Below are positions 1 to 64,000 of a stretch of DNA of 64,000 nt, piece by piece (position 1 is the first letter of the stretch; every line of letters starts with the position of its first letter). This DNA is from Sphingomonadales bacterium (GTDB lineage Bacteria > Pseudomonadota > Alphaproteobacteria > Sphingomonadales > Sphingomonadaceae): assembly GCA_038325045.1 (NCBI GenBank), contig JBBQIP010000001.1:4200-68199 (forward strand), written 5' to 3'. The translations under genes and the position numbers were made by a program. Under the pieces are notes generated by a model, which saw only the letters and a program-made list of their open reading frames with translations, searched no databases and was not told where the DNA came from.

Positions 1-1
1 G

Positions 2-193
2 TCCGCGCCAACCGTCGCGCCAACCATCTCGAACCGGCAACTGCTGGTACTCGCGTATCTGGCCATATTCCTGTTCGCAGGGCTGGTGGCTTCGATAGCG
101 GTCGAGTGGCTGTTCATCGCCTTGCTGTTTGTCGCCGTGCCGGCGTTTGCAGTCGCCGGCTTGGCTTTGATAGCTGCCGGCCGGCTCGAATGA
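2..193 (+). CDS. 3' end of a small hydrophobic membrane protein (partial, runs off the window start)
   Basis: Frame 2 is open from the window start to TGA at 191-193 and encodes two hydrophobic stretches (LLVLAYLAIFLFAGLVA; WLFIALLFVAVPAFAVAGLALIAA). Not in the ORF track. Confidence 0.5.
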   Translation, partial: SAPTVAPTISNRQLLVLAYLAIFLFAGLVASIAVEWLFIALLFVAVPAFAVAGLALIAAGRLE

Positions 194-293
194 AGGGGAT
201 CCATGGATATGGAGAGGCTGGCCGGCGCAGTGCGACACAGATCGATTGACCCTCAAATATACCACAACTGAATCAACCAGAAGGAGACAGACA

Positions 294-815
294 ATGGCGA
301 CATCGAAAACAAAGGCCCATGCACAGGACGACCCTGCCCGCTTCAGCCCTGATACCGGCCTGAAGACCGAGGGCTATCGCAAGGTCGCCAAGGCGCTGGG
401 CCCGGTGCTGGCCGACAGCTACCAGCTTTTCATCAAGACCCAGGGTGTCCACTGGAACATCTCGGGCGCCAACTTCTTCGGCCTGCACAAATTGACCGAG
501 GAGCAATATGAAGACCTGTATGCTGCGATCGATAAAATCGCCGAGCGGATCCGCACGCTCGGGGAACCTGCGCCCGCCACCTACCGCGCCTATGGCGAAA
601 TGGGCCAGATTCGGGATGAAGAGACCCGCACCGAGCCTGTCGACCAGGTCAAGATGCTGATCCGCGACAATGGTCTGGTGTGCGAAACATTGCGTGACGC
701 CATCGAGACGGCCGAGGAGCAGGATGATGTCGTGACGGCGGATATGTTGACAGCCCGCCTCGCGCGCCATGAGCAGAATGGCTGGATGCTGCGAATGTCG
801 GTGGCTGAGAGCTGA
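294..815 (+). CDS. dps: Dps family DNA-protection/ferritin-like protein
   Basis: HWNISGANFFGLHKLTEEQY...D-IAERIRTLG Dps signature; AAGGAG RBS at 281-286 before ATG 294. Confidence 0.92.
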   Translation: MATSKTKAHAQDDPARFSPDTGLKTEGYRKVAKALGPVLADSYQLFIKTQGVHWNISGANFFGLHKLTEEQYEDLYAAIDKIAERIRTLGEPAPATYRAYGEMGQIRDEETRTEPVDQVKMLIRDNGLVCETLRDAIETAEEQDDVVTADMLTARLARHEQNGWMLRMSVAES

Positions 816-839
816 CACTCGGCTCCATGGAAAGAACAG

Positions 840-876
840 CAAGCCCGTCAGCCGAACTCGGCTGGCGGGCTTGTTT
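840..876 (+). terminator. Intrinsic terminator after dps
   Basis: CAAGCCCGTCAGCCG-AACT-CGGCTGGCGGGCTTG hairpin followed by TTT. Confidence 0.7.
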
Positions 877-904
877 CATGGCCAACGGCGCTGCAGCGCC
901 TGGC

Positions 905-942
905 AAAAAAACGGGCCGCCATCTTTTCAAGACGGCGGCCCG
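905..942 (-). terminator. Intrinsic terminator for the 966-1238 gene
   Basis: CGGGCCGCC...GGCGGCCCG stem with an A7 run at 905-911 (U-tract on the minus strand). Confidence 0.75.
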
Positions 943-965
943 AAACATCGCGACTTGCTGCGCGA

Positions 966-1238
966 TTAATCTTTGGCTGGCGTGATCTCGACCGTCGGCA
1001 CCGTAACTTCTTCCTGGCGGGTGCCAACGTCGATGTCGGCGGTGTTGACGCTCACCTCGGGCACGCTGCCGCCGCTCACCGAAACTTCAGGCGCCGTCAA
1101 AGCGCCTTCCGTTTCCACATTGAAGAAGCCGGCGGCCCAGGCCAGCGCGACGATCGCCAGCATGGCCAGAATGATCAGGACAATGCGCGAATTGTTCGAC
1201 CTGCGTTCAGTGGGGTGGCGAGTATCATCGATTGCCAT
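966..1238 (-). CDS. Small single-pass membrane protein of unknown function
   Basis: N-terminal TM (IVLIILAMLAIVALAWAAGFF), acidic Val/Pro-rich C-terminus, GGGAG RBS, EcfG-like promoter and terminator. Confidence 0.8.
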   Translation of the reverse strand: MAIDDTRHPTERRSNNSRIVLIILAMLAIVALAWAAGFFNVETEGALTAPEVSVSGGSVPEVSVNTADIDVGTRQEEVTVPTVEITPAKD

Positions 1239-1269
1239 GGAGTTGCTCCCTTTCTGGTTGAACAGATAA

Positions 1270-1294
1270 AACCGCGTAAAGTGCCGATTGTTTC
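1270..1294 (-). promoter_or_regulatory. sigma-EcfG-type promoter (GAAAC-N16-GGTT)
   Basis: Minus strand GAAAC aatcggcactttacgc GGTT, upstream of 966-1238. Confidence 0.6.
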
Positions 1295-1482
1295 ATGGCC
1301 TGGCGGAGACGGGGGTTGCCGCGCGACCATTCCGCCCTGCGCCGGTAAAGGGGCGAGATTGGCATCGATTCCTGGGAAAATGGCACCGCCGCATTGCGAG
1401 GGGCGCAATGCGGCGGTGCGGTTGCGGGGCTTGTCCTGCCGTGGGGGGCGGCGGGTCAAGGACAGCCCCGACACTTTGGGCG

Positions 1483-1917
1483 TCAGGCGGGGGGAATCGT
1501 CTGCGCCAAAAGGGTCTGCACTTCGTTGCGCATGGCCCGCAGCTCGGCCCGGTCATTGGCGTCAACGCTTGCATCGGCCGCTCTCGCATAGGCCTCACAC
1601 ACAGCGTCTTCGCCGTCGCGCACGCTTTCCATCACATCGGCATCGATATCGTCGAAGAGCGAGCGCGCCGATACCACCACCTTGTTGATGGTTCCCTGGA
1701 ACGAACCGTCGGCATCCGGCGTCTGCCCGTGGCGCCTAAGGATCGCAGCCAATCGATTGTCATGATCGGCATGAAGCGCGGAGAATCGCTGAACGACCGG
1801 CCGAAACTCGGGCTCGGCCTTTTCGACCATCTTCTCGAACCCGGTTCTGGCGTCCTGGCTGGCGGTCAGCGCATCAGCCAATGCCGCAAGGGCATCCGTA
1901 TCATTTTCTGTTGCCAT
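1483..1917 (-). CDS. PA2169/DUF2383 family four-helix-bundle (ferritin-like) protein
   Basis: DARTGFEKMVEKAE...LAAILRRHG...DGSFQGTINK...DGEDAV pattern typical of DUF2383. Confidence 0.8.
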   Translation of the reverse strand: MATENDTDALAALADALTASQDARTGFEKMVEKAEPEFRPVVQRFSALHADHDNRLAAILRRHGQTPDADGSFQGTINKVVVSARSLFDDIDADVMESVRDGEDAVCEAYARAADASVDANDRAELRAMRNEVQTLLAQTIPPA

Positions 1918-1956
1918 CGCGCTGACTCCCGTGCGGCGTTCAATCGTGTCAGCATG

Positions 1957-1981
1957 AACATGAACGAGGGTCGAAAGTTCC
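1957..1981 (-). promoter_or_regulatory. sigma-EcfG-type promoter (GGAAC-N16-TGTT)
   Basis: Minus strand GGAAC tttcgaccctcgttca TGTT, upstream of the DUF2383 gene. Confidence 0.75.
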
Positions 1982-1993
1982 CGCGGTTTCGAA

Positions 1994-2725
1994 TTAATCT
2001 TCCGGTCTGCTGCCGATCACTTCCGCGAAATGCCGGGCGACGACATCGTCGCATCCGCAAGACGCCTGCTTCAGCGCCTCCGGTTTCAAAATCACGATCA
2101 GGCCGCGACTGGATTTTACCAGTCCCTCGCTCACCAGGCCGGCTATCACCCGCGCGGCATAGCTCCGCCCCACCCCCAGAACATCCGCCAGCCGCTGCTG
2201 GGTGATCGGGAAGCTGCACTCGCCGGTTCTTTCCCGCGCTTGCACCAGCCACCGCGCGGTCCGTTGGGCAACGCTATGAGCGGCCGCGCAGGCTGTGGCC
2301 TGAAAGGTCTGCGCCAGCAGGCAATCGGCATATCGCGAAAACAACGCGTCTATCTCGGGAAATTCATGTTTCAGCGCTTCGAGCCGCTCCAGCGGCAGGG
2401 CGGCGATCGAGCCCGGATATTGCACCATCGTGCGGCTGAAGGCTGGCAGAAAGCCGCCGCTGACAATCCCCCCCACGGCGCCCTCGCGGCCCACCAGCGT
2501 GGTCTCGACACTGGCACCGTCATCAAGCTCGACCAGGAAAGATATCAAGGTCGTGCCTTCAGGCAGATAGGCGTGGGTCACGTTGGAGCCGGCATCATAG
2601 AGGATATCGCCTGCACGCACGTTGAGCGTGTCGCACGCCATTGCCAGCCGCAGCCGCGCCTCCCTGGGCAAAGACAGGACCAGCCGGTTTGCCGACATGG
2701 CATCCAGCGCCTCTGGCGAAGACAT
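1994..2725 (-). CDS. Crp/Fnr family transcriptional regulator
   Basis: cNMP-binding-like domain (GDILYDAGSNVTHAYLP...VGREGAVG) plus C-terminal HTH (ITQQRLADVLGVGRSYAARV). Start placed at ATG 2725. Confidence 0.88.
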   Translation of the reverse strand: MSSPEALDAMSANRLVLSLPREARLRLAMACDTLNVRAGDILYDAGSNVTHAYLPEGTTLISFLVELDDGASVETTLVGREGAVGGIVSGGFLPAFSRTMVQYPGSIAALPLERLEALKHEFPEIDALFSRYADCLLAQTFQATACAAAHSVAQRTARWLVQARERTGECSFPITQQRLADVLGVGRSYAARVIAGLVSEGLVKSSRGLIVILKPEALKQASCGCDDVVARHFAEVIGSRPED

Positions 2726-2798
2726 AAGTATTATCCCCCGCTTGCGATGTTTTCCGGCTCTGTATCCAAGTGAACATACACCAATTGCAAAATATTGT

Positions 2799-2823
2799 AA
2801 CAACGCACGAGTCGGAATGTTTC
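2799..2823 (-). promoter_or_regulatory. sigma-EcfG-type promoter (GAAAC-N16-TGTT)
   Basis: Minus strand GAAAC attccgactcgtgcgt TGTT, upstream of the Crp gene. Confidence 0.55.
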
Positions 2824-2848
2824 ACACAGGCGCGCGGGAGAGTGGCAT

Positions 2849-4246
2849 TTGATAATAGGACCGCCTGTACTGGCCAATGGCGATGCGCAGCTCGCCGGCG
2901 ATGCGCTTGGGCCTCATCATTCGTTCCTGTGGGAGCGGCGCGAGGGCAAGACGCAGCTGGCAAACCAGTTGGCCGCCTTGATAGGCGTTGAACCCGACGC
3001 GCCCTTGTCGGTGTCCGATTTTGCCAGCTTGATCCATCCGGATGATCTGCACCAGGTGACCGAGGGCTTTTGCCGAAGCATGCGCAGCGGCGCCGCGTTC
3101 GATGTCGTTCTGCGGCTGCGGCGTGACCCGGCCGAGATGCCCCTGTGGCTCAACGTGCGCGGCGATTTTCTGCGGGATGGCGACGGCGCGCATCAGGCTG
3201 TCAAAGGCATGGTCACCGACATTTCGCAGTGGCGCCTGCAGGATTCGCCCATTATAGGGCTCGACATGCAACCGGACACCCGGATCTGCGAGCAGGACCT
3301 GCTCAATTGTCTGCCGCAGATGGTGTGGTCGGCACGGGCTGATGGCGTTACCGATTTTTACAGCCAGCGCTGGTATGATTTTACCGGCGTGCCAGTCGGC
3401 AGCACCGATGGGGACCGCTGGAGCGATGTGCTCCACCCCGATGATGCCGACCTTGCCGCCGCGCAATGGGCTTTGTGCGTGCAGCAGGGGCAAGATTATG
3501 AAATCGAATATCGCATACGCAAACATACCGGTGAATATGCCTGGGTGCTGGCACGCGCCGTACTGGCGCGCGACACTGCCGAGCGGCCGCTGCGCTGGTA
3601 TGGCACCTGCACCGATATCGATGACCGCAAGACCGCGGAAAGCCGGCGCGATCTGATCGCGGATGAACTGGCGCACCGGATCAAGAACGTCTTCACCGTC
3701 GTCAACAGCCTGATCGCTCTTTCTACCGATCGCGACACCCAGACCATTGTTTCCGCCGCACTCACCGGACGGGTGGCGGCGCTGGCCGGTGCCTATCGCC
3801 ACGTGATGCCTGCCGAAACCGCGGCTGGCGCCGGGTCGGCCGGCACGGTGCAGGGGCTGATGCATGATCTGCTCCTCCCCTATAACCAGAACGACGAGAC
3901 AAGGGTGGTTATCGAGGGCGATGATTTTCCCGTTGCGAGGGGTACCGCAACCGCCCTTGCGCTGCTGTTCCACGAGCTTGCCACCAACGGCGTAAAATAT
4001 GGCAGCCTCGGCGTTTCGGGAGGTCGCGTGACAATCGAGATCAGGATCGATGGCGACCAGATCGACATGATATGGCGGGAGAGCGGCGGCCAGGGTGTTA
4101 CCGACCCCGGCACCGAGTGCGGGTTCGGCACCAATCTCGTGGACCGGGTGGCGCGCATGCTTCTCAATGCCACCATCGAACGCACATGGCACCCGGACGG
4201 GCTGGCCGTCCGCGTGTCCATGCCCATCAAGCGTTTGCAAGGCTAG
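2849..4246 (+). CDS. Cytoplasmic PAS-PAS HWE-family sensor histidine kinase
   Basis: Two PAS_3-like domains (IHPDD; WYDFTG...LHPDD...EIEYRI), H-box ELAHRIKN, LFHELATNGVKYGSL, WRESGG, GFGT. Start codon uncertain. Confidence 0.88.
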   Translation: MIIGPPVLANGDAQLAGDALGPHHSFLWERREGKTQLANQLAALIGVEPDAPLSVSDFASLIHPDDLHQVTEGFCRSMRSGAAFDVVLRLRRDPAEMPLWLNVRGDFLRDGDGAHQAVKGMVTDISQWRLQDSPIIGLDMQPDTRICEQDLLNCLPQMVWSARADGVTDFYSQRWYDFTGVPVGSTDGDRWSDVLHPDDADLAAAQWALCVQQGQDYEIEYRIRKHTGEYAWVLARAVLARDTAERPLRWYGTCTDIDDRKTAESRRDLIADELAHRIKNVFTVVNSLIALSTDRDTQTIVSAALTGRVAALAGAYRHVMPAETAAGAGSAGTVQGLMHDLLLPYNQNDETRVVIEGDDFPVARGTATALALLFHELATNGVKYGSLGVSGGRVTIEIRIDGDQIDMIWRESGGQGVTDPGTECGFGTNLVDRVARMLLNATIERTWHPDGLAVRVSMPIKRLQG

Positions 4247-4312
4247 GGTCGGGACCCTTTACCTGACCCCGCTGCAGGTTTCGGTTGTGGCAACATTTGC
4301 CCACCGGAATGA

Positions 4313-4813
4313 TCAACCATCCTCGTCGGTTTCGATGTGAAGTGTGGCCATGCGGCTCAGCATCCGGTCCGCTCCATAAATATCATCGAGCACTGCTTCG
4401 AGCTTGCTGACATGGTCCTGGTAGCCAAGGCTGCGCGCCATCGCAGCAGCTGTGCCAAAGCCTGAAATGCCGTAATGCGCCATGCGCTGATATTGGGCGA
4501 TGATGGCATGGTCTCCAAGGCTCTCATTGCCGAAATCGGCATCGAGCGCGTGCTTGCGAGCCTCTTTCACAAGACCTTCCATGCCCTTGCAATGCTCCTG
4601 TGCGACCTCGGCATCGATGTTCGCCAGCAACTTGCTTACCATCTCGCTATGTTCGGCAATTTCATCTGCATTGTCTTCCAGCGTATCGCCAAGATCCCCG
4701 TCATCGGCGGCGGTCGCCATGTCGAGTACTATTTTCTCCATCTGATCGTTGGCGGACCACAGATCCTGCAGCTCCTCGATGTACAGGTCCTTCAGCGTTT
4801 CAATAACACTCAT
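4313..4813 (-). CDS. DUF892/YciF ferritin-like stress protein
   Basis: TLKDLYIEELQDLWSAN...CKGMEGLVKEA...AQYQRMAHYGISGFGT. Confidence 0.88.
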   Translation of the reverse strand: MSVIETLKDLYIEELQDLWSANDQMEKIVLDMATAADDGDLGDTLEDNADEIAEHSEMVSKLLANIDAEVAQEHCKGMEGLVKEARKHALDADFGNESLGDHAIIAQYQRMAHYGISGFGTAAAMARSLGYQDHVSKLEAVLDDIYGADRMLSRMATLHIETDEDG

Positions 4814-4856
4814 CGCAGCTTCCTTTGGTGGGGCAACATTGCCCGGTTACCGAAGC

Positions 4857-4881
4857 AACGGGCAGCGCGGGGCATTGTTTC
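4857..4881 (-). promoter_or_regulatory. sigma-EcfG-type promoter (GAAAC-N16-CGTT)
   Basis: Minus strand (G)GAAAC aatgccccgcgctgcc CGTT, upstream of the DUF892 gene. Confidence 0.7.
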
Positions 4882-4987
4882 CCTTCAAAACCCGTGGCCA
4901 TGCTGTTGTATTGACAAAGCAAAGCAGCCCAAACGGCAGGCGTCCGGGCTGCTTGGCCCCGGTGATATATGGGGTCGATATGGGGGG

Positions 4988-5152
4988 TCAGGCGCGCTTC
5001 ATGAATGCGACGAAAACACTGGCAAGAAACACCAGAACAAACACCGCGAACAGAATCTTGGCGATGCCAACCGATGCGCCGGCGATGCCACCAAAGCCAA
5101 GAACGCCGGCAACGATTGCGAGAATCAGAAAACCCAATGCCCAGTTCAACAT
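4988..5152 (-). CDS. DUF1328 (UPF0391/YtjA-like) small membrane protein, 54 aa
   Basis: Hand translation [54 protein letters not shown]; AGGAGG RBS. Below the ORF-track size cut-off. Confidence 0.9.
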
Positions 5153-5199
5153 GATAACCTCCTGAAAAATGCAGCCCGAAAGGCCGATACAATCAGGGA

Positions 5200-5224
5200 A
5201 ACCGGTTACCGTGAGGTTTGTTCC
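5200..5224 (-). promoter_or_regulatory. sigma-EcfG-type promoter (GGAAC-N16-GGTT)
   Basis: Minus strand GGAAC aaacctcacggtaacc GGTT; overlaps the last codons of the upstream kinase gene. Confidence 0.75.
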
Positions 5225-6858
5225 CTTTGCAGCCTTAATGGGGGTTGCGGCCTGTCGGGCAGGGCTGGATGAAAGGCACGCAGGGGCTCAAAGTTGATGC
5301 GCAACGAGGGCGGTTCGGACCCTGTGATAATCGATCCGCCGAGCTGGCGGCCAAACCCCGCCACCAGGCCGTTTTCGGCCACGCTCTCAGGGCTTGCCCC
5401 ACCCTCCCAGCTGATTATCAGCTCCAGCCTTTTGTCGATACCGCGCGCTGCAATCACAACAGCTTGCCCATCGACAAGCCTGTCGGTCAGTTCGACCAGC
5501 AGCAGTGTCGTGGTCGTTGCGGTATCGATGTCCATCCGCGCCAGCGAGGCCCCCTTGTCAATCGCCACATCGATCGGCCTTTGCCAGGCAGTGCCATGAT
5601 GGCTCGAAATCAGCCGGCCGAGTTCGGTGATGAGTACTGGCGCTTCGATATCCATGATCTCGCCCTTGTCATAAAGCAGCCGATGGACCAGCGACAACGC
5701 CGCAACCCGCAATTGCGCATTGGCCAGGGGGCGCTGCTCATTGCCGTCGCCGGCGCGCAACGCCAGATAGCTGCTGACAATCTGCAGATTGTTTTTCACC
5801 CGGTGGTGCAACTCCAGCGACATCAGCCGTTGCTGCGCCAGTGCATCGCGAAGCCCGGCGCCGTGCTGTGCCATGGCGCGCGCCATCTTCTGCATCGAAG
5901 AAGCGAGGCTGCGAATTTCATCGGGCGCATCGGCAAATTTGCGGATATTCAACCGGTGCTGCCCGCCGCCGATACGCACCGCTGCATCGCGCAGCCGGTC
6001 GATCCAGCGCAGCAGCATCCAGTTGGTGGCAATCCATAGCGCGAGCGACGAGATCAGAATTGCCAGCAACGGCACGACAAACAGCGAAATCAGCACACCC
6101 GGCCTAGGCCCGAACAAGCCGTAATCACGCTGCACAGCCACAACCCGCAGCGCAGGCATGTTCAAGCCGGGTATCTGCAGCGGCTGCTGGGTGATTGACC
6201 ATTGCCGGCTGTCGCCAGCGCGGCCGGTGACCACCCCCGTTTCTGCCAACGCCGGAAACCGCTGCCAGGGCAGACTGCGGCTCTGCGCCAGAATCGAGCC
6301 GTCCTGTGTCGCGATTACGATCGTCTCATCCCGGCTGGCATGGCGCCGAGCCAGCGCCGCCCGATAGGCCGCAAGGTCGAATCGCGCGACAATTCTGCCG
6401 GATTGACCAGCGTGCCGCCAAGGCGCGGAAAGGGTGATAGCATTCACGCCGAATGGCACAGAGCTTCCGCAAAGCAGCTCGCCGGTATCGGCCTCGCTTC
6501 TGATCGAGGCGAGGTTCGCAAACATGGCTTCGGTTACATTGAACAGGTCGCGACACGTCGTCGACGAACCCGTTGCAACGGCTTCATCGGCAGCCAGAAG
6601 TTTCAAGCCGTCATGAAGCTGGTCAAAGCCAATCGTTTCGATCGTCGCCGCTTGCAGCGCCGTCCTGGCAAGAGCGGCCGCCAGCTGCTTGCGTTCAGCG
6701 GCCAGCCGCACCCCGCCCTGGATGAAGGCGAACAGCATGAGCGGCGCCAAGGTAAATACCAGCACGACAACCAGAGTGCGCCTGATCGAGCTGCGACGCG
6801 CAATTCGGTCCAGAAAGCCGGCGATGAGCAGCGGTGGCGGGCCGGCCAGTCTTTTCAT
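5206..6858 (-). CDS. Membrane-bound HisKA_2-type kinase-like protein with degenerate ATP-binding domain (PhyT/PhyP-like)
   Basis: Two TM segments, periplasmic domain, HAMP-like linker, H-box [13 protein letters not shown] and [15 protein letters not shown]1 and G2 boxes are not recognisable. ATGA overlap with ecfG. Confidence 0.8.
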
Positions 6859-7406
6859 GAATCCGCGTTTGCATCAACGGGCGGGCGCGCCATCGCCACC
6901 TCTTCGGGGCCGTCCATGAAGCGCCGCAGCGCCGTCCTGCCGCGGGTTATGCGGCTTTTGACCGTGCCCAACGGTACATCGGTGACCCTCGCAATCTCCT
7001 CCCATGCCATCCCCGATTCCACCAGCAGCAGCGCCTCCCGCTGCTCGGCCGACAGGCTCGCCAATCCGCGCGAGAGATCGGCAAGCAACAGCCCGCCGCC
7101 CTGGTTTGGCGGTGTGGTCAAGATTTGCTCTGCCACCTGCGGATCCAGGCTCGTAACCCGCTTCGAGAGCTTGATCGTGGTGTAGAAATGGTTACGCAGG
7201 ATGCGGAACATCCAGGCCTTGAAATTGGTGCCCTGTGTGTAGGAAGCGCGCGCCGCCCAGGCTTTTACCAGTGTTTCCTGCGCCAGATCATCCGCAAGGT
7301 CCCGGTTACCTGAAAGGCCACGCGCAAAGGCGCGCAAACTCGGGATGATGCCGACGATATCGGCACGAAACGCCGCATCGGCCGATCGATCGGTCTGGCC
7401 GGCCAT
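6855..7406 (-). CDS. ecfG: ECF15 sigma factor sigma-EcfG (RpoE2/SigT type)
   Basis: IPSLRAFARGLSG...ADDLAQETLVKAW...GTNFKAWMFRILRN and GTVKSRITRGR; located directly after nepR and divergent from phyR. Confidence 0.92.
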   Translation of the reverse strand: MAGQTDRSADAAFRADIVGIIPSLRAFARGLSGNRDLADDLAQETLVKAWAARASYTQGTNFKAWMFRILRNHFYTTIKLSKRVTSLDPQVAEQILTTPPNQGGGLLLADLSRGLASLSAEQREALLLVESGMAWEEIARVTDVPLGTVKSRITRGRTALRRFMDGPEEVAMARPPVDANADS

Positions 7407-7612
7407 CAGGGCTTCCGGACCGGAGCAGCCTGTTCGTCCGGAGTTTCGCCATCACCGTTTTGACGCTGTTCGTCGATTGCATCGAGCAGATTGAGAAACT
7501 CATCTGGCACCGCCTCATTCTCAAGCTCTACCCAGAGCTGACGCAGGCCGGCGCCAATTGAATCGCTGAGGATCCTGGCACGCCGGCGCCTGCCTGGTGG
7601 CTCTTGCTCCAC
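7406..7612 (-). CDS. nepR: NepR anti-sigma factor
   Basis: IGAGLRQLWVELENEAVPDEFLNLLDAID matches the NepR core; GTG 7612 follows GAGGGAG RBS; stop overlaps the ecfG start. Confidence 0.85.
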   Translation of the reverse strand: MEQEPPGRRRRARILSDSIGAGLRQLWVELENEAVPDEFLNLLDAIDEQRQNGDGETPDEQAAPVRKP

Positions 7613-7647
7613 GTGTTTCGCTCCCTCGTCCGACACAACTTTTTAAT

Positions 7648-7672
7648 AACACGCATCGCCAAAAAATGTTCC
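7648..7672 (-). promoter_or_regulatory. sigma-EcfG promoter of the nepR-ecfG-kinase operon (GGAAC-N16-TGTT)
   Basis: Minus strand GGAAC attttttggcgatgcg TGTT. Confidence 0.85.
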
Positions 7673-7680
7673 GCGCCCAA

Positions 7681-7705
7681 GGAACTTTTTTGCAGATGCG
7701 ACGTT
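7681..7705 (+). promoter_or_regulatory. sigma-EcfG promoter of phyR (GGAAC-N16-CGTT)
   Basis: GGAAC ttttttgcagatgcga CGTT, a perfect consensus match, back-to-back with the nepR promoter. Confidence 0.9.
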
Positions 7706-7744
7706 CTGCACTTACGACCTATGCGTGCGGGGAGAGATACACCG

Positions 7745-8590
7745 ATGACACAGGCTAGCGAAACCACCCCTGTTGCAGCCCCTGTTGCAGCGCTTGACGC
7801 CGCCCATCGGCAGCTATCATTGCGCGAACTTCTCGGCCCGCAATTGCCGTTCCTGCGGCGCTACGCCCGCGCCCTTGCCGGCGACCAGCAGCAGGGAGAC
7901 AGTTTTGTCCGGGCAGCACTTGAGGCCGTGCTGGCCGACCCCGACCGCGCCACGATTGACGCCAATTCGCCCAAATTGTCGCTGTTCCGCATGTTCCACA
8001 CTTTCTGGGGGCCACAGAACGGCTTGTCGCCGGCCAGCGAGAGCGCGGTTTCGGTGCTCGAGGCGCTGCCATTGTCGGGTAGGGAAGCGCTGCTGCTGAC
8101 CGCAATGGAAGAATTCTCGGTGGCAGAAGCGGCAATCATTCTCGGACTTCCGGCCAGCGCCATTGCAAGCGAGCTGGATGCCGCCCGCTTGCAGGTTGGC
8201 GAGGCGATGCGCGCACGCGTGCTCATCATCGAGGATGAGCCGATCATCGCCATGCACATCGAGCAGATCATGCTCGACATGGGCCATGATGTGGTGGGTA
8301 TCGCGATGACGCGGGACGATGCTGTGTTGCTGGCGCGGGAGGAGCGCCCCGACATCGTTCTGGCCGATATCCAGCTTGCCGACGGCTCGTCTGGAATCGA
8401 TGCGGTTGAAACCATCCTCGCCGATTTCACCGTGCCGATCGTGTTCATCACCGCCTATCCCGAACGGTTGTTGACCGGTCAACGACGGGAACCCGCCTAT
8501 CTCGTCACCAAACCTTTCAACCCCGACACCGTTGTCGCCACCATCGGGCAGGCGTTGCTCCTCCACAGCAAAAGGCATGCAGCTGCTTGA
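7745..8590 (+). CDS. phyR: PhyR anti-anti-sigma response regulator
   Basis: N-terminal sigma-like domain (LPFLRRYARALAG) fused to a receiver (VLIIEDEPIIA...LADIQLADGSSGIDAV...FITAYPERLLTG...TKPF). GGAGAG RBS before ATG 7745. Confidence 0.95.
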   Translation: MTQASETTPVAAPVAALDAAHRQLSLRELLGPQLPFLRRYARALAGDQQQGDSFVRAALEAVLADPDRATIDANSPKLSLFRMFHTFWGPQNGLSPASESAVSVLEALPLSGREALLLTAMEEFSVAEAAIILGLPASAIASELDAARLQVGEAMRARVLIIEDEPIIAMHIEQIMLDMGHDVVGIAMTRDDAVLLAREERPDIVLADIQLADGSSGIDAVETILADFTVPIVFITAYPERLLTGQRREPAYLVTKPFNPDTVVATIGQALLLHSKRHAAA

Positions 8591-8609
8591 TAGCATCGAC
8601 CTGTCTTAC

Positions 8610-8634
8610 GGAACATTTTGCGGGGCTAGCGGTT
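8610..8634 (+). promoter_or_regulatory. sigma-EcfG promoter (GGAAC-N16-GGTT)
   Basis: GGAAC attttgcggggctagc GGTT, upstream of the CsbD gene. Confidence 0.8.
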
Positions 8635-8687
8635 GAATCCATGAGGCGTCTGCGCCTCGCTCACCCCCATGCATGGAAGGAAAGACG

Positions 8688-8888
8688 ATGAACTGGGACC
8701 GTATTGAAGGAAATTGGCAGCAATTCACCGGGAAGGTGAAGGAAAGCTGGGGCAAGCTCACCGACGATGACCTGACCGAGATCGCCGGCCGCCGGGATGT
8801 GATGGTTGGCAAGGTGCAGGAGCGCTACGGCATTGCCAAGGACGAAGCCGAACGCGAAGTCGACAACTTCTCGAGCAAACTTTCCTGA
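8688..8888 (+). CDS. CsbD/YjbJ family general stress protein
   Basis: MNWDRIEGNWQQFTGKVKESWGKLTDDDL...GKVQERYGIAKDEAE. Confidence 0.93.
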   Translation: MNWDRIEGNWQQFTGKVKESWGKLTDDDLTEIAGRRDVMVGKVQERYGIAKDEAEREVDNFSSKLS

Positions 8889-9241
8889 GCTAGCGATACT
8901 GCGGGCCGGCATCAGCCTTTACAATGGCCGGACAATAGCAAAGCCGGCCCGCACGCTATACTGATAAAGCTTTATACCAGTTCGTCTGGCACCAGCCAGG
9001 CCGGGCGGCCAAACCGGCGCGCGCGGGCCAGCGCATCCGCCGGAAGCTGCGCCAGAATGCAGCATGGAGAAGATGCGCTAAACTCGGCCCAAAACCGGAA
9101 AGCTGCAGCCGCACGGTGACCCCGCGCCGCAATAACCGGGCCGATATCCGACGCGCCGAGCAGCCACAAGACAGATGCAGCAGGAGCGATCACGACCGTT
9201 GCTCGCAATGCCCGGCAACCGCTCCGCAGATCATGCCAGGA

Positions 9242-9589
9242 TCAGCCCGGCGAGGCCAGGGACTGACCCTTGGGACCATGCCGGTTTGCACGGTATTGCC
9301 GCACAATCACCACCCCCGCCACCGCCAGAGCCGCAGCGGCAAGGGCCGGCTGCTTTCGCAGCAGCCGGGTTGCGGCTGCCAGCACGCTGCTGCCGCCGAC
9401 AAGCTTGGCCACTTTGGACAGATTCTCGACCATGGGTTTCAGGTCGAAGCCGCTGCTTTCGTCGGTGTCCACCGCGGTCGGTTGAACGGGTGCATTGCTG
9501 GCGGGCGGCGGCACAGTGCCGGTGGCCGGTGCGGCGGTTGAAGGGGCGGGCGCCGTAGGGGCGGGCGCTGCTGTTTTACCGGGCATCAT
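9242..9589 (-). CDS. Pro/Ala-rich protein with a C-terminal hydrophobic anchor, unknown function
   Basis: AGGAG RBS before ATGATG 9589; low-complexity N-terminus; ALAAAALAVAGVVIVR tail. Confidence 0.65.
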   Translation of the reverse strand: MMPGKTAAPAPTAPAPSTAAPATGTVPPPASNAPVQPTAVDTDESSGFDLKPMVENLSKVAKLVGGSSVLAAATRLLRKQPALAAAALAVAGVVIVRQYRANRHGPKGQSLASPG

Positions 9590-9639
9590 ATACTCCTGTT
9601 TCAAGGCAGAATTGCGAGTGAGGGGTTGCAGCTTTGCGC

Positions 9640-10164
9640 TCAATCAAGCCGCGCTTCGACATTGTTCCCGATGTCGGCTGCGCTGTTGCCGGTAATGAGC
9701 GCCGCTGCCATTTTCACGATCGCCACCGGCGTCGACGGCCCGTCCCAAAGTTCTGCAATCCGCGGGGTCACCCGAATTGCCAGAATCGCCTCGTCTTCCG
9801 GACCGCCGGGAAAAAACGCCTGGGCCGACACGCTCCACAGATCCTTCACAATGGCCCGGTCATCGATCACCTCTGCGGTTCCGGTGACCGCAACATGCGT
9901 CGAGCTGGCATCGGTGAACACCATTGCGCACCGGCTGTCGGATTCGATTTCCTTGTCCTTGATGGTCGACCGGTCGGTCAAAAACCACACCAGGCCTTCC
10001 TCGGCGCGCACGATCGCCGACATTGGCCGCGCATGCGGGCCGGCCTGAGTTTGCGTGACGAGAAACGCCGTCCGCTCCGAGTCCATCACGTCCCATATCC
10101 GTTCCACATCGTCGCTCGATGCTGGCTGGGGATCGACCGGCTTTTCGGTGGTCGTCATCGTCAT
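9640..10164 (-). CDS. Pyridoxamine-5'-phosphate-oxidase-like general stress protein
   Basis: IWDVM...HARPMSA...LVWFLTD...K-KEIE...VAVTG-AEV-DDRA-VKDLWS...FFPGGPED...AELWD; AGGAG RBS. Confidence 0.85.
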   Translation of the reverse strand: MTMTTTEKPVDPQPASSDDVERIWDVMDSERTAFLVTQTQAGPHARPMSAIVRAEEGLVWFLTDRSTIKDKEIESDSRCAMVFTDASSTHVAVTGTAEVIDDRAIVKDLWSVSAQAFFPGGPEDEAILAIRVTPRIAELWDGPSTPVAIVKMAAALITGNSAADIGNNVEARLD

Positions 10165-10197
10165 AATCTCCTGTGCACGCGGTGGTGTTGCAAAACC

Positions 10198-10222
10198 AAC
10201 GACCGGCAATCCTGAATGTTCC
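10198..10222 (-). promoter_or_regulatory. sigma-EcfG promoter (GGAAC-N16-CGTT)
   Basis: Minus strand GGAAC attcaggattgccggt CGTT, a perfect consensus match. Confidence 0.88.
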
Positions 10223-10236
10223 CGCGCTGCCGCCAT

Positions 10237-10262
10237 GGAACCTTCGCTACCACTTCAAGGTT
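10237..10262 (+). promoter_or_regulatory. sigma-EcfG-type promoter (GGAAC-N17-GGTT)
   Basis: GGAAC cttcgctaccacttcaa GGTT, divergent from the 10198-10222 motif. Confidence 0.7.
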
Positions 10263-10298
10263 CTGAGAGTTTGAGCTGTATTTTGAGGAGGTGTGACC

Positions 10299-10658
10299 AT
10301 GCCGACAGAGCCAACCGACCACTCTCACGCGACATCGCAGGAAACGGATGCGGATTTCGACGCGGCCGTCGCCGATCCTTCCGCCTTTTTCGAAAGCCCT
10401 GCTGCCATCGTCGCCGATACCGAGATGACCGATGAACAGAAGCAGCGCTTCCTTGCTGCCTGGGAGCAGGACATCACGGCGCGCCAGCGTGCTGCGGAGG
10501 AAGGCATGGTGCCTGAAGCGGGCAGTGGCGCCGATAACGACGCCGCCCAGCTGAAGCGCGTGAAGGCCGCCATCGGCCAGCTTGATGCCACTCCCTCCGC
10601 TGCCACCACCCCCGGCAGGTCGCACTGGAAGCGCTGGGGCCGGGACACCCTGGCCTGA
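10299..10658 (+). CDS. Small protein of unknown function (paralog of 13868-14221)
   Basis: GAGGAGG RBS; motif DPSAFFESPAAIVAD...KQRFLAAWEQDITAR. Confidence 0.8.
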   Translation: MPTEPTDHSHATSQETDADFDAAVADPSAFFESPAAIVADTEMTDEQKQRFLAAWEQDITARQRAAEEGMVPEAGSGADNDAAQLKRVKAAIGQLDATPSAATTPGRSHWKRWGRDTLA

Positions 10659-10679
10659 GTTTCAATTGCGACGAATGGA

Positions 10680-10704
10680 GGAACCTCGGGCGCGCTCACG
10701 CATT
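10680..10704 (+). promoter_or_regulatory. sigma-EcfG-type promoter variant (GGAAC-N16-CATT)
   Basis: GGAAC ctcgggcgcgctcacg CATT, upstream of the PRC-barrel gene. Confidence 0.6.
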
Positions 10705-10752
10705 TGATAGGGGCAGACCAACTGCGATTTCCATTTTCAATCACAGGAGAGA

Positions 10753-11247
10753 ATGATGACGAATACTTCAGGACACCAGAGCAGTCCGGCCTATGGCAGC
10801 ACCGGCGCCACCGACGCCATGACCGGCAACCGTTCACAGCACGACCGCGGTGATCTCATTGCCGCAAGCCGGGTGAAGGGCACCAATGTCTATGACAAGT
10901 CCGGCGAAAAGATCGGGTCGATCGACGACATCATGGTCGGCAAGCGAAATGGCGAGGTTGCCTATGCGGTGATGTCGTTCGGTGGCTTCCTCGGCATCGG
11001 CGAAAAATTCCACCCGTTGCCTTGGGATGCGCTGGATTATGACACCGAAATCGACGGTTACCGGGTTGGCGCTGCGGGCGAAAAATTCCGCGACGCGCCC
11101 AGCTACAGCCGCGAAGGGCTGGAAGACCAGCGTTGGAGCGAAGACACCGATCGCTATTACAATGATCGCTCTACCGCCAACTGGCTCGATCGCCGCGACA
11201 CCACCGGCGTCGGTTCCGCTTACGGCACGACCCAGGGTCGTCAGTAA
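10753..11247 (+). CDS. PRC-barrel domain protein
   Basis: LIAASRVKGTNVYDKSGEKIGSIDDIMV...YAVMSFGGFLGIGEKFHPLPW; AGGAGA RBS. Confidence 0.92.
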   Translation: MMTNTSGHQSSPAYGSTGATDAMTGNRSQHDRGDLIAASRVKGTNVYDKSGEKIGSIDDIMVGKRNGEVAYAVMSFGGFLGIGEKFHPLPWDALDYDTEIDGYRVGAAGEKFRDAPSYSREGLEDQRWSEDTDRYYNDRSTANWLDRRDTTGVGSAYGTTQGRQ

Positions 11248-11295
11248 TGCGGCTCATCCAATCGACCTGACCGGTTGATTGGTGGCTCGCGATGG

Positions 11296-11326
11296 AGGGG
11301 CAGCGCCGCTGGCGCTGCCCCTTTTT
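11296..11326 (+). terminator. Intrinsic terminator after the PRC-barrel gene
   Basis: AGGGGCAGCGCC-GCT-GGCGCTGCCCCT followed by TTTT; a second hairpin lies at 11258-11282. Confidence 0.75.
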
Positions 11327-11431
11327 CGCGCGGCGCGCGCCTTGCGTACTTAACATTAATGTGGAACCTGCACTTCGGCCCGGCTGCGGCCGAGCAGGTC
11401 GATAAAGCAGAGCTCACCGCACGGAGGGCAA

Positions 11432-13867
11432 GTGCCGGACACGCTGAAGATGACGAACGATCGGCTGGGGCTGATTGTCGAGGACGCGTCCAGCGAAGTT
11501 TATGTTTTTGCCGCCGATGATGGCAAATTCCGCCTCGTCAATCGCGGCGGGCGGGACAATCTTGGCTACACCCTTGAAGAGCTCCACGAGCTGACGCCGT
11601 GGGATATCAAGCCGGAGTTCAACCGCGACCGGTTTATGGCGATGATCGACCCGCTGTTCACCGGCCAGCGCACGAGCCTCGATTTTGAAACCCTGCACAG
11701 GCGCAAGGACGGCACGCTCTATGACGTGTCGATCAAGCTGCAGCTCATCAGCAATGACGGGGACGATGTCTTCTACGCTGCTTGTGAGGACATCACCCAC
11801 CGCAAGCTGATCGAGGCACAGCTGAAAAAGGCATCCTCGCGGCTTGATGCCATCCTGGATAACACCACCATGGCCGTGATGATGATGGATGAGCGCCAGC
11901 ACTGCGTGTTCATGAACAAAGCCGCCGAAGAGCTGACCGGCTTCACATTCGCTGAAACAGCAGGCCGGACGCTGCACGAGGTCATCCACCACAGCTACCC
12001 CGATGGCAGCCATTATCCTGTGGCGGAATGCGCGATCTACCGCTCCTTCCCGGAAAACCGGCGGAATCAGGGCGAGGATGTTTTCATCCACAAGGACGGG
12101 CATTTCTACCCTGTCAGCTTCACCGCATCGCCGGTGAAAAGCGAGGATGGTGGTTCCATCGGCACCGTGATCGAAGTTTGTGACATCTCCTTTCAGATTG
12201 CTGCGCGCAAAGAGCGGGAGGCTTTCAATGAAACGCTCAAAGCGAAAGTCGACGACGCGCTCGCCGAACGCGCTGAGCTTGAAGCCCAGCTGATCCAGGC
12301 CCAGAAAATGGAAGCCGTTGGCCAGCTGACCGGCGGCGTTGCGCATGATTTCAACAATCTGCTGCAAGTCATCGGCAGCAATCTCGAAATGCTCGAAAAG
12401 GAGATCCCGCCGAACGATCTGCGCGCCAAGCGCATCCACAATGCGCTGCAGGGCGTGGAGCGCGGCGCCAAGCTTGCCGCACATCTTCTCGCCTTTGGTC
12501 GCCAACAGGCGCTCGAACCACGGCCGATCAATCTCGGCGCCCTTGTTCGCGGCATGGACGACATGCTGGGGCGCACCCTCGGCGAGATGATCGAGGTTGA
12601 GACCGTGATCTCGGGCGGCCTGTGGAATTGCCTCGCCGATCCGGCGCAGGTGGAGAACATGCTCCTCAACCTCGCGATCAACGGCCGCGACGCCATGGAC
12701 CATCGCGGCAAGCTCACCGTCGAAGCCGGCAATGCCTCGCTCGATGATAGGTATGCGGGTGGCCACAATGAGGTCGCGGCGGGCCAATATGTGATGCTCG
12801 CCGTCACCGACACCGGCATGGGCATAGCGCCCGAGGTCATCGACCGCGTTTTCGACCCGTTCTTTACGACCAAGGGCCCGGGCCAAGGCACCGGGCTGGG
12901 GCTCAGCATGGTATATGGCTTCGTCAAGCAATCGGGCGGCCATATCAAGATTTACAGCGAACAAGGCCAGGGCACCACGGTTCGCATCTATCTGCCGCGC
13001 ACGCGCCGCAAGGCCGATGAACAGGCCAGCGAAGTGCTGGTGACCCCGGGCACCGGCCGCGGCGAGGTGGTGCTGGTGGTTGAAGATGATGACGCCGTGC
13101 GGATGACCACGACCGAGCTGGTGAAGGATCTTGGCTATGCCGTGCTGGAAGCCAGCAACGCCGACAATGCTCTCGCCATCATCAAAAGCGGCCTGAAGAT
13201 CGATCTGCTGTTTACCGATGTCGTCATGCCCGGCACGCTCAGAAGCCCCGAGCTTGCGCGCCAGGCCAAGCAGCGCCTCCCTGAAATCAGGGTGTTGTTC
13301 ACGTCCGGCTACACCCAGAATGCCATCGTCCACGCCGGCCGGCTGGATGACGGGGTCGATCTCATCAGCAAGCCCTACACCCGCGATGTGCTGGCGCGGA
13401 AAATGCGGGAGGTGCTTGATCGCGGCAAGCCCGAAAGCGCGTCGCCCGCGGCCGGAGCGCGGGCGGCAAAAGATTCCAGTCGTCCACCCTCATTGCGTAT
13501 CCTGGTGGTGGAAGACGAGACGATCATCCGCATGGTCGCTGTCGATATGCTGGCGCAGATGGGCCATATTCTCGTCGATGCCGCCTCGGTTGCCGAAGCG
13601 ACCGAAAAGCTGGCCACCACCGCGTTCGACCTGATCTTCACCGATCTGGGCCTGCCCGACGGCTCCGGCTTCGACCTCATCAGGCACGTTCGCACCCATT
13701 TTCCGGCAATGGGCATACTGGTCGCATCGGGACATGGCCGCGATGCCTATCCGGAAGATCTGTGTGCGGTCGACTCAATCATCCACCTGTTCAAACCCTA
13801 TAACGAGCAATCGCTCGTCGATGCCGTGCAGCGCTTCATCGCCGACCGCGCCGAGGCAGCGGCATGA
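11432..13867 (+). CDS. PAS-PAS hybrid sensor kinase with two receiver domains
   Basis: Two PAS domains, QAQKMEAVGQLTGGVAHDFNNLL, LNLAINGRDAM, DTGMG, FFTTKGPGQGTGLGLSMVYGF, then REC (VLVVEDD...LFTD) and a second REC (ILVVEDE...IFTD). Confidence 0.93.
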   Translation: MPDTLKMTNDRLGLIVEDASSEVYVFAADDGKFRLVNRGGRDNLGYTLEELHELTPWDIKPEFNRDRFMAMIDPLFTGQRTSLDFETLHRRKDGTLYDVSIKLQLISNDGDDVFYAACEDITHRKLIEAQLKKASSRLDAILDNTTMAVMMMDERQHCVFMNKAAEELTGFTFAETAGRTLHEVIHHSYPDGSHYPVAECAIYRSFPENRRNQGEDVFIHKDGHFYPVSFTASPVKSEDGGSIGTVIEVCDISFQIAARKEREAFNETLKAKVDDALAERAELEAQLIQAQKMEAVGQLTGGVAHDFNNLLQVIGSNLEMLEKEIPPNDLRAKRIHNALQGVERGAKLAAHLLAFGRQQALEPRPINLGALVRGMDDMLGRTLGEMIEVETVISGGLWNCLADPAQVENMLLNLAINGRDAMDHRGKLTVEAGNASLDDRYAGGHNEVAAGQYVMLAVTDTGMGIAPEVIDRVFDPFFTTKGPGQGTGLGLSMVYGFVKQSGGHIKIYSEQGQGTTVRIYLPRTRRKADEQASEVLVTPGTGRGEVVLVVEDDDAVRMTTTELVKDLGYAVLEASNADNALAIIKSGLKIDLLFTDVVMPGTLRSPELARQAKQRLPEIRVLFTSGYTQNAIVHAGRLDDGVDLISKPYTRDVLARKMREVLDRGKPESASPAAGARAAKDSSRPPSLRILVVEDETIIRMVAVDMLAQMGHILVDAASVAEATEKLATTAFDLIFTDLGLPDGSGFDLIRHVRTHFPAMGILVASGHGRDAYPEDLCAVDSIIHLFKPYNEQSLVDAVQRFIADRAEAAA

Positions 13868-14221
13868 TCACGCCCCCACAATTTCGACCAGACGCCGCCA
13901 CAGGCCGGGGCGGGACGCTTCAACAGCCCGGTCGCCGGCTTGGCCACCTTGCTGCTGCAAAGACACTCTGATCGCCTCCTGACACGCATTGTAATGACTG
14001 CTCTCATCACACTGGGCAGCCAGGTCGCCAGCAACCATATCAAGCCGGCGCGCCTCTATCTCATCGGCCCAATGATACAGGAACCGCCGCTTCAGCTGCA
14101 CGCTCAACGCCGGGTCCGCCAGTATCTCTGCCGGGCCGGCATAGAATTTAGCCGGTTCTATAGGGGGAGGAGCAGCGGCGTCCCCCGATCCAGAGTTCGC
14201 ACCCGGTCGCACTGTGTACAC
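13868..14221 (-). CDS. Small protein of unknown function (paralog of 10299-10658)
   Basis: GAGGAG RBS before GTG; motif EPAKFYAGPAEILAD...KRRFLYHWADEIEAR; probably co-transcribed after the SDR gene. Confidence 0.7.
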   Translation of the reverse strand: MYTVRPGANSGSGDAAAPPPIEPAKFYAGPAEILADPALSVQLKRRFLYHWADEIEARRLDMVAGDLAAQCDESSHYNACQEAIRVSLQQQGGQAGDRAVEASRPGLWRRLVEIVGA

Positions 14222-14260
14222 ACGCTCTCTCCTCGATAAGGGGAACCATTGCCGCGCGCT

Positions 14261-15298
14261 TCAGGAAACAGCGTCATCCCGGCTCCTGAGCGCCGCATTG
14301 ATCGCCAGCGCCGACAGGCCGAGCGTAATCGCCGCAATCGCCGCCGCCGCTACGGGCCGCATCTGCGCTTCCAGCCACAGGCTCTGCTTGCGCACCGGAA
14401 TATCCTGCTCGCTATCGATGTTGCCGTCGCGGCGCGGTTCCCACAAATTGTCACGCGTGCCAGGCGGCGCCGGCGTGTCGATCTGCTGCGCCGTGCGGCC
14501 GACCATTGCCATCGCCTTGTCGGCAAGGGATGGCATCAGCTTGCCGAGCACCGAGACCATCAGCCCATTGCCACCGACAGTCAGTTCGCGGCGCGGATTT
14601 TGCGCTGCAAATACAATCGCCCTGGCCACCAGCCGGGGGTCATAGACCACTGGCGGCACGGTGGCCGGCTTGTCCATCAGGTTGCGCGCGTGTTCCGCAT
14701 AGGGCGTGTGCATTCCGGTAGGCTTGATCAGCGTCACCGAGATCGGCACATCCTGCTCCTGCAATTCCATCCGCAGCCCATCGGTGAAACCCTTCACGGC
14801 GTGTTTCATCGCCGAATAGCTGCCCTGCAGGATCATCGTGCGCTCCGAGAGCACCGAGCCCAGATTGATCACCGCGCCGCCCTGCTCGCGCATCAGCTCA
14901 ACCGCCTTGAGCGCGCCGCGCACCGTGCCGAAATACCCGACGTCGAACACCCGGCGATGGTCGTTCGCATCGATCTCCACCAGCTCGCCGTAGAGCGAGG
15001 TGGCCGCGTTGTTCACCCAGCTGTCAACGCGCCCGAACGTGCTGATTGCGACATCGGCAATCTTGTTGGCCGCTTCCTCATCGGCAACATCGGCGACCAC
15101 CACTTCGACCTTGCTGCCGGCATCGCGCAACCGCCCGGCAATTTCGCCAAGCGCCTCGCCGTTTCTCGAAGACAGGACAAGCGACGCGCCCTTTCTGGCA
15201 GCCAGTTCGGCGGTCGCCAGCCCGATGCCGCTCGATGCGCCGGTAATCACCATCACCTGCTGCTCGATCGGCCTGAGTTGAAGTCGGGTCGTCGTCAT
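14261..15298 (-). CDS. SDR family oxidoreductase with C-terminal extension
   Basis: VITGASSGIG, WVNNAA, YSAMK catalytic motif; GGAG RBS before ATG 15298. Confidence 0.9.
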   Translation of the reverse strand: MTTTRLQLRPIEQQVMVITGASSGIGLATAELAARKGASLVLSSRNGEALGEIAGRLRDAGSKVEVVVADVADEEAANKIADVAISTFGRVDSWVNNAATSLYGELVEIDANDHRRVFDVGYFGTVRGALKAVELMREQGGAVINLGSVLSERTMILQGSYSAMKHAVKGFTDGLRMELQEQDVPISVTLIKPTGMHTPYAEHARNLMDKPATVPPVVYDPRLVARAIVFAAQNPRRELTVGGNGLMVSVLGKLMPSLADKAMAMVGRTAQQIDTPAPPGTRDNLWEPRRDGNIDSEQDIPVRKQSLWLEAQMRPVAAAAIAAITLGLSALAINAALRSRDDAVS

Positions 15299-15326
15299 CA
15301 CAATCTCCTCTGCCATTGCCCGATAC

Positions 15327-15351
15327 AATGGCTGAGGGGCCGGATAGTTCC
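15327..15351 (-). promoter_or_regulatory. sigma-EcfG-type promoter variant (GGAAC-N16-CATT)
   Basis: Minus strand GGAAC tatccggcccctcagc CATT, upstream of the SDR gene. Confidence 0.65.
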
Positions 15352-15570
15352 GCTTGCATCGGCAGTCAGCCTGCCAGGCGGCAATATTACCTCTGTCGTA
15401 ATTTCCCGTTGGCATGGAAGGACGTCCGTTGACCGGACTTTTGGCGCTCAAGAAGCGTTGCTGTCAGTGCGAGTCGCGCCCTGTTCTTGCGGCGTCTTGC
15501 ACCCCATAAATCGGCTCCAGGCATTGGCGGCGATGCGCCTGACCCGCCCAAAAGGCCGAAAACACGCGAG

Positions 15571-15610
15571 CAATCCCGCACTGTCCGGGACAATCCCGGA
15601 TAACCCCGGG
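15571..15610 (+). repeat. Four degenerate 10-bp direct repeats next to the tRNA 3' end
   Basis: CAATCCCGCA / CTGTCCGGGA / CAATCCCGGA / TAACCCCGGG, in exact 10-bp register. Confidence 0.55.
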
Positions 15611-15623
15611 CAAAGTGAATGGG

Positions 15624-15700
15624 TGGTGCACCCGGAACGATTCGAACGTCCGACCCTCAGATTCGTAGTCTGATGCTCTATCCAGCTGAGCTACGGGTGC
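15624..15700 (-). tRNA. tRNA-Arg (anticodon ACG)
   Basis: Reverse complement GCACCCGTAGCTCAGCTGGATAGAGCATCAGACT-ACG-AATCTGAGGGTCGGACGTTCGAATCGTTCCGGGTGCACCA: 77 nt, T-loop GTTCGAAT, encoded CCA. Confidence 0.97.
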
Positions 15701-15771
15701 GACGGCACCGGCCTATAAGGGAGCGGCGCGGGGTTGGCAACGGGGTCCGGCCGGCCTAGCAGCGAGGGGCT

Positions 15772-16326
15772 ATGCGTGTGCTGGTTCTTTCAATCCCGCT
15801 GCTGCTGGCCGCCTGTGCCAGCAGCGATGGCGACGATCCGGCGGATGCGCGGCTGAAGGGCTGGCCCTCGCTGGCGCCGAGGCCGGGCGAGGTTTCGCCG
15901 CTGGTGCCCCGTGTGCCGCTGGGTGCCTTTGCCGGCTGCGGGCCGGACGCCCGCGAAACAGCGGCGCCGGTGCTGGCCCCGCTGGCGGCGCTGCCGCTGC
16001 CCCAGCCGGTGCCGTTGCCGGCCGATGCGGCAGCGCGCCTGCAGGCAGCCGAAGCGGTGATAGCAGCGGTGGAGGCAGACGCCGGGCCGGCGCGGGCGCG
16101 GGCGCGGGCGGCGATAGCAGCCGCCGGGCCGGGCGCGGAGCCGACCGAGGCAGAGGTGCAGCGCAGCCGCTTTGAGGCGCTGTTCCTGCAGCTGGGGCCG
16201 GCGGCGGCCGATATCGAGGCGCTGATGCCGGCCCTGGAATCCGACCCGGCGCTGGCGGCGCGGGCGGCGGCGCTGGCAGCGCGGCTGGAGGCGCTGGACA
16301 CCGAGCGGCGGCGCGGGCTAGATTAA
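15772..16326 (+). CDS. Putative lipoprotein of unknown function
   Basis: Signal peptide with lipobox LLLAAC; WPSLAPRP motif; Ala-rich helical C-terminus. Confidence 0.7.
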   Translation: MRVLVLSIPLLLAACASSDGDDPADARLKGWPSLAPRPGEVSPLVPRVPLGAFAGCGPDARETAAPVLAPLAALPLPQPVPLPADAAARLQAAEAVIAAVEADAGPARARARAAIAAAGPGAEPTEAEVQRSRFEALFLQLGPAAADIEALMPALESDPALAARAAALAARLEALDTERRRGLD

Positions 16327-16417
16327 CAGGCCGGGACACCGTGCCCGCTTGCATGCGCGCGGGCGGTAGCGCAGCAAGGGCGGCAGGGAACCACCAGGGG
16401 GGCCTGGGAGAGGCCGG

Positions 16418-17524
16418 ATGGCTAACGCAATTGCGCATATCAATGCTATCGGCACCGCGCTGCCGCCCCATGATGTGCACGAGGCGTTCATGCGCTTTGT
16501 AGGGGATTTGATCGAGGACCGGCGCGACCAGCTGCTGTTCAAGCGCATGGTGGGCCGGGCCGGAATCGACCATCGCTGGTCCTATGTGGAGCCGGTGGAG
16601 AACCCGAACCGCTTTCTGGCCGACCGCGAGGGCTTTTATACCCCCGGCGCCTTCCCCTCCACCGCCACGCGGATGGCGCGCTATGAAGCGCTGGCACCCA
16701 AATTTGCCGCTCAGGCAATCGATGCGCTGGGCATGGACGACGGCGAGCGGGCGGGGATCACCCATCTGGTGGTGGCATCGTGCACCGGCTTTGTGGCGCC
16801 GGGGCTGGACCAGCTGATTGTGCGCGAGGCGGGGCTGGACCCATCGGTGGAGCGCACGCTGGTGGGCTTCATGGGCTGTTATGCGGCGGTGAACGCGCTC
16901 AGGCTGGCGCATCATTTCGTGCGGTCGGAACCGGGCGCGCGGGTGCTGGTGATCAACCTGGAACTGTGCACGCTGCATTTCCAGCAGACCACGCAGATCG
17001 AAAAGCTGCTCTCCATGGTGCTGTTCGGCGACGGGGTGGCGGCAGCGCTGGTAACAGCCGAGCCGCGCGGGCTGGCGCTCACCGATTTCCGGGCCGCCAC
17101 CATCGAGGACAGCCTTGATGCGATCTGCTGGCGGATTGGCGACCAGGGCTTCGACATGCATCTTTCGGGCGAAGTGCCGGGACGTATCCAGCGCGCGCTG
17201 GCGGCCGACCGGCTGCGCAACGATGATATGGGGCTGCTGCGCGGCCGGCGGCCCGATGATTATGCGCTATGGGCGGTGCACGCCGGCGGCCGCACCATCC
17301 TAGATGCGGTGGAGACCGGCTATGAGCTGGCCGGCGATGCGCTGGCGCGCTCGAGGGCAGTGCTGAAAGAGTGCGGAAACATGTCTTCCGCCACTCTCAT
17401 GTTCGTGCTGGCACGGCTGATGGGCGATGTGGAACAGGGCATTGCGCCCCGCGAGGCGCCCGGCATGGCAATGGCCTTCGGGCCGGGGCTGGCGGCGGAA
17501 AGCTTTCGCTTCCAGACCGTGTGA
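16418..17524 (+). CDS. Type III polyketide synthase (chalcone/stilbene synthase family)
   Basis: Catalytic triad contexts FMGCYAA (Cys), WAVHAGG (His), GNMSSAT (Asn); LFGDG; AFGPGL. Confidence 0.93.
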   Translation: MANAIAHINAIGTALPPHDVHEAFMRFVGDLIEDRRDQLLFKRMVGRAGIDHRWSYVEPVENPNRFLADREGFYTPGAFPSTATRMARYEALAPKFAAQAIDALGMDDGERAGITHLVVASCTGFVAPGLDQLIVREAGLDPSVERTLVGFMGCYAAVNALRLAHHFVRSEPGARVLVINLELCTLHFQQTTQIEKLLSMVLFGDGVAAALVTAEPRGLALTDFRAATIEDSLDAICWRIGDQGFDMHLSGEVPGRIQRALAADRLRNDDMGLLRGRRPDDYALWAVHAGGRTILDAVETGYELAGDALARSRAVLKECGNMSSATLMFVLARLMGDVEQGIAPREAPGMAMAFGPGLAAESFRFQTV

Positions 17525-17528
17525 GCCG

Positions 17529-18209
17529 GTGCTGACCGCGCGCGCCACCACGCCCGAGCTGATGGATGCGGACAGTCTGTCAGCCCAGACCTATGCCGAT
17601 GTGATTGCCGATCTGGCCCGGGTGAACAGCATTACCCGGGCGCGGCCGCCTACCCTTGGCTGGCTGGCGCTGGCGAGCGGGGGGATGACCGGCTTCAGCC
17701 TGATCGATGTAGGGTTCGGGCACGGCGACATGCTGCGCGCGGTGGCGGGATGGGCACGCGCACAGGGGCTGGCGGTGCAGCTTACCGGCTATGACCGCAA
17801 CCCGCGCAGCGCGGCTGTGGCAGCCGCTGCCTCGGTGGGGCTGGGCATCGACTATGTGACCGGCGACCCGCCGGCGGACGCGCGGCCGGACTTCATCATC
17901 TCCTCGCTGGTGGCGCACCATATGGCCGATGAGGAGCTGGTGGCGTTCATCGGCTGGATGGAGGCCGGAGCGCAGCGCGGCTGGTTCATTAATGATCTGC
18001 ACCGCCACTGGGTGGCGCACCGGGGCTTTCAGGCGCTGGCGGCGGTGTTCGGCTGGCACCCAATCGTGCGCCACGACGGCGCGCTCTCGGTGCGCCGCGC
18101 CTTCACCCGGGCGGACTGGGATGTGCTGCTGGGCGCCGCAGGCGTAGCGGCAGAGGTGCGCTGGCACCTGCCGTTCCGCTGGGGTGTGGGCCGGGTGCGC
18201 GCGCTGTGA
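17529..18209 (+). CDS. Class I SAM-dependent methyltransferase
   Basis: ELMDAD N-terminus, IDVGFGHGD SAM motif, SSLVAHH, INDLHRH; GTG start 5 nt after the PKS stop. Confidence 0.85.
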   Translation: MLTARATTPELMDADSLSAQTYADVIADLARVNSITRARPPTLGWLALASGGMTGFSLIDVGFGHGDMLRAVAGWARAQGLAVQLTGYDRNPRSAAVAAAASVGLGIDYVTGDPPADARPDFIISSLVAHHMADEELVAFIGWMEAGAQRGWFINDLHRHWVAHRGFQALAAVFGWHPIVRHDGALSVRRAFTRADWDVLLGAAGVAAEVRWHLPFRWGVGRVRAL

Positions 18210-19333
18210 GCGGGCGCGCGGTCATTATCGGTGGCGGGCTGGCAGGCGCTGCGGCAGCGGCGCGGCTGGGGCCGGCGGCCACGCTGTTCGAGCGTGAGGC
18301 GGGCGCCCATGACAAGGTGTGCGGCGAATTTCTGTCCGGCGAGGCGCAAGTCGTGCTGGCTGGGCTGGGGTTCGATGCCGGCCGGCTGGGGGGCGCGCCG
18401 ATAGGCCGGATATGCCTGCATTCCGGGCGGCGGAGCGCCGAGGCGCGGCTGCCCTTCCGCAGCCAGGGGCTTACCCGGCGCACGCTTGATGCAGCGCTGC
18501 TGGAACATGCAGCGGCGCGCGGCGCGCAGATTGTGCGCGGGGTGGCGGTGCGGCGGCTGGAGCAGGGCCGGGCGCTTACCACGCAGGGGCTGGCAGATGC
18601 CGGCACGCTGCTGCTGGCCACCGGCAAGCACGATCTGCGAGGGGAACCGCGCGGTACCGGCGGCACCATAAATGGGCTGGTGGGGTTCAAGATGCTGCTC
18701 CGCTCGGCTGCGCTTGCCGCGCGGCTGGCGGGCACAGTGGCGGTGGTGCTGTTCAAGGGCGGCTATGCCGGGCTGCAGCCGGTGGAAGATGGGCGGTTGA
18801 ACCTCTGCCTGCTGGTGGAGGCTGACCGGCTGAAGGAGCTTGGCGGCTGGGCGGGGTTGCTGGAGGCGCTGGTGCGCGAGCCGGGGCTGGCCGGGCTGGA
18901 CAGTGCCGAGTGGCTTTTTGAAAAGCCGCTGACCATCGCGCAGGTGCCCTATGGCTATCTGGCGCAGCCAAGGCCCGAGGCGGGGCTATGGCGGCTGGGC
19001 GACCAGGCGGCGGTAATCCCGAGCTTTTGCGGCGACGGCATGGCGATGGCGCTGCACAGCGGCGCGCTGGCGGGTGCCATGCTGCAGGCCGGTGCCGGGG
19101 CGGCGGAATTTCAGGCGCAGCTGCGCGCCGACACCAGCCGGCAGGTGCGGCTGGCGACGCGGTTGCAGCGCTTTGCCACCACCGGGCCGGGGCGCCTGGC
19201 GCTGGTTGCCGGGCTGGGCGCGGTGCCGGCCGGGCTGGCGCAGCTGGCGCGCTGGACCCGGCTGCCGGCAGCAGCGGTGGCCCGGGCTTCGGCCATGCAG
19301 GCCGGGCTTGGGAATCGGCCGGTATCGCCTTAG
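18206..19333 (+). CDS. FAD-dependent oxidoreductase (geranylgeranyl-reductase/aromatic hydroxylase-like)
   Basis: IIGGGLAG, DKVCGEFLS, LGDQAAVIPSFCGDGMAMAL; GTGA overlap with the methyltransferase. Confidence 0.87.
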   Translation: MSGRAVIIGGGLAGAAAAARLGPAATLFEREAGAHDKVCGEFLSGEAQVVLAGLGFDAGRLGGAPIGRICLHSGRRSAEARLPFRSQGLTRRTLDAALLEHAAARGAQIVRGVAVRRLEQGRALTTQGLADAGTLLLATGKHDLRGEPRGTGGTINGLVGFKMLLRSAALAARLAGTVAVVLFKGGYAGLQPVEDGRLNLCLLVEADRLKELGGWAGLLEALVREPGLAGLDSAEWLFEKPLTIAQVPYGYLAQPRPEAGLWRLGDQAAVIPSFCGDGMAMALHSGALAGAMLQAGAGAAEFQAQLRADTSRQVRLATRLQRFATTGPGRLALVAGLGAVPAGLAQLARWTRLPAAAVARASAMQAGLGNRPVSP

Positions 19334-19343
19334 GGTTGGGGCA

Positions 19344-20765
19344 ATGGACTTACGGCAGCTCTTTGGCGGCGCGCCCCCGCGCTTCGATTTCGATGCCCTG
19401 GTAAGCGGTGGCAGCGCTGCCATCGGCGTGCTGCTGGCGGTGCTGGTGGCGGGCCTGCTCATGTCATGGGCGCAAAGCTGGGCCGATCGCCGGGGCCTGG
19501 TCACGCTGGGCAGCACCAACATTGCCGCCCTGCTGGCGGTGTGCCGCGACGGGCTGGTGAGCCTGTTCATTCTGGTGGGCGCCAACCTGCCCCTGGTCGA
19601 TTCGAGTGCGCTTCTGGTGCTGGCGGTCGCGCTGGGCTTTGCGATGGCGGCTTTTGCCGTGCGGCTGGCGGCGCTGCTGGGCGCTGCGTCCAGTGTGCAA
19701 TGGACGCTGGCCCTGCTGCTGCTGCTGGGGGCGCCGGTGGCGCTGCTCGGCGGGTTGCGGCCGCTCAGGACCGGGCTCGATGCCGTGGGCATCGAGCTGG
19801 GCAACCACCGGATCTCGCTGCTGTCGGTGGTGAGCGCCGCCGTGGTGGCGGCGCTGCTTTACGGGGCGGCGCGCGGTGCCAACCGGTTGATTTCGCACCT
19901 GATAGGCCGTTCGAACGGACTGGACGAGGCGCAGCAGCTGCTGCTCCGCAAGCTGGCCGGGCTGGCGGTGGTGACCGTGGCGGTGCTGCTGGGGCTCGAT
20001 CTGCTGGGCATCTCGCTCACCTCGCTGGCGGTGTTTTCCGGCGCTTTCGGGCTGGCGGTGGGCTTTGGGCTGCAAAAGACGCTGGGCAATCTGCTGGCCG
20101 GGCTGATCCTGCTGATGGACCGGTCGATCAAGCCCGGCGATGTGATTGTGGTGGGAGATACGTTCGGGGCGGTGAACAAGATCGGCGTGCGGGCGGTGAG
20201 CGTGGTGACCCGCGACGGCAAGGAGCATCTGATTCCCAACGAACAGCTGATGACCGAGGCGGTGGAGAACTGGTCCTATTCCAGCCGCAACGTGCGGATC
20301 CATATCGATGTGGGCGTGAGCTATCTGAGCGACATCCCGCTGGCGCAGCGGCTGATGGTGGAGGCGGCCAAGGCCTCCAAGCGCGTGCTCGCCAGCCCGG
20401 CACCGACGGTTTGGCTGAAGGGTTTCGGCGACAGTTCGGTGGACCATGACCTGCTGGTGTGGGTGGCAGACCCCGAAGCCGGGGTGGGCAATGTCCGCTC
20501 CGAAATCCTGAACCGGCTGTGGGTGGCGTTCAAGCAGCATGGGATCGAGATTCCGTTCCCGCAGCGCGACCTGCACATCAAGGGGCTGCCGGGGCAGCCG
20601 GAGCCGCCGCCGCCGCCGGCCGGTGACTATGAACCGCCCGATGACCCCGAGCCGCTGCCGGCAGACCTTGCCGATGCGGTGCCTGCCGTGCCCGAACGCG
20701 AACAGAGCGCGCCCAAGGCCCGCAAGCCTGCAGCGAAAAAGCCGCCGGCTAAACCCGTCAGCTAG
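19344..20765 (+). CDS. MscS family mechanosensitive channel
   Basis: Multiple TMs, [48 protein letters not shown]. Confidence 0.92.
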   Translation: [473 protein letters not shown]

Positions 20766-20776
20766 GCTGGCGGCGC

Positions 20777-21973
20777 TCAGTCCGCCGGCGGGCGGATGAG
20801 GCCCAGGCGGCGGATGAGCCCGGGCATGGTGAGCCCCTGCACGAAGATGGAGAAGGCGACGACCGCAAAGGCGACGCTGATGATCCGGTCGCGCTCGATC
20901 ACCTCAATGGGCAGCGCCAGTGCGAGGGCAAGGGCGAGCGCGCCGCGCAGCCCGCCCCAGAACAGCACATGCTGGTAGCTGGCGGCGATTTTCAGCCGGC
21001 TGCGGGCGAACAGCGCGCTCAGGGGATAGACGGCGAGCGCGCGGCCGGCGAGCATCAGCCCGGTGGCGATGGCGGCGGCGCCCAGCACCGGCAGCAGCGA
21101 CTGTTCCGCCTCGCGGCCGCCAATGAGGATGAACACCATCGAATTGGCCAGAAAGGCGATATATTCCCAAAAGCTGATGACATGGGCGCGGCCGCCTTCC
21201 GAAATCGCCCGGATCCAGCCGAAATTGCCGATGAGGATGCCGGCGGCGAGGCTGGCGAGCACGCCCGAGGCATGGACGCTTTCCGCCGCCATGAACGAGC
21301 CATAGGCAGCGATGGTGGTAAGGGTGATCTCGACCAGATGATCTTCGGTGCGCCCGGCGATGAGCATCAAAGCCCAGGCGACGCCCGCGCCGATGCCGAT
21401 GCCGGCAAACACCGTCCAGGCCAGTTCGCCGGCGATGCCGGCAGGCGTCATCGCCTCGCCCATCGCAAAGGCGGCGAGCAGCGCGAAGCCCACCGCAGCC
21501 GCGCCGTCGTTCAACAGGCTTTCCGATTCCACGATCATGGCGAGCCGGGGTTCCACCTTCATCTCCTTGAAGGCGGCGATGACCGAGACCGGATCGGTGG
21601 CGGCGATGAGCACGCCGAACAGCCCGGCGCCGACCCAGCTCCAGCCCAGCGCATAATGCATGCCGGCGGCCACCACGCCGGTGGTGATGATAACCCCCAC
21701 AAAGGCCAGAACCGCGGTCAGGGGCAGGTCGCGCTTGAAGGCTGGCCATTTGAGGTGGAGGGCTGCCTCGAACACCAGCGGCGGCAGGAACACTTCGAAA
21801 ATCAGATCGCGGCTGAGCCGGAACGGCACTTCGAGCGGCGAAAAGGCGAGCGCGATGCCGGCCACCACCAGCCCGACGCTATAGGGGAGCGACAGCCGCC
21901 GCGAGAGCATGGCCACCAGCGAAACCACCAGCAGCAACAGGCCGGTCGACGCGATTGTCGGTTCGAGTTCCAC
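20777..21973 (-). CDS. CPA1 family Na+/H+ antiporter
   Basis: FLPPLVFEAA, IAATDPVSV, ESESLLNDG, WGGLRGAL; start placed at GTG 21973. Confidence 0.92.
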   Translation of the reverse strand: MELEPTIASTGLLLLVVSLVAMLSRRLSLPYSVGLVVAGIALAFSPLEVPFRLSRDLIFEVFLPPLVFEAALHLKWPAFKRDLPLTAVLAFVGVIITTGVVAAGMHYALGWSWVGAGLFGVLIAATDPVSVIAAFKEMKVEPRLAMIVESESLLNDGAAAVGFALLAAFAMGEAMTPAGIAGELAWTVFAGIGIGAGVAWALMLIAGRTEDHLVEITLTTIAAYGSFMAAESVHASGVLASLAAGILIGNFGWIRAISEGGRAHVISFWEYIAFLANSMVFILIGGREAEQSLLPVLGAAAIATGLMLAGRALAVYPLSALFARSRLKIAASYQHVLFWGGLRGALALALALALPIEVIERDRIISVAFAVVAFSIFVQGLTMPGLIRRLGLIRPPAD

Positions 21974-21978
21974 GCGCT

Positions 21979-23370
21979 TTATCCTTTTTCGTGCAGCGGC
22001 ACGGCTTCCAGCGCGTCCACGAACTGGCATCGCCAGGCATCGACATCGTTGGTGATCACGCCTTCGATCAGAGCCTGCCAGCGGCGCTGGCGTTCGGCCA
22101 GCGGCATGGCCAGCGCCTGGCGAATGGCATCGGCAATTTCCTCGCGGCTGAAGGGATTTATGAGCAGCGCCTCGGGCATCTGCCGGGCGGCTCCGGCGAA
22201 GCTGGAGAGGATGAGCACGCCGGGGTCTGCCGGGTCCTGCGCCGCCACATATTCCTTGGCGACAAGGTTCATCCCGTCGCGCAGCGGGGTGACAAGGCCG
22301 ATGCGCGCCATCCGGTAGATGCCGGCGAGCACCTGGCGCGGATAGCCGCGGTTGACGTAGCGCACCGGCACCCAGTCCACCTCCGCATAGGCGCCGTTGA
22401 TGCGGCCCGAGAGCTGCTCCAGCTGCTCGCGGATTTCCTGGTACGAGCCGATGTCGCTGCGGGTGGGGGGCGCGATCTGCAGCAGGAACACATCCTGCCG
22501 CCGGTCCGGATTATCGGCGAGGAAGCGTTCATAGCCGAGGAAGCGCTCGGCAAGGCCTTTGGAGTAATCCAGCCTGTCGACACCGACCAGCATCTGGCGG
22601 CCGGCGATGCTGGTCTGCAGCCGGTCGCGGGTGGCGAGCGCCTCCGGGCTTTCGGCGGCGGCGATGAAGGCGCGGGCATCGATGCCGATGGGAAACGCCG
22701 CCACCCGCACCGAGCGGCCAAAGGCCTCGACCGTGCCGATAGCGCCGAAGTTCGCGGTGGTTTCGCGGTCCACATATTCGCGGAAGGCTTCGCAGCTGTC
22801 TTCGGTCTGGAAGCCTACCAGATCATAATCGAACAGCTTTTCGACCAGCTCCGCATGGCGCGGCAGCGTGGTAAGCAGCCGCTTGGGCGGCCAGGGGATG
22901 TGGAGGAAAAAGCCGATGCGGTTGGTGACACCGCGCCGGCGCAGCGCGGTGGCGAGCGGGATGAGGTGATAATCATGCACCCAGATGATGTCATCGGGGT
23001 CGAGCACCGGCACCAGCGTTTCGGCAAAGCGCTCGTTCACCCGCTCATAGCCTTCGGTGAACTGCCGGTCATATTCGGCGAGGTCGAGCCGGTAGTGGAA
23101 CAGCGGCCAAAGCGTCTTGTTGGCATAGCCGTTGTAATATTCGTCGATATCCTGCGCTTCCAGATCGATGGTGGCGGTGGTGATGCCGGCCGAGCGTTCG
23201 AGGTTGATATGGCCGGTGAAGGCCTTGGTGGTGGCGCCCGACCAGCCGAACCAGAGGCCCCGCGTGCTGCGAAGCGCCTCGGCCAGCGCCACCGACAGCC
23301 CGCCCTGGCTGGCGTCGTTTTCGGCCGCCGGCGGGGTTACCCGGTTGGAGACCACGATCAGACGGCTCAT
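21979..23370 (-). CDS. otsA: Trehalose-6-phosphate synthase
   Basis: SRLIVVSNRV, GGLSVAL, WVHDYHL, GFFLHIPWP, GVDRLDYSKG, DGMNLVAKEY. Confidence 0.96.
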   Translation of the reverse strand: MSRLIVVSNRVTPPAAENDASQGGLSVALAEALRSTRGLWFGWSGATTKAFTGHINLERSAGITTATIDLEAQDIDEYYNGYANKTLWPLFHYRLDLAEYDRQFTEGYERVNERFAETLVPVLDPDDIIWVHDYHLIPLATALRRRGVTNRIGFFLHIPWPPKRLLTTLPRHAELVEKLFDYDLVGFQTEDSCEAFREYVDRETTANFGAIGTVEAFGRSVRVAAFPIGIDARAFIAAAESPEALATRDRLQTSIAGRQMLVGVDRLDYSKGLAERFLGYERFLADNPDRRQDVFLLQIAPPTRSDIGSYQEIREQLEQLSGRINGAYAEVDWVPVRYVNRGYPRQVLAGIYRMARIGLVTPLRDGMNLVAKEYVAAQDPADPGVLILSSFAGAARQMPEALLINPFSREEIADAIRQALAMPLAERQRRWQALIEGVITNDVDAWRCQFVDALEAVPLHEKG

Positions 23371-23380
23371 GCGCGCTTCC

Positions 23381-25192
23381 TCATCTGACCGCAGCCCATG
23401 GTTTGCTGAGCAGGCCGGCGCAGTTGATCAACCCGACGAGCGAGTAGGTTTGCGGGAAATTGCCCCACAAGGTGCCATCATCGGCCAGATCTTCCGACAT
23501 CATGCCCGAATGGGTGAGCCGGCTGATCGCGGTTTCATACAGCTGCCGCGCCTCCTCCTCCCGGCCGACCAGCCACAGCGCCTCGATGAGCCAGAAGGTG
23601 CAGAAGTTGAACGCGGTTTCGGGGGTGCCGAAATCATCGGCCAGATCATAGCGCAGCATCGAATCGCCGCGCCGCAGCCGCGCCTCGATAACCGCAAAAG
23701 TGGCCAGAAAGCGCGGATCATCGGGCGCCAGAAAGCGCAGCTCGACCATCTGCAGCAGGCTGGCGTCCACCTCGTCCCCGCCGAAGCTGGCTGCATAATG
23801 GCCGGCGGCCTCGTTCCAGGCGTCTTTCTCGATTCTGGCGCGGATTATGTCGGCGCGTCCGCGCCAGTGGCTGGTCCGCTCGGGCAGGCCCAGCGCGTCT
23901 GCTGCATTGCCCAGCCGGTCGCACGCCGCCCAGCACATGAGCGCCGAATAGGTGTGGATGCTGGCGCGGGTGCGAAACTCCCACAGCCCGGCATCGGGGG
24001 TGGCATGGAGCGCAAACGCCTGATCGCCCACCCGTTCCAGGCTCTCGAAATCCGCCAGAGTGGCGGGGCGCAGCAGCCGCTGGTCGAAAAATGCCTGGAT
24101 GTTGGAGAGCACTACCTGGCCATAGACATCGTGCTGGCTGTGTTCCTGCGCCTGGTTGCCTATCCGCACCGGCCCCATGCCGCGGTAGCCGGGAAGGCCA
24201 TCGGCGATGCTTTCGGGCAGCCGGGTTTCCAGCCCCACGCCGAACAGCGGCTGGATGGTGCCGCTGCCCGCCAGATCGACGATGTTGCGCAGATAGCCGA
24301 GGTAGTTTTCCAGCACATCGAGCGCGCCCAGCCGGTTGAGCGCCTGCACCGTGTAATAGCCGTCGCGCAGCCAGCAGTAGCGGTAATCCCAGTTACGGCC
24401 CGAGCCGGGGCTTTCGGGGATTGAGGTGGTGAGCGCCGCCACGATGGCGCCGGTCTCCTCATGCGTGCACAGCCTGAGGCCGATGGCGGCGCGGATAACC
24501 ACCTTCTGCCATTCGAGCGGCACGGCGAGCCCGCGCGCCCATTGCTGCCAGTCTGCAAGCGTCTGGTCGTAAAAACTGCGGGCATTGGCTGCCAGATCGC
24601 CGGAAAACGGCTCGTCGGGGCCAAGGAACATGACCAGCGTGCGCTCCAGCCGGAACCAGCGTTCCCCGATCACATGGCCGATGGGGGCATCGGTGGTCAG
24701 CCGCATCGGGTGGCGGGGCACCAGATAGCGGATATGGTTGGAGCCTGATGTGGTGGGCGGCGGGGCGCTGCTCCAGCCGGTGGTGGGCCGCAGCCGCACC
24801 CGGATACGCGGGCTGCCGGCAAGCACCCGCACCACGCGCACAAAGGCGGTGGGCCGGTAGGTGCGGCCCGAGCGGTGAAAGCGCGGCGCGAAATCGGTAA
24901 TCTCGATGCTGTTGCCATGCGCATCTTCCAGCGTGGTGAGCAGGATGGCGGAATTGCCGACATAGTGCTGGCGGCTGGTGGTGCGGCCTTCCAGATCGAT
25001 TGCCCATAGCCCGGTGGCGCTGTCGTCCACCGGGTCCACCCCGCCCAACAGGGCGGAGAAGAACGGCTCGCCGTCTACCCGTGGCAGGCAGCTCCAGGTG
25101 AAACAGGCATTGCGGTCAAGAAGTGCGCTCACCGCGCAATTGCCGATCGGGGCGAGATCGAGTGTGCCCCATTTGCTGCGGCTGCCGGTCAC
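23381..25192 (-). CDS. Glycoside hydrolase family 15 protein (trehalase-like)
   Basis: IVAALTTSIPE, RNWDYRYCWLRD, GLWEFR, GNFPQTYS; lies between otsB and otsA. Confidence 0.9.
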   Translation of the reverse strand: MTGSRSKWGTLDLAPIGNCAVSALLDRNACFTWSCLPRVDGEPFFSALLGGVDPVDDSATGLWAIDLEGRTTSRQHYVGNSAILLTTLEDAHGNSIEITDFAPRFHRSGRTYRPTAFVRVVRVLAGSPRIRVRLRPTTGWSSAPPPTTSGSNHIRYLVPRHPMRLTTDAPIGHVIGERWFRLERTLVMFLGPDEPFSGDLAANARSFYDQTLADWQQWARGLAVPLEWQKVVIRAAIGLRLCTHEETGAIVAALTTSIPESPGSGRNWDYRYCWLRDGYYTVQALNRLGALDVLENYLGYLRNIVDLAGSGTIQPLFGVGLETRLPESIADGLPGYRGMGPVRIGNQAQEHSQHDVYGQVVLSNIQAFFDQRLLRPATLADFESLERVGDQAFALHATPDAGLWEFRTRASIHTYSALMCWAACDRLGNAADALGLPERTSHWRGRADIIRARIEKDAWNEAAGHYAASFGGDEVDASLLQMVELRFLAPDDPRFLATFAVIEARLRRGDSMLRYDLADDFGTPETAFNFCTFWLIEALWLVGREEEARQLYETAISRLTHSGMMSEDLADDGTLWGNFPQTYSLVGLINCAGLLSKPWAAVR

Positions 25193-25965
25193 AGGCTGGC
25201 CACCGGCTCGCTGGCCGCAAGCTGGCCCAGCCAAAGCGCCACCGCCTCCACATCGGCAAGCCGGTAGCGCGCGGCGGTCGGCGGCCCCTGTCTGGACCGG
25301 TCGCCCACCAATATGCCGTGGCCGCCGTGCGCTGCGGCGGCGGTGAAGCCGGCTTCGTCGGTCAGATCATCGCCAAGGAACAACGGACGATGGCCGGTAA
25401 AAGGCGCTTGCGCCATGAACGCATCGAGCGCTGCCCCCTTGTCGGCACCGGGCAGCCGCACTTCGAACACCATATGGCCAGCCTGCAGCGCCAGGCCATG
25501 GGCGCGGGCGGCAGCGGCGGCGGCGCGGCCGGCCGCTGCCTCCAGCCAAGGCGCCTGCCGGTAATGCAGCGCCACCCCCAGCCCCTTGTCTTCGAGCAGC
25601 AGCTGCGGGTGCGCGGTTGCAAAGGCGGCAAGATCGGCGCGGGCAGCGGCAATTGCCGGCCCAGCCTCGGGGCGGTGCATATGCCCCTCGGCCGTGCGCC
25701 GCTCAAGGCCGTGGATGCCGGCCATCGCCACGCCCGGCAGGCCCACCAGAATATCCAGCATATCGAGGCTGCGGCCGCTGATGATCGCCAGCCGGCCTTC
25801 CATCCGCCGGGCCAGCAGCGCCAGCCGGTCGCGAAGGCCGGGCGCCAGCCGCGCCTGTTCGGGGCGCGCCGCAAGGGCCGATAATGTGCCATCGAAATCG
25901 AGGAACAGCGCGGTTTCGGCCAGCACCGGCAGCGGCGGCTGGAGGGAGTTTAATGGGGTGTTCAA
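25189..25965 (-). CDS. otsB: Trehalose-6-phosphate phosphatase
   Basis: HAD motif ALFLDFDGTL, IISGR, GIHGLERR, LGDDLTDEAGF. Confidence 0.93.
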   Translation of the reverse strand: MNTPLNSLQPPLPVLAETALFLDFDGTLSALAARPEQARLAPGLRDRLALLARRMEGRLAIISGRSLDMLDILVGLPGVAMAGIHGLERRTAEGHMHRPEAGPAIAAARADLAAFATAHPQLLLEDKGLGVALHYRQAPWLEAAAGRAAAAAARAHGLALQAGHMVFEVRLPGADKGAALDAFMAQAPFTGHRPLFLGDDLTDEAGFTAAAAHGGHGILVGDRSRQGPPTAARYRLADVEAVALWLGQLAASEPVASL

Positions 25966-26138
25966 GACGCGGCTCCAGGCTTGCGTATCGGGTGCTGGTG
26001 CCGGCTATCATGAAGCAGGCCGTGGCAGCGCGCGGCCCGCCCTGCCGGGTGCATTGACCATGAAAGCGCAGCAATTGTCCACCGCAGGCGCCTGTCATGG
26101 GTGCTTGCCAGAGGCTGCAGGACTGGCATGGAGGAGGC

Positions 26139-26930
26139 ATGCAGACGCTTCCCATCTTCCTCACCATCACCGGCCGGGCGGTCATTCTTCTGGGCAGCGG
26201 GGAGCCGGCGGCGGCCAAGGCGCGGCTGGTGGAGGCCGCCGGCGGCCGGCTGGTGGGAGAGGATGCCGGCGATGCGATGCTGGCGTTCGTGGCGCTGGAG
26301 GATGAGGGGGAGGCAGTGGCGGCAGCGGCGCGGCTGCGCGGGCGTGGCCTGCTGGTGAATGTGGTGGACCGGCCGGCGCGTTCGGATTTTCTGATGGGGG
26401 CGGTGATCGACCGGTCGCCGGTGGTGGTGGCGGTATCCACCGGCGGGGCTTCGGCCAGCCTTTCGCGCGCGCTGCGCGGCCGGCTGGAGGCACTGCTGCC
26501 GGCCTCGCTCGGCCCGCTGGCGGCAGCGATTGGCGCTGCCCGGCGCGCGGCGAGCGCGGCACACCCCGGCGTGGACGCGCGCCGGCGGCTGTGGGAGCGG
26601 GCGCTGGCCGAGCATGGCCCGCTCGATCCGCTGCGGCGCATCGAGAATGCACCCGAGGCGGTGGCGGCGGCGGTGGCGGGGGACAGCGCGGCGGTGCGCG
26701 CGGTGCAGCGCATTGTGGTGGCGAGCGAGGATCCGGGCGAGCTTACGCTCAACCAGCTGGGCTGGCTGGGGCGCTGCGATGCGCTGCTGGTGGAAGGGCC
26801 GGTGGCGCCCGCGATCATCGGCCGGGCGCGGCGCGATGCGGTGCGGATTGAGGCGCTGGCAGACGCGCCGGCGGACGGGCTGACGGTGGTTCTGTGCAGC
26901 GCTCAGGCGATCAGCTCGGTATCCCAATAG
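26139..26930 (+). CDS. Siroheme synthase N-terminal module (precorrin-2 dehydrogenase/ferrochelatase) with a truncated methyltransferase remnant
   Basis: LPIFL, AAAKARL, LVNVVDRP, AVIDRSPVVVAVSTGGAS; C-terminal DPGELTL...ARRDAVRI remnant. Confidence 0.82.
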   Translation: MQTLPIFLTITGRAVILLGSGEPAAAKARLVEAAGGRLVGEDAGDAMLAFVALEDEGEAVAAAARLRGRGLLVNVVDRPARSDFLMGAVIDRSPVVVAVSTGGASASLSRALRGRLEALLPASLGPLAAAIGAARRAASAAHPGVDARRRLWERALAEHGPLDPLRRIENAPEAVAAAVAGDSAAVRAVQRIVVASEDPGELTLNQLGWLGRCDALLVEGPVAPAIIGRARRDAVRIEALADAPADGLTVVLCSAQAISSVSQ

Positions 26931-27469
26931 AGATAATCGCGCCACGTGGCGTGCAGGTAATGCGGGGGGAAGGCGCGGCCGTTTTCCTGCAACTGATGAG
27001 TGCTCGGCTGGCCGGGGCGCGAGTGCAGCTGCATATGCGCCTCCGCCGGTGTGCGGCCGCCCTTCTTCAGGGTGCACGGCGCGCACGCCGTGGTCACGTT
27101 GGACCAGGTGGTCCGGCCGCCATAGGCGCGCGGCACCACATGATCGAAGGTGAGATCATGGCTTGCGGTGCAATATTGGCAGCTGAACTTGTCGCGCAGG
27201 AACAGGTTGAACCGGGTGAAGGCCGGGTGGCTGGCGGGGCGCACATATTGCCTGAGCGCAATCACGCTGGGCAGCTTCATCTCGAAGCTGGGGCTGCGGA
27301 TCACCCGGTCATATTCGGCGATGATATCCACGCGCTCGAGGAACGCCGCCTTGATCGCGGTCTGCCACGACCAGAGCGACAGCGGATAATAGGAAAGCGG
27401 GGTATAATCGGCGTTGAGCACCAAAGCGGGGCAGGCATCGGGCGGCGACAGAATATCGGGATGATACAT
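26903..27469 (-). CDS. HNH endonuclease family protein
   Basis: ALVLNADYTPLSYYPLSLW, FLRD-F-CQYC, LTFDHVVP, W-NVTTAC--C; convergent 28-bp overlap with the siroheme gene. Confidence 0.9.
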   Translation of the reverse strand: MYHPDILSPPDACPALVLNADYTPLSYYPLSLWSWQTAIKAAFLERVDIIAEYDRVIRSPSFEMKLPSVIALRQYVRPASHPAFTRFNLFLRDKFSCQYCTASHDLTFDHVVPRAYGGRTTWSNVTTACAPCTLKKGGRTPAEAHMQLHSRPGQPSTHQLQENGRAFPPHYLHATWRDYLYWDTELIA

Positions 27470-27591
27470 GAGCCAGCCGTCTCCCTCAGCAAGGAAGCGT
27501 CGCCAACCACAGGCCCTGTCGCACGCAAGGCCGTTGCAGGCGGCCGTTTCCGTGGTTTGGGCGGATATACAACAGTTCGTGTGTCAGGCAA

Positions 27592-28443
27592 ATGACAACA
27601 CCGGATATGGTTGCCGATTTCCCTCTCGTTACCCGCTTTGCGCCCTCACCGACGGGCTTGCTGCACCTTGGCCATGCGCTGTCGGCTATGCTGGGCTGGC
27701 GGCTGGCGCGGGCGGGCGGCGGCCGCTGGCTGGTGCGGATGGAGGATATCGACACCGCGCGCTGCCGGCCGGAACATGAGGCTGCGATTCTGGAGGACCT
27801 CGCCTGGCTGGGGCTGGCGCCGGACGGCCCGGTGTGGCGGCAAAGCGAGCGGGCAGAGGCCTATGGGGCCGCGCTGGACAAGCTGCGGGCGCTGGGGCTG
27901 ATTTATGCCTGCCAGTGCACCCGGGGGGACATTGCCGCTGCCGCTGCCGCCCCGCATGGTCCGGAAGGCCCGCTCTACCCCGGCACCTGCCGGTCGCTGG
28001 GGCTGGTGGAGGGCGCATGGCGGATAGACGCCGCGCGTGCCGCTGCTATTGCAGGGCCGCTCTTCAGGCACGACAGAACCGGCAGCACGCGCGGCGTCGA
28101 TCCGCTGGCGCTCGGGGATTTTGTGGTGGCGCGGCGGGGTCTCGGCACATCCTATCATCTGGCGGTGGTGGTGGACGATGCAGCGCAGGGTGTGAGCCTG
28201 GTGGTGCGCGGCGAGGATCTGGACGAGGCGACCCATGCGCAGCGGCTGTTGCAGGCCGTGCTCGGCCTGCCAGCGCCGCGCTACCTGCACCATCCACTAC
28301 TGTGCGGAGCCGATGGAAAACGGCTCGCCAAGCGCGACGCCAGTGCCTCGCTGGCGGCGCTGCGGGCGGCCGGAATGACCGCCGAAGCCTGCCGCGCCCA
28401 GCTTGACGAATCGCTTGTTGCCTATGGGTTTCGATTTAGTTAG
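27592..28443 (+). CDS. gluQ: Glutamyl-Q tRNA(Asp) synthetase
   Basis: TRFAPSPTGLLHLGH, RMEDID, YACQCTR, YHLAVVVDDAAQGV, RGEDL, KRLAKR; lacks an anticodon domain. Confidence 0.9.
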   Translation: MTTPDMVADFPLVTRFAPSPTGLLHLGHALSAMLGWRLARAGGGRWLVRMEDIDTARCRPEHEAAILEDLAWLGLAPDGPVWRQSERAEAYGAALDKLRALGLIYACQCTRGDIAAAAAAPHGPEGPLYPGTCRSLGLVEGAWRIDAARAAAIAGPLFRHDRTGSTRGVDPLALGDFVVARRGLGTSYHLAVVVDDAAQGVSLVVRGEDLDEATHAQRLLQAVLGLPAPRYLHHPLLCGADGKRLAKRDASASLAALRAAGMTAEACRAQLDESLVAYGFRFS

Positions 28444-28502
28444 GCGCGCAGTTGAGCCAGCGCTGGGCGGGCTGTCATCTTGGTGCGAAACGGGGGTTTT
28501 TC

Positions 28503-29324
28503 ATGCGGTTGGGGTGGTTGCCGGCGGTTGCCGGCCTGTTGATGCTGGCGGCCCCGGCGGCGGCCGCAAGCCGCTTCAATGTCTATCTGCAGGGCGAGCT
28601 TGTCGGCCCGTCGGGACCGGGCATGCCAGTCTCGGGCTTTCCGCTGAGCACTGGCGCCACGCTGCAGGCAAGCTGGGACATTGATCTGAACAATGCGGTG
28701 CGCTCACCGCTGCCGCTGCTGGGCGGCGTCGGCGGCAATGCCGTTTTTGCCGGCGCGGTAAGCAACGGGATCATTTCGATTGCGGACAGTGCGGCGATCG
28801 TGCTGCTGTTCCAGCGCGCCGACAGCGAAGGCAATATCTTCGCAATCGACAATGGCAATAATTCCCCCACGAACCCGAATGTCCGCCTCGATCAGCTGGC
28901 GATCGCCGATGGCCAGCGGTTTGCCGATGGCATGCTGCTGCCGGCGTATGACATTGTGCCTGTGCTGGGGTCGTTCGGGCCCGATATCTATTTGAGCAGC
29001 GTGGTGTTCGGCCGCTCGCAGACCTTCTCGGACGGCAGCAGCCCGATGCTCCTCGACACTGTGGAGACGATCGACCCGTTTTCGGTCTGGGCGGATACCG
29101 GTGCGCCTTATACGGTTGGGCTGACCTTCCGGCAGGGCACGCCGACAACGCTCGCCGAAGCATCACAGCTGCCCATCAGCCGTTACAGCCTGCGCAATGT
29201 GTTCGTGCAGCTTACCCCGTTCAGCGCGGTGCCCGAGCCCGGAAGCTGGGCCATGCTGATCGCCGGCTTTGGCCTGGTGGGCGCAGCAGCGCGGCGGCGG
29301 CGCGCCGGAGCGGCTGCGGCATAA
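28503..29324 (+). CDS. PEPxxWA-CTERM surface protein
   Basis: Signal peptide and C-terminal VPEPGSWAMLIAGFGLVGAAARRRR. Confidence 0.9.
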   Translation: MRLGWLPAVAGLLMLAAPAAAASRFNVYLQGELVGPSGPGMPVSGFPLSTGATLQASWDIDLNNAVRSPLPLLGGVGGNAVFAGAVSNGIISIADSAAIVLLFQRADSEGNIFAIDNGNNSPTNPNVRLDQLAIADGQRFADGMLLPAYDIVPVLGSFGPDIYLSSVVFGRSQTFSDGSSPMLLDTVETIDPFSVWADTGAPYTVGLTFRQGTPTTLAEASQLPISRYSLRNVFVQLTPFSAVPEPGSWAMLIAGFGLVGAAARRRRAGAAAA

Positions 29325-29381
29325 GCGGGGCGCCAGCCTTTTTCCTTGGCCGGGCCGGGCGGCTCGGGCTAAGGAAGGCGG

Positions 29382-29582
29382 ATGCAGGCGGCTCTCATCA
29401 TCCTCATGGTCCTTGCGGCCATTGCCACCCTCACCGTGCTGGCGCGGGGCATCATCATCATGGCGCGCGGCAAGGATGTGGGCGGCAAGCGCTCCAACCT
29501 GATGATGAGCTACCGGGTGGGCTTCCAGGCGCTGGCGATCCTGTTCATCGTCATCCTGTTCCTGGTCAATCGCCAGGGTTGA
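29382..29582 (+). CDS. Twin-transmembrane-helix small protein (HIG1-like)
   Basis: LARGI...SNLMMSYRVGFQALAI. Confidence 0.85.
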   Translation: MQAALIILMVLAAIATLTVLARGIIIMARGKDVGGKRSNLMMSYRVGFQALAILFIVILFLVNRQG

Positions 29583-29591
29583 TAGTGCGCG

Positions 29592-30143
29592 GTGGTACGG
29601 CTCAACCGCATTTACACTCGCACCGGCGATGATGGCACCACCGGGCTGGTCGATGGCTCGCGCCGATCGAAGGCCGATGCGCGGCTGCAGGTTGTTGGGA
29701 GCGTGGACGAGCTGAACGCCGCAATCGGCATGGCGCGGCTGCACGCCGGCCCGCTGGAGCCGGCGCTGGCCCGCATCCAGAACGACCTTTTCGATCTCGG
29801 GGCCGATCTTGCCACCCCGGGCGTGATCGAGGGTGCGCTCAGGATCATCGAGACGCAGGTGGAACGGCTGGAGGCGGAGATCGACGCCGCCACGGCAGAG
29901 CTTGCGCCGCTGACCAGCTTCATCCTGCCCGCTGGCACATCGACTGCGACCGCCCTTCACCTCGCGCGCACCATCTGCCGCCGGGCCGAGCGGGACGGTG
30001 TGGCAGCGGTGGCGGCAGGCGAGGAACTTTCCGGCCCCGCGATGCGTTACATCAACCGGCTGTCGGACCTGTTGTTCGTGCTCGCCCGGCTGGCCAACCG
30101 GGCGCAGGGGGACGTGCTGTGGGTACCGGGCGCCAACCGCTGA
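29592..30143 (+). CDS. Cob(I)alamin adenosyltransferase, PduO type
   Basis: LNRIYTRTGDDGTTGL, DELNAAIG, QNDLFDLGADL, FILPAG, RRAER, INRLSD. Confidence 0.92.
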   Translation: MVRLNRIYTRTGDDGTTGLVDGSRRSKADARLQVVGSVDELNAAIGMARLHAGPLEPALARIQNDLFDLGADLATPGVIEGALRIIETQVERLEAEIDAATAELAPLTSFILPAGTSTATALHLARTICRRAERDGVAAVAAGEELSGPAMRYINRLSDLLFVLARLANRAQGDVLWVPGANR

Positions 30144-30171
30144 GTGGCGGGCGCAGGAACGGAGAGCAACA

Positions 30172-31419
30172 ATGGCAACCCCGCAGTTGATGCCACAAGC
30201 CGGCACCCGCGAGGCGCTGCTGGCGCTTTTCCAGAGCGTGCGGGCGATGAGCGTGGCGCTGGCCGGGCCATTGTCCGATGCAGATGCCAGCGCGCAATCG
30301 ATGCCCGATGCGTCGCCCGCCAAATGGCATCTGGCGCACACCAGCTGGTTTTTCGAAAGTTTCGTGCTCGAGAGCGTGGGCGGCTACCGGCCGTTCGACC
30401 CGCGCTTCGCCTATCTGTTCAACAGCTATTACGAGGCCAAGGGCGCGCGGCTGGCGCGGGCCGAGCGTGGTATGCTCACAAGGCCCAGCCTCTCGGAAAT
30501 CCTGGCGTGGCGCGCACATGTGGATGCGGCGGTGCTGCGGCTGGCCGATGCGCTGCCGCCCGAACGGCTGGCGCTGCTGGAGCTGGGCTGCCACCATGAA
30601 ATGCAGCACCAGGAGCTGCTGCTGACCGACATATTGGACCTGATGGCGCGCAACCGGCTGGAGCCGGCGCTGTGGCCGGCGCTGCCGCCGGCGGGCAAGC
30701 GGGCGGAGCCGGGCTGGACCGCGCACGCCGGCGGCATCTGCGCGGTTGGCCATCAGGGGCCGGGGTTCGGCTTTGATTGCGAGGGGCCGGCGCATCAGGT
30801 GCTGCTGCAGCCCTATCTGCTGTCGGACACGCTGGTGAGCAATGCCGATTGGGCGGATTTCATTGCCGATAATGGCTATGCCAAGCCCGCGCTCTGGCTT
30901 TCGGACGGTTGGGCATGGCAGCAGCAGAACGCGGTTGCAGCGCCTGCGCACTGGCAGGCCGAAGAGGGCTGGTGGAGCAGCTTCGGCCTCGCCGGCCGCC
31001 AGCCGCTCGACCGCCAAGCACCGGTAACCCATATCAGCTTTTACGAGGCCGATGCCTATGCCAGCTGGGCCGGCGCCCGGCTGCCCACCGAAGCGGAATG
31101 GGAAGTGGCGGCGGCCAGCCACGACCCCGCCGGCGGCAACCAGCTGGACCGCGCCGGGCCGGCAGCACCCCAGGGCCGCGCCGGGCTGTTCGGGGATTGC
31201 TGGCAATGGACCGCCAGCGCCTTTCGCCCGCACCCCGGCTTCCGTGCGGCTGTTGGTGCTGTGGGCGAATATAACGGCAAGTTCATGAGCGGGCAGATGG
31301 TGCTGAAGGGTGCCAGCTGTGCAACGCCGCGCGGCAGCAGCCGGGCCAGCACCCGCAACTTCTTTCCCCCCCATGCGCGGTGGCAGTTCTCCGGGCTGCG
31401 GCTCGCGCGCGATGCATGA
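30172..31419 (+). CDS. egtB: Ergothioneine sulfoxide synthase
   Basis: QSMPDASPAKWHLAH, FNSYY, HEMQHQELLLTD, FGE-sulfatase-like C-terminus, RNFF...WQFSGLRLA; adjacent to egtD. Confidence 0.93.
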   Translation: MATPQLMPQAGTREALLALFQSVRAMSVALAGPLSDADASAQSMPDASPAKWHLAHTSWFFESFVLESVGGYRPFDPRFAYLFNSYYEAKGARLARAERGMLTRPSLSEILAWRAHVDAAVLRLADALPPERLALLELGCHHEMQHQELLLTDILDLMARNRLEPALWPALPPAGKRAEPGWTAHAGGICAVGHQGPGFGFDCEGPAHQVLLQPYLLSDTLVSNADWADFIADNGYAKPALWLSDGWAWQQQNAVAAPAHWQAEEGWWSSFGLAGRQPLDRQAPVTHISFYEADAYASWAGARLPTEAEWEVAAASHDPAGGNQLDRAGPAAPQGRAGLFGDCWQWTASAFRPHPGFRAAVGAVGEYNGKFMSGQMVLKGASCATPRGSSRASTRNFFPPHARWQFSGLRLARDA

Positions 31420-31428
31420 GGAGCCCCC

Positions 31429-32391
31429 ATGGCCGATCTGGACGATGATGCCGCCACCCGGGCCTTTGCCCATGATGTGCGGGCCGGGCTTTCGCAGCCG
31501 CAAAAGCTGATCCCTGCGCGCTGGTTTTATGACCGGCGCGGCTCGGCTCTGTTCGAGCAGATTACCGATCTGCCCGAATATTACCCCACCCGCACCGAAG
31601 TGGCGCTGCTGGCGGCTTCTGCAGGCGCGATAGCGGCGGCCGTGGGGCCGGGCCGCACGGTTGTGGAGTTCGGCTCGGGCTCGTCCGCCAAGACGCCCTT
31701 GCTGCTGGAGGCGGTGGCGCCGGCGGCCTATGTGCCCATCGATATTTCGGCCGACTGGCTTTTCGAGGCGGCGGCAGCGCTGGGGACACGGTTTCCGGGG
31801 CTGGCGGTGCACCCGCTGGCCGGGGATTTCACCGGTGCGCTGGCGCTGCCCGCAGCAGTGGCGGGGACGCCGCGGCTGGGCTTCTTCCCCGGCTCCACCA
31901 TCGGCAATCTGGCGCCGGCGCCGGCGGTGGATCTGCTCCGGCGGTTCGCGGCGCTGCTGGGCGCGGGTAGCTGGCTTCTGATCGGTTTTGACCTGGCCAA
32001 GGATGTGGCGGTGCTGGAGGCTGCCTATGACGATGCCGCAGGCGTTACCGCAGACTTCAACCTGAACCTTGCCGCCCGGATAAACCGCGAGCTTGGCGGC
32101 AGTATCGATACCAGCCGGCTGCGGCATCTGGCGCGCTGGAACCCCGCCGCCAGCCGGATCGAGATGCACCTGGAAGCGACCCGGGCCCAGCAGTTCGAGG
32201 CCGCAGGCGGCCGGTTCAGCCTTGAGGCGGGCGAGACCATCCATACCGAGAACAGCCACAAATGGTCACTGCCGGCGATAAAGCTGATGGCGGAGGCGAG
32301 CGGCTGGACGCCCGAAGCCAGCTTCGAGGATGCGCAGGGATGGTTCAGCCTGCAGCTGTGGCGCTGGGCCGGCGCGCGGCTGGAGCCCTGA
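31429..32391 (+). CDS. egtD: Histidine N-alpha-methyltransferase
   Basis: WFYDRRGSALFEQITDLPEYYPTRTE, EFGSGSS-KT, GSTIGN, YDDAAGVTA-FN-N, IHTENSHK. Confidence 0.95.
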   Translation: MADLDDDAATRAFAHDVRAGLSQPQKLIPARWFYDRRGSALFEQITDLPEYYPTRTEVALLAASAGAIAAAVGPGRTVVEFGSGSSAKTPLLLEAVAPAAYVPIDISADWLFEAAAALGTRFPGLAVHPLAGDFTGALALPAAVAGTPRLGFFPGSTIGNLAPAPAVDLLRRFAALLGAGSWLLIGFDLAKDVAVLEAAYDDAAGVTADFNLNLAARINRELGGSIDTSRLRHLARWNPAASRIEMHLEATRAQQFEAAGGRFSLEAGETIHTENSHKWSLPAIKLMAEASGWTPEASFEDAQGWFSLQLWRWAGARLEP

Positions 32392-32487
32392 GGCGCGCCC
32401 CCTCCCCGCGCGGTTGGGGGTGGTTGACGGGGCGCGGCGCATCCGCCAAGCCACTCGCCTTGGTTTAACAGCGGTTCGGAGCTGGCG

Positions 32488-33237
32488 ATGAAGGTTCTGG
32501 TGCCCGTAAAACGGGTGGTCGATTACAATGTGAAGGTGCGGGTAAAGCCCGATGGCTCGGGCGTCGACCTCGCCAATGTGAAGATGAGCATGAACCCCTT
32601 TGACGAGATTGCCGTGGAAGAGGCGATCCGGCTGAAGGAAAAGGGTGTGGTGACCGAGATCGTGGTGGTCTCGGTGGGTGTGCAGCAGGCGACAGAAACC
32701 ATTCGCACCGCGCTCGCCATGGGCGCCGACCGGGGCATATTGGTAGTGACCGAGGGGCCGACCGAGTCGCTCGGCGTGGCCAAGCTGCTGGCGAAGATCG
32801 TGGAGGAGGAGCCGCCCGGGTTGGTCATCCTCGGCAAGCAGGCGATCGATGATGATGCCAACCAGACCGGGCAGATGCTGGCCGGCCTGCTGGGCTGGCC
32901 GCAGGGCACCTTCGCCAGCAAGGTGGCGCCCGATGGTGCCGTGGTGCACGTGACCCGCGAAGTGGACGGCGGGCTGGAGACAGTGGCGCTGACGCTGCCA
33001 GCGGTAGTGACCACCGATCTCAGGTTGAACGAGCCGCGCTATGCCTCGCTCCCCAACATTATGAAGGCCAAGTCCAAGCCGATCGCGGCCAAGACCCCGG
33101 CCGATTACGGGGTGGACGTGACCCCCAGGCTCGCGGTGCTGAAGGTGGTGGAGCCGGCCAAGCGCCAGGCCGGCATCAAGGTGAAGACGGTGGACGAGCT
33201 GGTCGAGAAGCTGAAGGCGATGGGAGCTGTGGCATGA
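32488..33237 (+). CDS. etfB: Electron transfer flavoprotein beta subunit
   Basis: [53 protein letters not shown]. Confidence 0.96.
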
Positions 33238-34166
33238 GCGTTCTGGTTCTGGCCGAGCATGACAATGCGCATCTGAAGGATGCAACGCTGGCGGCGGTGA
33301 CTGCGGCCGGCCAGCTGGGCGGCGATGTGCACCTGCTGGTGGCGGGCAGCGGCTCCGCCACGGTAGCCAGCGAGGCGGCGGCGGTTGCCGGTGTGGCCAA
33401 GGTGCTGCACGCCGATGACCCGGCCTATGCCCATGCGCTGCCGGAAAATCTGGCGCCGCTCATTGTGGGGCTGATGGCCGGCTATGATGCGTTTGTGGCG
33501 CCCGCCACCACGCGCGGCAAGAATGTGGCGCCGCGGGTGGCAGCGCATCTCGATGTGGCGCAGGTCTCCGACATTCTTTCGGTGGAGGGGCCTGATACCT
33601 TCACCCGGCCGATCTATGCCGGCAATGCGATCGCCACCGTGAAGAGCGCGGATGCCAAGAAGGTGATCACCGTGCGCGGCACTGCCTTTGCCAAGGCGGC
33701 GACCAGCGGCGGCAGCGCCAGCGTGGAGAGCGTGGGCGCCGGGGCGACATCGGACCGGGCGGCGTTTGAAAATGCCGAGCTTACCTCCTCGGCACGGCCG
33801 GAGCTGACGGCTGCCAAGATCATCGTTTCGGGCGGCCGGGCGCTGGGGTCTTCCGAGAAGTTCCACGAATATATCGATCCGTTGGCCGACAAGCTGGGCG
33901 CAGCGGTGGGCGCCAGCCGGGCGGCGGTCGATTCGGGCTATGCGCCCAATGATTATCAGGTGGGCCAGACCGGCAAGATCGTGGCGCCGGAGCTTTACAT
34001 GGCGATCGGCATTTCGGGCGCCATCCAGCATCTGGCGGGGATGAAGGATTCGAAAATCATCGTCGCCATCAACAAGGATGAGGAAGCGCCGATTTTCCAG
34101 GTTGCCGATCTGGGGCTGGTGGGCGACCTGTTTACGCTGGTGCCGGAGCTTACCGGCAAGCTATAA
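33234..34166 (+). CDS. etfA: Electron transfer flavoprotein alpha subunit
   Basis: [39 protein letters not shown]. Confidence 0.96.
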
Positions 34167-34192
34167 GGCGGTAGCACGGAAGGGGAGGACTG

Positions 34193-34666
34193 ATGATGCG
34201 GTTTATGACAGGAATTTTGCTGGCGGCGGCGATTGCGGCACCGGCAGCGGCACAGATGGTTTCCAACAAGCCGGTGCTCACGCTTGAAGGCGCGCGCGCA
34301 GCGACCGCAGCCGCGGAAGCCAAGGCGAAGGCGATGGGGCTGAAGGTTACCATCGTGGTGGTTGATCCATCCGGCGTGCCGATCATGATGCAGCGGATGG
34401 ACGAAGCCTCGCTGGTCGGCCCCGATATTGCGCTTGCCAAGGCGCGCACGGCCGCCGGCTTTCGCAGCGCCACCGGCATTTTGCAGCAGCGGCTGCTCGA
34501 ACCGGAAGGTGCGCGCTACCTGACCATTCCCGGCTTTGTGGGCGTGGACGGCGGGGTTCCGGTCAAGTCCGGCGCCGCCGTGGTGGGAGCGGTTGGCGTG
34601 AGCGGCGCCTCTTCCGCGCAGGACGGCGAGATTGCCACGGCCGGGTCAGCTGCTGTTACCCGCTGA
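34193..34666 (+). CDS. GlcG/HbpS family heme-binding protein, secreted
   Basis: Signal peptide; [30 protein letters not shown]...D-EIA. Confidence 0.85.
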
Positions 34667-34691
34667 ACGGGCGTAGCAGCCGGCACGCTGT

Positions 34692-35591
34692 TCAGGCTCT
34701 GACCAGCGTGCCGGCGCCGCGCCGGGTGAAGATTTCCAGCAGCATGGCGTGCGGAATGCGGCCATCGAGGATGACGGCGGCATCCACGCCGGCCTCGACC
34801 GCATGGACACAGGTTTCCAGCTTGGGAATCATGCCACCGCTGATCGTGCCATCTTCGGTGAGTGCAGCCACCATGGCGGGGGTGAGATCGGAGAGCAGCG
34901 CCTTGTCCTTGCCCAGCACGCCCGGCACATCGGTGAGCAGGAAAAGCCGGGATGCGCCCAGGGCGGCGGCGATATGGCCGGCCATGGTATCGGCGTTGAT
35001 GTTATAGGTATGGCCGTCGCTGCCGATGCCAACTGGCGCGATGACCGGCACGATATTGGCGGCAAGCAACGTGTCGATGATGGTGCGGTCGATGCTTTCC
35101 GGCTCGCCCACAAAGCCTAGGTCCACCACCTGCTCGATAGCGCTGCCGGGGTCGCGGACGGTGCGGGTGACCTTGCGGGCGCGGACCAGCCCTGCGTCCT
35201 TGCCCGAAATGCCGGCCGCGCGGCCGCCGGCGGCCTCGATCCAGCCGACCAGTTCCTTGTTGATGGAGCCGGCGAGCACCATTTCGGCAATCCGCGCGGT
35301 ATCCTCGCACGTCACCCGCAGGCCATCGACAAAGCGGCTTTCGATACCCAGCCGCTTCAGCATGGCGCCAATCTGCGGCCCGCCGCCGTGCACCACCACG
35401 GGCAGGATGCCGACCGCTTTCAAAAGCACGATATCCTCGGCAAAATCATGCGCCAGTTCGGCATTGCCCATGGCGTGGCCGCCGTATTTCACCACGAATA
35501 TCTTGCCGGCATAGCGCTGCAGATAGGGCAGCGCCTCGACCAGCGTTTCGGTCTTGGCGAGCATATCGGGGCTGGGGGCGTGGGCAGACAT
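34692..35591 (-). CDS. argB: Acetylglutamate kinase
   Basis: [38 protein letters not shown]. Confidence 0.96.
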
Positions 35592-35600
35592 GGCGCGCGC

Positions 35601-36464
35601 TTACCGGGTCGGCACCGGTTCTGCACCCGAATAATCATAAAAGCCCCGTCCGGTCTTCTTGCCGTACCAGCCGGCTTCCACATATTTCACCAGCAGCGGC
35701 GCCGGGCGGTATTTGGGGTCGCCGGTCGTATCCTGCATCACCCGCATGATCGAGAGCAGCGTATCGAGCCCCACGAAATCGGCGAGCGTCAGTGGCCCCA
35801 TGGGGTGGTTGGCGCCCAGCTTCAGCCCGGCATCGATATCGGTGACCGAGCCCACGCCTTCGCCCAGCGCGAAAATCGCCTCGTTGAGCATGGGGCAGAG
35901 CACGCGGTTGACGATAAACGCCGTGCTGTCCGCCGATTCGATGGCGGTCTTGCCCAGCCGGTCGGTGAAGCCGTGGATGGCGGCCTTGGTGCTGGCCGAG
36001 GTGGCGAGGCCGGGGATGATCTCCACCAGCGCCATCAGGGGTACGGGATTGAAGAAGTGCAGGCCGCAGAACCGGTCCGGCCGGTCGGTGGCGGCCGCAA
36101 GGCGGGTGATGGGAATGGAGGAGGTGTTGCTGGCCAGCAGCGCGTGCGGCGCGAGGCTGAGGCTCTGGAAGATCTTGGCCTTCACGCCCTCATTCTCGGT
36201 GGCGGCCTCGATCACCAGATCGGCGTCTGCGTGGGCGGCATTGTCGGTGGTCAGGCGGATGCGGGCGAGCGCTGCTTCAGCCTCCGCCTCGGTGACCGTG
36301 CCTTTGCTCACCATGCGGGCCATGTTCTTGCCGATGCTGGCGCGGCCGGCCTCGGCACGCTCGAGCGCGATGTCGGACAGGATGACCTTGTAGCCGGCGA
36401 GCGCCGCCACATGGGCAATGCCGCCCCCCATCAGGCCGCTGCCGATTACACCGATTGTTTCCAT
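35601..36464 (-). CDS. 3-hydroxybutyryl-CoA dehydrogenase
   Basis: [52 protein letters not shown]. Confidence 0.92.
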
Positions 36465-36597
36465 GGCCGAATTCCTTTCGAGCCGCCGGTCTAGCGACGC
36501 CATGGGACGAAGGGAAGCGGGTGCGCCGCCTGCCCCGCCGGTTGCCCCTTTTCGCCTGGAAGGCTAGAGGGCGGCTATCAAGGCAGGGAGTAAGCCG

Positions 36598-36900
36598 ATG
36601 AACACGCTGGCAGCGCTGGTGGGGGTGGTGATCGTCGCCCTGCAATATGTGATCTGGGCGCTGGTGATCTGGGCTGTGCTCAGCTGGCTGGTGGCCTTCA
36701 ACGTCATCAACATGAGCAACGGCTTTGTGCGCGCGGTGGTGACCGGGCTTGACCGTTTCTTCGCCCCGCTGCTGCGGCCCATCAGGCGCGTGCTGCCGGA
36801 TATGGGCGGCATCGACCTGTCGCCGATGGTGCTCATCCTCCTCATCATCCTCATCCAGCGGGTGCTGCCCGCCCTCCTCCTCGATACCGGGATGCTGTGA
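36598..36900 (+). CDS. YggT family membrane protein
   Basis: [28 protein letters not shown]. Confidence 0.92.
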
Positions 36901-37817
36901 CCGCGGTCCTGATCGACGGCAAGGCGCGGGCCGCCCGGCTGCGCGCCGAAGTGGCGGGCGGCGTGGCGGCGTTTGTGGCGGCGCAGGGCCGCGCGCCGGG
37001 CCTGGCCGTGGTGCTGGTGGGGGAAGATGCGGCGAGCCAGGTCTATGTCCGCAACAAGGGGGCGGCCACGCGCGAGGCCGGCATGCTCTCGGTGGAGCAC
37101 CGGCTGCCGGCCGATGTGCGCGAGGCCGAGCTGCTGGCGCTGGTGGCGGCGCTGAACAATGATCCGGCGATAGACGGCATATTGGTGCAGCTGCCGCTGC
37201 CCGCGCATATCAACGCCGATCTGGTTATCGAGGCGATTGACCCGGCCAAGGATGTGGACGGCTTTACGGCTGTGAACGCCGGGCTGCTGGCCAGCGGCAG
37301 GCAGGCGCTGGTGCCCTGCACGCCTTCAGGCTGCCTGATGCTGATCGAGGAGGCGCTGGGCGATCTTTCCGGCCGCGAAGCGCTGGTGATTGGGCGTTCG
37401 GCAATCGTGGGCAAGCCGATGGCGGCGCTGCTCACCGCCCGCAGCGCGACCGTGACCATCGCGCACAGCCGCACGCGCGACCTGGCCGCCCATGTGGCGC
37501 GCGCCGAAATTCTGGTGGCGGCGGTAGGCATTCCCGGCATGGTGCAAGGCAGCTGGGTGCGCGAAGGCGCGTGCGTGATCGATGTCGGCATCAACCGGGT
37601 GCCGGCGGAGGCCGGCAAGACACAGCTGCCGGCGGAGGCCGGCAAGACTCAGTTTGCGGCCGACGGCGGCAAAACCCGGCTGGTGGGGGATGTGGACTTT
37701 TCCGGCGCCAGCGCGCGCGCCGGGTTCATCACCCCGGTGCCGGGCGGGGTGGGGCCAATGACGATTGCCTGCCTGCTGGCGAACACGCTGAAGGCCGCGC
37801 TGGCCCGCGCTGCATGA
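36897..37817 (+). CDS. folD: Bifunctional methylene-THF dehydrogenase/cyclohydrolase
   Basis: [55 protein letters not shown]. Confidence 0.96.
37601..37681 (+). repeat. In-frame 27-bp tandem triplication inside folD
   Basis: GCCGGCGGAGGCCGGCAAGACACAGCT / GCCGGCGGAGGCCGGCAAGACTCAGTT / TGCGGCCGACGGCGGCAAAACCCGGCT, encoding [27 protein letters not shown]. Confidence 0.9.
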
Positions 37818-38452
37818 ACGAGCTGCAGGCCCTGTTCGTATCGGCGTTCGTAACGCTGTTCGTGGTGATCGACCCGCCCGGCTGCGTGCCGATATTTTCC
37901 TCGCTCACTTCCGGCACCGGCGGCGCGCACCGCCGCGCGATGGCGCTGCGGTCGTGCGGGATTGCGAGCATCGTGCTGGTCGGCTTTGCGCTCGGCGGCC
38001 AGCCGTTCCTGAACGCGCTCGGTATCAGCCTGGCCGCCTTCAAGATCGCCGGCGGGGTGATGGTTTTCCTGATCGCAATCGAGATGGTGTTTGAAAAGCG
38101 CACCGAGCGGCGCGAGCACCGGGCGGAGGAAGTGAAGGCCTCTGCCACTTCCGCCGAAGAGGATATTTCGGTGTTCCCGATGGCCATCCCCATGCTCGCC
38201 GGGCCGGGCGCGATTGCAGCGGTAATGCTGCTCACCGCGCGGGCACATTCTCCCATCGAGCTGGGCGCGGTGCTGGCGGCGCTGGTGGCAGTGATGCTGC
38301 TCACGCTGCTCTGCCTGCTCGCCGCCGGGCCGTTGATGCGGCTGATGGGGGCGAAATTCGAAGGCGCGCTCACCCGGTTGCTCGGGGTGGTGCTGGGGGC
38401 GCTTGCAGCGCAGTTCATCGTGGATGGAATCAAGCAAGCCTTCGGGCTCTGA
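37814..38452 (+). CDS. MarC family membrane protein
   Basis: [48 protein letters not shown]. Confidence 0.92.
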
Positions 38453-38519
38453 ACGGCAGCGGGCGCCAGGCTCGATAACTAGTATCGGCGCGGCACCCGC
38501 TTTTCAACGTCCAGCCCCG

Positions 38520-38551
38520 GCGGGCGACTGCCGGACCGGCAGCGCGCCCGC
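38520..38551. terminator. GC-rich hairpin between convergent marC and PEP-CTERM genes
   Basis: GCGGGCG-A-CTGCCG-GAC-CGGCAG-CG-CGCCCGC; no clear U-tract. Confidence 0.45.
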
Positions 38552-38560
38552 GCAGGTGCT

Positions 38561-39250
38561 TCAGGCGAGCTGGCTGCGCTCGCGGCGGCGGCGCAGCGTG
38601 GCGCCGATGATGCCGAAACCGCCGATCAGCATGGCCCAGCTGGCCGGCTCCGGCACCTGGCTGACCAGCACATTGTCGAGGATCGGGCCGACATTGTTCG
38701 CGCTTGGGCTGGAGAAGACCAGCTGGAGCGACCCCGCAGTAGTGGGGGTGAAGGACACGCTGTAGCCGAGGAACGGGCGGTTGGGAGCGATGGTTTCAGC
38801 ATAAGCGCCGAGCGACGTCTGGCCCGTGAAATCACCGCTATTGCACCCGATGAATCCAGAAGTGCAGGTGAATCCGAGAAAATCGATGGCGCTCCCGAAA
38901 TTGGCAGTGAAGTTAAACACATCGCTGGCCCCGCCGCGCTGGTTGCCGCTCAGATCAAAGCCGATCGTGAGGAGCCGGCCGGCGGCAAAGTTGATCGGGT
39001 TGCTGGTGAGTGCACCCGGTCCGGGGGTGCCGTCGATGTCCGCACAGCCGCCAGCGCCACCGGCGCAGACGATACCGAACTGATTGGGGGTGTTCACGAT
39101 ATCGACGGTTCCGGTGATGCTGAAGCCGGGAATGCTCGCTGCCGGAATGCCCTGAGGCAGCCCTTCGAAATTCTGCGAGAAGAGAACGGTGGCGTTTGCG
39201 GCGCTGGCGCTGGCGAGCGCGGCAACAGCCAAGGCAACGATGGTGCGCAT
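38561..39250 (-). CDS. PEPxxWA-CTERM surface protein
   Basis: Signal peptide MRTIVALAVAALASASAANA; C-terminal VPEPASWAMLIGGFGIIGATLRRRR. Confidence 0.9.
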   Translation of the reverse strand: MRTIVALAVAALASASAANATVLFSQNFEGLPQGIPAASIPGFSITGTVDIVNTPNQFGIVCAGGAGGCADIDGTPGPGALTSNPINFAAGRLLTIGFDLSGNQRGGASDVFNFTANFGSAIDFLGFTCTSGFIGCNSGDFTGQTSLGAYAETIAPNRPFLGYSVSFTPTTAGSLQLVFSSPSANNVGPILDNVLVSQVPEPASWAMLIGGFGIIGATLRRRRERSQLA

Positions 39251-39355
39251 GTTTGGTCCCCTCAATGACAGCCGGAATGACAATCCGAATCGGCCTGCAT
39301 CAAGGAGATAGCATTAACAGATAAATAACGATAGTTTACGAAGTGTGTTTATTGG

Positions 39356-40576
39356 TTAACGTCCGTCGCGGCGCCCGAGCAGGCGGAGCCGCAGCGCGTT
39401 CAGCTTGATGAACCCTTCGGCGTCGCGCTGGTCATAGGCGCCCTTGTCATCCTCGAAGGTGACGATGCTGGCCGAATAGAGCGAGTTGGGTGATTTGCGC
39501 CCCACCACGCTGGCGCTGCCCTTAAAGAGCTTCAGGCGCACGGTGCCGCTGACACGCGCCTGGCTATGGTCGATGGCGGCCTGCAGCATCTCGCGCTCGG
39601 GGCTGAACCAGAAGCCGTTATACAGCAGCCCGGCATATTTAATCGCCAGCTCGTCCTTCAGATGCGCCGCCCCCCGGTCGAGCGTGATCTGCTCGATGCC
39701 GCGGTGGGCGAGGTGGAGGATGGTGCCGCCGGGCGTTTCGTACATGCCGCGCGATTTCATGCCGACAAAGCGGTTCTCCACCAGATCGAGCCGGCCGATG
39801 CCGTGGCGCTTGCCCAGATCGTTCAGCCGCGCCAGCAAAGTGGCGGGCGAGAGCGGCTCGCCGTCCACCGCCACCGCATCGCCGCGCTCGAAATCGACCG
39901 TGATATATTCGGGGCTATCGGGCGCCGCCTCGGGATCATCGGTGCGGCTGTACACATAATCGGGCACCTCCTCCCACGGGTCTTCCAGCACCTTGCCTTC
40001 GGAGCTGGTGTGCAGAAGGTTGGCATCGGTGGAAAACGGGCTTTCGCCGCGCTTGTCCTTGGAAACCGGGATCTGGTGGCTTTCCGCAAAGGCGATAAGC
40101 GCCTCGCGGCTGTTCAGATCCCATTCCCGCCACGGCGCGATGATGCGGATATCGGGGGCCAGCGCATAATAGCCGAGCTCGAAGCGCACCTGGTCATTGC
40201 CCTTGCCGGTGGCGCCGTGGGACACCGCATCGGCCCCCACCAGCCTCGCGATCTCGATCTGCTTCTTGGCAATGAGCGGCCGGGCGATCGACGTGCCGAG
40301 CAGATACTGGCCTTCATAAAGCGCATTCGCCCGCATCATCGGGAACACATAATCGGCCACGAATTCCTCGCGCAGATCCTCGATGAAGATATGCTCTGGC
40401 TTGATGCCCATCAGCTGCGCCTTGGCGCGCGCCGGCTCCAGCTCCTCCCCCTGCCCCAGATCGGCGGTGAAGGTGACCACCTCGCAGCCATATTCGGTTT
40501 GCAGCCACTTCAGGATGACGCTGGTATCGAGCCCGCCCGAATAGGCGAGGACGACCCGTTTTACCGGCTTGGACAT
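39356..40576 (-). CDS. argG: Argininosuccinate synthase
   Basis: [51 protein letters not shown]. Confidence 0.97.
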
Positions 40577-40616
40577 GGGCAGACCTTCTTGAAAACCTGG
40601 GTTTGAACAGGCGCTG

Positions 40617-41774
40617 CTATAGCGGCCCTGCCGGGGCGTGCAAACCGGCTGCCAGCCGGCGTTTGACGATTGCCGCCACCTCGCTGGCCCATACCGCCCA
40701 GTTGAGGCGCTGCGCTGCATCCACCAGCGCTGCGGCCGACATCGATGCATAGCGGGCGGGGTCGGCAGCAAGGGCTGCGATGGCATCGGCATGGTTGGCA
40801 GCGGTGGCGCCCGGCGGCAGCAGGATGCCGGTCTCGCCGTCCCGCACCACCGATGGCACCCCGCCGGTGGCGATGCTGACCGAGGGCAGCCCCCGTGTGG
40901 CGGCTTCGGCAAACACGATCCCGTAGCATTCGGCGCGAGTGGGCAGGAACAGCAGATGCGCCTCCTCGAACAGCCGGTCCAGAGCAGCCGCCTGTTCGGG
41001 CACATCCTTGCGGAGCAGGCCGTGGAAATGGACATTGGCCGGCACCGGGCGCCCGGCCATTACGGCGGCGCTGTTGCCGATGATGTCGAGCCGGCAATCG
41101 AGCCCGCGCGCTGCCAGCTCGGCCGCAGCGGCCACTGCCAGCGGGCCGCCCTTGCGCTCCCATTCTATGCCCACGAACAACAGCCGGAGCGGGCCGGCCT
41201 GCAGCGTACGCGGCTGGCCATTGCCGGCCGGCATATTGGCACCCCAGGCGATTTCGAACACCTTGGCCGCGTCCGCCCCGTAATCGGCCAGCGCGGACTG
41301 GCGCGCCCAGCTGGAGGGGTAGAGGATGAGCGCGCTCTCCTCGATCACCTGTGCCTCCAGTGCATCGGCACCGCCGGCGCTGCGCCCCACACTGCGCGTC
41401 ATCAGGTCGTAATAGCCGATCATCTGCCGCACGGTCGCATCGGCAATATAAACGGTAGGGTGCGCGGCGGTGACGGCATGGGCGATGGGGCTGCACGAGA
41501 CCGCGAACACCACATCGGGCTGCTCCGCCGCAAGCCGGGCGGCGGTGCCGCGCATGGCCAGCCGGGTGAAGGTGCGCGAGGCGGTGTACTGGAAGCGCCG
41601 CAGCGTGAGCGCCTTCAGCACCAGCCCGAGCGGCCGGTACCAGCGCGGCAGCGGCGCTTCGATAACGGTGGTGAATTCGAAATGCGCCGAAAGGGCTTCC
41701 AGCATGTGCGAGGGGATGCCCGACCATGTGCCAACACTGCGCGGGTTGCCATAGGTGAGCATGGCGGCGCGCAT
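40617..41774 (-). CDS. Glycosyltransferase family 4 (GT-B fold)
   Basis: [41 protein letters not shown]. Confidence 0.88.
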
Positions 41775-41781
41775 GCTGGCG

Positions 41782-43293
41782 CTACTTCCGCTTGGCGATG
41801 AAGGCGCGGATATCGTTACTCAATTTTGTGCGGCTCGGCGGGTCGATGTACATCATGTGGCCGGCATCATAATAGCGGAAGTCGATCCGGTCCTGCGGGA
41901 AACCGGGGCGGTTCAGGCTATATTCGGCCGCAAAGAACGGCGTGGCGAAATCATACCAGCCCTGGCCCACGAACACCCCCATGGCGCTGTTCTCGCGCAT
42001 CGCCCGGCCAATCCACGGGGCGAGATTGGTATAGGTGTCGCGGCCCTGGCCAATCCGCCAGTCCCAGTCGCGCACGCCGCCGATGGTCACATAATTACGG
42101 TCGATCTTTACCCCCAGCTTGCCGCGCGCATAGGCGTTGAAGGCGGCCGGATAGCTGGCGTCTATACCGTAGAAGCTGGGGTCATTGTCCGGCTGGTCGC
42201 CGGCATTGTCGTAATCGGTGCCGATATAGCGGGTGTCCAGCCGGCCGATGGACTTACCGCGCTCACGCAGCAGTTCCTTGTAGAAGCGCGACGGTGAAAC
42301 CCGCAGATTGGCGCGGTCCAGAAAGGCTTCGCCAAGGCCGGTGAGCGCCGCCATTTCGGCGCGCACCCGTGCCCGCTCGTCTGCTCCTAGCGCCGCCCCC
42401 TTGGTGAGCGCCGCCAGATATGGCCCGGTGGCAAAGGCGCGCGCGGCGGCGGCCTGCGCCTCTACGGTCGGCAACCGGTTTGCCAGCGCGCCATGATACC
42501 AGGCCGTGGTGGCCATGGAGGGCAGCGTAGTGACAAACTGCATCTCATTTCCCTCCACCCCGGCCTCAAGCCCGAAATCGAGAATGGTGGAGATGAGGAT
42601 GATGCCGTTGACCGCGACATCATTATAGCCGCCGGTCAGCTCGTTGATGACCGCGGCCGACCGGCTGGTGCCATAGCTTTCGCCGCCGATGAACTTGGGC
42701 GAATTCCAGCGGCCATTGGCGTTAAGCCAGAGCCGGATTAGCTCGGCGACCGACTTTGCATCCTGCTTCACCCCCCAGAAGCTCTTTGCCTCGGTCTTGC
42801 CCAACGCCCGCGACCAGCCGGTCCCAACCGGATCGATGAACACGATATCGGTCGCATCGAGAAGCGAATCGGGGTTGGCGGTGATGCTGTAGGGCGGCGC
42901 GCCGTCATCGGCCGGGCCACCATCGGTTCTTATGGGCGTGTTCACCCGCTCTGGCCCGAACGCGCCCATGTGCAGCCACACCGAGCCGGAGCCGGGGCCG
43001 CCGTTCCACAGGAAGGTGACCGGGCGGTTGGGTTCGGCCGCGTCCTTCACATAGCTGATGGTGAACAGGGCGGCAGTGGGCGTGCCGGCCTCGTCCTTCA
43101 GGTAAATCTCCTCGGCCGTTGCGGTGTGGCGCACGGTCTGGCCGCCAAAGCTGCCGCTGTGGCTGGTGACGGCGCGGAACGGCACCGGGATTTCGGCCTT
43201 GGTTTCCGCGGCTTTCTGGGCGGCAGCAGGGCTGGCGGCGAGCAGCAGCGCGCCAAGGAACAGCGTTGCGGGGTGCAGGAAGGGTGTTTTCAT
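41782..43293 (-). CDS. Secreted peptidase S10 (serine carboxypeptidase)
   Basis: Signal peptide; FLWNGGPGSGS, FIDPVGTG, GGESYG, YDAGHMMY. Confidence 0.92.
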   Translation of the reverse strand: MKTPFLHPATLFLGALLLAASPAAAQKAAETKAEIPVPFRAVTSHSGSFGGQTVRHTATAEEIYLKDEAGTPTAALFTISYVKDAAEPNRPVTFLWNGGPGSGSVWLHMGAFGPERVNTPIRTDGGPADDGAPPYSITANPDSLLDATDIVFIDPVGTGWSRALGKTEAKSFWGVKQDAKSVAELIRLWLNANGRWNSPKFIGGESYGTSRSAAVINELTGGYNDVAVNGIILISTILDFGLEAGVEGNEMQFVTTLPSMATTAWYHGALANRLPTVEAQAAAARAFATGPYLAALTKGAALGADERARVRAEMAALTGLGEAFLDRANLRVSPSRFYKELLRERGKSIGRLDTRYIGTDYDNAGDQPDNDPSFYGIDASYPAAFNAYARGKLGVKIDRNYVTIGGVRDWDWRIGQGRDTYTNLAPWIGRAMRENSAMGVFVGQGWYDFATPFFAAEYSLNRPGFPQDRIDFRYYDAGHMMYIDPPSRTKLSNDIRAFIAKRK

Positions 43294-43348
43294 GGCGCCT
43301 GCATAAGCGGGGAGGACGCTTGCAGGAACCACCAAAACGCGCACACGC

Positions 43349-44596
43349 TCAACCGGCAGCGCGCACCTGGGCCGGGGCGGGCGTTCGCAGCGCGCGTTCG
43401 GCATCGGCCATGTAATCGCGGCGGATCGGCAGCGTGTCCCGCCGCTTGGTCATCTGGATCTGCACGTTCATGTGCCCATCGTTCACGAACGCCGATTCGG
43501 CGGCTGAAAGATAGAAGCTCCACATGCGGAAGAACCGCGCATCATAAAGGGCTGTAATCTCCGCCTCGCGCGCGGCGCAGCGATCGTACCAGGCGTGGAT
43601 GGTATGGGCATAGTGCAGCCGCAGCACCTCGATATCGGTGGCCCAGAGCCAGGCTTTCTCGATTTTGGGAACAATCTGGCTCAGCGCTGGCGAATAGCCG
43701 CCGGGAAAGACGTATTTGGCAGTCCAGGGGTCGGTGGCGCCGGGGCCATCGGCGCGGGCGATGGTATGCAGCAGCGCCACCCCGTCGGTGGCGAGCAGCC
43801 GCTCCACGGTCTCGAAAAAGGTGCCATATTGCGGCAGGCCGACATGCTCGAACATGCCGACCGAGACGATCCGGTCGAACTGCCCGGTTACGGCGCGGTA
43901 GTCGATCAGCTCGAAGCGCACATGGGCGGACAGGCCCTGCCGTTCGGTTTCGGCGCGCGCATAGCGCAGCTGTTCTTCGGACAGGGTGACCCCCAGCACA
44001 TCGGCGCCGCTGGCCTTGTGGATGTAGCGCGCCAGCCCGCCCCAGCCGCAGCCGATATCGAGCACCTTCTGCCCCGGCTTCAGATCGAGCTTGGCGGCGA
44101 TATGGGCGAGCTTGGCCTCTTGCGCTGCCTCCAGCGTATCGTCGTCGCCGCCCCAATAGGCGCAGCTATACTGGCGGTGCGGATCGAGAAACAGGTCGTA
44201 GAGCCGGTCATCGAGGTCATAATGATGGGCGACGTTGCGCTTGGCGCGCCGGGCGTAGTTCAGCTGGTCGAACCAGCCGGCGAGGCTGGCCTGCCGCCAT
44301 AGCGCGAACCGCACCGGATTGTCGCGCTGCCAGCGGAGGTTGTGGGTGACGAGATCGACAAGCGCGCGGATATCGCCCTCCTCGATCACCAGCCGCCCGT
44401 CCATGAACGCCTCACCCGCGCCCAGCGCCAGATTGGCCGCCAGCCGGCGCGGGGTGGCGCTATCGGTGAAGCGGATGCGCACCGCCGGTTTGCCGGGCCG
44501 CGCCTGGCCGTAACTATAGGCCCGGCCACGCGCATCCGTGATGTGCAGCGGTCCTTCGAGGATGAACTTCCGGAACAGGCGGTCGAGCAGGAACAT
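43349..44596 (-). CDS. cfa: Cyclopropane-fatty-acyl-phospholipid synthase family methyltransferase
   Basis: NVAHHYDL, QYSCAY, LDIGCGWGG, VSVGMFEHVG, YVFPGG, RMW-FYL. Confidence 0.9.
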   Translation of the reverse strand: MFLLDRLFRKFILEGPLHITDARGRAYSYGQARPGKPAVRIRFTDSATPRRLAANLALGAGEAFMDGRLVIEEGDIRALVDLVTHNLRWQRDNPVRFALWRQASLAGWFDQLNYARRAKRNVAHHYDLDDRLYDLFLDPHRQYSCAYWGGDDDTLEAAQEAKLAHIAAKLDLKPGQKVLDIGCGWGGLARYIHKASGADVLGVTLSEEQLRYARAETERQGLSAHVRFELIDYRAVTGQFDRIVSVGMFEHVGLPQYGTFFETVERLLATDGVALLHTIARADGPGATDPWTAKYVFPGGYSPALSQIVPKIEKAWLWATDIEVLRLHYAHTIHAWYDRCAAREAEITALYDARFFRMWSFYLSAAESAFVNDGHMNVQIQMTKRRDTLPIRRDYMADAERALRTPAPAQVRAAG

Positions 44597-44626
44597 GGGC
44601 AGACTATATCGCGGTTATGCGCAGCT

Positions 44627-45931
44627 TCAATCGACCCATGCGGCTTCCTTTTCAGCCGCCAGCCGGTCCAGCTCGGCGCGGGAGAGTTTTTCGCTGGCCG
44701 ATTTCAGCTGGCCGCAGGCGGCCATGATATCGCGGCCGCGCGGGCGGCGGATGGGCGCCGAGATGCCGGCCCTGAAAATAATGTCGGAAAAGGCGTTCAC
44801 CCGCTCGTCGGTCGAGGCTTCATAGGCCGACCCGGGCCATGGGTTGAATGGGATGAGATTGACCTTGGCCGGCAGCTTGTACTTGCGGATGAGGCGGACG
44901 AGCTCGCGGGCGTGCTCGTCATGGTCGTTCTTGTCCTTCAACATCACATATTCAAAGGTGATGCGCCGCGCGTTGCTGGCACCGGGATAGGCAGCACAGG
45001 CCTCGAGCAGCGATTCCAGCCCGTATTTGCGGTTGATCGGCACGATCTCGTCGCGGATTTCCTTGTTCACCGCGTGCAGCGACACTGCGAGGTTTACGCC
45101 GATCTCGGCGCCGGCGCGCGCCATCATAGGCACCACGCCCGAAGTGCTGAGCGTGATGCGGCGGCGCGACAGGCCCAGCCCGTCCCCGTCCATCACAATG
45201 GCCAGCGCATCGCGCACATTCTCGAAATTGTACAAAGGCTCGCCCATGCCCATCATCACGATGTTGGTGAGCATGCGGCCCTGCGGCGTGTAGTTGGCTC
45301 CGGGGTTGTGCGCGCCGGGAATCCAGGCTGGCTCATCATCGCCATCATCATCGGCATCGGGCAGTGCAGGCAGCGCAGTACCGCTGGCGCCGGGCCATTC
45401 GCCCAGCGCATCGCGCGCCAGCATCACCTGGCCCACGATTTCCGCCGCAGTCAGGTTTCGCACCAGCTTCATGGTGCCGGTAAAGCAGAAGCGGCAGTTG
45501 AGCGTGCACCCCACCTGCGAGGAAACACACAAGGTGCCCCGGTACGCATCGGGGATGAAGACGCACTCGGCCTCCTCCCCATCATCGAAGCGCAGCAGCC
45601 ATTTGCGGGTGCCGTCGGTGCTCACCTGCGATTGCACCACCTCCGGCCGGCCCACCACGAAATGCCGGTCCAGCACCTCGCGGGTTTCCTTGCTGATGTT
45701 GGCGAAGGCGGCAATCTCGGTGGCGCCGCGCTGGTATATCCAGTTCCAGACCTGGGAGGTCCGCATCCCGGCCTGGCGCTCCGGAATGCCAACCTCGATC
45801 AGCGCCGCGCGCAGCTCCACCCGGCTGAGGCCGAGCAGCGCGCGCTTGCCATCGGCACGGGCAGGCGCGGCGCGGCGCGGCATCACGGTCGGTTCAACTG
45901 GGCCGGGGATGGGCATGAGCGGAGTGTTCAT
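44627..45931 (-). CDS. rlmN: 23S rRNA m2A2503/tRNA methyltransferase (radical SAM)
   Basis: [45 protein letters not shown]. Confidence 0.96.
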
Positions 45932-45981
45932 CCCCGGCCCCATAGGCCAAAGTGGCGGCGCCCGCAAAGCCGGGCAGCACC

Positions 45982-46881
45982 TCAGGCAGCTGTAATTGGC
46001 GTGCGCAGGTATACATGGCCGGCGGCGGTGGGCGGTGGCAGCCGGCCGCCGCGGATGTTCACCTGCAACGAGGGCAGCAGCAGCCTTGGCGGTGCCAGCG
46101 TTGCATCGCGCGCCTCGCGCATCGCCACGAATTCCGCCTCGCTCACCCCGTCATGGATATGGATGTTGCCGGCGCGCTCCGCCGCCACGCTGGTCTCCAC
46201 CTGATAAGCGGTGCGGCCGGCGGGCAGGTAATCATGGCCGAGGAACAGCCTTGTTTCCGGCGGCAGCGCCAGAATGCGGCGGATCGAGCGGTAGAGCGTG
46301 GCCGCATCGCCGCCGGGAAAATCGGTCCGGGCGGTGCCGTAATCGGGCATGAACAGCGTATCGCCCACAAAGGCCGCGTCGCCCACCAGCCAGGTCATGC
46401 AGGCGGGCGTATGGCCGGGCGTGTGGAAGGCGGTGATCGCCAGCGAGCCAAGCGGCAGGCTGGCGCCCTCGCCCAGCAGAATGTCGAAGTCGCCGCCTTC
46501 TGCCAGCATGTCGCCTGCCTCGAACAGCGGTGCGAACACCTGCTGCACCTGGCCTATCCTGTCCCCGATCACCAGCTTGGCGCCGGTCTGGCGGCGCAAC
46601 CAGTCACCCGCGGTCAGATGATCGGCATGGGCATGGGTTTCGAGGATGAAGCGGACCGTGAGGCCCCGCTCCGAAACCGCCGCCAGCAGCGCGCGCGCAC
46701 TGTCATGCGCCAGGCGGCCGCCGGCCGGATCATAATCCAGCACCGGGTCGATGATCACTGCATCGCCGGTTGCGGGGTCGCTTACCAGATGGGTGGCGGT
46801 GAAGGTGGCGGGATCGAAAAAGCTCTCCACCCTTGAGAGGCCGGGGCTGACGGCCAGCGGTGTTGCGGGGGAGACGGTCAT
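45982..46881 (-). CDS. MBL-fold persulfide dioxygenase (Blh/PDO-like)
   Basis: [53 protein letters not shown]. Confidence 0.88.
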
Positions 46882-46918
46882 GCGCGGATCCTTTGCGGTA
46901 TTTTCGATAGGGTTTATT

Positions 46919-46932
46919 TTAGCGCTTGCTAA
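46919..46932. promoter_or_regulatory. Candidate operator inverted repeat between the divergent PDO and ArsR genes
   Basis: TTAGC-GCTT-GCTAA within an AT-rich 80-bp intergenic region. Confidence 0.4.
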
Positions 46933-46960
46933 TTTAGAGTCAACTGATATATTTATCCCC

Positions 46961-47311
46961 ATGATCGAAACGTCCACCATTTCCCCTGAAGACTTTGCCG
47001 CCAGCGCGGCGCAAGCGGCGCGGATGCTGCGGGCGCTGGCCAGCGAGCCGCGGCTGATGATCCTGTGCCAGCTTGGCGACGGCGAGCGTTCGGCCGGTGC
47101 GCTGCAGCCGCTCACCGGCCTTTCGCAATCGGCGCTTTCGCAACATCTGGCGGTGCTGCGGACCGAGCGGCTGGTCGCCACCCGGCGCGACGGCCAGACG
47201 ATCTACTACCGCATTGCCGATCCGGCCGCAGCGCGGCTGATGGAAACACTGGCCGAGCTGTTCTGCCCTCCCCCCACATCTGCATCTGCATCTGAAGGAG
47301 ACACTGAATGA
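46961..47311 (+). CDS. ArsR/SmtB repressor, BigR/SqrR type
   Basis: RLMILCQL (Cys 1), LSQSALSQHLAVLR, RRDGQTIYY, ELFC (Cys 2). Confidence 0.88.
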   Translation: MIETSTISPEDFAASAAQAARMLRALASEPRLMILCQLGDGERSAGALQPLTGLSQSALSQHLAVLRTERLVATRRDGQTIYYRIADPAAARLMETLAELFCPPPTSASASEGDTE

Positions 47312-47835
47312 CCACCCTGCTCGCCCCCCTTGCGCCCGAGGCCGCGCACCAGCGCCTTGCTGCCGGCACCGCCCGGCTGATCGATATTCGGGATCCCGAT
47401 GAATTTGCCCGCCGGCATGTGCCCGGAGCGGAGCTGCACCCGCTCGCCGGAATTTCTGCAGCCGCACTCTCCGGCGATCCGCGGCCACTGATCTTCACCT
47501 GCAAATCCGGCATGCGCACGGGCACCAACCAGGCCCTTCTGGCCAAGCTCGCGCCGGGCAGTTTCGTGCTCGAAGGCGGGATCGATGATTGGGCGGCGGC
47601 CGGGCTGCCGATCGCGAAGCAGAGCGGCGCCCCGCTCGAGATCATGCGCCAGGTTCAGATCGGCGCCGGATCGCTGGTGCTGCTCGGGGTGCTGCTGGCG
47701 GTGCTGGTATCGCCGGGGTTCATCGTCCTTTCCGGGCTGGTGGGTGCCGGGCTGATGATGGCTGGCATAACCGGCTTTTGCGGCATGGCGCGGCTGCTGG
47801 CGCTGATGCCCTGGAACCGCCCGGCGGCGGGCTGA
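47308..47835 (+). CDS. Rhodanese domain plus DUF2892 membrane protein (YgaP-like sulfurtransferase)
   Basis: LIDIRDPDEF, FTCKSGMRT active-site loop, LEGGIDDW, MRQVQI-AG, GFCGMARLL--MPWN. Confidence 0.9.
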   Translation: MTTLLAPLAPEAAHQRLAAGTARLIDIRDPDEFARRHVPGAELHPLAGISAAALSGDPRPLIFTCKSGMRTGTNQALLAKLAPGSFVLEGGIDDWAAAGLPIAKQSGAPLEIMRQVQIGAGSLVLLGVLLAVLVSPGFIVLSGLVGAGLMMAGITGFCGMARLLALMPWNRPAAG

Positions 47836-47839
47836 GGCC

Positions 47840-57158: not shown

Positions 57159-57941
57159 TCAGCCGCGAATGCGGACTGCGCGGGTGTAAAGGTGCCAGGT
57201 GGCATAGCCGAGCACCGGCAGCGCCACGATAAGCCCCACGAACAGCGGCAGCGCGGCCACCGCGAGGATGAACGCCACCATCACCCCCCAGCGCAGCATC
57301 ACCAGCGGCGAGCGGCGGAAGGCGGCGAGCGAGGCTGCAACGGCGGTAAGCGCCGGCACCGGCGTGTCGATGACGAGGGGAAAGCTGAACGCCGCCACCG
57401 CCAGCGTGAAGGTGGCGAACAGCGCGCCGACCAGATTGCCGACCACGATCATCGTCCAGCCCTGCGATGTGGCGGTCAGCGCTGCCGCAAAGCCTTCCGG
57501 CGTATCGATGGCCAGCGGCCCCAGTGTGGCGGCATAAATGGCCTGGGCGCTCACCATCCAGGCAAAGAAGATCAGCACCAGCATGACAGTCAGCCCCAGC
57601 ATCGGCACCCGGGAGGGGCCGCGCAGCGGATCGAGAAAATGCGTCCAGCTCGAATCCTGCCCGCGCTCGCGGCGCTTGGCGATTTCGTAAAAACCCGCCG
57701 CCGCCAACGGCCCGACCAGCGCAAAGCCCCCGACAAGCGGAAAGATGAGCGGCCAAAACGAGGCGTTGAAAGCAAAAAAAGCGGCGGCGAAGCCAATGAC
57801 CGCATAGATGAGCGGCAGCAGCAGCAGGTCGCCGCGCTTGGCCTTGAAATCATCCCAGCCCTGCGCCAGCGCCCAATCGAGATCGGCCGCCGTTATCGGC
57901 TTTATCTGCACCTGTTCCGCGCCGGTTGCCGCCAGTTCCAT
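57159..57941 (-). CDS. DUF2189 family membrane protein
   Basis: [42 protein letters not shown]. Confidence 0.85.
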
Positions 57942-58066
57942 CTTACTCTCCCCGGTACTGATCCTTAAATTCACTATAGCCGATTTTGCCGCCTCTGCCC
58001 ATGGCGGCCGGGCGAAACCCCGCCGCGCGGCTTGCGCAAGGCCGGCCAAGCCGCCACACCGCGGGC

Positions 58067-58804
58067 ATGGCGACCCATGTTCCCGAGGCCGGCGGCGCGC
58101 GGCTGGCTTACCGGCACTGCCCGGGCGATGGGCCGGTTCTGGTGTTTCTGCCCGGCTATATGTCGGATATGACCGGCAGCAAGGCGAGCGCCTTGTTCGA
58201 TTGGGCAAGTGCGCGGGGCCGGGCTTGCCTGCTGCTCGACTATTCGGGCTGCGGCGCGAGCGGCGGCGATTTTCTGCAAGGTTCGATCAGCCGCTGGAGT
58301 GCAGATGTGCTGGCGGTGGCCGCGCATGTGGTGCCGGGGGCAAGGCTGGTGCTGGTCGGCTCCTCCATGGGCGGCTGGATAGGGCTGCGGCTGGCGGCAG
58401 AACTGGCTGACAGGCTGGCGGGGCTGGTGCTCATTGCCCCGGCGCCAGATTTTCCCGATTGGGGGCTTGATCCGACGCCAGCGGAATCAGCGGCGCTGGC
58501 CGCGCAAGGCTGGTTCAGCCGGCCGAGCGGCTATGGCGGGGACTATCTGTATTCGAGCGCGTTTCTGGAAGATGCGGTGCGGGCGCGGATGCTGGGCGGG
58601 CCGATTGCCATCGAGGCACCGGTGCGGCTGCTGCACGGCCAGAAGGACGAGGCGGTGCCATGGCAGCTGAGCCTCGACATCATGGCCCGGATCAGCGGCA
58701 GCGATGTTCAGGCGACGCTCATCAAGGATGGCGATCATAGGCTCTCGCGCGAGGCTGATATCGCGCTGATGCTGGCAGCGGTGGAGGCTGTGCTCAAGCT
58801 ATGA
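58067..58804 (+). CDS. Alpha/beta hydrolase
   Basis: FLPGYMSDMTGSKA, GSSMGG nucleophile elbow, LHGQKDEAVPW, KDGDHRLS. Confidence 0.9.
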   Translation: MATHVPEAGGARLAYRHCPGDGPVLVFLPGYMSDMTGSKASALFDWASARGRACLLLDYSGCGASGGDFLQGSISRWSADVLAVAAHVVPGARLVLVGSSMGGWIGLRLAAELADRLAGLVLIAPAPDFPDWGLDPTPAESAALAAQGWFSRPSGYGGDYLYSSAFLEDAVRARMLGGPIAIEAPVRLLHGQKDEAVPWQLSLDIMARISGSDVQATLIKDGDHRLSREADIALMLAAVEAVLKL

Positions 58805-59568
58805 GAGCTATGCTGGCGATGGTATTGATTGGCCTTGCGGTGCCTGCAGGAGGGGTTCCCCTGGCTTCGGACAAGAGCCGCTTTGCCGCCTGTTCGGTGC
58901 AGGCGCGGAGCAACCCCTCGCGCGGCATTGCCGCTGCCCAGGCATGGCGGATCGAAGGCGGCGGGGTGCCGGCGCGGCACTGCCTGGCGCTCGCCCAGTT
59001 CGAGGCCGGCGATTATCCTGCATCCCTGGCCAGCTTCGAGGCGGCGGCGAAAATGGCCGCCAGCGCGCCGGATGGTGCGGAAGAGGCGCGCGCGCTCTGG
59101 GTGGCGGCGGCCACAGCAGCACTCATCGCCAACCGGCCGGAGCCGGCGCTGGGCTTTCTCGACCAGGCCCTGGCCGGCAAGCCCGATGCCGGCCTGCTGC
59201 TGATGCGCGCCGAGGCGCTGGTCGATCTCGGCCGCGAGGCAGACGCCATGCCGGCGATCGAGCAGGCGCTGGCGCTCGATGCGGCGGTTGAAAACGGCTG
59301 GCTGCTGAAGGCCACGCTGGCGCGCCGGCTGGGCCGGCTGGAGGCGGCGGAGGCGGCGATTCTGGAAGCCGCCAGGCGCCTGCCGGCGGACAGTCCCGAG
59401 CAGGCCGATGTGCAGCTTGAGGCGGGCAACATTGCTTTTGCCAGCGGAAAGACCGAGCTTGCCCGCGCCGCCTGGACAGCGGTTGCAAGCGGCGAACCCG
59501 AACAGCCGGCCACCAAGGCGGCAGCTGCGGCACTGGCGAGGCTGCCTGACAGCGGAACAACCAACTAG
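58801..59568 (+). CDS. Secreted TPR-like protein
   Basis: Signal peptide; AW---GGG-PARHC-ALA; Ala-rich helical repeats. Confidence 0.75.
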   Translation: MRAMLAMVLIGLAVPAGGVPLASDKSRFAACSVQARSNPSRGIAAAQAWRIEGGGVPARHCLALAQFEAGDYPASLASFEAAAKMAASAPDGAEEARALWVAAATAALIANRPEPALGFLDQALAGKPDAGLLLMRAEALVDLGREADAMPAIEQALALDAAVENGWLLKATLARRLGRLEAAEAAILEAARRLPADSPEQADVQLEAGNIAFASGKTELARAAWTAVASGEPEQPATKAAAAALARLPDSGTTN

Positions 59569-59578
59569 GGACGATTTC

Positions 59579-59995
59579 ATGAAGTATCTGCACACCATGC
59601 TACGCGTTTCCGATTTGGACGCTACCATCGGCTTTTTCCGGCTGCTCGGGCTGGAAGAGGTCGGCCGCCATGACAATGAGGCCGGGCGCTATTCGTTGAT
59701 CTTCCTCGCCGCCCCCGGCGATGAGGCAGCGCAGATCGAGCTCACCCATAATTGGGGCGAGGCCGGCTATGATGGCGGCCGCAACTTCGGCCATGTCGCC
59801 TATGCGGTGCGAGACATTTATGCCGCCTGCCAGAAGCTGATGGACGGCGGGGTGACCATCAACCGCCCGCCGCGCGATGGCCGCATGGCGTTCGTGCGCT
59901 CGCCCGACGGCATTTCGGTGGAACTGCTGCAAGAAGGTGCCGCCATGGCGCCGGCAGAGCCCTGGCTGTCCATGCCCAACACCGGCAGTTGGTGA
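59579..59995 (+). CDS. gloA: Lactoylglutathione lyase (glyoxalase I, VOC family)
   Basis: KYLHTMLRV, IELTHNW, RNFGH-AY, RPPRDGRMAFVRSPDGIS-ELL. Confidence 0.9.
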   Translation: MKYLHTMLRVSDLDATIGFFRLLGLEEVGRHDNEAGRYSLIFLAAPGDEAAQIELTHNWGEAGYDGGRNFGHVAYAVRDIYAACQKLMDGGVTINRPPRDGRMAFVRSPDGISVELLQEGAAMAPAEPWLSMPNTGSW

Positions 59996-60723
59996 TGCTG
60001 GAAATCGTCCAGATTCCGGTGCTTTCGGATAATTACGTCTATCTGGCGCATTGCGGGGCGACCGGCGCCACCACGGTCATCGACCCGGCGGTGGCCGGCC
60101 CGGTACTGGAAGCCGCCGCCGAGCGCGGCTGGACCATCAGCCAGATCTGGAACACGCACTGGCACCCGGACCATGTGGGCGGCAACGCCGAAATCGTGGC
60201 CGCAACGGCCGCGCGGGTGACCGGGCCGGAGGGCGAGGCGACCCGCATTCCCCTCATCGACCGGGCGGTGGCCGGCGGTTATACGGTCAGCCTGGGCGCG
60301 CACACCGCCCGGGTTATCGATGTGGCAGCGCATACGGCCGGGCACATCGCCTATGCCTTTGAAGATGACCGCGTGCTGTTTCCCGGCGACACGCTGTTCG
60401 CGCTGGGTTGCGGGCGGCTGTTCGAGGGCACGCCGGCGGACATGCACGCAGCGCTCGCCCGGCTGATGGCGCTGGCGCCCGAAACCATGGTCTATTGTGC
60501 GCACGAATATACGCAATCGAACGCGCGCTTTGCGGTGACGGTGGAGCCGCACAATGCGGCGCTGCTGGCCCGCTCGGCCGCAATCGATGCCGCGCGCGCC
60601 GCCGGCAGGCCGACCGTGCCCTTCACGCTCGCCGAAGAAGCCGCCACCAACCCGTTTGTCCGCGCCGCAAGCGTTGCCGAACTCGGCTCCAGGCGCGCGG
60701 CCAAAGATGCGTTCCGGGGCTGA
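59995..60723 (+). CDS. gloB: Hydroxyacylglutathione hydrolase (glyoxalase II)
   Basis: DNYVYL, NTHWHPDHVGG, GDTLFALGCGRLFEG, CAHEYT-SN, TNPF-R. Confidence 0.93.
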   Translation: MLEIVQIPVLSDNYVYLAHCGATGATTVIDPAVAGPVLEAAAERGWTISQIWNTHWHPDHVGGNAEIVAATAARVTGPEGEATRIPLIDRAVAGGYTVSLGAHTARVIDVAAHTAGHIAYAFEDDRVLFPGDTLFALGCGRLFEGTPADMHAALARLMALAPETMVYCAHEYTQSNARFAVTVEPHNAALLARSAAIDAARAAGRPTVPFTLAEEAATNPFVRAASVAELGSRRAAKDAFRG

Positions 60724-60753
60724 AAGGCAGCAATATCTGTGGTAAGATATCTC

Positions 60754-61119
60754 ATGCGCGTCCTTTGGGCCTTGTTGGTGGTGCCGGTATCAGCCTTGGC
60801 TGCTGATGCGCCCGACACCCGGCAACCTGCCAACTGCATCGACAACAAGATGATCGGCGACACCAGATTTTCGCCTGAACAGGGATATTTTGCCGAAGTT
60901 GCCGGCAAATGGTGGCAGAACCGGGCGCGCGGCTGCCCCTTGTTCGCTCCCGACCGTACCATCATCACCAACAGCACGATCAACCGCCAGTGCAACGGCG
61001 ATCAGGTGACCGTGTTCCAGAATTTTAGCCGCATCGATTTCGGTGCATGCGTCCTTGGCAAGTGGCAGCCGGTGGCGGCCAAGGATGTTCCACCGCCAGC
61101 GAACCGCTCGGCACCGTGA
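60754..61119 (+). CDS. Small secreted protein with four conserved Cys (paralog 1)
   Basis: Signal peptide; CID...WWQNRARGC...C-GD...FG-CVLG-W-PV. Confidence 0.75.
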   Translation: MRVLWALLVVPVSALAADAPDTRQPANCIDNKMIGDTRFSPEQGYFAEVAGKWWQNRARGCPLFAPDRTIITNSTINRQCNGDQVTVFQNFSRIDFGACVLGKWQPVAAKDVPPPANRSAP

Positions 61120-61151
61120 TGTTACCCGCATTTTTGAAGAGGACAGAACTG

Positions 61152-61571
61152 ATGACGACACCAAAAAAGACGCTGCTGGCGGTTGGGGCCTTGGCCGCCT
61201 TGGGCACAGCTGCTGCGACAGCCATCGGCGCTGTCGGCCCCGCGCCGGCGGCGGCCCAGGCCGCCAAGGCAAAGGCTGCAGAGCCGCAGCGCTGCGTCGA
61301 CAATCGCGGGTCGGGTGAAACAAGAATGTCGGCATCGGGCGGCTGGTTCCTGCAGAGCAGGGGCAGCTGGTGGCAGAACCGGGCGGCCGGCTGCAAACTG
61401 TTCGCACCCGGGCGGATTGTCGTTTCCAGCCGCACGCTGGGGCCGCACTGCTCGGGTGACGGCGTGCAGCTTGTCGATCCAATCAGCGAGATCAACTTCG
61501 GCCAATGCGTGCTGGGGAGCTGGGAGCCGGTTACCGCAGAAATGGTGCCGCCGGCGCGCGAACGCCCCTAG
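61152..61571 (+). CDS. Small secreted protein with four conserved Cys (paralog 2)
   Basis: AAGAGG RBS; signal peptide; CVD...WWQNRAAGC...C-GD...FG-CVLG-W-PV. Confidence 0.75.
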   Translation: MTTPKKTLLAVGALAALGTAAATAIGAVGPAPAAAQAAKAKAAEPQRCVDNRGSGETRMSASGGWFLQSRGSWWQNRAAGCKLFAPGRIVVSSRTLGPHCSGDGVQLVDPISEINFGQCVLGSWEPVTAEMVPPARERP

Positions 61572-61583
61572 CGGCGGTTGCCG

Positions 61584-62537
61584 TCAGGCGGCCCTTGCCC
61601 GCGCCTCGATAGCATCCCAGATACGGCCCGGCGTGTTGGTGCCATTGAACCGGTCGATCGCGACGATGCCGGTGGGCGAAGTGACGTTGATCTCGGTCAG
61701 ATAGCCCGCGATCACATCAATGCCCACGAACACCAGCCCACGCGCTGCGAGATCCGGCCCGATACGGGCGCAGATCTCGGCTTCGCGCGCGGTCAGGCCG
61801 GTGGCTTCGGCGCTGCCGCCGGCGGCGAGGTTGGAGCGGATTTCGCCTGTCTTGGGCAGCCGGTTGATGGCTCCCGTCGGCTCCCCGTCCACCAGCACGA
61901 TGCGCTTGTCGCCGTTGGCCACATCGGGAAGGAAGGCCTGCACCATGAACGGCTCGTTCCAGACCTCGCCGAAAAGCTCCACCAGCGCTGCCAGATTGCC
62001 GTCCGCCTTGTCGATGAGGAACACCGCGGCACCGGCATTGCCATAGAGCGGCTTGACCACCACCGCGCCGTGGCGGGCGCGAAAGTCCATCGCCTCGGCA
62101 AGGCTGCGGGTAACCAGCGTGGGCGGCATCAGATCGGGGTAGCGCAGCACGAACAGCTTTTCGGGCGCGTTCCGCACCTCGGCCGGGTCGTTCACCACCA
62201 GCGTTTCGTGGCTCACCATCTCCAGCAGATGGGTGGCGGTGATATAGCCCATGTCGAAGGGCGGGTCCTGGCGCATCAGCACCACATCCACGTCGCGGCC
62301 AAGGTCAGCGGTTTCAGCCTCGCCCAGCCAGCGGTAATGGTGGCCTCGTTCGCGGCTCACCTCCAGCGGCCGCAACGGCGCGCGCACCCGTCCGCTTTCG
62401 GCCGATAGCGAGGTGGCCAGATAATGGTGCAGCCGGTGGCCGCGTGCCTGCGCTTCCAGCATCAGGGCAAAGCTCGAATCGCCGGCAACATTAATGGTTT
62501 CGATGGGGTCCATCTGGACCGCCACGCTAAGCGTCAT
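61584..62537 (-). CDS. gshB: Glutathione synthetase
   Basis: VAVQMDP, LMRQDPPFDM-YI, APEKL, KPLYGNAG, GDKR, RSNL--GG, EINVTSPTG. Confidence 0.97.
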   Translation of the reverse strand: MTLSVAVQMDPIETINVAGDSSFALMLEAQARGHRLHHYLATSLSAESGRVRAPLRPLEVSRERGHHYRWLGEAETADLGRDVDVVLMRQDPPFDMGYITATHLLEMVSHETLVVNDPAEVRNAPEKLFVLRYPDLMPPTLVTRSLAEAMDFRARHGAVVVKPLYGNAGAAVFLIDKADGNLAALVELFGEVWNEPFMVQAFLPDVANGDKRIVLVDGEPTGAINRLPKTGEIRSNLAAGGSAEATGLTAREAEICARIGPDLAARGLVFVGIDVIAGYLTEINVTSPTGIVAIDRFNGTNTPGRIWDAIEARARAA

Positions 62538-62552
62538 GGTGGTTCCTGTCGG

Positions 62553-63344
62553 TCAGCTATCGGAACGGGCGAGTGCTGCCAGCGCGGCCTTGATGCGCCG
62601 GGTCAGCGCCTTGTCGTGGGTGGTTTCCAGCATGGCGGTAAGACTGGCGCGCGCCGCACTGTTCAGCCCCTGCAACTGCTCCAGCCGGGCGCGCTCCCAC
62701 CACAGGCCGGACAGCCTTGGCGCCACCGCCGTCAGCCGCTCATACAGCGCCAGCGCGCGCTTCAGGTCGCCACTGGCGCGGGCGCGGCTGGCCTGGTTGG
62801 TGATAAGCCGCACCAGCAGCTGGCGGTTGGACATCGGTTCAAAGGCCTGGTCAGCCTCGCCGCCCGCACTGCGCGCAATATCGCGGGCACGCTCGCGGGT
62901 GATGCCGCTGCCATGATCAAACGGGTCGACCAGCGCCGAATCGACGCCGCCGCGCACTTCCACAATCACATGGCCGGGCAGGTTCAGCGCATCCGCCTTC
63001 CAGCCCACCCGCCGGGCCAGCGCCACATACAGCAGCGACAGCGCCACCGGCAGGCCGCGCTGCCGCTCCACAACGGCCAGCAGATCGGCATTCAGCGGGT
63101 TGTCATAGTCCTCGGCCGCGCCGGTAAGCCCGGCCTCGCCGGCAATAAGCGCCTGCAGCCGCCGCGCGCGCCCGCTGCCGGAAACCGGCGCGGGATCGCG
63201 CTGCAGCGCCACCGCCCAGCCGGTCACCAGCCGCCGCAGCCTGCCGGGATCAGCCTGGGGCCGGTCGGCAAGGGCGAGCGCAATGCCGGCCTCCACCAGA
63301 TCAATGTCCCCATCGTCGAGCAGGCCGATCGCATTCAGCTCCAT
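62553..63344 (-). CDS. SirB1/transglutaminase-like TPR protein
   Basis: YDNP-NA-L--V-ERQRGLPVALS-LY, LNLPGHVIV, VDPFD-G, RLITNQ. Confidence 0.85.
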   Translation of the reverse strand: MELNAIGLLDDGDIDLVEAGIALALADRPQADPGRLRRLVTGWAVALQRDPAPVSGSGRARRLQALIAGEAGLTGAAEDYDNPLNADLLAVVERQRGLPVALSLLYVALARRVGWKADALNLPGHVIVEVRGGVDSALVDPFDHGSGITRERARDIARSAGGEADQAFEPMSNRQLLVRLITNQASRARASGDLKRALALYERLTAVAPRLSGLWWERARLEQLQGLNSAARASLTAMLETTHDKALTRRIKAALAALARSDS

Positions 63345-63346
63345 GG

Positions 63347-63721
63347 TCAATTCTCCCGCCACACGGCGACCAGATGTTCGGGCCAGCCCCAGCGGCTGAC
63401 CAGCACCGCATCGATCCGCGTCGTGGTGCAGGCGCCGGCGAAACGGGGGGCGAGCACGCGCGAAGCGGCCTCGATCCGCCGCTGCCCGGCACGATGCAGC
63501 GCCGCGCGGCTGCTGTCGAGGTCTGCGCGAAATTTCACCTCCACAAAAACCAGCGTGTCCCCGTCGCGCGCCACCAGATCGATTTCACCGACCCGGGTGC
63601 GCTGGCGCCGGGCGAGGATTCGGTAGCCCTTCAACTGCAGGTAAAGCGCCGCCACCGCCTCTGCCCAGCGGCCGCTCCGCTCGGCCCGGGAACGCTGCCG
63701 GGGCGACCGCCGGGGGTTCAT
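63347..63721 (-). CDS. YraN (UPF0102) family putative endonuclease
   Basis: G--AE--A--YLQLKGYRIL, GEIDLVA, LVFVEVK, RIDAV. Confidence 0.92.
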   Translation of the reverse strand: MNPRRSPRQRSRAERSGRWAEAVAALYLQLKGYRILARRQRTRVGEIDLVARDGDTLVFVEVKFRADLDSSRAALHRAGQRRIEAASRVLAPRFAGACTTTRIDAVLVSRWGWPEHLVAVWREN

Positions 63722-64000
63722 TTGCCCTGCAGCGCCAGCGCCCGGGCATAGGCGCGCGCGCGGGGCACGCCGAGCCGCGCCGTCACTTCCGCCACCGCCG
63801 ATTTCAGGCTGGCGGCCGCCATCGCCTCGGTGAGTGCTGCATCGAGCGTCGCATCATCGGCGGCAGCGGCAGCGGGCGGCGGGCCGATGACAAGCACGAT
63901 CTCGCCCTTGCGCGGCCGGGCCGCCACATTGGCCGCCAGCTCGGGCAGCGTGCCGGTGAGCGTCTCCTCGAAATGCTTGCTTATCTCGCGCGCCATGGCG
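63718..64000 (-). CDS. rsmI: 16S rRNA C1402 2'-O-methyltransferase, 3' part (runs off the window end)
   Basis: AREISKHFEE, KGEIVLVIGP, KSAV-EV...RA-AY--AL; upstream of yraN as is usual. Confidence 0.85.
   Translation of the reverse strand, partial: AMAREISKHFEETLTGTLPELAANVAARPRKGEIVLVIGPPPAAAAADDATLDAALTEAMAAASLKSAVAEVTARLGVPRARAYARALALQGK

Follow-up and report, generated by a model that had tools for sequence, protein, structure and literature searches.

A clustered general-stress-response locus beside tRNA-Arg(ACG) in a Polymorphobacter-group sphingomonad, probably a variant of a known locus moved as a block

How did the regulators of the general stress response (GSR) and a whole set of stress genes come to lie next to a tRNA gene? 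The question is raised by positions 1-15623 of the window, i.e., the whole 64-kb stretch of DNA analysed here, in which Pfam and NCBIfam profiles revealed a clustered GSR locus with regulators and effectors side by side. The original prediction had described a complete GSR circuit packed together with its regulon in a horizontally acquired island. The claimed content was recovered with the profiles: three kinase-type genes, one Crp regulator and about 11 stress genes; the circuit is indeed complete, as PhyR, NepR, EcfG and HWE/HisKA_2 kinases are all encoded. Altogether, 15 genes have matches above threshold and three small proteins belong to no family. The block is real up to position 15623, but it does not start at position 1: the open reading frame of a small membrane protein (frame +2, ending at about 190) runs past the left edge, so that the left boundary of the block is invisible. 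The six-frame translation gives the 3' part of this two-helix protein gene, cut by the window edge, at 2..193 on the plus strand; it is the positional counterpart of an 88-aa membrane protein gene upstream of Dps in a related genome, L081 (GCA_038204585.1).

The switch itself is readily recognised. PhyR, the anti-anti-sigma response regulator (7745..8590, plus strand), matches NF006623 with 316 bits against a cutoff of 240. It combines an N-terminal sigma-like part with a C-terminal receiver (PF22029, PF22233 and PF00072, i.e., PhyR_sigma2, PhyR_sigma-like and Response_reg, all match), and the receiver, read by eye, has a 'VLADIQLADGSSG' stretch with the expected acceptor Asp. Divergent from phyR is the nepR-ecfG operon on the minus strand, with the NepR anti-sigma factor (7406..7636; PF18557, 34.3 bits against a cutoff of 25.7) encoded first and an EcfG-type ECF sigma factor (6855..7406) second. 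The sigma domains of the latter (Sigma70_r2, Sigma70_r4_2 and PhyR_sigma2 matches) and the operon context fit the EcfG assignment, while NCBIfam ECF models score below their cutoffs; the protein is 87% identical to its L081 copy. No second phyR or ecfG was found within the 64-kb window.

Three kinase-type genes accompany the switch. The first encodes a cytoplasmic PAS-PAS HWE-family histidine kinase (2849..4246, plus strand; PAS_3 94.6 bits, HWE_HK 46.7 bits), in which the HATPase_c match of 18.9 bits is below the cutoff of 26.4. The second, adjoining ecfG, encodes a PhyK/PhyT-like membrane HAMP-HisKA_2 protein (5206..6858, minus strand; HisKA_2 55.4 bits, plus HAMP) with an 'HHRVKNN' box, which aligns to the NCBIfam PhyK model at positions 150-431 of 537 only. 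Pfam recognises no HATPase_c domain in it, a missing profile match being no proof of degeneracy. The third is a hybrid sensor kinase with the profile matches PAS-PAS-HisKA-HATPase_c-REC-REC (11432..13867, plus strand), which shares 72-74% identity with its counterparts in L081 and in another genome, L082.

The other genes of the block include the putative effectors. A Dps/ferritin-like DNA-protection protein (294..815, plus strand; PF00210, 89 bits) is 83% and 81% identical to the copies of L081 and L082, respectively. On the minus strand lie genes for a 90-aa membrane-anchored protein with no family match (966..1238), which has a GAAAC-N-GTT motif at 1270-1294 and shares 38% identity with hyp108 from the phyR locus L167, a DUF2383 ferritin-like stress protein (1483..1917; PF09537, 81.9 bits), the Crp/Fnr-family transcription regulator (1994..2725; PF13545, Crp-type HTH), a DUF892 (YciE/YciF-like, ferritin-fold) stress protein (4313..4813; PF05974, 115.7 bits) and a DUF1328 small membrane protein (4988..5152; PF07043, 49.9 bits). 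Beyond phyR, the block encodes a CsbD-like stress protein (8673..8888, plus strand; PF05532, 81.4 bits) and a PNPOx-like protein of the 'general stress protein 26' type (9640..10164, minus strand; PF16242, 116.3 bits), with a Pro/Ala-rich membrane-anchored protein downstream of it (9242..9586, minus strand; open reading frame translation, no family match). An acidic 121-aa protein with no family match (10293..10658, plus strand; 59% identical to its L081 copy) and a PRC-barrel domain protein (10753..11247, plus strand; PF05239) follow. An SDR-family oxidoreductase with a C-terminal membrane anchor (14261..15298, minus strand; adh_short 138.5 bits, NF005495 342.6 bits) is outside the module conserved among relatives and is absent from L081 and L082.

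The block had also been called self-wired, and its upstream regions support this. The strict motif GGAAC-N16-18-GTT occurs seven times in the 15.6-kb block and five times in the 48 kb outside it (binomial p = 0.012), whereas shuffled block sequence gave a mean of 1.1. All seven are correctly oriented and placed 30-50 nt upstream of a start codon, and at least nine transcription units of the block have predicted EcfG-type promoters at this distance. Those of phyR (7681-7705, plus strand) and nepR (7648-7672, minus strand) stand back to back, and both motifs (GGAAC-N16-17-CGTT) are kept in L081, L082, L084, L085 and L167. Further candidates precede minus-strand genes for DUF2383 (1957-1981), DUF892 (4857-4881), DUF1328 (5200-5224, found also in the Sandarakinorhabdus phyR locus L084) and the PNPOx-like protein (10198-10222, found also in L082 and L084), and plus-strand genes for CsbD (8610-8634) and the acidic protein (10237-10262). 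The Crp/Fnr gene on the minus strand has a weaker GAAAC-N17-GTT motif (2799-2823), and the PRC-barrel gene has a GGAAC motif variant, with a strict motif at the equivalent place in L081. Seven motif positions, those of DUF2383, DUF892, DUF1328, nepR, phyR, PNPOx and PRC, are kept in L081, where DNA identity is about 75%. The motif also conforms to the Sphingomonas melonis EcfG consensus GGAAC-N17-20-GTT, and EcfG targets in that species include Crp-family, PRC-barrel and GSP26 genes (PMC6599016).

Spurious open reading frames occur in this GC-rich DNA, e.g., at 9116-9541 and 13940-14239, both on the plus strand and within the block. An explanation of the locus by chance clustering of genes and motifs, or by an artefact of gene calling in high-GC DNA, could draw on them, but 15 genes pass Pfam/NCBIfam thresholds, 13 are collinear in another genome, and the motifs are both enriched and conserved in position; this explanation is refuted, and we give it practically no weight.

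From the families and motifs, a signalling scheme can be proposed. Stress would be sensed by the PAS-HWE kinase and the PAS-PAS hybrid kinase, and the phosphoryl group might reach PhyR either directly or via the membrane HisKA_2 protein beside ecfG. Since no ATPase domain is recognisable in the latter, it may act as a phosphotransferase of the PhyT type, a concept taken from work on S. melonis (PMC5898713); one receiver of the hybrid kinase would then take the role of SdrG. Phosphorylated PhyR is expected to capture NepR and thereby free EcfG, which would transcribe from GGAAC-N16-17-(C)GTT promoters of nepR-ecfG, phyR and at least seven neighbouring stress genes. Positive feedback is proposed, because predicted EcfG promoters precede both nepR-ecfG and phyR.

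Much of this is familiar. As in S. melonis Fr1 (phyR, nepR, ecfG, phyT) and Erythrobacter litoralis DSM 8509 (phyR, nepR, ecfG, gsrP), phyR and nepR-ecfG are divergent and separated by EcfG-type promoters, the gene beside ecfG encodes a membrane protein of the HisKA_2 type, and the promoter consensus is the same. In model organisms the GSR core consists of four genes, with the kinases and some 100-200 targets elsewhere on the chromosome. The target classes, too, correspond to those known from the alphaproteobacterial GSR, i.e., Dps, Crp-family, PRC-barrel and GSP26-type proteins (10.1101/641647; PMC6599016; PMC5898713). The difference is one of arrangement. The locus of S. melonis and E. litoralis has four genes, with the other kinases (Paks, LovK, GsrK) and the regulon elsewhere: lovKR and gsrK of E. 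litoralis are apart from the GSR locus (10.1101/641647), and the EcfG target gene numbers of S. melonis span #0072 to #3509 (PMC6599016). In the window, by contrast, the core forms an unbroken cluster with at least ten putative EcfG targets, three genes of the kinase type and a Crp regulator, and the block has a hybrid kinase with two receiver domains instead of a single-domain response regulator of the SdrG/LovR type. What is new here is that much of the GSR pathway and a set of putative direct targets form one conserved 13-kb unit. It represents a handy natural minimal regulon for dissecting EcfG promoter logic. It also lends itself to asking whether a two-receiver hybrid kinase is able to stand in for Pak and SdrG, which act as separate steps in the phosphorelay of S. 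melonis, and to moving a complete stress response from one strain to another.

At least three genomes of the Polymorphobacter group, among them the window genome and two others, have the 13-kb core, which spans Dps through the hybrid kinase, its last gene, and is conserved as a module. L081 has 13 collinear genes with 57-87% amino-acid identity, and L082/L083 has eight to nine genes of the module. Its neighbours differ each time: the SDR gene and tRNA-Arg in the window, a 5'-truncated and frameshifted acrB remnant (profile positions 782-1018 of 1021) in L081, and aldehyde dehydrogenase, NUDIX, TetR, tRNA-Ala and Ppx genes in L082. The order DUF1328-kinase-ecfG-nepR-phyR-PNPOx is common to the block and Sandarakinorhabdus, and the Crp/PAS-HWE arrangement also recurs in relatives' phyR loci. 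In two Polymorphobacter-like genomes with a sister PhyR clade (65-68% identity), a Crp-PAS_HWE-hyp-HisKA_2-EcfG-NepR-PhyR locus sits amid housekeeping genes. Judged by gene order, the block belongs with the family, whose own phyR-locus architecture it extends.

We therefore favour, with a probability of roughly 0.55, the following reading: this is the GSR cluster of a Polymorphobacter-group sphingomonad, an old module that grew within the family and was relocated as a block, with the function proposed above. The comparisons suggest that the Dps-to-hybrid kinase core is old, that EcfG-dependent genes may have joined the family's own Crp/PAS-HWE/HisKA_2/ecfG/nepR/phyR locus, and that the resulting block would have been relocated or exchanged as a unit among related genomes, here into the flank of tRNA-Arg. 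It is thus probably a variant of the known GSR locus, moved as a block. A first comparison counts against this reading. In the JBIMKZ Polymorphobacter MAG, the closest relative by backbone, the amino-acid sequences are in the median about 75% identical to those of the window (ArgG 92%), whereas at its GSR locus PhyR is 55% and EcfG 60% identical and the kinase, with a dCache sensor, 30%. Because these values are low relative to the backbone, the GSR core of the window is not a simple vertical counterpart of the JBIMKZ locus; the discordance would be in keeping with acquisition, or with the presence of a second GSR system.

Base composition had been cited as a sign of foreign origin. The lower G+C is real: 0.61 in the block against 0.67, with the step at the tRNA (0.59-0.63 in 2-kb windows up to about 14 kb, then 0.64-0.73). 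Mean GC3 is 0.714 for 15 block genes and 0.797 for 48 backbone genes, a dip of 0.083 (Mann-Whitney p = 1e-6). Two control loci behave alike: the Sandarakinorhabdus phyR locus L084, among ordinary chromosomal genes, has a GC3 of 0.73 against 0.82 (p = 6e-4), and the L169 phyR locus 0.685 against 0.738 in its flanks (p = 0.006), dips of 0.09 and 0.05, respectively. As phyR loci of relatives in ordinary chromosomal settings dip similarly, the step is not diagnostic of foreign origin, and the lower G+C appears to be largely a trait common to the GSR loci of the family rather than a sign that the block came recently from a foreign source. The contrast between block and flanks, 6-7 GC points in L082 and the window and only 2-3 in the lower-GC genomes L081, L167 and L169, would fit import from a lower-GC relative, which again counts against the reading we favour.

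The tRNA-Arg(ACG) gene occupies 15624..15700 on the minus strand (ARAGORN; Rfam RF00005, 65.8 bits), so that its 3' end, at 15624, faces the block, which ends at 15623; the predicted abutment on the tRNA 3' end is borne out. A site-specific island at this 3' end has been considered, i.e., horizontal transfer from a lower-GC donor of a complete and possibly second GSR, with integrase and att site beyond the left edge. The block shares with tRNA genomic islands the abutment, the difference in composition (GC and GC3 step exactly at the tRNA), the absence in relatives and a recombinase element at the site in the closest relative. In that relative the tRNA-Arg flank, in lower-GC DNA, is occupied by detoxification cargo together with DUF2924 and a large serine recombinase. 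This indicates that mobile elements use the flank, which is a further point against the reading we favour. The block is missing from tRNA-Arg in all 12 relatives compared, i.e., those keeping the tRNA-Arg-lipoprotein-PKS arrangement, none closer than about 83% PKS protein identity. The empty site that had been envisaged was not seen among them, as each holds other DNA there.

The three differing sets of neighbours, the truncated acrB as a scar at one edge and the discordant divergence of PhyR and EcfG from those of the closest backbone relative also speak for an island. Moreover, GSR cores accompanied by Dps, DUF1328 and Crp genes occur on plasmids. On pDSHI02 of Dinoroseobacter shibae (NC_009956.1), a 153-kb extrachromosomal replicon, NepR, PhyR, a sigma factor and a sensor kinase are encoded within about 8 kb of osmoprotectant genes and of genes for Dps, DUF1328 and a Crp/Fnr regulator. 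Potentially mobile DNA can thus harbour a GSR core together with local stress genes. This cluster differs in belonging to Rhodobacterales, in a PhyR only 46% identical, in gene order and accessory genes, and in lying on a replicon rather than beside a tRNA.

Tested against the hallmarks of tRNA islands, integrase and att repeats, the visible block fares less well. Pfam and NCBIfam detected no integrase/recombinase, transposase, conjugation or phage gene in 1-15623, the left end of any element lying outside the window. Neither a copy of the 24-nt tRNA 3' end, with up to three mismatches, nor a direct repeat matching it was found in the window, the far boundary again being outside. In tRNA islands an integrase usually adjoins the tRNA, but here the adjoining gene encodes the SDR. 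Relatives have the GC dip, too, at phyR loci in ordinary chromosomal surroundings. Right of the tRNA, beyond the PKS operon, synteny is equally eroded and lost about 5 kb out in the same relatives, so the differing left flanks are not specific to the site. Any transfer must be old, given protein differences of 13-43% between the copies of the block, and no near-identical copy was found on plasmids or viral contigs. The evidence for a horizontally acquired tRNA island is circumstantial and partly explained away by the controls: abutment, absence in 12 relatives and a module with changing neighbours stand, whereas no integrase or att repeat is visible in the window. We consider the island doubtful. 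Improbable, too, is a portable, self-contained cassette of sensors, phosphorelay, switch and EcfG-promoted effectors that circulates among Sphingosinicellaceae, carried by recombinase-driven elements aimed at the tRNA-Arg(ACG) flank, and that confers a second, independently wired stress regulon in one step; the window shows no feature by which the block would move by itself. If block-wise movement does take place, even a global stress regulon might be exchangeable as a module.

Could the locus have been inherited in a purely vertical manner, as the sole ancestral GSR locus, with fast divergence, general scrambling of gene order and an incidental tRNA adjacency? In all relatives, synteny on the right flank breaks off some 5 kb away from the tRNA, which agrees with this, as do the GC dip typical of phyR-type loci, the gene order common to relatives' loci and the general divergence of PhyR, 49-65% identical between genera of the family. 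The truncated acrB at the L081 edge, however, marks a rearrangement at a block boundary. In CP180346.1, the closest complete genome, no PhyR occurred among the best 120 matches listed, from which we infer that it is without this block type. Purely vertical descent seems to us improbable, and block-wise relocation within the family is preferred. A further contrast is in the neighbourhoods: despite a PhyR identity of only 49%, the phyR loci of Sandarakinorhabdus and JBIMKZ both keep PIG-L, acyl-CoA dehydrogenase and NodS-type methyltransferase genes within 10 kb, whereas the window-type block changes its neighbours at 78-83% PhyR identity.

The genes of the window were called by codon-position GC, since spurious ORFs are abundant in this GC-rich DNA, and those of the block (1-15623) were identified by Pfam and NCBIfam profile matches. 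They encode Dps (294-815, plus strand), a DUF2383 protein (1483-1917, minus), a Crp-family regulator (1994-2725, minus), a PAS-HWE kinase (2849-4246, plus), DUF892 (4313-4813, minus) and DUF1328 (4988-5152, minus) proteins, a HAMP-HisKA_2 membrane protein (5206-6858, minus), an ECF sigma factor (6855-7406, minus), NepR (7406-7636, minus; Pfam 34.3 bits, cutoff 25.7), PhyR (7745-8590, plus; NCBIfam PhyR-family 316 bits, cutoff 240), CsbD (8673-8888, plus), a PNPOx-like protein (9640-10164, minus), a PRC-barrel protein (10753-11247, plus) and a PAS-PAS-HisKA-HATPase-REC-REC hybrid kinase (11432-13867, plus). An SDR gene (14261-15298, minus) lies outside the module shared with other genomes, the ~13-kb core from Dps to the hybrid kinase; three more small proteins of the block had no family match in Pfam or NCBIfam. 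A small membrane-protein ORF crosses the left edge of the window, so that the block begins upstream of position 1. At the other end stands tRNA-Arg(ACG) (15624-15700; ARAGORN and Rfam), the only tRNA of the whole window and its only Rfam match, with the 3' end facing the block because the gene is on the minus strand. Measured in 2-kb windows, GC content stays between 0.59 and 0.63 over the first ~14 kb, climbs through the tRNA to 0.68-0.73 and then ranges from 0.64 to 0.72 over the remaining window; 15 block genes have a mean GC3 of 0.714, compared with 0.797 in 48 backbone genes (Mann-Whitney p = 1e-6). The gene set, the tRNA at the block end and the GC step were all as originally observed.

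Seven matches to the strict EcfG-type promoter motif, GGAAC-N16-18-GTT, fall within the 15.6-kb block, compared with five in the remaining 48 kb (binomial p = 0.012) and an average of 1.1 in shuffles of the block. All seven are correctly oriented 30-50 nt 5' of a start codon, preceding the genes for DUF2383, DUF1328, NepR, PhyR, CsbD, the PNPOx-like protein and a 121-aa protein, and GAAAC variants are found upstream of a 90-aa gene, DUF892 and crp. Two gene pairs, nepR/phyR and PNPOx/121-aa, have divergent back-to-back promoters. The homologous locus L081 (GCA_038204585.1; ~75% DNA identity) retains the motif position at DUF2383, DUF892, DUF1328, nepR, phyR, PNPOx and PRC. Enrichment, placement and this conservation support the claim that the block is self-wired, and, together with the domain matches, its description as a complete circuit with a local regulon was correct. 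The motif agrees with the experimentally derived consensus of S. melonis, an organism in which Crp-family, PRC-barrel and 'general stress protein 26' genes are among the direct targets (PMC6599016); in E. litoralis, dps served as a GSR reporter transcript in qRT-PCR (10.1101/641647). The predicted promoter of DUF1328 (5198-5224) is nearly palindromic, GGAAC-N17-GTTTC, and the opposite strand therefore also reads as a GAAAC-N-GTT motif; this plus-strand reading faces the 3' end of the kinase gene. A palindromic EcfG site driving transcription both ways was reported from E. litoralis (10.1101/641647).

The PAS-HWE kinase and the hybrid kinase would provide the inputs of this circuit. The HisKA_2 membrane protein adjoining ecfG has an HHRVKNN box and, in its Pfam and NCBIfam profile matches, no recognisable ATPase domain; it may work like S. 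melonis PhyT, which both supplies PhyR with phosphate taken from a receiver protein and restrains PhyR (PMC5898713). The block has no gene for a single-domain receiver, and the obvious candidate for phosphate donor would be a receiver domain of the hybrid kinase. Phosphorylated PhyR would then capture NepR, and the freed EcfG would switch on the local promoters, its own included. Domain content and promoters are observed, whereas the order of the phosphorelay is what we infer.

Window PhyR has three close cluster representatives (83%, 78% and 78% identity), whose contigs carry the same module. In L081 the order is lipoprotein, small membrane protein, Dps, DUF2383, Crp, PAS-HWE, DUF892, DUF1328 and HisKA_2, followed by EcfG, NepR, PhyR, PNPOx, a hypothetical protein, PRC and the hybrid kinase, with 57% to 87% protein identity to the window. 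The copy in L082/L083 is reduced, with the crp and PAS-HWE genes frameshifted and several small genes absent. In these JGI and Logan copies (L082 2100-5040 and L083 1-2141), which may be assemblies from one and the same sample, the frameshifts split both genes, DUF2383 is partial, and DUF892, DUF1328, PRC and CsbD are absent; the kinase-ecfG-nepR-phyR-PNPOx-hybrid kinase core is intact, and this state looks like decay of accessory parts. Neither the L081 nor the L082/L083 copy adjoins tRNA-Arg. The right flank of L082 is housekeeping DNA of higher GC. At the right edge of L081, 119 nt past the hybrid-kinase stop codon, begins an acrB-family remnant (15217-15980), 5'-truncated and frameshifted and covering profile positions 782-1018 of 1021, which is a rearrangement scar at the module edge. 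A metagenome scan with the hybrid-kinase alignment, whose patterns were generic kinase motifs, gave no match above 57% identity and yielded only one distant Dps-EcfG-PhyR-kinase-CsbD cluster (L091).

The GC and codon step at the junction is real, but as a mark of foreign origin it is not diagnostic. GC3 is lower in GSR genes than in their flanks at the Sandarakinorhabdus phyR locus L084 (0.73 and 0.82, p 6e-4), at L082 (0.69 and 0.78, p 0.002) and at the relatives' phyR loci L169 (0.685 and 0.738, p 0.006), L167 (0.685 and 0.725, p 0.076) and L085 (0.75 and 0.80, p 0.31). A lower GC3 thus recurs at the GSR loci of these genomes, also at those situated among ordinary chromosomal genes; the dip alone is therefore no sign of recent acquisition, and we rejected the step as proof of horizontal transfer. 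The size of the dip varies with the host, being greater at high GC (the window and L082) than in the ~0.62-GC genomes of L081, L167 and L169, which would be consistent with a block that came from a lower-GC relative.

Judged by the type III polyketide synthase (PKS) encoded immediately right of the tRNA, the window belongs to the Polymorphobacter/Sandarakinorhabdus/Glacieibacterium group of the Sphingomonadales. The best identities of this protein are 82-83%, the top match among 5.8 billion proteins being 83%, so the collections contain no same-species relative. At least 12 relatives retain the order tRNA-Arg(ACG), lipoprotein, (S58 peptidase), PKS, methyltransferase and FAD oxidoreductase, and none of them has the GSR block at the tRNA 3' side, where hardly any genes are common between relatives. 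In the closest relative (JBIMKZ MAG, L001) this side is occupied by lower-GC DNA with DUF2924, a serine recombinase of 601 aa and GST/glyoxalase cargo, and in the complete Polymorphobacter genome CP180346.1 by genes for a TonB receptor, PepSY, DUF3489 and a methylase. The tRNA-Arg flank does, therefore, serve mobile elements as a site. In L001, DUF2924 and the large serine recombinase (5818-8009) immediately adjoin the tRNA (8252-8328) on its 3' side, and several GST and glyoxalase-family genes lie in the DNA beyond; the whole is probably an integrative element whose cargo serves detoxification.

Such elements on the same flank, the block's adjacency to the tRNA, its absence from relatives and the larger dip in high-GC hosts speak for the original prediction of a true integrative island, horizontally acquired at the tRNA. 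We consider this doubtful. Of the expected integrase and duplicated tRNA 3' end, neither was seen in the window (profile search and a search allowing up to 3 mismatches to TGGTGCACCCGGAACGATTCGAAC, respectively); positions 1-15623 hold no integrase, transposase, conjugation or phage gene by Pfam and NCBIfam, and no boundary repeat of the block was found in the window. Synteny is equally lost on the right, since ~5 kb from the tRNA, beyond the PKS operon, the same genomes also share no genes. At this phylogenetic distance gene order is widely reshuffled, and the differing left flanks were rejected as proof of an integration hot spot. Megablast found no near-identical copy on plasmids, only ~70% kinase-domain similarity, a PhyR scan of viral contigs gave no match, and a literature search for GSR islands or mobile GSR returned no relevant description.

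The JBIMKZ MAG (median backbone identity to the window ~75%, ArgG 92%) carries dCache-HisKA_2, ecfG, nepR, phyR and crp on a separate contig, and Sandarakinorhabdus DWP1-3-1 has DUF1328, dCache-HisKA_2, ecfG, nepR, phyR and PNPOx; both loci retain a PIG-L/acyl-CoA dehydrogenase/NodS-type methyltransferase trio within 10 kb. Their identity to the window is 55% for PhyR, 55-60% for EcfG and ~30% for the kinase, the PhyR value being of limited evidential weight because PhyR identity between genera of the family is 49-65%. A neighbour-joining PhyR tree, without support values and with few named tips, was used only to pick out a sister clade (65-68% identity) with the locus Crp, PAS-HWE, hypothetical protein, HisKA_2, EcfG, NepR and PhyR. 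In two genomes this locus is flanked by malate synthase/Trm112/thioredoxin-TPR on one side and AMP-ligase/CSD on the other, the malate synthase having 88% identity to a sequence labelled Polymorphobacter sp. From these comparisons we read the block as an elaboration, within the family, of its own chromosomal locus, and not as DNA brought in from beyond the family. A purely vertical history appears improbable, and we favour, with a probability of roughly 0.55, relocation or exchange of the block as a unit within the family, a reading that makes no claim of self-mobility. A prepilin peptidase A24/2OG-Fe(II) oxygenase pair lies 2-3 kb from phyR in Sandarakinorhabdus (L084 12644-13992) and ~8-10 kb from the tRNA-Arg/PKS region in the Polymorphobacter-like P0129 contig, which hints that the two neighbourhoods were formerly close together.

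A comparable arrangement is borne by D. shibae plasmid pDSHI02 (NC_009956.1, 41763-53344), where a GSR core of kinase, sigma factor, NepR and PhyR is found near Dps, DUF1328, a Crp/Fnr regulator and glucosylglycerol-phosphate synthase (ggpS), with ParB and recombinase genes within 12 kb. This is a replicon-borne GSR with effectors, and plasmid-borne GSR cores thus exist; literature searches for a mobile or plasmid-borne GSR module gave no description of the cluster.

Right of the tRNA, the operon for the type III PKS, methyltransferase and FAD oxidoreductase (16418-19333) is collinear in ~70 of 80 loci compared (L001-L080), from Sphingomonadales, Caulobacterales and Acetobacteraceae as well as Acidobacteria; in a few Novosphingobium the methyltransferase gene lies out of this order. 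It presumably resembles the Streptomyces srsABC phenolic-lipid operon. Directly past it, an osmotic-stress set (19074-25234) comprises an MscS channel, a Na+/H+ exchanger, trehalose-6-phosphate synthase (GT20) and a GH15 trehalase-like enzyme. In another relative's PKS locus (L173) the operon is followed at once by a homologue of window 26097-26930, and since the intervening ~6 kb are missing there, the segment appears to be another variable insertion carrying stress genes, in addition to the block. Further right, an EgtD-type histidine methyltransferase (31429-32391; PF10017, 358.6 bits) adjoins the region at about 30140-31430, and in L173 the syntenic neighbour is a DinB_2/FGE-sulfatase (EgtB-like) gene; the two suggest a putative ergothioneine biosynthesis pair in the backbone.
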